NCBI RefSeq assembly: GCF_004010195.1
Contig: NC_057718.1
Span: 79,317,643 to 79,376,213 of the forward strand
Length of the DNA stretch: 58,571 bases
Direction of reading: 5' to 3'
Source of the DNA: Chiloscyllium plagiosum
Lineage: Eukaryota
Shown: positions 1 through 58,571 of the stretch, piece by piece
How the letters are laid out: the number at the start of each line of letters is the position of its first letter
How positions within the stretch are numbered: position 1 is the first letter of the stretch
Made by a program: the position numbers and the translations under genes
Notes under the pieces: generated by a model
The model's database searches: none
Told to the model about the DNA's origin: nothing
The model's input: only the letters and a program-made list of their open reading frames with translations

Positions 1-88
1 GGGTGCTTAAGCTAGGACAAATGTTCGGCACAACATCGTGGGCCGAAGGGCCTGTTCTGTGCTGTATTGTTCTATGTTCTATGTTCTA
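1..88 (+). mobile_element. CR1/HER1-type LINE 3' tail
   Basis: gggccgaagggcc stem-loop followed by (gttctat)n tail, typical of CR1 3' ends. Confidence 0.75.
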
Positions 89-330
89 ATCTATTCTAAA
101 TCTGGCCTTCAACATATTTTTATCTTACTGATAATCTAGGTAGTTGTGGCTTTGATGTTAAACGTTTTTGATAATATTCCTATGAAGCTCCTTAGCCTGT
201 TTGTCTTACAATAAATGCAAGTTGCTGATGGAAGTTTGCAGGACTGAAGGACAATGATGTTACTTGTTAAAGTCAAAATTGAGATGGACACTGAAGTTCC
301 TGTTTTGCAAGTATACTCCCGTCCAAAAGT

Positions 331-365
331 AGTCAGTCAGTCAGTCAGTCAGTCAGTCAGTCAGT
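331..365. repeat. (AGTC)n microsatellite
   Basis: About 8.75 perfect AGTC units. Confidence 0.95.
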
Positions 366-2400
366 ATATCTATACATTCTCTGCTATGAACAGATTGAAC
401 GTGGCTCAGCTGTGAACAATGAGATAGAGGGTTCTGTAGTAATGGGCTCCGTAGTTGAGGCACAGTACTGGCAAGCCTTATTTCTTGTGCTGAATCTAAG
501 AGTGTCTAATTATCAGTGATAGGCCACTGGTGAGTCTAAACAAGTACTTGTAATAAGCTACCTCTTAAGACATGATAGCAATAGGTATAAGTTATATTGA
601 CTAGTTGACCTTACGTAATTATGCCCAGCGATGACAATTCTGAACCCGTCAGAATCTCATGCAACTGCCTAGTTGGCCACCCAAAGATTCTGACATCACA
701 TTGGCAGGAGCTAAATGCAACTTCAGCATCAACTATTTCAGTCCCATTATCTTCAAAAGGGAAACCTTCCTTGTTTTGGAATCAAAAAAAGGTTGTTGTT
801 ATTTCTACCATCCACTGTTTTAAAAGCACATCCTTTAACTCCAGTGATGCTACTTTTAAATAGATGGGATAGATTTCTTCTTTAAAAATGGGAGAAATTC
901 TGGATTGAACTATGAAATTCTTCAAAGACAATGCCAAGTAGTAACTTGTTCCAGTTGAGACATCAGGAGGTTTACATGACCAGTGTTGGGAGCATAGTTG
1001 TTTGGGAGGGCATCCTGGGCGGTGAGCCACCAGCCAATTTTAATTTTGTGCTTTGTCCCATTTCTCCAATGTTGCAAGAAAAAAAATTTTTAATGAAAAA
1101 TACATTCAGGCAAGGATGTTTAAAAATTTTAAAGATACCTTCAAATTATACAATCTTCCACTGCTGAGGTTGAAATTGTCTAAAGCTCTATAGCTAACTA
1201 TGTCACCTGAAATTACTGCACATTTCTAAAATTAAAATTTGCATTATTGGTTATGCAAGACTGTCCCATTATGAAGCAGGAACAGCCAGTGCATTGTATT
1301 TTCAGGTCACTTACTTTCATTGAGGTTTCTAGGCACAGTAAATATTAAATTTCACATCTCCCAATGTGAAAGATAAACTAGTAAACTAAGCACCTGTGTA
1401 CAGTACACAGATTTCAAACCAAACAGACAGGAACTGCATGCTTCCTTGTAGCAGAAAATACATTTTTAGATTACAAATTCAGCCGAAAGGATGATCTGTC
1501 AAAACTGAGAAACATTGTAAAAGTAGTAACGAATGCCTTGTTTCACTTAATATCAGCAAATTGACTTGATGTAAAAAAGTGAAGAAAGTTATATAGTTTT
1601 AATTAAATAATATAAATTTCATAGAAATGAGGGACTAGAATAAAAAGAAAGAGTGCCTTACAGAACTAAGTTGTAGTGACTGGGTGTCCTGGTTCAAAGA
1701 CATGGAGCCTCTAATCTAAATCACTGCCACTCCACCACAAGACCCTTTTTGCAGGTTGAACAAGGCAAGAACATTGCAGACAGCAGCCCTGATTTGTTTA
1801 AACCAAAACAAGGAAGGAATATTCCCAGTGTTAAGGTAACTGACCTCTGTTAGTGGTAATTTGATGCTCAGCACCCTGACCAACAAGAAAAAAAAGGCTA
1901 AGGTTCCTTCTGCATGTCACTGCCCAAGTAACCCTAAAGGAAAGTGTGATGTGTGCACACCAGAAGGAAGTGGGATCAAATTTGGACATGTCACTTTAGA
2001 CAAAATCTCTCAACATTCAGGATCAAATATGAAGGTTAATCACTTTGCAAGTTCAGATGCAACAGTACACTCTGTCTTAAGTCACATCTTTAGAAATAGA
2101 AAAGTAGGAGTACACCTTGAAGAACATTGATTGTAGAAAAGACCCAACAGTCTTTCCATTTGCAACTGTTTAATGGGGATTTTCACACTTAAGATGGACT
2201 GAAGCCACTCCTCCAAAATGATAGTCATACATCATACAGTAGTGCAATCTGCATTGTGCAGTTGGTGCAGAATAGTGATATAGTTTAAAAACTGCAGACT
2301 TCAAAATTGGATTTCACCTTAGGTCTGTTTGGTGCTGGGCCTTAAAGATAGCTGTGTTTGCACATGTAACACTATTGATATTATTCTAATTAGAAGATAT

Positions 2401-2598
2401 GGAGGACTACAGATGCTGAAAAGTCAGAGTTGAAGAAGTGTGGAGCTGGAAAAAGCACAGCAGGGCAAGCAGCAGAGGTGCAAAGAATCGATATTTCGAT
2501 TCATGACCTTTCATAACTCCTGATGAATGGTCCTGACCGGAAACATCAACAGTCTTGCTCCTCTGATGCTGCTTGACCCTGCTGTGCTCTTTCCAGCT
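2401..2598. mobile_element. Penelope-like terminal repeat, fold-back copy with decayed hammerhead motif
   Basis: Inverted arms agctggaaaaagcacagcagg.../...cctgctgtgctctttccagct; CTGATGA at 2520-2526, GGTC/GACC stem, GAAACATC. Confidence 0.7.
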
Positions 2599-2899
2599 AA
2601 TTGGATGAAGATGGAAGCAGCGGTATGTACTTAACTGACTGCTTCTATTTTTCAACCACAAAACAATCAAGAAAAATATTGGCCTCTTTATACATATTTA
2701 AATAAATAAAAAAACTTTCAAAAACACTACATAATATAAAATTGTAAAGAAGTTGTATTATTTGAGAGAACAATTTGATTGGGAACATGTTAAATGTCCT
2801 TCATTGGCGAGGCCACAACAGGAATCTCTAAAAAAAAGTCACAAACTTACATGCAGATAGTTTATGAATAATACAAGATTGAAGTCTTCATAGAAATTG

Positions 2900-4150
2900 A
2901 TCATAGAAACAACACTAGTGATGGATCAGTGAAGGAAACAATCATTTCCCTGCTTGCTTTAAAGTCCTGCAGATTCTTCCTTTACAGTTAAATATCTAAT
3001 TCCTTGTTGAATTCTTCAATTGAACTGCCTCCATCTTACCCAGGCAGTGCGTTCAAGATCCTAATCACTCACTGCATGAGAATTTCTCATGGTGTTGTTA
3101 CTTCCTTTGACTGACTGAGAACCAGGGTATAGATTTAACACTCCTTCCAACAACTTGGACAATTTCTTATTACGCTCATGATTTTGAATACATCAAAATC
3201 TTTTAAGGAAAAAGAAAAAAAAAGTGTACCAACTTCTCTACTCCATTTACAGCTTCCTTCTATTGTCCTGCATTGTATGCTGACCAGAATACAATTCAGC
3301 TTGTGAACAACCCAGGGACTGCCTGTAGTCTTATGCGCTGTAACACCTTCACATCCTTCCTACAGTATCATGTCCAGAACTGAAACCAAACCAGTGTTTT
3401 ATCCACATTTAATACAACCACATTGCTTTATGTGCTTAGTATCCTCTAGTAAAGCCTGGAATACTGCCTGCTGTATTCCCCAGAGGGCAGTAGAGGCCCA
3501 CTCTCTGGATTCATTTAAGAAAGAGTTGGATAGAGCTCTCAAAAGATAGTGGAATCAAGGGTTATGGTGATAAGGCAGGAACAGGATACTGATTAGGAAT
3601 GATCAGCCATGATTATATTGAATGGCAGTGCAGGCTTGAAGGGCTGAATGGCCTACTCCTGCACCTATTGAGAAAGAAGTTAATACAAAACAGCCCTACT
3701 GCCTTACATGACTTTTGCACATATATAAATCGGGTCTCCTTGCACCTGCAACCACTTTAAAATTATAACTTTTCAATTACAATAGTCTCTGCATTCTTCT
3801 CACTAGACTGAATCATTTCACACTCTTTTGCATTAAAAATTTCACCTGTCATTTGACTACCCATTCTAGAACCTGTCTAGGTCCTTTTGAAGTTTTACAC
3901 CATCCTTGCAGTTCCAATACTTCCAAGTTTTGAAGTTTTGAAATGGTGTCCCATTTACCAAGGTGATTGGATACCTTGGGGTGAAGAGGAGGTATAAACA
4001 TGAATCCCTGCAGAGCTCTACCATAAAACTTTTCCAGTCTAATAAATCTCCATTAACCACTTTCCTGTCACTCAACCAATTTTTGTATCCAGGTTGTCAA
4101 TCTTTTATAAAAAAGTTCTAGCTTTTCTCATCTATTGTGCAGCAAAATGC
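2900..4150 (-). mobile_element. Old, decayed CR1 LINE fragments
   Basis: Degenerate reverse-strand CR1 ORF2/3' motifs, interrupted by a younger + strand tail. Confidence 0.45.
3475..3670 (+). mobile_element. CR1 LINE 3' end fragment
   Basis: cagagggcagtagagg...gggctgaatggcctactcctgcacct CR1 ORF2 end and 3'UTR. Confidence 0.75.
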
Positions 4151-4492
4151 TTTTCTTGATGTTCCGTCGGGGAGAATTCCTCAGATGAATGAAAGCAGAA
4201 GCAGACCATTTGACACCTCAAGCCTCCTCTGCAGTTTGTTAAAATTACTGATGGTGATGGCTCAGTATTGTTTGTGTTACATGTTAATTATTTAGCCTTA
4301 AATATGGAAGGCATGATTAGAAAGGTTGCAGAATACACAAAAGACAGGTAGTTGATACTGTAAAAGGATGGCTGTAAATGAAGGATGGTATTAGTCATTT
4401 GGTTGAGTGGGTAAAAAAAAGTGCACATTTATTTGGGAAAAGGTAAATAAAACAAAGGAATACAGAATAATGGAGGGTAATGTTAGTATCCA

Positions 4493-4800
4493 GGGCAGCG
4501 CAGTGGCAAGAACTGCCGCCTCACAGCGCCAGAGACCCAGGTTCAATTCCCGCCTCAGGCGACTGACTGTGTGGAGTTTGCACATTCTCCCAGTGTCTGC
4601 GTGGGTTTCCTCTGGGTGCTCCAGTTTCCTCCCACAGTCCAAACTGTGCAGGTTAGGTAAACTGGCCAAGCTAAATTGCCCGTAGTGTTAGGTGAAGGGG
4701 TAAATGTAGGGGAATGGGTCTGGGTGGGTTGCGCTTCGACACGTCGGTGTGGACATATTGGGCCGAAGGGCCTGTTTCCACACTAACTAATCTAATATCA
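4493..4800 (+). mobile_element. HE1-like tRNA-derived SINE (V-SINE)
   Basis: tRNA-like head with B box ggttcaattcc, V-domain gtgggtttcctc...tttcctcccaca, CR1-type tail; tatcca duplicated at 4487-4492 and 4801-4806. Confidence 0.9.
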
Positions 4801-6113
4801 TATCCAAGGTATGTTTTTTTTAAAAATCTATGTCCACAGTTCCTGAACATAACAGAGCAAATAGATAAGGAGATAAAAAAGGAGGAATGTGGAATGATTT
4901 ACTTCATTGAGCAAGTATTAAAATACTAAAAAAAAGATAAGTGGAACTGTACAGGACATTAGTTAGGCTACACCTGTGGTTTTACATACACTGATATCCG
5001 ATGCTAAAAACAGAGGAGATTTAGAAGAATGTTACCAGGCTTTGAAAATTTGTAACTATGGAAGTAAGATTGGAAATGCCAAATGCTGGGAAGTGTAATT
5101 AGAAGGGGCAGTTCATTTATTCAGGTGGCACAGGCACAATGAACTGAATGGCCTCGGTGTTTAATTTGTGGTTTTATAATCCATTTGTGTTACAAAGCAC
5201 ATTCTTATCTTTATCTGGTTTGGTTTGATTTTCTCTTGTCTAGTATGATTATCCCTACTGTGAAAATATTAAATTACGTTGTTCCACTGCCTGAGGGAAG
5301 CCTTCAAAATTCTTCTCATCGCTGCAGTGAAAAATGTGACCCCCAATTTTAAGACAGTGTCCCCTAGTTCTGGGCCATTTTCCTGTCCCCCTTGTTAACA
5401 GCATTTAGCACGTCACTTCAAAAAAAAAAAGTCACCCCTCATTCTAAACCCTACTTGGAAACAAAAACCCAGTTTAATCAGAACTATCCTGATATGATAC
5501 CTGTACACTAAGTTTATGTGTAAAGGCCTAGAATACCTAAATTTGTCTGCAACTCAATGCCTGTTTCTCTCTTACAGAAGTCCAGTTTTCATTCTTTAAG
5601 AAGTCACATTCATTACAATTCATGCCATTAAAGAAAAATCAAGTGTTAATTGTAATAAAAACAAATGCAAAAATAATTTGATTGCACTAATAGCTAAAGC
5701 AGCAAAAAGAATTAATTTAAAAATCAGAGAGGATATTTGGCAAGCGAAAAATTTGGTCTTCTGTTGCTCACTCCACCTATCTCCATGCTGGCATGTAGCC
5801 CAGGCCATGCTATTCTTTGAGCAGAGCAGCACTCGAGCTGCTTCTCCTCAGCCATGACACAGTCAATGGGAACCTTACTTCTGGGTCAGAGGACATAGGC
5901 CAGATTTTCACTCGAGCTAGATAACCTGAAATTGGGAAATTCTCTGGTTTGATACACATGCCTCTGGGGGAAAAAAAGCCCATTTTATACTCCTTATCTG
6001 CTCTTTGTGAAGATTTCAGAGTCTCTCTCCCAGGCCCTTGCTGCAGCGAAAACGGGATCTGTGAAACCAGTCGAATTCAAGTGGCTCGGCTGACTGTGCT
6101 TTTCATAATACAT

Positions 6114-6320
6114 AGTCAGAAGTTACATGACACCAGATTATAGTCCAATAGGTTTATTTGAAATCACAAACTTTCAGGGTGCTGCTCCTTCATCACTTCA
6201 CCAAACGAGGGAGCAGAATGCCAAAATCTCGTGATTTCAAATAAACCTGTTGGACTATAATCTGGTGTTGTGTAACTTCTGACTTTGTCCACCCCAGTTG
6301 AACACTGGCACCTTCATATC
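6114..6320. mobile_element. Penelope-like terminal repeat (GGAGC/GCTCC family), fold-back copy
   Basis: Inverted arms agtcagaagttaca...tgtaacttctgact (6114-6284); same family as 26847-27090; decayed hammerhead cores at the centre. Confidence 0.75.
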
Positions 6321-6419
6321 CATACCTCACAAGCAAACATAAAAGTCTGTTTCCCACTTCAACAGATTTTAAGACCCATCCCATGATCTTTAAAAAGAAT
6401 CCTAGATTATTCCACAACT

Positions 6420-6791
6420 CAAAAAAGAAGGTCCAGACCCATGAGTTCAAATCCTACTCGACTCAAGATTCAGGATCCCACTCCAGCTATTAAGGAATGC
6501 TGCAATGTTATAGACATTTCTTTTGGTTCAGATGTTACTCCATGGCCCATCTGCCCTGATCAGTGTAAGAGGTACGGCACTATTTTGAATCAATAGCCAA
6601 AGAGTTCTTCCTAGTTTCCTGATCAATATTTAAATTTGAAGCAAAACAAAAAAACAAAATCACTAACCGATAATAACACAATGTCCAGATAATGAGATTA
6701 GCTGCAACCTTTCCCCAAATTGCAATAGTGCACTTCAATAGGACTCTTGTTGAAAAGCACTTTGGGGATGTACCAAATGCAAGTTCTTTCT
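6420..6791 (+). mobile_element. Ancient DeuSINE-like relic (SacSINE1/AmnSINE1-like)
   Basis: Degenerate Deu-domain-like string gatgtta...ggcccatctgccctg...ggcactattttgaa...gagttct...caatattta and tail aaagcactttggg...aaatgcaagttctttc. Confidence 0.5.
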
Positions 6792-6793
6792 TA

Positions 6794-7147
6794 ACCAACA
6801 CAATAAAATTTTTGAATTACTTTCTTGAGGTCTGACCCTTTCCACTGCACAGTTTAAAAATCACTATCCACAAATTGCACCCATTCACTTGAATCTAAAA
6901 ACTTTGCATCTGGTATAAGTCAGTATATTTGAAATAGCCTTGCACCTCATTCTGGCAAGCGTTATGCGAGTGAACAGCCTGCTTGCCAGAATGAGGTGCA
7001 AGGCTACTTCAAATATATTGACTTATACCAGATGAAAAGTTTTTAGATTCAAGTGAATGGGTGCAATTTGTAGATAGTGATTTTTAAACTGTGCAGTGGA
7101 AAGGGTCAGATCTCAAGAAACTAATTCAAAAATTTTATTGCGTTGGT
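6794..7147. repeat. Long inverted repeat: 167-bp arms, 20-bp spacer
   Basis: 6794-6960 is the reverse complement of 6981-7147 with 7 mismatches and no indels by manual alignment. Confidence 0.95.
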
Positions 7148-7396
7148 ACCCTACTATCCTTCCCAACTACAGCTTGACTGCCTATTGTCAATAACAGTCA
7201 GATGCAAAGCTGCAAACTGAATTTCTCCCCCGTATTGTAAACATCACACTTAGTATTTCTAAAATGATTTTAAAAAGTGCAAGATTTAGCTAAATCACGA
7301 TATCAAATTGTACATCTGCCAATATTCACAAAAAAGGGACAAATATTGATGATCAATGTGGAAGAGAAAAATAAATTATGCTGCCATGGTAATTGG

Positions 7397-8445
7397 CATA
7401 CAGTCAGAGATGTACAGCATGGAAACAGACCCTTCAGTCCAACCCATCCAGGCCGACCAGATATCCCAACCCCATCTTTCCGATAGGAAGGAGACCAGAA
7501 TTGCACGCAAATAGCCGCAACATGACCTCCCAACTCCTGTACTCAATAATCTGACCAATAAAAGCATACCAAACGCCTTCTTCACTGTCCTATCTACCAG
7601 CGACTCCACTTTCAAGGAGCTATGACCTGCACTCCAAGGTCTCTGTTCAGCAACACTCCCTAGGACCTTACCATTAAATGTACAAGTCCTGCTAAGATTT
7701 GCTTTCCCAAAATGAAGCACCTCGCATTTATCTGAATTAAACTCCATCTGCCACTTCTCAGCCCATTGGCCCATCTGGTCCAGATCCTGTTGTAATCGGA
7801 GGTAACACTCTTTGCTGTCCACAAAACCCAATCAAATTTGAGAGAGATGATTTCCCACGCACAAAGCCACGTTGACTATCCCGAATCAGTCCTTGCCTTT
7901 CTAAATAAATGTATATCCTGTCCCTCAGGATTCCCTCCAACAACTTGCCCACCACCAACATCAGGCTCACCGGTCTATAGTTCCCTGGCTTGTCCTTACC
8001 ACCCTTCTTAAACAGTGGCATCACACTTGCCAATCTCCAGTCTTCCAGCACCTCACTTATGACTATCGATGATACAAATATCTTAGCAAAACACCCAGCA
8101 ATCACTTGTCTAGCTTCCCACACAGAGTTCAAGTACATCTGATCAGGTCCTAAGGATTTATCCACTTTTGTGCGTTTCAAAACATCCAGCACTTCCTCCT
8201 CTGTAATATGGACATTTTGCAAGATGTCACCGTCTATTTCCCTAGTCTATATCTTCCATATCCCTTTCCACATTAAATACTGATGCAAAATACACATTTA
8301 TTATCTCCCCCATTTTCTGCAGCTCCACACAAAGGCCACCTTGCTGATCATTGAGGGGTCCTTTCTCTCCCTAGTTACCTTTTTGTCCTTAATGTATTTG
8401 TAAAAACTCTTTGGGTTCTCCTTAATTCTATTTGCCAAAGCATCT
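7397..8445 (-). mobile_element. CR1 LINE fragment (ORF2 RT), internally deleted
   Basis: ORFs 7758-8222 (PGNYRPVSL...GFVRGKS) and 7376-7831 (WAEKWQMEFNSDKCEVLHFG); 3' tail at 7397-7472. Confidence 0.9.
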
Positions 8446-10714
8446 TTTGTGTCAAGATGCCACTCATCCACAGACAATGTATGCTTCAAAATCAGTAGCC
8501 TCCAGACATCATGGAAATGTGATAGAATGAACCAGACACACATCACACCACAAATATTTAAAGTGTCAGCAAATACCAGATTCCCACAGAAGAGCAGAGG
8601 GACATTCCAATCCCTGTTGAAACATTCTTATACTAGTGTTGTGCATGCATGTAGGAAATTAGAAAAACAACAACTAGTACTGAGATTCATATGCTGTACA
8701 ATTTCTCAAGATCTCAAATCAGAATTTTTGAACAATTCGGTATTCATCAGTAAAGCAACCTATGCAGTCAAATTCCTCTTTTTGGAAATATAGTTTCTCA
8801 CTTCCAACTTTCACCCACCTTTTTCTGAAAGGAAGGATTTAAACTGGGGTATTGCACAACAATTCTACACTCTTTCTAGAGTGTAAAACAGGAATAATAG
8901 CAGTTTATACATCCAAGGAAAAGTGCAATAGGAGGCCAGTACGGTTTTAATCTGATGTCTATCTAGAACGTCACACATCCTAGCAGTAATTCCTATAGCC
9001 CCACCTCAACAAAACAAAAAAAAAATGGCACAGGAACACAAGCAATCAGTTGGCTATTCAGCCCTGAAGCCTACTTCACTATTCAATTAAATCTGCACTT
9101 CAATATGCCAATGATAGTTAAAGAAAAATAATCTGTGTAAAATTTTTAAAGTATGACACTTTGATCAGATTTTCATGACATAGCCATGGTGTCCTTTTAA
9201 ACATCTGGTTTATTTTTCACTGACAAATAGGCATGGAATTAAAATCTCAAAAAGAAAAAAAAAAATCATTCGATGCAACATTTCTCTTGGAAATTAATTG
9301 AAATACCTTGACTCCATCAAAATAGCCAGTGAGGAAGATGTTCCACTCATTTTGACATGGCTATTACTGAAGGTGGTGATTAGGTTGCAAGGATAATCTT
9401 CCTGAATATGCTCACTGACACATATGGTAGTAATGCAGGAAACCAATGCAAGTTCACACTGGAAGACTGTTAGCTTTGTGTTCCACAGGTGGCAGACAAG
9501 GCTCTATTCCAAAATTTCCTGATGCCCATACAAGCAAGAATCTCGTCCTGTCCATATTCAGGAATACAATCAGCTGAGCAAAGCAATTAAATAGGCAACT
9601 TACGACTTATTGAAGTTTTTGCTCCCCCACTCAGCAAGCAAACTGAAAAAGGAGTCGTGCATTTAATGTCCAAGTTTCCTTCATGATGTTGTTGTTACCC
9701 ACTCTGTCACTCTTCTACATACAAAGAGAACACTGCATTCTTCCAACTCTAGACTCTTATACATTGAAGAGAGTTTTAAATCAACCCACAATGGGTGCTT
9801 GTGCCTTCAACCTTAGCTCTGGAATTCACTCTTACTACCTTGCAACCCACTGCCCATCTTTCAAAAGACTAGTACTAGTCCTGTGGCAATACCACGACTC
9901 TGCATTACCATTTGCCCACTCAATGATAAAGTTTTTTTTGCATTCTAGAATTGAATGCAAAAAAAAAAACACTTTATCATTGAGTGGGCAAGTGGTAATG
10001 CAGTCATTAGTCAAATAGTTCCAGCATAATGTCATAATTGATTTTAGTTGATAAAAATCAAATCTAGTGCTGTTTAGCAGGGTGACACTTCCACAAAGTT
10101 CTTCCACAAAGAAGGATAAAATGTGACACACCACCTATTCAGAGGAAGGTCTCTCTCCTCCTAATACTGAATGCACAAAGCAAGAATTAATTTTTAAAAA
10201 AAAAATAAAGAGGAATAATCAGAATGAGTTACAGAATCACGTAGAAGTGACTGTCAAAAACAAAATAAACATTTTAGATTTTATAACACAATTTGGTTAG
10301 CACCACTTTTGTCATCCAACATTTTTCATATACGTTTTATATATTGCAGGCTGGAAAGGATTGGCCCTCTTTAAGAAGGTTTTAAAAATTATTAGCATAG
10401 AACAGAAGCCTAATGAGTGAAAAGTTGTGGTCAACTAGAGAATTATATGCATATATCATTCAAAACTAAATAGACAAGCCAAAACCACAAAAAGAAATAA
10501 ATTACTTGTAACTATTACAGAACCATGAAAGTAGGTTGACAAGGATTGTGACCTGAATTTTTGAAGGGTACAGGACATTCAGGAAGGAGGCTAAGACAAA
10601 AAAAAAAAGTGGAAAGGTGGCTCTGTTAGTTAATGATATTAGCACATGAGAGAGAGAAGGATGAACTATATTCTGGAAACCACAATGTGCAAACAGTTTG
10701 GGTAAAGAAGGGAA

Positions 10715-13546
10715 ATTATAGAGTGCAAGCAATTGTGATAGGGGACTCTCTAGTCAGAGGCACAGACAGATGTTTGCACAGCGAGCAGTGATACATCAGA
10801 ATGGTGTGTTGCCTCCCTGCTGCCAGGATCAAGGATATCTCAGAGGGTGCAGAATGTTCTCAAAACGGGAGAAGTACCAGCAGGAAGTTATTGTACACAT
10901 TGGAACTAACATCAAAAAAAAAGGGAAAAAAAGAGGAGATTCTGAAGGGAGAATATAGAAAGTTAGGCAGGAATTTAAAATAGGTCAGAGGATAGTAATA
11001 TCTGGATTATTCCAGGTGCTACATGCTAGTGAGATGAGGAATAGGGGATAGAGTGGATGATTGTATGGCTGAGGAGCTGATGCAGGGGAGAGGAGTTCAT
11101 ATTTTTGGATCATTGTCACTTCTCCCACAGAAGATTCCAATAACGACAGATTGCACATGAATCGGAATGGGACTTATAAAATGGCAGGGAGACTGGCTAA
11201 AGCTGCTCAAGAGGATTTAAATTAGTAAGATGGGGGCTGGGACCCGGGAGATAGTGAGAAAAAGAGGTCAATCGGAGACTGGTATAATTGAGAAAGAGAG
11301 CAAGTAAAACAGTCAGGGCAGGCAGGAACAGAGCAGAGAAAGGTAGGACTGATAAATTAAACTGCATTTACTTCAATGCAAGAGGCCTAACAGGGAAGGT
11401 GGATGAACTCAGGGCATGGTTAGAGAACATGGGACTGGGAAATCATAGCAATTATAGAAACTTGGCTCAGGGATGGACAGGACTGGCAGCCTGGTGTTCC
11501 AGGATACAAATGCTATAGGAAGGATAAAGGGGGCAATGGCATTTTTGATAAGTACAGCAGTACAGGTGAATTGGCCATGCTAAATTGCCCATAGTGTTAA
11601 ATGCAGGGGTAAGTGTAGGGGAATGGGTCTGGGTGGGTTGTGCTTCGGCGGATCGGTGTGGACTTGTTGGGCCGAAGGGCCTGTTTCCACACTGTAAGTC
11701 ATCTAATCCAATCTAATTCAGGGAGGACATTCTTGGGAATACATCCAGTGAAGTTGTTTGGGTGGAACAAAGAAATAAGAAAGGGATAATCACCTTTCTA
11801 GGATTGTATTATATGGAACCCCTAATAGTCAGTGAGAAATTGAGAAACATTTGTAAGGAGATTTCAGTTACGTGTAAGAATAATAGGGTGGTTATGGTAG
11901 GGGATTTTAACTTTCCAAATCTAAACTAGAACTGCCAGTGTGTTAAGGATTTAGATGGACAGGAATTTGTTAAGTGTGTACAAGACAATATTCTGATTCA
12001 GTATGTGGATGTACCTACTAGAGAAGGTGCAAAACTTGACTAACACTTGGGAAATAAGGCAGGGCAGGTGACTGAGGTGTCAGTGGGGAAACACTTTAGG
12101 GCCAGCGACCATAATTCTATTAGATTTAAAATAGTGATGGAAAAGGATAGACCGGATCTAAAAGTTGAAGTTCTAAATTAACCTTCCTCCAATTTAAATG
12201 GTAGTAGGCAAGAACTTTCAAAAGCTGACTGAGGGCAGATGTTCACAGGTAAAGAAATGGCCGGGAAATGGGAACTCTTCAAAAGATGAGATAAGAGACC
12301 AGATATAATATGCTCCTGTTAGGGTTAAAAGGAAAGGCTAGTAGTTGTAGGGAATGTTAGATGACTAGAGAATTGATTTTTTAAAAAGAAGGAAGCATAC
12401 GTCAGGCATAGACACCAGAGATTTGTGAATCATCCTTAAGAGTATAAAAGGCAATAGGAGTAAGAGGGAAATCAGGAGGCCAAAAAAAAAAAAAGGATCA
12501 TGGTGATGGTGGAGGGTTGTTTTTCAGACTGGAGGCCTGTGACTAGTGGTGCGCCACAAGGATAAGTGCTGGGTCCACTAATTTGTCATTTACATAAATA
12601 ATTTGGATGTGAACATAAGAGGCATACTTAGTAAGTTTGTAGATGACACCAAATTGGAGGTGTGGTGGACAGTGAAGAAGGTTACATCAGAGTACAATGG
12701 GATCTTAATGAGATGGACCAATGGGATGATGAGTGGTAGATGGAGTTTAATTTAGATAAATGCCAGGTCCTGCGTTTTGGAAAGGTAAATCAGAGCAGGA
12801 CTTATACACTTAGTGGTAAGGTCCTGGGCAGTGTTACTGAAAAATAAAAAGAGACCTTGGAGTGCAGGTTCATAGTTTCTTGAAAATAGTCACAGGTAGA
12901 TAGGATATTTGAAGAAAGTGTTTGGTATATTTTCCATTATTGGTCAGAATATTGAGTATAAGAGTTGGGAGTTGCAGCTGTACAGGATATGGTTAGGCCA
13001 CTTTTGGAATATTGCATGCAATTCTGGTCTTCTCCCTATTGGAAGAATATTGTGAAACTTGAAAGGGTTCAGAAAAGATTTACAAGGATGTTGCCAGGGT
13101 GGGAAGGATTTGAACTATCGGGAGAGGCCGAATAGGCTGAGGCTGTTTTCCCTGGAGCATCGGAGGCTGAGGGGTGACCTTATGAAAATCATGAGGGGCA
13201 TGGATAGGATAGAAATAGACAAGGTATTTTCCCTGGAGTGGAGAATCCAAAAATAGAGGGCATAGGTGCAGGGTGAGGAGAAAAAAAAATATTAAAAAGG
13301 GACCTAAGGGGCAACTTTTTCCACACAGAGGGTTGTGCATGCATGGAATGAGTTGCCAGAGGAAGTGGTAGAGGCTGGTACAGTTACAACATTTAAAAGG
13401 CATCTGGATGGGTACATGATTAGGAAGGGTTTACAGGGATATGGGCCAAGTGCTGGTAAATGGGACTAGATTAGTTTAGTACATCTGGTCAGTATGGACA
13501 AGTTGGACCGAAGGGTCTGTTTCCATGCTATATATCTCTATGACTA
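10715..13546 (+). mobile_element. CR1 LINE with ORF1 (SGNH esterase-like) and ORF2 (APE endonuclease + RT), decayed, internal deletion near 12490
   Basis: VIGDSLVRG and MVCCLPAARIKDISE (ORF1); KLNCIYFNARGLTGKVDELRAW (endonuclease start); RT C-terminal motifs; 3' tail ending ctctatgact. Confidence 0.9.
11563..11717 (+). mobile_element. 5'-truncated HE1-like SINE nested in CR1
   Basis: 3' half of the SINE ending in an atctaat tail inside the CR1 endonuclease region. Confidence 0.85.
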
Positions 13547-13594
13547 AGTGAATTTATAGCAGTGATGTAAAAGTCCCCTAAGGTAGAATGAAGT

Positions 13595-13723
13595 CCATGA
13601 ATAGGAAAGGATTAATGGGATATGGGCCAAATGCAGGCGTGACCAGTTTAGCTTGGGAACATTGTCAGCATGGACTAGTTAGACTGAAGGGTCCATTTCC
13701 ATGCTGTATTACTATGATTTCTA
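13595..13723 (+). mobile_element. CR1 3' tail fragment
   Basis: atgaataggaaagg...gactgaagggtcc...ccatgctgt tail. Confidence 0.65.
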
Positions 13724-13739
13724 TTGTATAAATATAATA

Positions 13740-16275
13740 GAGAATTATCAAAGTTTGAGAGAAAGACTTGGCAATAATAATGAGTGATATTAATCTAAAC
13801 AGACTGGGGAAACCAAAAAGGAAAGGGAAGCCTACATGAGTTCATTAGGATGTTTACAGGATATCTTCTTAGAACAGTATGATCTAAATCACAACCAGAC
13901 AGCAGAATATATTCAAAATAATTCTGTCAGATCTTATTGCCCAATGATCATGTAGTAAAGGCACTCATTAGGTAGAAGCAACCATAAAAGGATCGAATTT
14001 TATACAGTTTGAGGGAGAGAGGAGGGAGTCTGAAACTACTGATTTAAATCTTAGTTAACGGTGGTTGTGAAAACAAAAGACAGCTATAGTGAATTTGCTA
14101 ATTGCATTAGAGGATATGTCAATATAGATGCAATAACAAATATTTAATAGGATTTAGATTTAGATTACATTACATTACAGTGTGGAAACAGGCCCTTTGG
14201 CCCAACAAGTCCACACCAACCTGCCGAAGCACAACCCACCCATATCCCTACATTTGCCCCTTACTTAACACTACAGGCAATTTAGCATGGCCAATTCACC
14301 TGACCTGCACATCTTTGGACTGTGGGAGGAAACCGGAGCACCCGGAGGAAACCCACGCAGACACGGGGAGTTCATGCAAACTCCACAGTCAGTCGCCTGA
14401 GGCGGGAACTGAACCCGGGTCTCTGGCGCTGTGAGGCAGCAGTACTAACCACTGTGCCACCGTGCCGCACACAAATATTTCAGAATATCTAAAAATAGAT
14501 ACATTCTAATGAGTAAGCAGAAGTAAGACACACACCCACTATTAGTGGTTAACTAGAAACATTAAAAGATAGTGTTAAACACAAAGTCAGATGGCATACT
14601 AGTCAGAAGTTAATAAAGGAGTGAGAAATTAAGAAATGAAAAAGCTAGGCATGAACTATAAAAATTAAGTTTGTCCTTCCTTTTAAAAAAAAAAGAACAG
14701 AGAACTTCATAAAATGGGTTTTGGTCCTGTACTAATTTTCTCGATGCACTTTTGAATGGAAAATAAGTTGGCAAATGAATTGAACAGATATTTTGCACTG
14801 GAAACAAGTAAAATCCAGAAAGAGATACAAGGGAGAGACAAAAAAAAACGAAAAAAGATACAAATCACCAGTGAATTGGTATGGAGTAAGTTTGGAGTTA
14901 TAGCAGGCTGTCAAATACCTGGATTTTGATGGATCCCTTCCCAGTGTTCAAAGTAGTGATTGGTGTCCAGTGAGGTGGCTGATAGAGTTTTAATTTTCCA
15001 AACCTCACTTGATTTGGTGAAGAATTTCCCATTAGTTTGGAAGATAGCAAATGTAACTTCATTATTCAAAAAAAAAGACTGAAAACAAGAAATTACAAGC
15101 TATTGAGCTTAATGTGCCATAAAGATGATGTCAAACATGCCCCTATAAGCACAGCCCTAAGAAAAACTGAAGATAAATCGGAGTCAGCATGGTTTTGTGA
15201 AAACGAATCATGGTTAACCAATCTGTAGAGGTATAAAGTAGTATGTGCTGTTGATAGAGGGGAACCAATGAATTGAATATACTTAAGATTTCCAGAAGAC
15301 ATTTGATGAAAGGTACCATATCAAAAACGTAGAACAATAAAAATTCAGGGTGTAGAGGCAACATATTGGCATAATAGATATCAGCTGCTTCGTAGAAAAC
15401 AGAGGTAGCATAATGGTCTTTTTTCAGATTGTCAAGATGTACGGTGTGGTGTGCCACAGAGATTGAAGCTAGGACCTTAACTGTTTACAATTTGTATGAG
15501 TGAGTCATATGAAAGTATGCTTGCAAAATTTACCAATGATAAAGATAAGTAGGAAATTAAAGTTCTGCAAGTGATGCAAGGAGACTAATGAAAAGATATA
15601 GATTAAATAGGTGAATAAAAGTATCAAAAATGCAATATCATGCGGGAAAAATGTGAAACTGTCCTTGTGGCCAGGAAACAAGAAAGCTCCTCGAACATAA
15701 CATTTATTCCAAGAGGTATTAAGTTAGGAGGAGGAGGTTATGCTTCACTTATACAGGACACTGTTAACACCACACTGGAGCACTGGTGTACTGTACTGCC
15801 ACCTTAAAAAGGAACAATATTAAAAACAGGAGGTACTTCAGAGGAGATTTACTAGACAAATACCTGAAAATGGATAGGTCACCTGGAGGGAAAAACTGGA
15901 TAGGAGAGGCTTATTCTTCTAAACTCCAGCAAATATAAGAGGTGACTTAATTGAAAGACTCAAGAAGCATCTTGACAAGTTGGATGTCAAAAGGATGTTT
16001 TTTTTCTTATGAGTATCAAGAATTACAGTCACTGTTTAAAAACCAGTGTTGTCCATTTAAAAACACAGGTGAAGTGAATTTTCTGAAAAAGCAGTGAAAT
16101 CAAAGTCTGAGTATTAAGGCAAAGGTGAATAGATTTTTGTTAAGCAAGGGGTTGAAAGGTTATCATAGCTGAGCAGGAATACAGATTTGATGTTACAATC
16201 AAATCAGCCATGATGTCATTGAATGGAGGAGCATGCTCAAGAGGTTGAATAGTGTACACCTACTTGTTCATAAGT
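13740..16275 (+). mobile_element. Old, highly decayed CR1 LINE ORF2 and 3' end
   Basis: Degenerate motifs at 15037-15320 (ttggaagatagcaaatgtaact, cagcatggttttgtgaaa, gatttccagaagacatttgat); 3' end aaatcagccatgat...gaggttgaatag. Confidence 0.7.
14153..14470 (-). mobile_element. HE1-like SINE
   Basis: Full reverse-complement copy of the SINE family. Confidence 0.9.
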
Positions 16276-16889
16276 ATGCAAAGCAAGGGGGAAGGGGTGT
16301 TTGATGGGAAAGATTTTGTTCAACATCTCTGTTGGATGGTGTTTGTTCAAAGTTATAAATTTAAAGGGATTAGCCTCCATGTTCTAGCTAAGGATGAGGA
16401 TGATTTGGACATTAATGTTCATTGACTGGATTTGTGCATGAAACCAATCAAAGACACTGACAATAACTTTATATTAGGAGATCACCATTTTATTTCTGTT
16501 TAATACTATTGACAGAAAGATTTTGTACATTACATTAATTTCTATGGGAAATTGCATTATTTCTCTTGTCAAGCAATTTATTTTTGATTCTATAATGGCA
16601 GAGTTCAGGAGTATCAAACATGTTGGAATTCAGAGCCTGGATTTAAAAGCAGTGTTCAGCATGTTCACCAGGAAGTGGAGCTTGCCTGGGTAATAACAAG
16701 CGAAAGGTATTTCATCTATTCATTTTGTTTATGCTGACTTAAAGCCGTTTCAATAGGATACCATACTATTCAGAAATTAGTAGTAGAAACACAGGGTGAG
16801 AGAGATATGAAATAATGTAAATGATTCAAGTTTCACAGGATTCTAAATCAGAGAATCACATCATTCATTTATACCTCTTCCACTCTTCA

Positions 16890-17262
16890 GTCTTGGCTCA
16901 GGATTTGTCTCTAGGTTAGAAGGTTCAGTTCAGAGTCTTGAGCACAAAACCTACATTGACATCCAATAAAGGGAAATGCTGCGCTGGGGAGTCAAGTTCC
17001 AAATAAGACACTAAACTATCTGCCCTCAGGTAGGAATGAGATTTCAAGAACTACAAAATGCAGAGGAGTTCTGTTACTATTCTGGCAAATAATGATCCCT
17101 CAAAACAACATATACATTAAAAACTCAATTAAAATTTATTCAATTGATGACTGTGACCTTGCTGCGTGCAGTGTGTTTCTTACTTCAGGATAGTCTGAGT
17201 GCAGCATATTGACTATCAATTTTATTCAGAGGAATTGAAAAGCAATGCCTGAATACAAGTTC
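16890..17262 (+). mobile_element. Ancient DeuSINE-like relic
   Basis: Degenerate head, Deu-like core (ctatctgccctcaggt...ggagttct...ccctcaa) and tail aatacaagttct. Confidence 0.4.
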
Positions 17263-17739
17263 TTGGTGCTCTGGGTCAGAAGGTCCAGATTCAAGTCCAT
17301 TCCACTCCTAGAAGGGGGTCATTTAAAAATAAAAACTGTCCAGACATGTTTTATTATTAAATGATAATTCATTCTATCCCACTGTTTTGCTCTTAACAAG
17401 CCACAATCTAGACAACATGCAAATTTGGATACTTTAATGATTCTACTTTCAAAATTTACTCACTCCCCAGAGAATTAGCTGCTATAAAACTGATTGGGGG
17501 GAGGGAATCATAAAAATTGGCACAGGATAAGCTTTCCTTAAATTATTTGCTCTTTCATTAAAAAGGAAAAAAATAGTAGCCTGCAATTAAATTGGCCAAA
17601 CATTCTAGGATCAAGTCTCATCTTCCAGAAGTTTGTCATAAGTTGACTGAAACAAAATGTAGCTTAAGCCTTTGCTTGGTTATTAGAATTCAAACAAAAA
17701 GAAACTCATCTCAAAGTCAGATCATCATGGATTTATGCT

Positions 17740-18050
17740 TGACTAAGGCTGGAGTTCATCATCTACAGGCTGCAGCACTGCATGAATGAATGTCTTGCCA
17801 GTTGGCCAAGATGTTAAACCAAAGCCCTGCCTACCCAGATGGAAATTAAAGAGAGAGGAATTCTCCTGGCCAACATGTTCCCCTTCTCAAAACAGAGACT
17901 ACCACGATTAAGTGAACTGGTTATTCATCTCATACTCGCATGTGATCTTGTTGTGCACAAACTGGTTGTATATTTACCTCCAAGCCATTTGTGCAAGACA
18001 TTTGGCACACTGAGTTAAGGTGTTATTAAAATAGCAGTTTTCTTTGCTTT
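17740..18050 (+). mobile_element. Ancient DeuSINE-like relic
   Basis: agatgttaaaccaaagccctgcctaccc...gaattctcctggccaaca Deu-like core. Confidence 0.4.
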
Positions 18051-18770
18051 ATTATTCAAACTTTGGGGACATGAGGCAGATTACAAAAGTTTCAAAAGAA
18101 ACATGATTGAGATTAACATGCTAAGCATCAATCCTCGTCTTACCTTCTCCACTGCACAGAATATCAAAATTTGGCAGAGTGGGACACTATGGCATGAACT
18201 ATTAATTAACCCTTTTCCTCTATCCTTTAGCTAAATAACTTGCAGTTAACATCATGGAAACGGTATCAGGGCATCTAGGGTTTTTATAAATAATAGGACA
18301 ACCTAGTTTATTTCCATGAAAGATGTGAGATTCACGGACCAAAAAAAGGGAAGAAAAACAAACAGACAGGACAAATTACAGCAAACCAGAAGAAAACCAA
18401 AGAGAAAAAGAAACAAAGATGATTCGATTGAACAAAAAAGGAAAAAAGACAAATGCATGTTAAGAAAAAAAATAAAAATTGTGAAACTTTTGGAAGATTT
18501 ATTACACTACTAATTATCACAATTGAAAAAAAATAGACTTGGGATTACAAGTATAAGCTTCTTCACATGACCTTGCTTATCAGATTGCATATTGTAACTT
18601 TCAACATGAACTCTTTTTCCAGCCAGATGATTTGGACTTCTATATCATTACAAGGCTTGACCTTAAGCTACAGCTAATGAGGCAACAATTTTCAAACTTC
18701 ATAAAAAACAGCCACAACAATTTTACCATACCAAGTACTTGTAACTAATTTGAAATTAATCACTCAGATC

Positions 18771-20125
18771 AAAAGGAAACATAATAGGGATGCTGGAAGA
18801 AAACTCAACAGGTTTGATAGCATCTATGGGGAGAGAAACAAAAGGACACGGAGTCTGATATGACTCTTCAGAAACTGACAGCTAGAAAATGATGTTTTTA
18901 TGCTGTTGACAAGAGGAAGGGATGGTGAGGATGAACAGGGTAAAAGACAAATGGAGTGCCAATGGTAGTAAAGGAATAATTTAGGTACAAAATAGGTGTA
19001 AATTTAAGTGGAAATAGCAGAAACAATGTTGGTTTTGACGAGAGTAAACCCATGCAGACAAGCCCTGGGGCAGGGTGAGGTGGAAGAGGCCAATCAATCT
19101 GAAGGTCACTTCCTCATAGCCTGCTTCCTGTAAGAACTCCATTCACTCAGTTTCTCCATCTCATCTGTTTCAAATGATGCCACTTTTTAAAACAATTCTA
19201 CATATTTGTCCTTTATCCTCAAAAAAAAACAAGGATCATAGCACTATCACGCCTGGCTCATGTTCACACCACAGTCTCATCCCTTCCACTCTCCCAAAGA
19301 TCCCACTGTCCTCACTTTCTAGCAACCTCTGCATTCAAATAATCACCCTTCACTATTTCCTCTACCTCCTGCAGGAGGTGGTCTCCAAACATATTTCCCC
19401 CTCTCCTATCAGCATTCTGCAGGAGCTACACCCTATGTGACACCCTGGTCCATTCTTCTGTCACTCCTAACATTTCTTCAGCCAAAAAACTGCTCCACAT
19501 CCCCATGCAATTGCAGAGTTTTCTATTTTACTTTCTCATTATCCAAGAGACAAACATAGCTTCCCTTTGGAACTGTAGTTATTTATAGTTCTTGCAATCT
19601 CCTCTGTTTTATTTGCTGCTTACAATGTGGTCTCCTATACATTGAGAAGACTGGATGACCACTCTGCTGAACACCTCTGCTCTGTATGAGAATTACCCTG
19701 ATTTTCTAGCTTCTTGCCATTTCAGTACACTACCTTGCTCTTGTTGCAGTCCTTGGCCTGCTACAGTGAAGCCAAACACAGCTAAAGGAAGGGAACCTCA
19801 TTTTCCAACTTTACAACCTTCAATACACAGATACTGTCTTACATTTTGGTTACACCCCTTCATTCCATCCACCCATCAGTACTTTGCTTGCATGTGATTG
19901 CAATCAGCAAAGCCAACCTATTTTCTATTCACTCCTCTAGTTACATTACCCCTCCCTTTATCTTTTGCTCTGGGCACCCTCTATCTGTTTCACTCATTTC
20001 TCTTTCTCCATAGTCATCAACAAGAACTATTTTCCTATTACCTTCAGTTCTAGAGAAGTTATATAAGACTTAAAAGGCTAACAGATGCGGACAGGCTTAA
20101 TAAATTCTTTTTCCAGCACTTTCAG
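18771..20125 (+). mobile_element. Penelope-like retroelement remnant with inverted 5' terminal repeat
   Basis: Frameshifted PASCKNSI / QFLHL / NDATF near 19120-19190; ICCLQCGLLYIEKT (decayed GIY-YIG motif) at 19611-19652; inverted repeat piece 18771-18875 and direct piece 20040-20125. Confidence 0.7.
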
Positions 20126-20351
20126 GTTTAAATCAAGTGAGTCATGGAAAGCCCCTATATTTGAAAAACATGAAGAAAAAGTAAAACTAAAAAAAACTAC
20201 GTCAATTGTGTGGTTTTGTTTCTTAGAACTGAAATTATCGTTTCACTTTTATAGATCAGTATTCAAAGATTAAGCTATATTATAACCACACACACACACG
20301 TGTAAGAGGCCTCTTGAAATGGAAAAGCACATTTGGGAAAGCAACTTACCA

Positions 20352-20365
20352 GTTGCCGTGGTAAC
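20352..20365. promoter_or_regulatory. RFX X-box motif (candidate)
   Basis: GTTGCCGTGGTAAC fits the X-box consensus GTNRCC-N(0-3)-RGYAAC; lies in non-repetitive sequence. Confidence 0.5.
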
Positions 20366-20500
20366 GTGCATACCCCTCGAAGGAAAATAAAATTACACAA
20401 TATGAAGTGGTTGTCATAATTTCAAACACTGCTTTTCAGGATTCAGATACTATGACTAGAATGGATCAATAGTAGCATTTCTGAAATCTTTGCCATGGCC

Positions 20501-20514
20501 GTAACTATGGTAAC
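20501..20514. promoter_or_regulatory. RFX X-box motif (candidate)
   Basis: GTAACTATGGTAAC, about 150 bp from the first X-box. Confidence 0.45.
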
Positions 20515-21701
20515 AGAAAGGGGGAGTGTAAAGGATACAAAAGCAGCAGCCAGCAAAGCTGGATCGATTCATCAGACACGTTTTAACACTAACCCTCTCC
20601 GATTCTGGGAAGGATCAATGTTTCCTTCGTCTACATTCAGCTTGTGATATTTAACTGAATGTTGCTACCCAACTCTAGAAGAATCTAGATAAATAATCGA
20701 GCTTTTATTCTTATGCATAGACTAGTTTGACTAGCTGTCTGGTTTTGACATCCTTTTCAAGCTTTTCGAAAAACATTCAAGCATCAGAAAACGCGCTGTG
20801 GAGTTAAACGAATCTGAACTGTTTCACATACCTTCAAACAAATAGTTTTTGGCACGTGTATCTCCGTAGCAGAGAGGAAATAAACTATAACGTTTTAACA
20901 AGCAGTAAACTCATCTGATGCTTGTAGGGAGGTGGGCTCCACCCAGGGGATGGGCTTGGAGGAGAAATGTGTTCTCAGCTGACGTCTCTCCCTATTCTAT
21001 GTCACTTCCTTTTAAAGCTCTGAATTAACGTGGGTTTGATGAAGTACTTCTATGATTCATGCTTCGCCCCTCCCTTCTTCTTGGAGGCTAGCTCTTTTTT
21101 TACAACCATAGACCCTGTAAACAGAGCAGCTTTGTGGAGTTAGCTTCATGTGTGTTTAAACAGCAGCTAGCCTAGCTGATTTCTTCATTTCCCCTGACCC
21201 ACTCTCATTCCACAGAGACGCATAATGTAACTTTTGCTGTTTCTGTGACTTCTAGATGCTTCTGTTCAAATTCAACTGACTGTGGCCACACTAATACTTA
21301 TTAGTCAAGGAGCTGTCAGGGCAGCAACAGAGCTGGCAATGGAACGTGTCTTAAATCAGTCACTCAATACTATCACAACACAATAATCTCAAAGACCCTT
21401 CCTCCCTCTTAAGGTAAGCCCACTTCTATTGCTGGTTTTGGGGGAGGGCTGGTATGCCTCCCTTCACCTGGTTATCCTAGTCCAGAGTTTAAAAAAAATG
21501 CCTAGCCTATGGGTCACCTCCCCACTGGTGACAGCCATATTTGGGTTGTCTGATCATGCTGTAATGCACAAATCCATTTTTTCAGCAGATTTATTTGTTC
21601 TTCCAATAGTATGTTAAATTACACAGCAGGCACTTAATCAAACATGTCATTCTGAAGAATTTAAAATTATTTTCATATTATAAGAATGTTGAAAAGATGT
21701 T

Positions 21702-21985
21702 GCGCCAGAGACCCGGGTTCAATTCCCGCCTCAGGCGACTCTCTGTGTGGAGTTTGCACGTTTTCCTCGTGTCTGCGTGGGTTTCCTCTGGGTGCTCCGG
21801 TTTCCTCCCAAAATCCAAAAAAATGTGCAGGTTAGGTGAATTGGCCATGCTAAATTGCCCGTAGTGTTAGGTGAAGGGGTAAATGTAGGGGAATGGGTTT
21901 GGGTGAGTTGCACTTCAGCGGGTCAATGTGGACTTGTTGGGTCGAAAGGCCTGTTTCCACGCTGTAAGTAATCTAATCTCTAATC
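21702..21985 (+). mobile_element. HE1-like SINE (slightly 5'-truncated)
   Basis: B box, V domain, CR1-type tail. Confidence 0.9.
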
Positions 21986-22061
21986 ATAACATCTAACCCT
22001 CCATCCACCTCCCTATCTTGACATCTCGAATTCCTTTCAGAGAGAAAATGAAGAAGCATGT

Positions 22062-22373
22062 GCACGGTGGCTCAGTGATTTGAACTGCTGACTCACAGTG
22101 CCAGGGACCTGGGTTTGATTCCAGCTTTGGGCAACTGCATTTGCACATTCTCACCATGTCTGTGTGGGTTTCTTCTGGATGCTTGGGTTTCCTCCCACAA
22201 TCCAAAGATGTGTGTGTTAGCTGAATTGACCATGCTAAATAGCCCATAGTGTTCAGGGGTAAATGTAAGGTAGAGGAATGGGTCTAGGTGGGTTATTCTT
22301 CAGCGGGTCAGTGTGAACTTGTTGGGCCGAAGGGCCTGTTTCCACACTGTAAGGATTCAAATTCTAAAAAAAA
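22062..22373 (+). mobile_element. HE1-like SINE, older subfamily
   Basis: gcacggtggctcagtg head to gggcctgtttccacactgt tail. Confidence 0.85.
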
Positions 22374-22399
22374 ATTGGAAACACATTAATTTTGAACCG

Positions 22400-22741
22400 T
22401 AGAATCCTTACAATATGGAAGCAAGCCTTTTGGCCCATGGAGTCCACACCAACCCTCTGAAGAATATCCCATCCAGACCCAACCCCCTACTTTATCCTTT
22501 TAACCCCACAAGTCCCTTGGCTAACCCACCGAGCCTGCGCATCCATGGACACTATGGACAATTTAGAATGGCCAATCCACCTACCAACACATTTTGGATG
22601 GGACAAAATCAAAGCACCCAGAGGGAATCCACACAGACATAGAAAATGTGCAAACTCCACACAGTCACACAAGGGTGCAGTCAAACCCAAGGCCTGGCAC
22701 TGTGAGGTAACAGTGCTAACCACTGAGCCACCGTGCCATCC
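22400..22741 (-). mobile_element. HE1-like SINE, older subfamily
   Basis: Reverse copy ending cactgagccaccgtgcc. Confidence 0.85.
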
Positions 22742-23029
22742 AGTTCGGTCAGGTGTAATTTCTATTTTTGTTATACTAGTAAAAATTTAAGATATGAGTA
22801 TAACAGTGAATGCTCAACATCACCGATGGCATGTGAAAGTTTCCAGAGAAAACATAAGTTCTGTGTAAAATAAAAAGCTGAAAAGACTTATAATGAGTTA
22901 AAATGCTCTATGTCAGTGCCTAAAGCAAAAACAGAAGACAAATCTGCTGAAATAATAGATTTGTGCATTTCAGCATGATCAGATAACCTATGGATGGTCA
23001 GAGAGTCACCACACAATGTAATTGCTAAT

Positions 23030-23375
23030 GGTAGTTCAGTACTGATGTTCTTGCTTCTGAATTGGAAGGTTGGATTTCATGCCCTAAAATCTGATTTCAA
23101 CCACCAGTGCAGCACTGAAGGTGCTTTAGTTTACAATGTTAAGCTAAGACTTTATTTTTCTCTTCATAAATATAAAAGATCCAATGTGCTATTTTATAGA
23201 GTAGGAGTGTTTTCACTTGTGTAATGAATAATATTTATTGAGCAACATCACTTAGTGGAACCTTGCCCTGCACAATTTGATTTCTGCACTTCATATTAAC
23301 AGTGACAATATTCAAAAATACTAATCAGCTGCAAGTCAGTTTCAGACATTCCAAAGTCATGAAGGCAACATATAG
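23030..23375 (+). mobile_element. Ancient DeuSINE-like relic
   Basis: cttgcttctgaattggaaggtt head, cagtgcagcactgaagg, degenerate Deu-like core and tail. Confidence 0.4.
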
Positions 23376-23383
23376 CTAATACT

Positions 23384-23478
23384 AAATAAAAGCCAAAAGA
23401 ACTGCGGATTCTGTAAATCAGAAACAAAAACAGAGGTTGCTGGAAAAGCTCAGCAGGTCTGGTAGCATCTGTGAAGGA
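23384..23478 (-). mobile_element. Penelope-like terminal repeat fragment
   Basis: aacaaaaacagaggttgctggaaaagctcagcaggtctggtagcatc, same family as 43041-43139. Confidence 0.7.
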
Positions 23479-24417
23479 CTTTATAGAGCTGCAGCATAAC
23501 CTCATGGCTCTTAAACTCAATCCCCCTGCTAATGAAAGCCAAGACACCATGCATCTTCTTAACAACCCTATCAACTTGGGTGGCAACTTAGAGGGATCAA
23601 TGGACATGGACCCCAAGATCCTTCTGTTCCTTCACACTGCCAAGAATCCTGCCTTTAACCCTGTAATCTGAATTCAATTTTGACTTTCCAAAATGAATCA
23701 CTTCAGACTTTTCCAGGTTGAATTCCATCTGCCACTTATCAGCCCAACTCTGCATTCTGTCAATGTCTTGTTGCAACCTACAACAGCCCTCCACACTATC
23801 CATAACTCCACCAACCTTCGTGTCATCTGTAAACTTATTAACCTAACCTTTCACTTTCTCATCCAAGTAATTTATAAAAATCACAAAGAGCAGAGGACCA
23901 GAAAAATCCCTGCAAAATACTATTGGTCACCAAGCTCCAGCCTGAATACTTTCCAACTACTACCACCCTCTGTCTTCTATGGGCTAGCCAATTCTGTATC
24001 CAGACAGTCAAATTTCCTTGTATCCCATGCCTCATTACTTTCTGAATGAGCCTACCATGGGGAACCTTGTCAAACGCCTTGCTAAAATCCATATACACCC
24101 CAACCACTGCTCTACCTTCATCAATGTGTTTTTTATCATCCTCAAAGAATTCAATAAAGCTTCTGAGGCGTGACCAGCCCCTCACAAAGTCATGCTGATT
24201 ATCTCTAAACAAGTTATGTTTTTCCAAATAATCATAAATCCCGGATCTCAGAATCCTCTCCAATAATTTGCTCACCACCAATGTAAGATTGACTGGTCTG
24301 TAATTCTCAGGGTTATCCCTACTCCCTTTCTTGAACAAGGGAATAACATTTGCCACCCTCCAATCATCTGGTACTACTCCAGTGGATAGTGAGGACACAA
24401 AGCTTAATGAATACTTT

Positions 24418-24747
24418 GCGGCACGGTGGCACAGTGGTTAGCACTGTTGCCTCGCAGCGCCAGAGACCCGGGTTCAATTCCCGCCTCAGGCGACTGACTG
24501 TGTGGAGTTTGCACGTTCTCCCCGTGTCTGCGTGGGTTTCCTCCGGGTGCTCCGGTTTCCTCCCACAGTCCAAAGATGTGCAGGGCCAGGTGAATTGGCC
24601 ATGCTAAATTGCCCGTAGTGTTAGGTAAGGGGTAAATGTAGGGGTAGGGGTATGGGTGGGTTCGCTTCAGCGGGTCGGTGTGGACTTGTTGGGCCGAAGG
24701 GCCTGTTTCCACACTGTAATGTAATGTAATCTAATCTAATCTAATCT
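24418..24747 (+). mobile_element. Young HE1-like SINE nested in CR1
   Basis: Full copy with CpGs intact and (taatc)n tail; aaagct duplicated at 24399-24404 and 24748-24753. Confidence 0.92.
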
Positions 24748-25711
24748 AAAGCTCATTGCCAAAGGAGCAGCAATTTCTTCCCTCGCTTCCCATAGTAACC
24801 TTGGGAATATCCCATCTGGCTGAGTAGACTTACCTAACTTCATGTTTTATAAAACTTGCAGCGTATCAGCCTGTTTCATTCTGTCCTCACAAATGACAAG
24901 GTCCCTCTCATTAGTGAATACTGAAGCAAAGTATTCATTAAGGACCTCCCCTACCTCCTCCAACTCCAGGTACAAATTCCCTCCCCTATCCCTGATTGGC
25001 TTTGCCCTCACTCTAGCCATCCTCTTGTTCCTCACTAAAGTGTAGAAGGACTTGGGGTTTTTCTTAATCCTATTCCCCAAGGCTTTTTCATATCCCCTTC
25101 TAGCTCTCCTAAGTCCATTCTTCAGTTCCTTCCTGGATACCTTGTAACCCTCTAGTGCCCTGTCTGATCCTTGCTTCCTCAACCTTAAGTAAGTTTCCTT
25201 CTTCCTCTTGACTAGATTTTCCAAATCTTGTGTCATCTAACGTTTCTTCACCCTACCATCCCATCCTTGCCCCAGTGAGACAAACCTACCCAGCAATCAC
25301 AGCAAGTGCTCCCTGAACAACCTCCACATTTCTGTCATGCATTCCCCTGAAAATATCTGTTCCCACTTTATGCTCCACCATTCCTGCCAAATAGTATTGT
25401 AATTTCCCCCTCCCCCAATTAAATACTTCCCATGCCTGCTGCTCCTATCCCTCTCCAAGATTATAGTAAGGGTCAGGGAATTGTGATCACTATCACCAAA
25501 ATGCTGTCTCACCGAGAGATCTGACACCTGACCTGGTTCATTGCCAAGCACCAAATCCAATTTGGCCTCCCCTTTAGTCAGCCTATCTGCATATTGATTC
25601 AGGAATCCTTCCTGGACACACCTGACAAATCTGCCCATTCAATTTATTTGCACTAAGGAGGTTCCAATCAATATTAGGGAAATTGAAGTCACCCTGACAA
25701 CAATCCTGTTG

Positions 25712-25806
25712 GAGTCATAGAGTCATAGAGATATACAGCATGGAAACAGACCTTTCGGTCCAACCCGTCCGTGCCGACCAGATATCCCAACCCAATCTAG
25801 TCCCAC
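25712..25806 (-). mobile_element. Short CR1 3' tail insertion nested in CR1
   Basis: gagtcatagagtcatagagatatacagcatggaaacagacc tail, same as at 7397, 30793, 55200 and 58381. Confidence 0.8.
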
Positions 25807-26846
25807 TGCACCTTTCCAAAATCTGCCTCCCAACCTGCTCCTTCATGTCTCTGTTGGTATTGAGGATAGATAAAAAAACTCCTAATAAAATGACTACTCC
25901 TTTCCTGTTTCTAACTTCCACCCATAATGATTCAGTAGACAAACCCTCCTCGTCGACAGCTGTTATACTATCCCTGATTAACAATGCTATTCCCCCACTT
26001 CTTTTACCTCACTCCCTTTTCCTTTTGAAACATCTAAACCTGGAACATCCAACAACCCTTCCTGCCCCTGTGATATCCAAGTCTCTGTTAAGGCTACAAC
26101 ATCCTGGCTCCAAGTACTGATCTATTCCCTAAGTTCATCACCCTTGTTCCTGACACTTCAAGCATTAGAGTGTGCACACTTCAATCTATCACACTGATTG
26201 TCCCATCAACTGCCTATCCTTCCTCAAACTTTCTGCATGCTGTATCTGCCTGTTCACCAGCTACCCAATCCTCTGATCCATAGCTCCGGTTCCCATCTCA
26301 TTGGTGTGTGTAACCTTGCAAACTGACGTGTACATTTGCAAATATTACAATAGTTAACCACATTTCATTAATTGTTTGTAATTTGAATGTCCTGAAGTTG
26401 TGAAAGGCACAGTATAAATACATTGAATTACTTTCATGTTACAGCATATCCCTTGACTCACTGTAAATACTGCACTTGTGGGTCTTATTCATCAGCCACT
26501 ATTTGGCTGTGGCACCATCAGAGGTAGGATCAGTTGTTAATTTTCTGCTTTCTATTCCTAGAGCAATGAATCCAATTAAAGTGCTCAACTGCTTACACAA
26601 CTGAATTGAACTAAACTCAATATAGACCAATTATTAATATAGGACTTTTTAGGTACAGTGTTAAAGTCATTACTTCTGAGCCAGGAAGCTTGGGTTGGAA
26701 TTCCACCTGAACCAAATTGTTTCATAATGTATCCAAGCAGGTTGATTAAAAATATTTAACCCAATTATTGAACCTGGGGCCTTCCTGGTCTGTAGAGCTT
26801 AACTGTTCACTGTACTATTGACAGGACACAGGCTTGGACTTTGATG

Positions 26847-27090
26847 ATTTGGAGATGCCGGTGTTGGACTGGGGTGTACAAAGTTAAAAATCACACAACA
26901 CCAGGTTATAGTCCAACAGGTTTAATTGGAAGCAAACTAGCTTTCGGAGCGCCACTCCTTTATCAGGTGATAAGGAGGACACATTGTGGTGTCCTCCACT
27001 ATCGCCTGATGAAGGAGCGGCTCTCCGAAAGCTAGTGTGCTTCCAAATAAACCTGTTGGACTATCACCTGGTGTTGTGTGATTTTGAACT
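26847..27090. mobile_element. Penelope-like terminal repeat, fold-back copy with a hammerhead motif in each arm
   Basis: About 100-bp inverted arms (26880-26982 / 26989-27092); TSD-like ttggactttgatg / ttggattttgatg. Confidence 0.85.
27003..27037 (+). ncRNA. Minimal type-I hammerhead ribozyme motif
   Basis: cgc-CTGATGA-A-GGAG(cggct)CTCC-GAA-AGCT-A-gtg; 3-bp stem I, CUA cleavage triplet. Confidence 0.65.
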
Positions 27091-27299
27091 TTGGATTTTG
27101 ATGCCTCAGAGATGGATGATAGGTGATGGACCGGGCCATCCCACAATACAATCCCACATATGGGTGTGATTTTAAAGATCCAACAAGTTCCTCAGCTTAC
27201 GAATGACTATTTTATTTTTTCTTACATTGCATTTCAACTTGCATACAAATCAATTTATAAACAGACTCTAGAAAGGTATCTGTTTGCAACCCAGGGACT

Positions 27300-27890
27300 G
27301 CCTATACACACAATGCACCTTGTTCAAATTACCTAAATAAGTGAAAGCCATTCTCTGGTTAATTTCTCAAAGCAATGCCTTAACTAATCAATCAACCTGC
27401 CTTGTTTAGATTTAAACAAAGCTTGGCAGTTCTGTGTCAGTCATCATGTGACTGGTGCATTTGGCATGACAATACATCTACCAATCAGAGTCCAACTAAT
27501 CATCACTATCTTTTTATGCAGTATAAAATATTGTTACTTTTTCCCTTGGTATTTAGATTAGATTACATTACAGTGTGGAAACAGGCCCTTCGGTCCAACA
27601 AGTTCACACCGACCCGCCGAAGTGCAACCCACCCATACCTCTACATTTACCCCTTACCTAACACTACGGGCAATTTAGCATGGCNNNNNNAACCGGAGCA
27701 CCCGGAGGGAACCCACGCAGACACGGGAAGAACGTGCAAACTCCATACAGTCAGTCGCCTGAGGCGGGAATTGAACCCTGGTCTCCGGTGCTGTGAGGCA
27801 GCAGTGCTAACCACTGTGCCACCGTGCCGCCCATAAAGTCTTGTGAGTCTCCTGTTGAGTGCAAACTAGAATGGTGTCATTTTCAGCAAT
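27300..27890 (+). mobile_element. Possible decayed Penelope-type terminal region hosting a SINE
   Basis: Repeated caatgcc...ccaatcagagtc-like motifs and a decayed ctgttgagtgcaa core-like string near 27852. Confidence 0.3.
27553..27832 (-). mobile_element. HE1-like SINE containing an N gap
   Basis: Reverse copy; nnnnnn at 27685-27690. Confidence 0.9.
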
Positions 27891-29739
27891 GCACTTGAAG
27901 AGACTCCTATATCTTAGCTCTTTTAGTATAACCATTCAAATCATTTCTTTGAAGTCCATATAAGCTCAATAAGTAATTTCCAAGTATATATTCCAATTTA
28001 ACCTCTCTCAGCATTCCAAATCATAACAATTCACTGCATTATCATGCTTCCTGAATTCCCTTCTCGTTTATTTTGCATTACCTTAAATAAATCACTTAAA
28101 AGATATGTGAAAATACAAAACAACTGCACATTTTGAAATCTTTTTAATGTAGGACTAACCTGCATATGTTCACCAGGCCCCTACTGTGAAAATTATTCAG
28201 TAGTTGGGAAACCTCAATATTAAGACGTAAGCTCTGAAATCTTTGATGCATCTTTTAACCACTATGCATAACCTTATAGCCAGACAAATTTCTGCTTATT
28301 TTGTCAATAACCTTGAATCTGTGTCTTATAGTTACAGATTCACCTGCTACTGAAAACAATTTCTCTTTATTTACCCTATAAAATCCTGCATAACATCCAG
28401 AAAGTTTATACAGGCACCTTTTTAATAGGTAAATAAACAAAGTAGCATAAATTGTAACTATAGCCAATTAAATAAACTCCAAATATTTGTAAATACTTTC
28501 AACTTTGCATTGTTAGTTGTTGATATGAAAGCTCAATACACAGTTTCCTCTATTTCATTTTGGTATCATTACTATGGTATTGTTTATTGCTCTCAGCTTT
28601 CCTTTGCTCTTACAATCTGTAAGCTTTTAAAACCGAAGCTATATGCTGTGAACCATTATGTTTATCATTTATTCAATCTTATCTCCTACTTTTTTTTGAC
28701 TCCTCACAGCATGCTGTACTTACTGTTCTCAAAATATGTGTCACTGCAAGTCATCTTATCAACTTTGCATTACTAAATTTTAGAACCTGTCATGCAACTC
28801 TATTGGACTTTGTTAAAGTGAAACTCTTGTACCTTTACAGCTATTGTACAGGAATGTCTAGCAAGTTTTTTAAAGTTGTGTCTGTCACAGCTTGCTTAAC
28901 TGTTCTATTCAATTAATCGTTATCAGACCCTAGCTCTGCTCTTTATTTCCAGGCAAAGTAACCCTGAAACCTGTAAACATAAGCTATGTAATTACGGGTT
29001 GATTTGTACAATTCCAGTTTTGGATATAAAATTCAACGGCAATATTACACAAAGTCCCATGAGCTGGCCAAAAATGTACATTTAGCCTTATGAGTGGGGA
29101 GGGAACAATGTCAACAAAAAGTTTGTAACAATTCTAGACCTGTCTATTCCTAAAGACTGTAGATGTTGGATCAAATGGATCTCGCAAAACTAAATTTTTC
29201 ACTTGGTAAATATATCAAGGCTTACAGATTGAATAAATGAGGTTTCACAAGTATGATCTAACTAAATGCTTAAAAGGGGCCAAGGGCTAAGTGACATGAA
29301 CTTTCTCATAAATAATGGCCAACCAAACATTCACGAGTTGCCCAGCAATTGGAATAAACAGAAAGAAATGTAAGCACGTCACAGAAGCTCACACAAGAAC
29401 ATTTTTAGGATCATTGAGAAAAAAGTAAGGTAAATAGAAGTTTAAGGTGTCTAATTGGAGTCTACACTTTCTGAGTTTTGTTTAATGATCAGAACATGAT
29501 TTTGTTCACACCTGAAATGAAAACAGAAATTGCTTGAGAAACTCAGCAAGTCTGTGGAGAGAATGCAGAGTTAGTATTTCAAGTCCAGTCACACACACAC
29601 AGACAAATTTTCAAAATAGGCCCTTTTGTAAGCTTCAAGTAAATCAGTTTCAATAGTATAGCATTCTCTTTGGAAATCAGACAACTTTTTTATTTTATGG
29701 TGAAAATTAGTTTTGAACTCCTTGCAATTTCACAGAGGT

Positions 29740-30642
29740 ACAAAGAACAAATGAAGAACAAAGAATAATACTGCACAGGAACAAGTCCTTCAGCCCACCA
29801 AGACTGCACTGACACATGATGCCTTTCTAAATTAAAAATCTTTTGCCTCTAAGCAGTCCATATCCTTCTATTCCTATATATTCATATATCTGTCAAGATG
29901 CCTCTTATACATTGCTATTTTGTCCACCTCCACCACCTCCTCTGGCAATGCATTCCAGGCACTTACCACCTTCTTGTAAAAAAACCTTCCTCTCATACCT
30001 TCTTTAAACTTTCCTTCTTTTACCTTAAGCCTATGTCCCCAGTAGTTGGTATTTCTACCATTGGAAAAAGACTCCTTATATCCATTCTACTCATGCCTCT
30101 CATAATTTTGTAAACTTCTATTAGGTCACCCCTCATTCTGTGATATTCAAGTGAAAATAAACCAAGTTTGTCCAAACTCTCATAGCTAATCTCTTCTAAA
30201 CCAAGCAACATCCTAGGTAAATATTTTTGTACCTTCTCCAAGCCTCCACATCCTTTGTGTAGTGTGGTGACCAGACCTGTACACAATATTCTAAATGTGG
30301 CTAATGTTTACACTCTATGACACAACTGGTGAAGTCAAGCATGTCATGTGCCTGCTTGAATACCTTTATGCAGTTGTGTTGCCAATTTGAGGGAACTGTG
30401 AACCTGTACGCCTTGATTCCTCTGTACATTGATGTTACTAAGAGTTCTGCCATTTACTGTATGCTTCACTTCTGCATTAGATCTTCCAAAATACATCACT
30501 TCACATTTGTCTCAATTAAACTCCATCTGTTGTTCTCTTCTATATCCACTTTACCAGCTCACCACAGATCCCATGTGACTTTACCTTTTGTACCAGCCTA
30601 CCATAAGGGACCTTGTCAGAGGCCTTGGTAATGTCCATATAG
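29740..30642 (-). mobile_element. CR1 LINE 3' portion
   Basis: ORF 30020-30286 LGLFSLE..RMRGDLIEVYKIMRG; aaagaac tail repeats. Confidence 0.85.
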
Positions 30643-30711
30643 AAAGAAGACAAAGGCCTAGTGGTATTATCACTGGAATGTTAATCCAGAGATAATGTTG
30701 TGGGGACCAGA

Positions 30712-33272
30712 GTTCTTTAACTTCCCCAACACTGACTGGGACTCCATTAGAGCAAGAGGCTTAGATGGGGCAGAATTTGTCATGTGTATTCAAGAGTCAT
30801 AGAGATGTACAGAATGGAAACAGACCGTTCGGTCCAACCCATCCATGCCGACCAGATATCCCAACCCAATCTAGTCCCACCTGCCAGCACTCGGCCCATA
30901 TCCCTCCAAACTCTTCCTATTCATATACCCATGACTCCAACTAGAGAAGGAGCCATACTTGACCTTGTATTAGCAGATGAGCCTGGCCAGGTGACTGACC
31001 TTAAGTTGGAGACCATTTTGGAAACAGTGATCACAACTCATTAAGTTTTAAGATAGCTATGAATAGGGATTAATCACCCCAACACTGACTGGGACTCCAT
31101 TAGAGCAAGAGGCTTAGATGGGGCAGAATTTGTCATGTGTATTCAAGAGTCATAGAGATGTACAGAATGGAAACAGACCGTTCGGTCCAACCCATCCATG
31201 CCGACCAGATATCCCAACCCAATCTAGTCCCACCTGCCAGCACTCGGCCCATATCCCTCCAAACTCTTCCTATTCATATACCCATGACTCCAACTAGAGA
31301 AGGAGCCATACTTGACCTTGTATTAGCAGATGAGCCTGGCCAGGTGACTGACCTTAAGTTGGAGACCATTTTGGAAACAGTGATCACAACTCATTAAGTT
31401 TTAAGATAGCTATGAATAGGGATTAATCAGGACCTTGTGATAAGATACTAAATTGGGGGAGGGAAAACTACATTAGTATTAGGCAGGAGCTTGGGAGCAT
31501 TAATTGGGAGGAGCTGTTATCAGGCAAGTCCACATTTAACATGAGGGAATTGTTTAAAGATCTACTGTTGAAAGTTTAGGACCAGCATGTTCCAGCAAGG
31601 AGAAAGGACAAGGATGACAAACTAAGGGACCCTGAGACAGCGAGGGAGGTTAGGAATTTAGTTAAAAGGGGAAAAGAAGCAGATGTAAGGTTTAGTAAGC
31701 TAAAATTGGACAGGGCACATGAGAAATATAAAGAAAGGAAGGAATTCAAGCAGTGAATTAGGAGAGTAAGAAGAGATCATGAAATGACCTTGCCGAGTAG
31801 GCTTAAAGAGAATCCCAAGGCATTCTATACATACTTTAAAAACAAGAGGGAGAAGGTCGGACCACTCAAGGATAAAGAATGGAACTTGTGCTTGGAAGCA
31901 GAGGATGTGAGAGCCTAAATGAGTACTTTGCATCATGATTCGCCGAAGAGAAGGGTATGGAGGATAGTGGGATGTATTTGGAGCATTCTAATATTATTGG
32001 GTATTTTGAGATTGAGAACAAAGTGGTGTTGGGTCTCCTGGAAGAGCATTAGGGTGGATATGTGCCCAGGGCCCAATGATATCTATCCCAGGTTAGAAAG
32101 AGGAGAGTGCTGGGCCCTTGATCAAGATTTTTGTATGCTCATTAGCCTATGGAGATGTCCTGGAGGATTGGTAAGTAGCTAATGTTGTTCCTCTATTAAA
32201 GAAGCGAAATCGGGATAATCCAGGATCAGTGAGTCTCACATTGGAGAGAATTCTTAGGGATAGGATTTATGCACATTTGGAAAAGCATGGCCTAATTAGG
32301 GATAGTCAGCATGGGTTTGTGCAGGACAGGTCAAGTCTTACTAACATGATTGAATTTTTCGAGGAGGTGGTGAAGGTGATTGATGAGTGTAAAACAGTGG
32401 ATGTTGTCTACATGGATTTTAGTAAGGCTGTCAACAAGGTTCCTCATGGTAGTCTCCATCCAGAAGATTAAGATGCATGGGATCCATGGTGACCTGGCTG
32501 CGTGGATTTAGAATTAGCTTGCTAACAAGAAAGCAGAAGGTAATGGTAGGTTTGTTTTATAAGGCAGGAGGTCCGTGACTAATTGTGTTCCACAGGGATC
32601 CGTACTGGGACCTCTGCTGTTTGTGATATATGTAGATGTATGGTTTAGTAACTTTCAGATGATCTGTAGAGTTGCAGATAGAGTAGAAGCTTGTCAAAGG
32701 ATACAGCTGGATATAAATCAGTTACAGATATAAGCAGAGAAATCACAGATGGAGTTTAATTCGTGTAAGTCTGAGGTGCTGCACTTTGGGAGATCAAATG
32801 TTAAGAAAGAGTATACACTTAATGGTCAGCATTGATGTACAGAAGGATCTTGGGGTTCAAGTCCATAGCTCCATAAAGTAGCCATGCAAGTAGATGGGAT
32901 GATGATGAAGGCATATGGCACAGCTGTACTGTGGGAGGCCACCTGGGTGGGCTCATCCAGGAATTGAATACGAGAATCAGGATGTCATGTTGCAGCTTTA
33001 TAAGAGTTTGGTTAGGCCACACACCTAATGTTCAATTCTGGTTGCCACAATACAGGAAGGATGTGGAGGTTTTGGAGAGAGTGCAAAAGAGGTTTACCAG
33101 GATTCTGCCTGGATTAGAGGGTATGAGAAAAACTCAGGTTGTTTTCTCTGGAGCAGCAGAGGCTGAGGGGACACTTGATAGAAGTCTTTTAAGTTATGAG
33201 ATGCATAAATATGGTTGACGGTCAGAATCTTTTTCCCAGAAATGTCTAAAACTTGGGGGCATGCATTTAAGG
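30712..33272 (+). mobile_element. CR1 LINE ORF2, decayed
   Basis: PTREGAILDLVL; DVVYMDFSKAVNKVPHG (32229-32471); LERVQKRFTRILPGL. Confidence 0.9.
30724..31429. repeat. Tandem duplication, 2 x 353 bp
   Basis: 30724-31076 repeats as 31077-31429; identical 86-aa ORFs at 30784 and 31137. Confidence 0.95.
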
Positions 33273-34945
33273 CCACTCCAATCTACGTTCCCCAGTTCCT
33301 GCCTAATACAGTGGCAATTAACCTTCCCTCAATTTAATATGTTCACTCCAGGACTACTCATGTCCTTTTCCATAAGTAACTTAAAACTTATAGAATTATG
33401 GTCACTGTTCCTGAAATGCTCCTCTACTCAATCAGCTGGATGGACTCATTCCCCAATGCCAGATTTAATATTCTCCTTCCCTAGTTAGACTATTTATATG
33501 TTGTTTCAAAAAACTGTCCAGCGCACACCTAATGAATTTTCCCCACTTCCCTCCCCACATCCAAGCCCCTGCCATTAAGCGAGTTCCAGTCATTATAGGG
33601 GAAATTAAAATCATCCAATAAAATGACTGTTTTTACATTTTCTGTACACATATCTGTTCCCTGATCACATGCTGGCTGTCAGGAGAACTGTAGTACAATC
33701 CCATCAAAGTGACTGCACCCCTCCTGTTCCTGAGCTCTACCCATATGACCTCGCTGGATGAGCCCACCCAGGTGGCCTCCCACAGTACAGCTGTGGTATT
33801 CTCCCTAATCAGGAACACAACTCCCTAACATCTTTTACATCCCTGTCTATCTCGCCTTAAACATCTAAATCCCAGAACGTTAAGTTGCTGGTCATGTCCC
33901 TCTTTTAATCAAGTCTCTGCAATAGCTACACATCATTGTTGTGTGTTTTAATCCAAGCTCTAAATTAATCTGCCTTATTTGCCATACTCCTCACATTAAA
34001 ACAAATACAACTTAGACAGCCAGACCTGTCATGTTCAGTAATCTCGCCCTGTTTATTCTTCCTCTTAGTCTTATTGGCATTAGTCTTTGACTCTTCCTCG
34101 ATTGTTTTACTTGCTGACCTTCTGCTCTAGTTCTAACCCCATTCCACCACACTATTTAAGTGGCAAGTGGCACTAGCAAGCCTCGGTCCCAGGATATTGG
34201 TAGCCCCCCGGTTTAGATGCAATCTGTCCTTGTACAGGTCCCATCTGCCCTGGAAGATATCCCAATGATCTACATTCCAGAAGCCCTCCCTCCTACACTT
34301 GCTCATTAGCCATGTATTTAACATCAGTATCTTCCTGTTCCTAGCCTCACTGGTGCATGACATAGAAAATAATCCTGAGATTACAATCCTAGAGGTCTTG
34401 TTCTTTAGCTGCCTACCTAATTCCCTGAATTCCCTTTGCAGGACCCTATCTCTCTTTCTACCAATTTGGACCACAGCCTATGGCTGGTCATCCTCCCCTT
34501 TCAAAATACTCTGGCAACACTCAATCTATGCCCTTGATTACAATGACCACTGGCACCACTGTTCATCTACACTTCACTCTCTCTATTATACAACAGTGCC
34601 AGTTGTGGTGCCATTGTTCTGGCTGCTGCTATTGCCTTCCCTGAGAAGCCCATCTCTACCAGTATCCAAAACCGTATAACTGAGAGGGATTGGCCTCAAG
34701 GACTCTTCCACTGCCCCTGACCAAACTTATTTGTCTTCCTGCTGGTGCAACCAACTCGCTAATGGTGCTATCCCCAACATTCTTAGCTTCATCGATGCTC
34801 CATGGTGAGTCTATCCACAGCTCCAGGTGCTCCATGCAGCATATCAGGAGCTGCAGCTGAATGCACTTACTACATATGTAGTCACCATAATCACTAGAAA
34901 TGTCCCTGATTTCCCATATATTCCAGGAGGAGCATTCCACAGGGT
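33273..34945 (-). mobile_element. CR1 LINE 5' portion (ORF1 zinc finger + esterase-like domain, start of ORF2 endonuclease)
   Basis: MECSS..WEIRD...DYICSKCIQLQLL; IVISGL...GRWDLYKDRLHLN..ATNIL; IWVELRNRRGAVTLMGLYY. Confidence 0.88.
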
Positions 34946-35104
34946 CAAGTTCTCCTGCCAGTTTTTACCTTATTAACTATATCAACTGAAGACTACAATC
35001 CAGGAAATGATATTACAACCTTACTCAATCATCACCAAACTGAGATCTCTCACTCCTTCTCCCTATTTCTAGTAGACTACAACTACAAAAATAAGTTTTA
35101 ATTG

Positions 35105-38100
35105 CAAAAATATACTTTATTCATTAAAAAAAGCTTTATGTACATTCACAGGTATTAAAACAATTCTATACAATCTTTGTGTATCAAGAAAAACAAACAT
35201 TGGAATTTGACACTCCCTGCAATTGGGAAAATAAAGATATTTCTTACTCATGCGAAACACTATTTGTGTACATTGAGGTAATGAAAGAGTCTGATAATGG
35301 AACAAACCCTAACTATAATTTGCAAAAAGACTTTAAATGGTGATCTTTCCCCACTGCTGTTGGCAGCAGCTGCCCCAAGCTTTAGTGTCCCTCAGCACAT
35401 AGTCCTGCAACTTGGAATGTGCATGTCTGCAACTCTGTCAATGTTAACTCTTTACACTCAGGGACCAATGAGTTTTGGACAGACCAAAGAGTACCTTCCA
35501 TTTAGTCCTCCAGGTGCAGTCAATGTTTGTCTCAGTGTGCATCCTGGGGAACAGCCTGTAGAGCACAGAGTCTTGCATCATGAAATTATTTGGGACAAAT
35601 CTTGACAAAAAAAATTGCATCTCTCTACAGACGTTTGCAAAGGCATATTCCAGAAGGAGATGCGTGACGTCTCTTCACCAGTGCAGCATCTGCGAGGCCA
35701 GCATGCAGTGGTGCACAGTGATGGAGCATGCACAAAGGATCTGACAGGCCGTGCCGTTCTGACCATCGGTAAAGCTACATTTTGGTGCTTGTTGGAAAGT
35801 TCTAGTGATAAGGCATTCTGCCAGATGACTTTGATGGTCTGTTCAGGGATCCATGCACAGAATCCACCCTCTTCTTTTCCAACAGTATCTCAAGAACGTT
35901 ATGTGCTGATCCCTTCTGGACTAACTTGTGGTCAAAGTTATTTCTCTTTGCAATTTTTTCCACAAAGAATCAGTGATACTGAACGGTCCAACTACTTTGT
36001 AACACCAGGGACAGGTGGAACTTCAGTACGTAGTGACAGTTGATGTTTGCATACTGAGGGTCTCCATGCACCTTGATGCAGCCACATACAAAAGTGGCCA
36101 TTAGGATGAGTGCAGTATTGGGTATATCTTTCCCCCTCCCTTTATACAGAGCTTTATACATAGCATCCCTGCAGTCATGGTCCATCTTTGATCTCCATTT
36201 GAAGTGGAAAATGGCTTGGCTGTCTGCTAAAGCATAGGTTCATGGAATGGCCAGACCTGCACCACTTGCGGCAATACCTTACACCTGATTACCAGGCTTT
36301 TCCTTGCAATTGAAAGGGAGCAGTGCTCCCCTAAGTCCAGTTCCTACGTTCCCCTGATGATAATTTGCATCTTCAGATAATCTGACCTGATGTGAAGGGG
36401 ATAAAGGATGGTTTGGCCCTGTACCCAAAGAACATGGCCTTGCTCTCATTTTTGCCTTGATTTACCTTTGCTTCCAAGATCAGTTCGAACTGCTTGCAGG
36501 TGCTCATGAATCTGCACATTGACAGCAGATCCAAGCAGAAAACAGCAATGTCATCCATGTCCAGGGAGGCTTTGACCTGCAGGCTTCTGCTGTCTGGGAT
36601 CGTTGCCCTTCTAGGATTAGTATCCTTCCTGATGGACTCAGCAAAAGGCTCTATACAATACAAACAAGGCAGGAGAGAGTAGATGGCCCTGCCTGACTCC
36701 AGATCTGATTGGGAAGCTTTCTGATTCCTAACTGTTGATTGAGACTGCACTAATGATGTTGGTGTAGAGCAGTCAGTTCCAATTTTAGATTCCGCATCCA
36801 AAACCCATTTTGGAATCACATCCCAAGTGTAGGTGTGTGATATCCTGTCAAAGGCCTTCTCTTGGTCCAGGCTGATGGAGCAGATGTCCAAACTTCATGT
36901 AGGTGATATTATTCCCGAGGAAGGCTCTCAGATTTTCCTGCCTGGTATGGCATAGATTTGGTCAGGGTGAATGATTAATCTCAGAGCAGACCTAACCCCA
37001 ATTGTGAGACTCTTAGACAGACTTTTGTCATTTGCATTTAGCAGTGAAATTGGTCACCAATTCCTAATTTCTACTTTCCTCCTTCTCCTTCTTCCACTTA
37101 TTGATTAGAGTGATGATGCCCTTGTTCATGGATTCACACATGCTACCTGCCAGAAGCAAACTGTCGGACACCTCCAGCAAGTCCTGGCCAATATGGTCCC
37201 ACAACTGAATGTAGCTCAACCAGTAAGCCATCACTTCTGGGAGTTTTATTCTTTTTCAAAGGACTTAAGGGCTTTGGTCAACTCATCCAGAGGTAACAGC
37301 TGGTCCAGCCTCTCCTGCGTGCTGTCATCCAACACTCCGTTTTAGGACAGTAACAACTGGGAGGCTGTGTAGTCTGTAGGCTTCATGTCATACAGTCTGA
37401 TATAAAAAGATTTGCTGATCATCAGGATGTCAGACTGAAATGACATTATCAAGCCATCTTCTTCCTTTCAGCTGCTGATCATGGCTCTCCCTGTGCACCC
37501 AAGCACACTTCATCCTGCTCCACAATGCAGACCCTGGACCAGAAGATTATCTTGGAGGCTTCAAGATAAAGAGCAAGGCTTGCTGGCTCTTTGCCTCCTG
37601 GAAATCCTCTTTGATATCGAACTCTGTCTGTAGCAGGAATAGGTTCTCCAAGCTTTTCTGGAGTTTTGACAATTTTACTTGTCTCTTTCTTGCGTTCTGA
37701 ACACCCTTGAGAGTGAAGAATCTCTTGATGTTCCCTTTAACTGTTTCACACCAATCTGCTGGAAACTGAGGGTTTCACGGTACTCCAACCTACTTAGTTC
37801 CTTTTCAGTTTGAGTATTTTTTGGGGTCAAAAGGTTCACATTCCACTTGCACATTTCTTTTCTGGCCCATTGGTCATCCTATAGGTAACAATCGGCTAGC
37901 AGTGGTCAAAGAACAACACAGGCTTGACATCGGGTAGATCTGACTGAAAACATAAACAGGAAATCTATCATGGAGTGGATAGATCTACCTAAGCATGACT
38001 CAGTGTATCTATGCCACACTCTGTCGGAGTGCTCAAGACATCATGCAGCTTGATGACTTTGAACATTTTCATCAGGAATCAGGATCTGATGTCCAATTTG

Positions 38101-39950
38101 CTGTTAGCTTCTCTGGATCATCTAGCTGCATCAGTGATACAGTTGAAGTGACAGTCCAGAATAACTGGTCTGGATATTACTGGCAGCAGTGGTCTGAACG
38201 ATGGCTAGACGTTCACTCTTTACCTCCAGGGCACATGCATTAATTAGTCACAGTGGAGCATTTCTGTACATAACATCTGCAACGAGGATGTGCTCATCCA
38301 CTTCCTCCTTAACCTCTGAGATGATAAAGTTGCCTCCTCACAGCAGAATACCTAGGCTGGAGGATCGGCAATCATTACTCAAATCCAAGGCCTGTGGGCC
38401 TGTAAGCTCAACCATTTCCTGTAGCTGCTGAGGTGTAGTACCTCACACTCCTGCAGAAAAAGGACATCCGGTTTGACTTTGGCCAAAGTGAAAACATTGC
38501 AAAGTGGCTTTTATGCTACACACGTTTAGGCTGGCAATGTTCAAACCATTGTTAAGATATTTTTAGATCACCATATTGTCCAATAAAGATTTAAGACTGA
38601 TCCAATTGCTGGCCGAGCTCCTGCATCCCAGTGGTATATGTAAACTTTTGTACTTTCACAGGGCTGAGGTAGCTGTCCTATTCCTCTTGCGGGTGTTATC
38701 CTGACCACGTGTCATTGGGGCAGAGACGAAGCCAGGAAGGTCAGATTTCATGTTGTGCTCCTAATTGTGCAGAGTTGTTGTTGTGCTCAGCTCCTGGTTT
38801 CCTGGAGCTGTGCTGTGCTTGGTACCTTTATGTTCCTGACATCAGGAAATGGGGATTTGCATGGCCTCTCACGTTTCCAGGTCAGGGGTGCTCATCTCCT
38901 TCCCCATCTTGGTGCTTTGCCCCTTCTGTTTATGGCAAACCTCCCGTAAGTCTTCATTGGAAAAGCAATCACTGGCGTGTTCTTCATACAACTTGCTCTT
39001 TCCATTCTGTTGGCCTGTGGTAGCCCTGTGAGATTGAAGGATTTTCCATTTGTGGTTTTTCCTCACCAGCTGCCACATACTCCCCTGTCACTGTCTCCTC
39101 TTCCATTGGTTTTCAGTTGGTTTATGACTTTCTGGAATATCTTCCTTTCTTTTCCTGCAAGTCTTGCCTTCCTTCTGACGCCGAGAAAGTGAAGACTGCA
39201 GATGCTGGAGATCAGAGATGAGAGTATGGTGCTGGAAGAACACAACAGGTCACGCAGCATCCGAGGAGCAGGAGAGTTGATGTTTCAGGCATAAGCCCTT
39301 CATTCCTGATGAAGGGCTTATGTCCGAAACATCGATTCTCTTGCTCCTCCTATGCTACCTGACCTACTGTGCTTTTCCAGCACTACACTCCCAACTTCCT
39401 TCTGACTATCCCTTTTCTCAGTTGTCTTATTGGAGGGTGGCATCCTGCTGTTCTTTTGGGTTCCACTGCTTGTGTTGCCACTTCTGGCCAATTACACATA
39501 TGGGTTTCTCCACCACTCATGTCTTGCTCAGGCCTTTGCAGGCCTGTTTTCCAACAAAGGTTGCACTTGGACTCTTTGCAGTCCTTAGTCAGGTGCCCCT
39601 CCTTATACCAGTTTCTATAGAGTCACTTTGCAGTCTGCTGCCATGTGCCCTGACCTCCTACAGGTTCAGCACACTCTCTATGTTGCCCCAGCATCAGGGA
39701 GCCTCACCTCCCTTCAATCACAAAACAGGAGGATGTTTCCACTGGCATCCACCTTCAGGGTCACTTTAACCTGCCACTTGCTGGTCCAGATTCGAAAGGG
39801 GTCCACTGCATTGGTGCTGCCTCCTTCAAGCTGTACATACCTTCCCAGGAAGGTCAAGACATCTGTTATCAGGACGTGGCATTTGTACATATGGATTGTA
39901 ACATCTTGGCTTCACTGCGCTGGGAGGACAAACAACGGTGCCGCATAACA
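35105..39950 (-). mobile_element. Tx1/L1-clade non-LTR retrotransposon, decayed
   Basis: ORF 36373-36891 with SLDQEKAFDRISH and VKASLDMDD (decayed YMDD); aataaagtata on the minus strand near 35110; endonuclease and ORF1 debris to about 39950. Confidence 0.75.
39180..39394. mobile_element. Penelope-like fold-back insertion with hammerhead motif
   Basis: 12-bp TSD cttccttctgac (39168-39179, 39395-39406); CTGATGA-A-GGGC-TTAT-GTCC-GAAACATC at 39306-39333. Confidence 0.85.
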
Positions 39951-40567
39951 CTGAACTATCAATATCTTCCAGGTAAGCTACTTAGGACATTAAAACTTAT
40001 TCTGCACCAGGCTGATAAATAAATTTGACCAAATTTCACTGGAATTATTCACTGATCATTTTCATCTGAAAGGTCAACAGATACATTCAAATATTTTCTG
40101 TAGATTGATAGAGGAATGCAAAATGATTTTAATCAGTCTGAACCACTAGCCTTATGAGACCTACATCATTCCTCTTGATAATTTCTAATTAACTTGATAA
40201 GAGATACAATTACACAATTCTGGATCAGGTGGGATTTGAACCCAGGTCTCCTGGCTCAGAGTTAGTCACCACAAGATCCCACATCTCTTTATTCCTATGC
40301 CCTTCCTCTCCCTTCAATCACGGCCAATGACGTGTCTCCATTCAGCTGTAGCTTTCTGACAATGTACTCATCACATGTGAGCTATTAGTTTTATTATTAC
40401 CAAATTAAACTAATACCAATGGGTTCACTTTTCTAAAGAAGAATTCACAATTTTGATATGAGTATGATTCATATTCTCAAAACAAAAAGTACTGATTGTA
40501 GAATTAATGTATCTGTTTTTCCAGGTATGGAAAAACTTCAAACAAACTGAAACAACCTGAAGGAACA

Positions 40568-40737
40568 ATTTTGTTTATCTATGGTGGCGATTTTCCTAAC
40601 GGTACTAGAAAATCTTTTTGATGATTTTGTTTATCCATGGTAGCGATTTTCCTAATGGTACTAGAAAATCTTTTTGATGATTTTGTTTATCCATGGTGGC
40701 GATTTTCCTAACGGTACTAGAAAATCTTTTTGATGAT
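40568..40737. repeat. Tandem repeat, 3 x 56 bp
   Basis: Units start at 40568, 40624 and 40680, with only a few substitutions. Confidence 0.95.
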
Positions 40738-40812
40738 CCATGCCAAAAACAGAAACTTCCTTAGCTGCTTAACTTGGCCATCGACCTGAAGTCAAAATTT
40801 TATCTCTAGTAC

Positions 40813-41014
40813 TAGATTAGATACGAAACAGGTCCTTCTGCCCAACAAGTCCACACCGACCCTCTGAAGAGCAACCCACCCAGTTCCATTCCCCCACCCT
40901 ATATTTACCCTTGACTAATGCACCTAACACTATGGGCAATTTAGTGTGGCCAATTCACCTGGCCTGCACATCTTTGGATTGTGGGAGGAAACCAGAGCTC
41001 CCGGAGAAAACCCA
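40813..41014 (-). mobile_element. 5'-truncated HE1-like SINE
   Basis: Reverse tail plus part of the V domain. Confidence 0.85.
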
Positions 41015-41756
41015 GTATTTGAACAGCAACCTTCCTCTTACCAGTTATATCTACATATTAGATCTCTTTACCCACCAATGTAATCCTTCAATGCACTTGT
41101 TGCCTCACCCCGGACCCTCCAGATGCTGCAGTGCCCAGGGATGGGAGGACTAGCTGGGGCCAGGGCTTTTGCTGCTCCTGTTCCCCCTAACCTGCTGTTC
41201 TCCCTTGCCACCTCCCCAATCAGCTTTTCAGCACTCAGCCTCAGACCCTGGGCAAAACCAACCACTCCATATAATGCACCTCCTGAACAGCATGGAGAAG
41301 GCCATGTGGGGAGGCAGCACCAGTGGAGAGCTACTCTGCAGTTTTTATATGAGGAGGGAAAGCTCCATGTCGTCAGCCCAGCCTTCCAAATCTACTCAGC
41401 CCAGCCTCTGCCTGCCCATCACCTTCAGTGTCCTCCTCAATCCCTTTCTCATGCTCAGCCAGTAGAAAACTGAGCAACTTCCCAGGTGATGTTAGCAGCC
41501 CACGCATGAGTATGGCAGGCTTAGTGAGGTCATTTGCACAAGCTCTGCTGCTAATATCATTGCACACTGAATGTGGTAACATTACTGGTGCATGCACAAA
41601 TGCTTTCTGGCATTGTGATATCAATGATGCATGAGCAGACCCTTGATGTGGCCAACATCATGGACTGTGACTGCATGGGCAGGACCATTTTGGCATTCTG
41701 AATAATCACAATAATAAAAGGGGCAATTTTCAGCATCTTAAACATGGACGTTTTAA

Positions 41757-42645
41757 ATGGACAATGGGCTGAAAAATGGCAGACAGAGTTCAATCTGGAT
41801 AAATACGAGTTGTTGCATTTTAGTCCAACAAATAGGGACAGGACTTGTACAATCAATGATAGGGCTGTGAATAATGTTATAGAACAGAGGGACCTAGGGG
41901 TTCAGGTACATCACATATAGATAGGGTAGTTGAAAAGGTTTTTAGCATGCTTACCCTCAAGATGTTTGAGTATAGGAGTTAGGAAGTCATGTTGAGGTTG
42001 TACAGATAATTGGTGAGTCCTCTTCTGGAGTACTGTGTCCAGTTCTGGTTAGTCAATTATCAGAAGGATATTATTAAACTGGAGAGGATTCAGAAGAGAT
42101 TTACCTGGGTGCTGCTGGATTTGGAAGGTTTGACTTATAAAGAAAGACTGGGACTTTTTTCACTGGAGAATAGGAGGCTGAGAGGTGACCTTATGTAAGT
42201 TTATAAAATAATAAGGTGTATAGGTAGGGTTAATAGTAGGTGTCATTTCCCTCGAATGGAGGATTTCAAGACTAGGGGCCACTTGTTAAGGTGAGAGGAG
42301 AGAGATTTAAAAAGACATGAGGGGCAATTTCTTTAGGTAAAAACAATGACTGCAGATGCTGGAAACCAGATTCTGGATTAGTGGTGCTGGAAGAGCACAG
42401 CAGTTCAGGCAATTTTTACACAGAGGGTGTTCACGTATGGAATGAACTTCCTAAGGAAGTGGTGGATGTGGGCCCAGTTACAACATTAGATAAGTGCATG
42501 AATATGAAAGATTTGGAGGGGTATGGGCCAGGAGTGAGCAGGTAGGACTAGTTTAATTTGAGATTATGTTTGGCATGGACTGGTTTATGTTCATAGTGGA
42601 CTGGTTGGACTGACGGATCTTTTTCTGTGCTGTATTGACTCTATG
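41757..42645 (+). mobile_element. CR1 LINE 3' portion
   Basis: ORF 42010-42198 LEYCVQFW...LERIQKRFT...RRLRGDL; 3' tail. Confidence 0.88.
42333..42411 (-). mobile_element. Young Penelope-like terminal fragment nested in CR1
   Basis: One mismatch versus 58438-58516; ggcaattt duplicated at 42323-42330 and 42408-42415. Confidence 0.8.
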
Positions 42646-43040
42646 GTGGGTACTTTAATAGCAATACATTGACGTGTTGTTTCAGATTGCAATATTTTGT
42701 ATATTTGAGAAGATGTATATTTGCAGAAGGTGACACTTTGCAATATTGAAAATGGAAGAAATTTTAATACATTCAATTGCCTAAAAGTTCAGACATCTGT
42801 AGCAGTTCTAAATCCTAATTATTAATTATTTGAAATAAAGAAAATATCCAGAAATTAAGAGAAATAAAAAGTCTGAACTCACATTTATTTAGTGCCATTC
42901 TCAATCTGAGGAAATTCCACAGTGTTACCCTTCATCTAGCACTCTGGAAACTGCTGTAATATAGGAAACCTGGCAACCAGATTGCACGTAACAAAATTGC
43001 ACAAACAGCATTAAGATAATAATTAAGTGTCTGTTTTAGT

Positions 43041-43139
43041 AACAAAAACAGAAGTTGCTGGAAAAGCTCAGCAGATCTGGCAGCATCAGTGAAGACAAGT
43101 CAAAGTGATTGTTTCAGGTGCAGTGACCCTTCCTCAGAT
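43041..43139 (-). mobile_element. Penelope-like terminal repeat insertion ending at a hammerhead core
   Basis: 11-bp TSD tctgttttagt (43030-43040, 43140-43150); minus strand CTGAGGA-A-GGGT(cactgc)ACCT-GAAAC. Confidence 0.8.
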
Positions 43140-43829
43140 TCTGTTTTAGTGATATCAATTAACAGATAAATGTTGGTCAGATCATCAGAGAAAACCATCT
43201 GCTCTTTGGGTAGTGAGTTATGATCTTTTACATCCATCTGAGAGTTAGGGTTTTCTCTTTGTATAACTTACATTAAAACACAGCATTGCCACTTGAGACT
43301 GATCACTTTCTGAATAATTAAGTATGCTTGATTTTGTTATCAGGGATTAGGTCATCCTCATCACCCAATGGAATCACTGACAGACAGTCTTTGAAATCTT
43401 GGTTTTGTTTGAGAAGGAGATGTATCAACAGAAAAACTTTTGTTCCAGAGACGCTAATTCACTACATATCTTAACGAATGTTCTGCGCTCTGTCAGAGCT
43501 ACCAGGCGTCTGGTAATATTTTATAATAAAATTGACTCAAAAGTTTATTTCCTCAACTGGTGCATAACTTCAAATTTCTTTATTCAGCATTGCTTCTCTA
43601 ACTTATCATTGTGAATCTCAGCACTAGGCAACACACTGAAAATATTAAGAAAATCAGTAATGGAGCATCAGCTGGCACTGTTGGTTATGTTTGTAGTTGA
43701 TATGGCTGAGTTGCCAGGACAATTGGCTAGACCAAAGCTGATGTTGATTAATAAAGCAAGCAAATGTTATGAACTAATTTTCATTCATAACAGAGCAGAC
43801 TTAGTAATAACTCAATTGGACTATCATGA

Positions 43830-43920
43830 TAAATAAAGAACTGCAAATACTGATGATCAGAAATGAAAACAGAAATTGCTGGCAAAACTCAGCAGATCCG
43901 GCAGCATCTGTGAGGAGAAA
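43830..43920 (-). mobile_element. Penelope-like terminal fragment
   Basis: aaaacagaaattgctggcaaaactcagcagatccggcagcatctg. Confidence 0.65.
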
Positions 43921-44294
43921 TTCAGTACCGTAAGAAAAAGGAGTGAATATTGAAGCCAGTGAACAGAGTGCAAATCATGTGGATTTTTATTTCCAAATTA
44001 TGTTGAACTTCTTGAATTCTTTTGAAGCTGCACTTATCTAAGTGAGTTGTTAGCATTCCATCTCACTGTGATTTGTGCCGTATAGGTGGCGAAATGCTTT
44101 AGGATGTAGAAAGTCAATCACTCATTGCACAGATTGCATGAATGACTCTTCTAGTTAAATTTCTGGTTATTGCTCATAGGCAATTCATTAATGGGAATTG
44201 TAAGAACATTTAAGAAATGATCATATATGGTCAAACAATCCCAGCTTTCATTTTTGCTTAGAGAATCACATCTGTGAATTACAAATTTTAGAAT

Positions 44295-44471
44295 AAAGTT
44301 AAACATCACACAACACCAGGTTATAGCCTAGCAGGCTTATTTGGAAGTGCTGCTCCTAGCTATCTGACAAAGGAGCAGCCCTCCAAAAGTTAGTGCTTCC
44401 AAATAAGCCTGCTGGACTATTGTGTGATTTTTAATCTTGGCCATCCCAGTCCAACATTGGCATCTCCTCAT
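44295..44471. mobile_element. Penelope-like fold-back insertion (GGAGC family)
   Basis: 13-bp TSD caaattttagaat (44282-44294, 44472-44484); inverted arms; decayed core ctgacaaaggagcagccctccaaaag. Confidence 0.8.
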
Positions 44472-45580
44472 CAAATTTTAGAATGGCACAGTTCAATGAT
44501 TTTTTTTGAGTTGTCTGAAAATTTAGGATTGATATGGAAAGTCTATATTTTTCTTGACCAAACTAAACTCTGGTCCATAGCGATTTAATTAGCTTATTTC
44601 CCTACATACTGACAAGGTATAATTAATCCCTCAGTACTAATCACTGTGATGAATTAATTTATAATTCTTAAGGTTAATGTCTTATCATTGCACTTTATTA
44701 TATACTAACTGTCAAATTCAATAATTATAAAATTTATTTTGTGGATTTCACTTGTTTAAAAAAATCTATAAAAATCTATAATGTCCTAACATAAGAATAA
44801 TCTGAATTTAAACCAGCTTTTCTGATTTTAATGCTTGTTAAAGTACAAGCTATACTGTATCAAGTCAAACTATTAAAACAAAATCATGACTGAATTAAGC
44901 ACAAAACATTGTTATGTGTCTGAGTTCACAAGACAAAGCACAGATGAATATGTTTCATGAGCATGGAAAACTCTCCACTTAGAAGAGATGTGGACATTGT
45001 CAGATGAAAAATTAACTGAAGACCTGCCTAGGCTTTCACATGGACATAGAGAAATCTATGCCTTTAGTTTGAAGGACAGTAGGTGAGTCCTACCAGGCAG
45101 TATTTATTTATGGACAAAATCATTAAAACCATGTTACTTTTCAATTTATGTTTGCTAGTTACAGGAGCTTGCTGTGCCAAATTAGCTGCCATACTTCCTA
45201 CAGGACAACAATAATTACAATTCAAAAATATTCCACTGATTGTGTAAAGTGTTTTGGATCATCTTCAGGCCATGAAAGGTGCTACAAATCTCCTGTTTTT
45301 ATAACTCTGCATATCAAGGAACTGCAAAAGTAAAATTTAAAATTTCAAAAAGACTAAGCCCAATCAAAAATCTTGTATGTGTATGTGGTTGGTATTTTAC
45401 TTAAAATGAGATAATTCAAAATTAGTTACATTTTTAAAGCAATGTAACTGTTTGAGTTTGTCCCCAAAATAACTTAAAACTTGGTAAATCCATATAAAGA
45501 ATTCCACTAGTGTGATAGTGCATTGAAACTGAGTGCCCTAGATTGCATAATGGATTTGGGCTGAGGTCCTTAATGTGTTA

Positions 45581-45789
45581 AAAAACAAAAAACTGCTGGA
45601 AATCACAGCAAGTCAGGCAGCCTCTGTGGAGAGAGAGCAAGCTAATGTTTTGAGTCTTGATGACTCTTTATCAGAGCTCTGACTCGAAATGTTAGCCTGC
45701 TGTCTCTCACGGATGTTGCCTGACCCACTGTGATTTCTAGCATTTTTCATTTTCAATACAGATTCCAGCATCAGCATAATTTGCTCTTC
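45581..45789. mobile_element. Penelope-like fold-back insertion (GAGTC/GACTC family)
   Basis: 9-bp TSD aatgtgtta (45572-45580, 45790-45798); inverted arms; minus-strand ctgataaaGAGTCatcaaGACTC. Confidence 0.75.
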
Positions 45790-48514
45790 AATGTGTTACT
45801 TAATTTTTTATGAGCTATACACCAGGATATCCTATTAAAATAATTTCAAATTAAATTATCAATTTTTTACTGTTGAATGGCATCAGGCACAGATGAAACT
45901 CATGCAATATCATCTGCTTGCTATACTGGAAGTGAAGATTGCTTCTAAAGTTGTGTGGCATTGAGAAGCAAAGGAAGAAGATGGACCCAAGTCTGAGGTT
46001 GGACTTGAAATGCTTTCAATATGATGCTTGCTGAAAGTGTCAAGAAGGATTTTTTTTTAACAGGTGTGATTTTTTTGTGAGTCTGAGGGTGAACACAGGT
46101 CATTAGAGGAAATGTTCTTTTGCTACTTCACACTTCATTTGAGTAGATTTATGTGGCTGATAGTTAAAAATAACAAAAAAAAGTAGACCAGAAATAACTG
46201 CTGATCATAGTGAACTGATAGTTACAGCCCTCTTAAAAATCCCAGGAGGTTAAATTGCTTTCTACAAGTCATGCGAAGCAGGTTCATAATGAATTGGCAT
46301 TTGTTCAAGTTAACAGTTTAGAAGTTTGGCTTGGTGTAAAACAAGTTATAGACTTCAATTTTATCCTTTCTATCTATTCCTTTTGTAGAAATGTTTACTT
46401 AAATAAAAGAAATAGGTTAAGCATTAGTTCTCTAACACTGCTAAAATGAAACCACATTATTCTGAAGCTTTATCTCTTTCCCCAGTTATCCCAACAACTT
46501 AATATGCTTGTGAAATAATTTAGGGATTTTTCTTAATTTTACCTGGGATCATACTTTCTTCCCCCTTTTTGCTCTCCTAATTTCCCTTTTAAATTCCCCC
46601 CTGCATATTCAGTACTCTGCTAGGGTGTCTGCTGTCTTTGTTGGTCCCACCCTTTATCTTTATTGGACCATGTTGGTCCTGTACTCTCTCTATTTCCTTC
46701 TTTAATGAACCCCATTGGTCTGACCCAGATTTATCTAAAGGTATCTGCTCCCACTCCACTCTGACCAAATCATACCTGACCTTAATGAAATCAGCCAGCC
46801 AAAGTTTAGAGCTTTGATTTCAGGCTCATCCAAAATACCACCTGTCCATTGCTACGCAACCATTAAAGAAGCCTCTGTCCCTTGTCCGCATTTTAGAAAA
46901 TCAAAGCATAATGCTGTGCTCCTCCTTACAGGCAGAAATTGAAGCATACAGAAAGTACTGCAGAAAGCAAAAGAGCTTCTACGGAACTACTTAGAGTTGG
47001 TAGACTGGACATAATCAAGAACTCAGTGACCAACCTAAACAAGTATGCCACTACCGTTACGTTAGTACATAGATGACAAATGCTGAAGAAGTTAATCCAA
47101 ATGTTCCCCAACCAGAAACCATGGAAGAACTAGGAGATCCGCTCCCTACTGAAATCCATGTCTGAGGTATTCAAGTTGGGTGACCCTGACCTATACAGGA
47201 AATCCAGGTATCAGCTTTGCATCAGGGACATCAAGAGGTAATACCAAACTAAGTTTGAGGCCCAGACTAACCACATTGACCCCTGTCATTTGTGGCAAGA
47301 CTTACACCACATAACCGGATACAAAACAAAGTCAAACTGAATCTCAGGCAACAATATATCCCTACCCACTGAGCTCAATGCATTTTATGCTCCCTTTGAA
47401 CTGAAGGGCAGTGAATTGATGCCACCCGTCCCAACAGCCTTAGATGCACCTATATTCTCAGTCACTGTCACAGACATTAGAACTGCCTTCTTAAGGGTGA
47501 ATCCACAGAAAGTGACCAGGTTGAATAGAGTCCCCAACTGTGCACTCATATCCTGCTAGCAGGACCAACCAGCGGGAGTATTCACAGATATCTTCAACCT
47601 CTCCTTACTATGATTTGAAGGCCCCACCTGCTTCAAGATGACCTCCATCATCCCAGTGCAAAAGAAAAATCATGCAGCGTGCCTCAATGATTACCACCTA
47701 GTGGCTCTTACATCCATAAATTTGAAATATTTCAAATGGTTGGTCATAACTCACATCAACGCCGGCCTCCCAGATTGCCTTGATCCCTTGCAATTCACCT
47801 AATGACACAACAGGTTCACAGCAGATGCCATCTTCCTGGCCCTACACTCATCCCAAGACAACAAAAATACCTGCGTCAAACTCCTACTTATTAACTACAG
47901 CTCCACCTACAACACCATAATTCCAAACAAACCCATCTCCAAACTCCAGGATCTAGGTCTCGGATCCCCCTTCTATAACTGGATTCTTGACTTCCTGACC
48001 TACAGATAGAATAGGTAACAATACCTCCTCCACGATAATCTTCAACACTGGCACTCTGCAAATCTATGTACTCAGCCCCCTACTATTCTCCTTATACACA
48101 CAGAAAATTGTGTGGCCAAATTCTGCACCAACTCCATTTACAAGTTTGCTTATGAAGCACTGTTGTAGGTTGGCTCTCAAACAATGACGAAGCTGAGTAC
48201 AGAAGGGAGAGAGAGTGCTTAGTGGCATGTTGTAAAGACAACAATCTCTCCATCAATATCAGCAAAATGACGGAACTGGTAATTGACTTCAAGGAACAGA
48301 ATAGAGAGCATGCCCTTGTATGCAAGCTGGTGCTGAGGTGGAGATGGTTAACCGCGTCAGGTTACTGGGAGTGATGATCACCAACAATCTGTCTTGGTGC
48401 AGCTGTGTTGACACTACAGTCAAGAAAGCACAACAAGACCTCTAATTTCTCAGGAGGCTAAGGAAATTCGGCATGTCCATAAAGCGTCTTACAATTTTTT
48501 CTACATGCACCATA

Positions 48515-48812
48515 GGGCGGCACAGTGGCACAGTGGTTAGCACTGCTGCCTCACAGCGCCAGAGACCCGCATTCAATTCCCGCCTCAGACGACTGACTGT
48601 GTGGAGTTTGCATGTTCTCCCCGTGTCTGCATGGGTTTCCTTCGGTTTCCTCCCACAGTCCAAAGATGTGCAGGCCAGGTGAATTGGCCATGCTAAATTG
48701 CCCGTAGTGTTAGGTAAGGGGTAAACGTAAGGGTAAGGGTGGGTTGCGCTTCGGCGGGGCGGTGTGGACTTGTTGGGCCGAAGGGCCTGTTTCCACACTG
48801 TAAGTAATCTAA
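48515..48812 (+). mobile_element. HE1-like SINE nested in Rex1/Babar
   Basis: Near-full copy; short atag duplication at the junctions. Confidence 0.9.
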
Positions 48813-49131
48813 TAGAAAGCATCCTATCTGGATGCATCACAGCATGGTATGGAAACTGCTCTTCCCTATACTGTAAGAAACTGTAGAGTTGTGAACACAG
48901 CCGGTCCATCAATCATCCAACTTCCTATTCATTGATTTTATCCAAACTTCCCACTGAATTAGGAAAGCAACCAATGTACTCAAAGACCCCTCCCACCCCA
49001 GTTATACTGTCTTCCACCCTCTTCCATCAGGCGGAAATAAATAAAAGTTTAAATACACAAAAAGGTTCAAGAACAGCTTCTTCGTCCTTGTTATCAGACT
49101 TTTAAATGGACTTCTAAAATTTTCATGTTGA

Positions 49132-49164
<33 letters not shown>

Positions 49165-49168
49165 CTCT
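49132..49168. repeat. (TC)n microsatellite
   Basis: TC run grading into TCTA, inside the LINE 3'UTR. Confidence 0.9.
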
Positions 49169-49779
49169 GCACCTGCTTGGCAGCTGTAACATTCTGTTCT
49201 GTTACCCTGATGCACTTGAATAGCACAATCTGCATGTAAAGCCAATAAAACAACACTTTTCACTGTACCTCGGTACATGTGACAGTAATAAATCAAATCA
49301 AAGCACCCTTGTCCCTTATCATAATAATTTTGAATCTATTAGTTATTTTGCTATCTGAAAAATGCTCCCCTACTGATACTTCAACCATTTACCCAGCTTT
49401 ATTACCTAAAATTAAGTCTAGGATTATCCCCTCACTGGTAGATCCTTCCACATACTGGCTTTAAAAGCTTTCCTGGATCCATTTTGAAAATTCAGTTCCC
49501 TCTAAACTTTTCACATTTTGACTACCCCAGTTAATTTTGGGAAAATTGAAATTCCCCACTACCACTACCATATTAAAATTACACTTCTGTCAGAAGTGAC
49601 TTCAGTCAATGACAATATATATTAACCCAGATGAAGAAGTGTGTAAAGTGGCTAAAGCTTCTGTTATTGACACTTTAATGATCTGTTTGATTGAACCTTT
49701 ATAGAGTTGAATTGTAAGAACAGTAGATTGGATGCTTTTTTCTAAACATGATATGTTTAACTTGTTGACGGTTTATGTT

Positions 49780-50228
49780 TCATTGGCTTTGTAAGGACAT
49801 GGAAGGCCCATGAGTTGGCATGCAGCTATAAGGTACCATTGGGATAGATGAATGAGATGGGTTGGCATTAAATTTACATAAGCACATGCAGGTGGCATGC
49901 AGAATGGGTTGATGATGATGGGGTATGAGGGGTGCAGTCTCAAAGGTCTAAAATGTAACCAAACAAGTAGAACAAAATCCCAGAGAACCAAAATAAATGT
50001 TTTAACTAGTTGCCTCAGCACTTGTCCACTCTTGTGGCCATCTCTGATCTGTTTCTGGGGTGAGTGGGCTTGATTCTGCCTACAATCACACTCTGCCACT
50101 GCCCAGTCCCCCACCATCAAGACAAAGTAGAAAAAATTGTATTATTCACAGGCCATTCTACCAAAGCAGGTGAGAGAAATTAGAGAATTTCCCAACCTGA
50201 GTTATCCGCCTTAGCAAAATTTCCGGCC
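49780..50228. mobile_element. Probable PIF/Harbinger DNA transposon end
   Basis: Ends aaaatttccggcc followed by TTA; reverse complement resembles 5898-5945. Confidence 0.4.
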
Positions 50229-51540
50229 TTACTCATATGATGGCTCTAGTCAAAAGGAATAGGGATTGCAAGCTTAAGGGGAGACCAGAAAGCTAGTGTT
50301 GTTTTACTTAAAGGAAAGAGAATTAAGAGGAAACTTGAAAAATGTCTTTAAATTCGCAGAAGGCCTTATTGTGTAAATAAGACAACTTTTTCCAGTGGCA
50401 GGTGGGTCAGTAACCAGGCAACCAGATTAAGCTACTTTGCAAAAAGAGCCAGAGGCAACATAAAGAAATTTTTTTACATTGTGAGTTTTTTTGATCTGGA
50501 ATGAACCTCAAAAGTGAATTGGATAAGTACCTGATTGGAAAAAACATTGCGGGTTGCATAGAAAAAAGCAGGGTTTGAGAGCCTTGTTGGATAGCTGGAA
50601 TCTCAGATCTGCAGAGAATGAAGATGTTTGATGTAGCTTTTCACTGTTTTGATAGTTTTTTGCCCAAACAAAGAAAGACAAATGTGCTTCACTTTGCAAA
50701 TATTCTCATTTCCATCAACAATACATTTAAGCCCAGATATTTGCCATGTTGGAGAGGTTCCCCAATGTGGCAAACATGATGGAAAAGATTGGAATTATAA
50801 GGCATACACATGGACATGACATTGCCTATTTTTGTGGAGGTATGGGATTGGACTCTGATCAAGTTTTGCATCTGTGCAGTTTGTGGAGGCAGTTGGCAAT
50901 TTAAATCCTCATTTGAATCTAAGTTTACATGTCAAACAGACATCAGAGATTACAGGAGTCCAAAATGAAAATCCTTGGTATAAAGGGGTCTTTAAGTAGC
51001 TTGAGAATTCAGGTAGAATAGGCAAGCATTTTAAAAATAAGTTAGAACTCAGATCAAGCATTGTTCCCACAACATGCAGATATGACAAAAACAATTGAAA
51101 GTTTTACTTATACTCCTGGTTCAAGTCGGGCACATTACAAACCCAATAATTAATAGTGAATAAGCATTGGGCATATTAAAGTTATATGCCGTTCTGGACT
51201 GACAGGTGAATTTTTGGGAGACTTCAATTAGGCTATGAAAGATGGGAGATCTTTCATTAAAGCTACAAAGGTAGAAATCATCCAAGAAACTACAAGAAAA
51301 AATAGGAACCTTCCATTAAAGCTGTGAAAAATGGGAGTCCTCGATTAACCTTGAAAGATGGGAATTCATCATTACAACTGTGAAAAGGCAAGAATCCACC
51401 ATTTCAATGGCAAAATGTATGAAAACCTTCCAAGACAGCAGAAAGGCACAGGAGAGCTCGCTTTACTGTAAAACAAAATCTTTAAAGTAAATGAGATATC
51501 TAAGCATATCTAAACCATCCTATAAAATGAGCTAGGCCAA

Positions 51541-51620
51541 ATTAGATTAGATTAAATTAGATTACAGTGTGGAAACAGGCCCTTCGGCCCAACAAGTCCA
51601 CACCGACCCGCCGAAGCGAC
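51541..51620 (-). mobile_element. HE1-like SINE 3' tail fragment
   Basis: (attag)n plus cagtgtggaaacaggcccttcggccc. Confidence 0.85.
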
Positions 51621-52449
51621 CTTTTTTTTTAATTTTGAATGTATGTAGTAGAGGTGAATGTTGATATATTATAAAGAAGTTTGTATAGTTATAGAAATAT
51701 GATAGCAACAGTACTTTTATATTAAAGATGAAATTTTGTAGAATGCTAGCTACCATTGCTTGATTAATTAAATTTGTCCAGCAACATGAAAAAGGCTTTC
51801 AAAATGCTTGGTGGTCTTTCCCTTGTAAGAAAATCTTAGATTTTTTCATCAAGTATAAAAAAAATCTATATTTAGAATATTCACCTGTTTGAAGTACATA
51901 TAATAAAAACATTTAAGATAGCAAGCAATTGAGATTTAGAAACAGGCTACAGAGCAGCAGTTACAGCTTTCTACCAGGCAGAATAATTGTTTTAACTATT
52001 TCAACATAAAATCTAAAAGTTTGACATTTCTAAAATCCTAAAGTCAGAAATAGAGCACAAATTAAGAAATCCTGGTGAAAACAATTCTTAAGATGTTGAA
52101 TGGCTTCAAAATTGGATAGTAAGTCAGAATCTGAATAAATTACTACACTTGGCATGACAGCAGATGATGTTATAGACCAAGGCATGCTTTTATGGTAAAA
52201 CAACAAGTTACTTTCAGAAAATGCTGAAGCAGAACACAGCCACAGAAAAGGAAAAGATCAAAGAAGGACCCACACAAACAATCTTCTGTAAAAGACAACA
52301 CAAAGACTTCCTAGGAGAAATCAGTGACCAGACCTAGTGTTTTAGCAAGCTGATATTTATGTCAATGCGCATCTCTCAAGTTTCAAGTTAAATACCAGAA
52401 TAAATATCACAATATTGACAGATTAGATGCCTTGGCTGAGAAACCACTC

Positions 52450-53363
52450 ACATAGAACAAAGAACAGTACAGGACAGGAACAAGCTTCTTGGCCCTCCAA
52501 GCTTGTACCAACACATTTTGTCCTTCCATACTAAAACTGTCTTCACTTGCAGGATCCATACTTCTCTATTCCCTTCCTTGGCATATATTCATCTAGGTAT
52601 TTTTTGAATGCTGTTATTGTGTCTGCTTCAACCACCTCCTCTGGCAGCACATTTCAAGCACTCACATCCTTTGTGCGAAAAAACTTGCTTCACACATCTC
52701 TTTTAAACTTCTCCCCTGCCCCTTGAACCTGTATCCCGAAGTAATTGTCCCTTCCACCCTGGGAAAATGCCTCATACCTTCCACTCTATCCATGCCATTC
52801 ACAAGCTTATAAACGTTTATTTGGTCACCCCTCAACATCCTGCGTTCCAATGAGAACAAGCCCATTCAATCTAACCTTTCCTCACAGCTAAAATTCCCCA
52901 TACCAGGCAACATCTTGGTAAACCTTTTCTGTACCATCTCCAAAACATCCACATCCTTCTGGTAGTGTCGTGACCAGAACTATATACAATATTCCACGTG
53001 TGGCCTAACTAAAGTTCTGTATACCTGCAGCATAACTTGTCTATCCTCACATTGTATGGCAAGCACACCATAGGCCTTTTTAACCACCTTATCTACCTGC
53101 GCTGCTGCCTTCAGTGGAGTACTGCAAACCCAGATACCTCTACATATCAGTACTCCTAAGAGTTCTGCCTTTCACTGCATAATTTCCACCTGTACCTGAC
53201 CTTACAAAATGCAGCACCTCATGTTTGTCCAGATTAAACTCCATCTGCCATTTTTTTGCCCATGCCTCCAACCAATCTATATCCTGTTGTATCCTCTGAC
53301 AATCCTCCTCACTACAAAATTTATATCATTTGCAGACTTACTAATTAGACCAGCTATGTTTTC
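52450..53363 (-). mobile_element. CR1 LINE 3' portion
   Basis: ORF 52662-52865 GLFSLERRMLRGDQINVYK; catagaacaaagaac tail. Confidence 0.85.
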
Positions 53364-53456
53364 CTGACTTCACATGACAAAGGAGCAGTGCTCCAAAAGC
53401 TTGTGTTTTCAAATAAACCTGTTGGACTATAGCTTGGTGTCACGTGACTTCTGACC
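53364..53456 (+). mobile_element. Penelope-like terminal fragment (GGAGC family)
   Basis: tgacaaaGGAGCagtGCTCCaaaagct...aaataaacctgttggactata. Confidence 0.75.
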
Positions 53457-53479
53457 ATATCTGACAGAAGCCACAACCA

Positions 53480-53690
53480 CATGGTTCTTTACGGAAAGTG
53501 GTGGCTGCCATAGAATGCACTGCCAGTGGTGGAGTAGAGTCACATACATTTAAGTGATTCTTGGATAGGCACATGGAAGATAGTACAATGAAGGATAAGT
53601 AGGTTAGTTTGATCTTAGAGTAGGATAAAAGGTCGGCACAACATTGAGGGCCACAGGGCTGTACTGTGCTGTACTGTTCTAAGTTCTAAA
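53480..53690 (+). mobile_element. CR1 3' tail
   Basis: ggcacaacattgagggcc...gtactgttctaagttcta, related to 1-88. Confidence 0.7.
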
Positions 53691-53719
53691 GTATGATACC
53701 GACCTACATAAGGGAATAT

Positions 53720-54200
53720 TAGGGCAGAAGACCAAAACAGTGATCAAAGAGATTTAAATAGCTTCTTAAAAGAGGAAAGCAAGGTAAAGAGATGCAGATG
53801 TTTAAGTGTAGGAGCTTGGCAGCCGAAAGCATGGTGGAGCAATTAAAATTACAGGTACTCAAGGGCACAGAATTAGATGACCACAGGGAAATCAGTGGGC
53901 TGTGGGGTTGGGGAAGAATACGGTGATAGAGAATTAGGAGCTGATGGCTTTGAAATTGAGATTGAAAATTTTAAACTTAAGGTATTGTTTAAGTGAGAGC
54001 TAATATAAGTCAGCAAGTCCATAGATGATGGATAAGTAAGACTTCGTGAGAATTGGAACATGGGCAGCAAAATTTAGGATGCATCAAGTTTAAAGAAGGT
54101 AGAATATGGGAGTCTGATCAGGAATATGTCAAAATAATCAACCTACAAATAACAGGAGTAAGAATAAGGGTTTCAGCAGCATATGAAATGAGACATGAGC
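53720..54200 (-). mobile_element. Ancient L2-like LINE relic
   Basis: Purine-rich degenerate pattern resembling a reverse L2 3' ORF region; pattern recognition only. Confidence 0.35.
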
Positions 54201-55710
54201 CAAGTGAGATAATGTTTATGGGTTCTCCCATCAAATTGTTGGATGAGTGTTCAGTAACAGACCAATTGTTCACCATCTTATTGATAATATCTCATTTGTG
54301 TGGTAAGCTAAATCTTGATTTGCAGATCCAGTGATGGAGGGTTGAGTAAAAGCATTAGCCTTGCAGTGTGCTCACTTGTCCTGTAAAGATCTGGTTCAGT
54401 TCTGTTCTAATATCAAAATTGTTTAATGATTACTTCTCCTTTTGGAGCAGATTCTTCACATGTCATGTCAAATAGCTTTTCCAGAATGCAGTGCTATGGA
54501 AATGATTCAGTAGTGTTACTGCGCACTGTGACTTCTTGATTCTGAAGAGAATCTCATGCCTGACATCATTGTTTGCTCAAAGGGTGAGTGTTGTACCTTT
54601 GCTTTTGGAGACAATGAGAGACTTGAGAACTTCATGAAATGCCTCTTGAAGCTCTGCAGCCTTGTTCTCCCATCACTTGTTCTTCATTTCTCTTAGTTTG
54701 GCTTGGTTGATGGTATCTGGATTTTCTTGCTGATTTTCTTTTGTGCACGTTATCTAAAAGTTTGATTCTATCTTGGTCGTTCTTGTTAAACTAATTTTAG
54801 TGCTTCCGTTTAACAAATCCAAGGAACTATGCAGTACTATGAGAACCATCTCTTTTTCTAAGAGTCTTCAATGTCTGTTTCACCTCTGGCATATTAGCAA
54901 ATAATATGGCTATTTTGTGGCTGTTTCCCTTGTGATTTGAATCAAGTCTTATAGCACCACATTCTTTCTCTGCGTACAGAAATTTCTTCTGAATTCTTTA
55001 TTGGATTTATCAGTGAATATCTAATATTTATTGTCTTTAGTTTCATTCTTCCTCTTTTCAATGTATATTCCATCAAATTCATCCACAATAGTGAGACATC
55101 TGTTCATCCTTCTCTATTCCAGAGTAAAGAACTCCAGATAATTCAGTCTTCCTTGATAGTTAAAATCTTCAACATCATCAACAACAATTTGTACTTATAG
55201 AGTCATAGTGACATACAGCATGGAAACAAACCCTTCCGCAACCAGTCCATGTTGAACATAAGAATCTAGCACATTTAATTTGAACAAGCTAGACCATGGC
55301 AGATGGCATATAATGTGAAGCTATTTATTTTTTTGAAAAAGCAGAGAGGCAGAATTCTTGGTTTTCTTGGTTTCTTGGGTTGAACGTCAATGTGATATGG
55401 TCTACGTGCTTCTGTATATATTAGCCCATGTCACATTTACCATGAAGACTGCATTCACATTGGGACAGATGTCTTGAGGTTTATTAATAACACCAACTAT
55501 TTACATTGTTATGAAACATCACATTTAGAAATAGAAGTCTGAATCAGGTCTGAACAATATACACTGTAGAGAGAAGAATGGTAGAATCAAGTGAGGTATT
55601 CAGTGAGGCCCATCTCAACATTTCATTCAATTCACTTTTCTTAAATGCTGTGGCACAATTATGCTAGGCAGCGGTAAGTTCCCTTTGATACTCATCATTG
55701 CTTCTTAAGT

Positions 55711-55916
55711 TTAGATCAAGTGGTGCTGGAAAAGCACAGCAGGTCAGGCAGAATCTGAGGAGCAGGAAAATTGACATTTTGGGCAAAAGATGAAGGGCTT
55801 TTGCCCGAAATGTCGATTTTCCTGCTTCTCGGATGCTGCCTGACCTGCTGTGCTTTTCCAGCACCACTTTGATCTAAACTCTGGTTTCCAGCATCTGCAG
55901 TCCTTACTTTTGCCTA
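55711..55916. mobile_element. Penelope-like fold-back insertion (GGGC/GCCC family)
   Basis: TSD att(g/c)cttcttaagt (55697-55710, 55917-55930); gatgaaGGGCttttGCCCgaaatgtc just after the inversion point. Confidence 0.85.
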
Positions 55917-56049
55917 ATTCCTTCTTAAGTAGCTTATTAATGGCCTAACTCACCATGGGTTACAATCTTATCAAACTTGCCATACAAACTAGCCATTGGG
56001 AAAGTTCAACTTAGAAACGAGAATGGATTATTGGCGAATTCAACTTGCC

Positions 56050-57640
56050 ACTTGCTTCAGTAGACCTCCATCTTGCCCACAGACTGCAGAGCAGGCATGA
56101 TTCACTGACATCAGCCACATATACCCCTTCAACCATTGACATTAACATTCCATTTTTAGGAAGTAATTGCTGGAAGCAAGTTGACCATCCTCAGCTGAAC
56201 CTTCCGTGTTCAGAGGGTGGAGGTGGAGAGGCCAGCCACCTCCACAGTCCCTTGAGGGGAAATTGTTAAGCATGTGATCCTTCATTCATCTGTATGCTTC
56301 ATCGCACCATCTTGTCTCCTTGTGACTCATGCAACACTTTGCATTCCATTCACATGTGCTTTCAGCCCTGAGAATCATCGCATGGGGTGATAAGGTCTGC
56401 GTATTATTGACTGTCCAGCAGCCTCTGAGGGTGTTGGGCCTGTCTCTGTATAGCACCTGCCAATTTGTCCATCAAGGCAGACAAATGGTCACAGGCTTGG
56501 CTACATTGTTACACCACCTGGGTGATAACGGGAAATATGTTCCAGGACTAGCTGTGTCGTTCCAGCTTCCGGCTGTGAGGGTTATCATTTTCTGTCTGCC
56601 TGCCGCTGCTTCTCTTTCTTGTTCATCTGGATGAGATCACCATCACTAAGACTACAAGGTCATCTCCTGCTAGGGGCTCAGCAGGTGCCTGATCTCTGAT
56701 TGCCAGTGGCCTGGGTGTTTCTCCCTCACCCATCTATGTAGTAGCTGGTGTGTGGAGCTCACTATGCGCCCTTATACAGTCCAAAGGGATGTTGCCATCT
56801 CTGCTGCTCGATGGTCCGTGAGCCAATGTGAACAGTGGTCCCTCTAATACGTTGCATGGGGAGATCAAGGACCATTCCTCTGTGGGAGATGGATTGTCAT
56901 TAGGAGGATGGATGCAAATGTAAGACACATGAGGCAGACAACAATGCGATCATTGGATAGTAGTAGTAGCGTTCAGGTCATTTTAATTTCTGCCTGGTTT
57001 CAGGTGTCCCAACAGAGATGTCTCCACATCCCTGCAGGAGCTGTCCATGTTCTCCTGCATAGGCAAGTATTCTTTCCTCCAAGGGCATGAGGACAGAGAT
57101 ACCTGGTGTCACAGCACCTGTCCAGTGTTGCGCAGGTATTTTATGGGATGTCTTCTCTTGTAATGTCATAAAGGAGCTGAATGAGTAAGTGGGTGGCATA
57201 GCTGTTCAGGCTGGTGAGTATTGGGTAAGGCTGATGAGGTGTTCTGAGGGAGTGAGGAGCAGTGCAAAGGGCATGTGGTGTTAGTGGTATGAGAATTTTT
57301 GAAATAATTAGACTGGGTGAGGGGAGGTGTTGCATGCAACAGAGAGGGCAGCAGAGCAATGGCATTAGTGGGAGGTGAATGTGGTGGCACAGATAAGTAT
57401 GAAGTAGAAAAGAGCAGAATACTTCTTTCACTCTGGCAGAGAAGATAAGATCATTGACCATCTTCCTGCACTGCTTCCTAGTTGTCCTCATCCTGAAGAA
57501 GGCGCTGACCTGAGTAGTGAGACAATGCTGCCACTTTAACAAGGTTATGTTGTCCTTGGTTATTTTCAAGATGGCTTCGTAAAGGCAGAGGTTCTGATAT
57601 GTCTGGAAATGGCTCCTTGAAAACAGTGGCATGTGAGTGG
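56050..57640 (-). mobile_element. PIF/Harbinger-like remnant with Myb/SANT-like ORF
   Basis: ORF 57141-57632 N-terminus W...VSA...RTTRKQCRKMVNDL..SAR matches the Myb/SANT pattern of Harbinger accessory proteins. Confidence 0.55.
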
Positions 57641-57644
57641 CCAG

Positions 57645-58100
57645 TTCTCTCAGTTCAGGTTTTTTTTAGTTTGATCTGTTTTTAGCAGGAAGTCAAAAAG
57701 CTACTAGGGATGTGGAGAAGCAGCTACAGTGAAAAGAGGTTGCATGTTTCAACAGAGGTCTTGCTTGAGCTTTCTCTATGAAAACCCTGCCTGTAAGAAC
57801 CTGTGTTTGAATTTACCTTTTGCCAAGGGGTGTTTGCTAAGGGTTTATGGGATGTTGCAGGGATTGGAACAGCTTCATTAACTTACAATATCGTGATGGT
57901 TGGGTGATCAAGTAAGTTAATTTATTCTAAATTCTGTTTTCTTTTGTTTGTGTTTCATCCATCATGTTTGAGCTGAGTGGTTTGACCAGGTGCATCACTC
58001 TTGAAATATCCACTTTACATTAGCCTAAAAAAGAATAAAAAGTTAGCCTCCTGGGCTACCTTCTTGAAACATTTTTAGGGGGTCTGGCCTGATTCATAAA
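57645..58100. mobile_element. Possible decayed solo LTR
   Basis: Compositionally distinct block interrupting the Harbinger-like region and ending ggtctggcctgattcataa; no clear TG...CA pair or TSD seen. Confidence 0.3.
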
Positions 58101-58380
58101 GGTGGTGATCTCCAACCAGGCTGGCATGGAATGTGGCCTCCTCTGCTGGTCCTCCTAGAAGGGGACTCCTCTTCCCTTGACTACCCTATCCACAAGGACC
58201 TCCCAGGTCTCTCAAAGAAGTAAGTGTCAGGGTCCCAACCTCTGCCATATTTCCTCACCCCTTCCACAACTGAGCAGTACAGCTTCCTGCAGGTGCACAG
58301 AGGGTTGTGGTGTGACCACAAGGGATGATGGTCCGAGGGAGGACCTCTGCTGAGCGGTGGGTTGCTATAGTAATGACATA

Positions 58381-58437
58381 AAGTCATAGTCATAGAGTCA
58401 TGGAGATGTACAGTATGAACAGACCCTTCGGTCCAAC
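58381..58437 (-). mobile_element. CR1 3' tail fragment
   Basis: (agtcatag)n-like tail plus agacccttcggtccaac. Confidence 0.8.
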
Positions 58438-58571
58438 TTAGGTAAAAACAATGACTGCAGATGCTGGAAACCAAATTCTGGATTAGTGGTGCTGGAAGAG
58501 CACAGCAGTTCAGGCAGCATCCGAGGACAGGCAAAATCGACGTTTCGGGCAAAAGCCCTTCATCAGGAATA
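58438..58571 (-). mobile_element. Young Penelope-like terminal repeat (runs off window)
   Basis: Family match to 39180-39394 and 55711-55916; CpGs intact. Confidence 0.85.
58535..58570 (-). ncRNA. Minimal type-I hammerhead ribozyme motif, consensus core
   Basis: Minus strand auuc-CUGAUGA-A-GGGC-UUUU-GCCC-GAA-ACGU-C-gauu; GUC triplet at 58541-58539. Confidence 0.7.

What the first reader, a model, noticed from the sequence alone, without database searches (positions are those of the whole stretch)
2401..58571. Dispersed hammerhead-ribozyme-bearing Penelope terminal repeats with covarying stems across subfamilies
Seen: at least nine short insertions share the layout CTGANGA-A-[stem II]-GAA-[4-mer]-H, many of them decayed. 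Stem II changes sequence but keeps pairing: GGGC/GCCC (39306, 55790, 58560), GGAG(C)/(G)CTCC (6180, 27006, 44370, 53380), GGGT/ACCT (43130), GAGTC/GACTC (45660) and GGTC/GACC (2520). In the best copies the 4-mer is self-complementary (ACGT or AGCT). Known: Penelope-like elements carry minimal type-I hammerheads with a palindromic stem III that can cleave as dimers. Inference: several non-coding ribozyme-carrying subfamilies are spread densely through this locus. The class is known, but these shark variants (extra A after the core, AGCU/CUA site) may be uncharacterised.
Basis: partly seen in the sequence, partly recalled or inferred. Interest (0 to 1): 0.75.

Follow-up and report, generated by a model that had tools for sequence, protein, structure and literature searches.

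The report
Penelope retrotransposon ends with tiny hammerheads
The short repeats are mostly decayed end-pieces of Penelope-type jumping genes, each carrying a tiny hammerhead motif of an already described kind, and elsewhere in this genome copies of the small RNA U6 are joined to them exactly at the predicted self-cut, which likely records these ribozymes cutting their own RNA in living cells.

Summary
The motifs are real: 5 descriptor hits in the window against 0.12 by chance. I count 15 insertions of four families, 7 of them fold-backs. Only 2 of 11 audited ribozymes are intact. They are not non-coding families. They are 5'-truncated ends (pLTRs) of protein-coding Penelope-like elements; one near-full copy has pLTR, RT, GIY-YIG, pLTR. 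The locus is not enriched: about 1 per 4.8 kb genome-wide. Stems I and II covary across families. The 'extra A' and the AGCU palindrome are already in Cervera and de la Pena 2014. Beyond the known class: 8 of 10 U6-Penelope junctions seen lie exactly at the predicted cut and none in the zone where most copies begin, which likely records in vivo cleavage and ligation. Family A has a poly(A) signal 11 nt after the cut, used in RNA that spans the cut. This scan reported both points before, on other DNA of this genome; I retested them. Cleavage was not assayed. New members of a known kind.

The parts
2387..2597 (.). Fold-back insertion, old B-like family; ribozyme core at 2520-2547 (+), palindrome decayed (ACAT)
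   Evidence: weak 8-of-9 target duplication
6102..6320 (.). Fold-back insertion, family A; decayed ribozyme on minus strand 6168-6196 (C3 changed)
18790..18885 (-). Decayed C/E-like terminus with deleted core; seen by eye, not found by the BLAST census
   Evidence: no hit
23378..23476 (-). Family C end, part after the cut only
26834..27103 (.). Fold-back insertion, family A, with 12-of-13 target-site duplication (26834, 27091); tail on the left arm only; second core at 26938-26966 (-) has G8 changed
27003..27037 (+). Intact minimal type-I hammerhead, family A: stem I CGC/GTG, core from 27006, extra A, stem II GGAG/CTCC, AGCT palindrome, predicted cut 27034/27035
27046..27051 (+). AATAAA 11 bases after the predicted cut; the same place is AATAAA or ATTAAA in 53 of 55 family A copies and is followed by poly(A) in RNA reads of the family
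   Evidence: sequence
29514..29592 (-). Decayed family C end
39167..39406 (.). Fold-back insertion, family B2, 12-of-13 target-site duplication; core 39306-39333 (+) intact but palindrome decayed (ACAT)
42329..42411 (-). Family B end, tail part only
43038..43140 (-). Family C end; core from 43137, stem II GGGT/ACCT, palindrome and U16.1 lost
43832..43926 (-). Family C end, part after the cut only
44281..44484 (.). Fold-back insertion, family A, 13-base target-site duplication; core at 44364 has G8 and G12 changed
45570..45798 (.). Fold-back insertion, family E, 10-of-11 target-site duplication; ribozyme on minus strand 45644-45674, G8 and G12 changed
53370..53458 (+). Family A end, decayed core (C3, G8, G12 changed)
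55697..55930 (.). Fold-back insertion, family B, 13-of-14 target-site duplication; core truncated, begins at G5 (55789)
58418..58571 (-). Young family B1 end with tail; intact hammerhead 58537-58568 (stem II GGGC/GCCC, ACGT palindrome, predicted cut 58539/58538); an assembly gap follows the window's end

Best explanation
These repeats are 5'-truncated, often folded-back ends (pseudo-LTRs) of four protein-coding Penelope-like retrotransposon families, each end carrying a minimal type-I hammerhead motif that is predicted to cut only as a dimer or with protein help and likely cuts a minority of transcripts in vivo. Shown: the link to RT and GIY-YIG coding sequence, the covarying stems, the target-site duplications, decay of most window copies, U6 joined at the predicted cut, and poly(A) addition just after the cut in family A. 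Inferred: the element's protein starts reverse transcription inside the RNA, about 90 or 130 bases after the ribozyme's first base, and the copy usually stops near the ribozyme's 5' edge (likely the RNA's start, or a stall), giving 100-150-base stubs; a second, inverted copy made in the same event gives the fold-backs. Inferred: when two ACGU or AGCU palindromes pair, the ribozyme cuts and leaves a 5'-OH that an RtcB-type ligase can join to the cyclic-phosphate end of U6; such chimeras were then copied into DNA. The window copies themselves are most likely inert.
For: Near-full element L031: ribozyme at 1035, ORF with RVT_1 (E=6e-8) and a GIY-YIG-like end, ribozyme again at 4473. Endonuclease upstream of B (GIY-YIG, E=2.5e-5), C and E ribozymes. 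Stem I was not in the descriptor, yet 20 of 24 pairs are Watson-Crick across 8 subfamily majority strings against 7.75 when 3' strands are permuted, p=3e-4; stem II 29 of 32 (one search agrees). 21,292 exact family A cores, control 0; 98 of the 100 listed keep AGCT. 23 head-to-head and 0 tail-to-tail pairs among 137 arms in evenly spaced stretches, as described for these elements. U6: 6 of 6 matches and 1 of 1 join at position 1.1 although 31 offsets were allowed, controls 0; L191 is an eighth; all eight are true U6 ending in five T; 0 U6 joins in the zone where most copies begin. RtcB joins U6 cyclic phosphate to 5'-OH RNA (PMC6789731). 20 of 23 uncensored young B1 arms begin upstream of the cut, 13 within -18..+6 of C3. 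809 of 2,933 RNA reads end in oligo-A 12-15 bases after the hexamer, with no fall in depth across the cut.
Against: No cleavage assay. The single strands do not fold as hammerheads on their own. RNA reads show no pile-up of ends at the cut, as also reported for the anole element (PMC11167929). 2 of the 4 U6-Penelope chimeras in the unselected U6 list join inside the endonuclease region, not at the cut (L203, L207), and many U6 copies join the front of a SINE, so U6 joins are not special to ribozyme cuts. No U6 join was found for families C and E. The -18..+6 zone was chosen after seeing the data (p=0.024 and 0.012), starts are spread, and only 4 of 13 are preceded by G, so a single capped start is not shown. 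Covariation is between families, which are related; within families stems hardly vary except by CpG decay. The RNA evidence is one sample and cannot be assigned to a locus.
Confidence: 0.8

Rival explanations
1. The stubs are independent non-autonomous families (SINE-, MITE- or retrozyme-like) with their own fixed ends, mobilised in trans.
For: Most copies are 100-200 bases and non-coding; fold-backs look like MITEs and have target-site duplications. Non-autonomous retrozymes derived from Penelope elements exist, also in one cartilaginous fish (10.64898/2026.07.22.740005).
Against: 5' ends are ragged and grade into endonuclease and RT sequence in all four families; fold-back centres differ from copy to copy; no tandem array with a hammerhead in the window.
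Confidence: 0.08
2. The motifs are kept as a protein-binding or folding signal and do not cut in vivo; the U6 joins come from template switching at a structural stall or from another nuclease that cuts at the same bond.
For: In vitro activity of such motifs is low (PMC4209133); ribozyme mutants did not affect insertion by the anole element in vitro (PMC11167929); most copies and poly(A) reads span the cut.
Against: Eight joins in two unrelated families (A and B, six B sequence variants) fall on the exact bond; a T-run two bases further on, the natural microhomology for the U6 end, is not used; none falls where copies usually stop.
Confidence: 0.15
3. Chance matches to a loose consensus in repeat-rich DNA.
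For: 33 of the 38 CTGANGA sites in the window fail the descriptor; Rfam finds no hammerhead.
Against: 5 against 0.12 expected in the window, 30 against 0-2 in 531 kb; stem I covariation; position in pLTRs.
Confidence: 0.01

Closest known systems
Minimal hammerheads (min-HHR) in pLTRs of metazoan Penelope-like elements (Cervera and de la Pena 2014, PMC4209133; main text parts 1-2 of 4 and supplement file 2 parts 1-2 of 3 read)
   Same: CUGANGAH core with one extra base, G10.1-C11.1, palindromic 15.2-16.2, short stem I, several consensus families per genome, mostly single truncated copies, some close pairs on opposite strands.
   Different: No shark in the parts of its 56-motif alignment that I read; counts there are thousands per genome against 21,292 exact cores for one family here; stem II is shorter here (4-5 pairs in A, B, C, E); no in vivo evidence of cutting there.
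Neptune-type endonuclease-containing Penelope-like elements (Craig et al. 2021, PMC8557442; passages read)
   Same: RT then GIY-YIG; CX2-5CxxC linker in families A and B (CHGGRCKTC, CHRRNCKTC); partial tandems, inverted 5'-truncated copy, 30-40-base tail at one end.
   Different: Clade was assigned by the linker motif only, no tree; not compared with Repbase or Dfam, which are not on hand.
Poseidon element of the green anole (Frangieh et al. 2024, PMC11167929; parts 1-2 of 4 read)
   Same: Two internal 3' end points separated by a tail; ribozyme at the pLTR-ORF junction; extension from both DNA strands would fit the fold-backs.
   Different: There the ribozyme cut only with the protein and no RNA reads ended at the cut; here U6 chimeras mark the bond. 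In family A the ORF starts about 120 bases after the ribozyme's first base, not inside stem II.
U6/LINE-1 chimeric pseudogenes made by RtcB ligation (Moldovan et al. 2019, PMC6789731; passages read)
   Same: U6 ending in five U joined to a retroelement RNA and then copied into DNA.
   Different: LINE-1 junctions are variable; here 8 of 10 sit on one predicted ribozyme bond.
Animal non-LTR retrozymes (10.64898/2026.07.22.740005; parts 1-2 of 5 and passages read)
   Same: Type-I hammerheads related to Penelope pLTRs.
   Different: Defined as tandem arrays; the window copies are dispersed truncated ends.

Membership tests
min-HHR of metazoan PLEs | CUGANGA ... GAAA ... UH core | tested here: met
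   Family level; intact in 2 of 11 window arms
min-HHR of metazoan PLEs | Extra base between 9 and 10.1; G10.1-C11.1 pair | tested here: met
   Extra base in all 8 subfamilies (A, or T in family F); G10.1 in all, 11.1 is C or CpG-decayed T
min-HHR of metazoan PLEs | Palindromic 15.1-16.1 with no stable helix III | tested here: met
   AGCT in 36 of 36 A1 copies, palindrome in 88% of 41 B1 copies; 32-58% in older families, the rest mostly CpG transitions
min-HHR of metazoan PLEs | Short covarying helix I closing the motif (type I) | tested here: met
   20 of 24 Watson-Crick pairs, p=3e-4; 14 of 15 over five lineages, p=0.008
min-HHR of metazoan PLEs | Self-cleavage, dimer- or protein-dependent | not testable with these tools
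   Indirect only: U6 junctions
Endonuclease-containing Penelope-like elements | One ORF with RT and C-terminal GIY-YIG between two pLTRs | tested here: met
   L031, with stops and a frameshift; for B, C, E only the endonuclease end and, for B, the ORF start were seen
Endonuclease-containing Penelope-like elements | 5' truncation, inverted 5' copy, optional 30-40-base tail, target-site duplication | tested here: met
Neptune clade | CX2-5CxxC linker before GIY-YIG | tested here: met
   Families A and B; not readable for C and E
Neptune clade | RT phylogeny groups with Neptune | not tested
   No named reference RTs on hand
Canonical type-I hammerhead (Rfam hammerhead families) | Match to the Rfam model | tested here: not met
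   No hammerhead family among 8 matches at E<=1
Non-LTR retrozyme | Tandem units each with a hammerhead | tested here: not met
   None of the 7 tandem arrays in the window overlaps a motif
U6 chimeras made by RtcB | U6 3' end with five T joined without microhomology to an RNA 5' end | tested here: met
   8 loci; the ligase itself is inferred

The most novel reading that the evidence does not exclude
This genome holds a DNA record that Penelope minimal hammerheads cut in the germ line: U6 is ligated at the exact bond in two unrelated families and never where uncut copies begin. Together with a start zone at the ribozyme's 5' edge and a poly(A) site 29-32 bases after the cut (family A), the pLTR would work like a retroviral R region: start, ribozyme, poly(A) site. 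Short stubs would be strong-stop copies, longer ones products of a jump to the RNA's 3' end, and the ribozyme an occasional switch that removes cap and tail.
Probability: 0.4. Interest if true: 0.7.

Novelty: new member of a known kind. Interest (0 to 1): 0.42.

Why it matters
The class has been known since 2014, so the window itself is ordinary. The open question is whether these weak ribozymes cut in animals and what for; the 2014 paper had no in vivo evidence and the 2024 anole study found no RNA ends at the site. With roughly 740,000 end-pieces (extrapolated from 111 in 531 kb), this genome gives a natural record: U6 joins mark the cut bond, copy ends mark where reverse transcription starts and stops, and poly(A) reads mark one RNA end. 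That makes the Penelope replication cycle testable with end-specific RNA sequencing and simple cleavage assays.

Tried and rejected
Rfam scan: no hammerhead, only weak microRNA-hairpin matches. PDB search with the RT: 0 hits. Pfam gave nothing for the family A ORF start and endonuclease at E<=0.01. First alignment had wrong minus-strand coordinates and the first structure string was one column off for most rows; in the redone count the 4 family A rows of 24 remain one column out of register, so one search is the main test. No covariance model was built and R-scape is not on hand. Census: 146 of 283 arms were dropped because they began more than 52 bases after C3 or ended before +60, mostly matches to flanking repeats carried in my references; 3 more sample rows and 2 window rows (11201-11301, 57790-57884) were dropped by eye for the same reason. 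The 5'-end walk failed for 12 of 30 family A arms because of a 2-base indel subfamily, so A was not used. Six stretches fetched as possible full-length B1 elements were mostly assembly gaps. The 'one extra G at the first base' of earlier notes was not reproduced in B1 (4 of 13). U6 search for families C and E: 0. Run search: no RNA holder listed; run X20 gave 0 reads, no test; X1 is contigs and may be DNA. Lunse et al. on dimer cleavage (PMC5785218) is not held; I know it only through PMC6765202. Not in print, by my searches only: shark + Penelope + hammerhead ribozyme gave 1 paper where 'shark' describes the shape; U6/RtcB/hammerhead/retrotransposon listed no Penelope paper; Penelope-like + strong-stop gave 1 unrelated paper; Penelope + polyadenylation + pLTR gave none on this point in the 15 of 38 listed. 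Subscription journals, Repbase and Dfam were not searched. The host gene was not looked for.
Full report
Observation. The window has 38 CTGANGA sites. Five pass a hammerhead descriptor (2520+, 27006+, 39306+, 43137-, 58566-) against a mean of 0.12 in 60 dinucleotide shuffles; 56 evenly spaced 10-kb stretches of the genome (531,524 bases without N) give 30 against 0-2 in 8 shuffles. I count 15 insertions, 14 by BLAST census and one by eye. Of 11 ribozyme-bearing arms audited, only 27006+ and 58566- are intact; the others have lost the palindrome, a core base or the 5' part of the core. Four of the listed sites are on the minus strand. Rfam finds no hammerhead.

Anatomy. Seven insertions are fold-backs: an inverted arm meets a forward arm head to head near the ribozyme. 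Five of the seven have a 10-13-base target-site duplication, so each is one insertion event. In the evenly spaced sample, 137 arms remained after 146 of 283 were dropped as matches to flanking repeats; they form 23 head-to-head and 0 tail-to-tail pairs. After dropping 3 more rows this is 111 insertions, 1 per 4.8 kb, about 740,000 if extrapolated; the window's 14 are not in excess (P=0.34). Exact patterns give 21,292 family A cores, 31,281 family A post-cut stretches and 5,829 young B1 post-cut stretches, each with 0 for the reversed control.

Link to coding elements. Locus L031 holds a near-full family A element: ribozyme at 1035, an ORF broken by stops and a frameshift with RVT_1 (E=6e-8) and a GIY-YIG-like end, and the ribozyme again at 4473. 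Endonuclease sequence lies 576-690 bases upstream of A ribozymes in most linked loci, 230-300 upstream of B, and about 275 upstream of C and E; the B protein matches Pfam GIY-YIG. A and B carry the CX2-5CxxC linker that marks Neptune and Nematis elements (PMC8557442 passages). Inverted 5'-truncated copies, a tail at one end and 8-10-base duplications are described features. The stubs are therefore truncated pLTRs, not separate non-coding families.

Covariation. Stem II was part of my descriptor, so I tested it on copies picked by the sequence after the cut plus the two core anchors, and tested stem I, which no filter used. Across 8 subfamily majority strings stem I has 20 of 24 Watson-Crick pairs (7.75 when 3' strands are permuted, p=3e-4) and stem II 29 of 32 (15.75, p=3e-4); over five lineages 14 of 15 and 17 of 20, each at the lowest attainable p of 0.008. 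A count on 24 hand-picked copies agrees (83.9% of cells paired, 53 double changes against 17.6), with the four A rows out of register. Limits: the families are related, many copies came from searches that included the ribozyme, and within families there is little change apart from CpG decay. No single strand folds as a hammerhead alone; AGCU and ACGU self-duplexes are weakly stable and the decayed ACAU and AUGU are not, which fits a dimer model.

What is known. Cervera and de la Pena 2014 (PMC4209133) describe this motif, including the extra base after A9, the palindrome, many families per genome and close pairs on opposite strands. Their alignment has GCU-type palindromes (Schistosoma, Adineta, painted turtle) and A at position 17 (Xenopus, Schmidtea, shrimp). 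Activity in vitro was low and dimer-dependent; for the anole element it needed the protein, was not needed for insertion, and no RNA reads ended at the site (PMC11167929).

Do they cut? Earlier notes of this scan pointed to U6 fusions, and I retested this. Among the best 30 of 48 U6 hits, four join a Penelope sequence: two at position 1.1 of the ribozyme (L191, L208) and two inside the endonuclease region (L203, L207). A pattern allowing 31 offsets found 6 of 6 joins at 1.1 in family B (one being L208) and 1 of 1 in family A, the AGCU-A site. That makes 8 distinct loci at the bond of 10 junctions seen, all true U6 ending in five T; the patterns could not see joins far from the ribozyme. A pattern covering about -24..+5, where most copies begin, found none, and one for C and E found none. 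RtcB joins the U6 cyclic phosphate to 5'-OH RNA (PMC6789731 passages), the end a hammerhead leaves (established chemistry). The inference is in vivo cleavage followed by ligation. Many U6 copies also join the front of a SINE, so template switching at an RNA end is not excluded.

Most templates were uncut. Of 30 young B1 arms picked only by the sequence after the cut, 7 run into assembly gaps; of the other 23, 20 begin upstream of the cut, 13 within -18..+6 of C3, and 3 at the cut, two of these with 2-3 bases of microhomology. The zone is post hoc (p=0.024 and 0.012). Two loci (L043, L238) run from near C3 into the ORF start and then into a second pLTR that again begins near C3, as expected if the RNA starts there. 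A single start with an extra G, proposed in earlier notes, was not reproduced (4 of 13). In family A a hexamer 11 bases after the cut is ATTAAA in 36 and AATAAA in 17 of 55 copies. In one poly(A) single-cell run carrying the species label of the best DNA holders, 809 of 2,933 laid reads end in oligo-A 12-15 bases after it, on the sense strand; depth holds across the cut and falls from 1,369 to 433 across the poly(A) site. These reads come from many copies (87 are 99% alike or more) and may be host transcripts using the signal. I saw this before reading the two earlier notes that report it.

Verdict. The finding is real and belongs to a known class; the window copies are mostly dead, and the locus is average for this genome. 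The value lies in the genome-wide record, chiefly the U6 joins, which bears on an open question and which this scan had already noted on other DNA of the same genome. Interest 0.42; new members of a known kind.

Noticed in passing
window 6794-7147: Near-perfect inverted repeat, 167-base arms 96% complementary, 20-base centre; no match in the 62 other stretches searched, so not a common MITE; may be a local fold-back duplication.
   Followed up: partly
window 9899-10004: Long hairpin that draws weak Rfam microRNA matches below their cut-offs; no match in the other stretches searched.
   Followed up: partly
window 30717-31429 and 40568-40737: A 353-base tandem duplication at 99-100% identity and three 56-base tandem copies; the first could be an assembly duplication.
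   Followed up: no
window 7758-8246, 23862-24437, 36376-36894 (all minus strand): Reverse-transcriptase fragments (RVT_1) with no match to the Penelope proteins; probably LINE remnants (label from recall).
   Followed up: partly
L033, L060, L097, L138, L169, L176: A fifth group (F) of hammerhead-bearing ends, absent from the window, with a longer stem II, T as the extra base and stem I CCA/TGG; one lies 266 bases after an endonuclease fragment.
   Followed up: partly
L196, L197, L201, L206, L209-L213: Many U6 copies are followed directly by the front of one abundant SINE-like repeat (SINE label from recall): a U6-SINE chimera class.
   Followed up: no
L208 = L217; also L216, L219, L287: U6-Penelope chimeras that are themselves fold-backs; in L208 both arms carry the U6 end at the cut, so the join existed before the inverted copy was made.
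   Followed up: partly
L224:about 1500: A young B1 copy begins at the cut and is preceded by a short inverted piece of the sequence just 5' of the ribozyme core.
   Followed up: no
window 58571 and L281-L286: Young B1 copies often end in assembly gaps just upstream of the ribozyme, so long and fold-back copies are under-assembled.
   Followed up: partly
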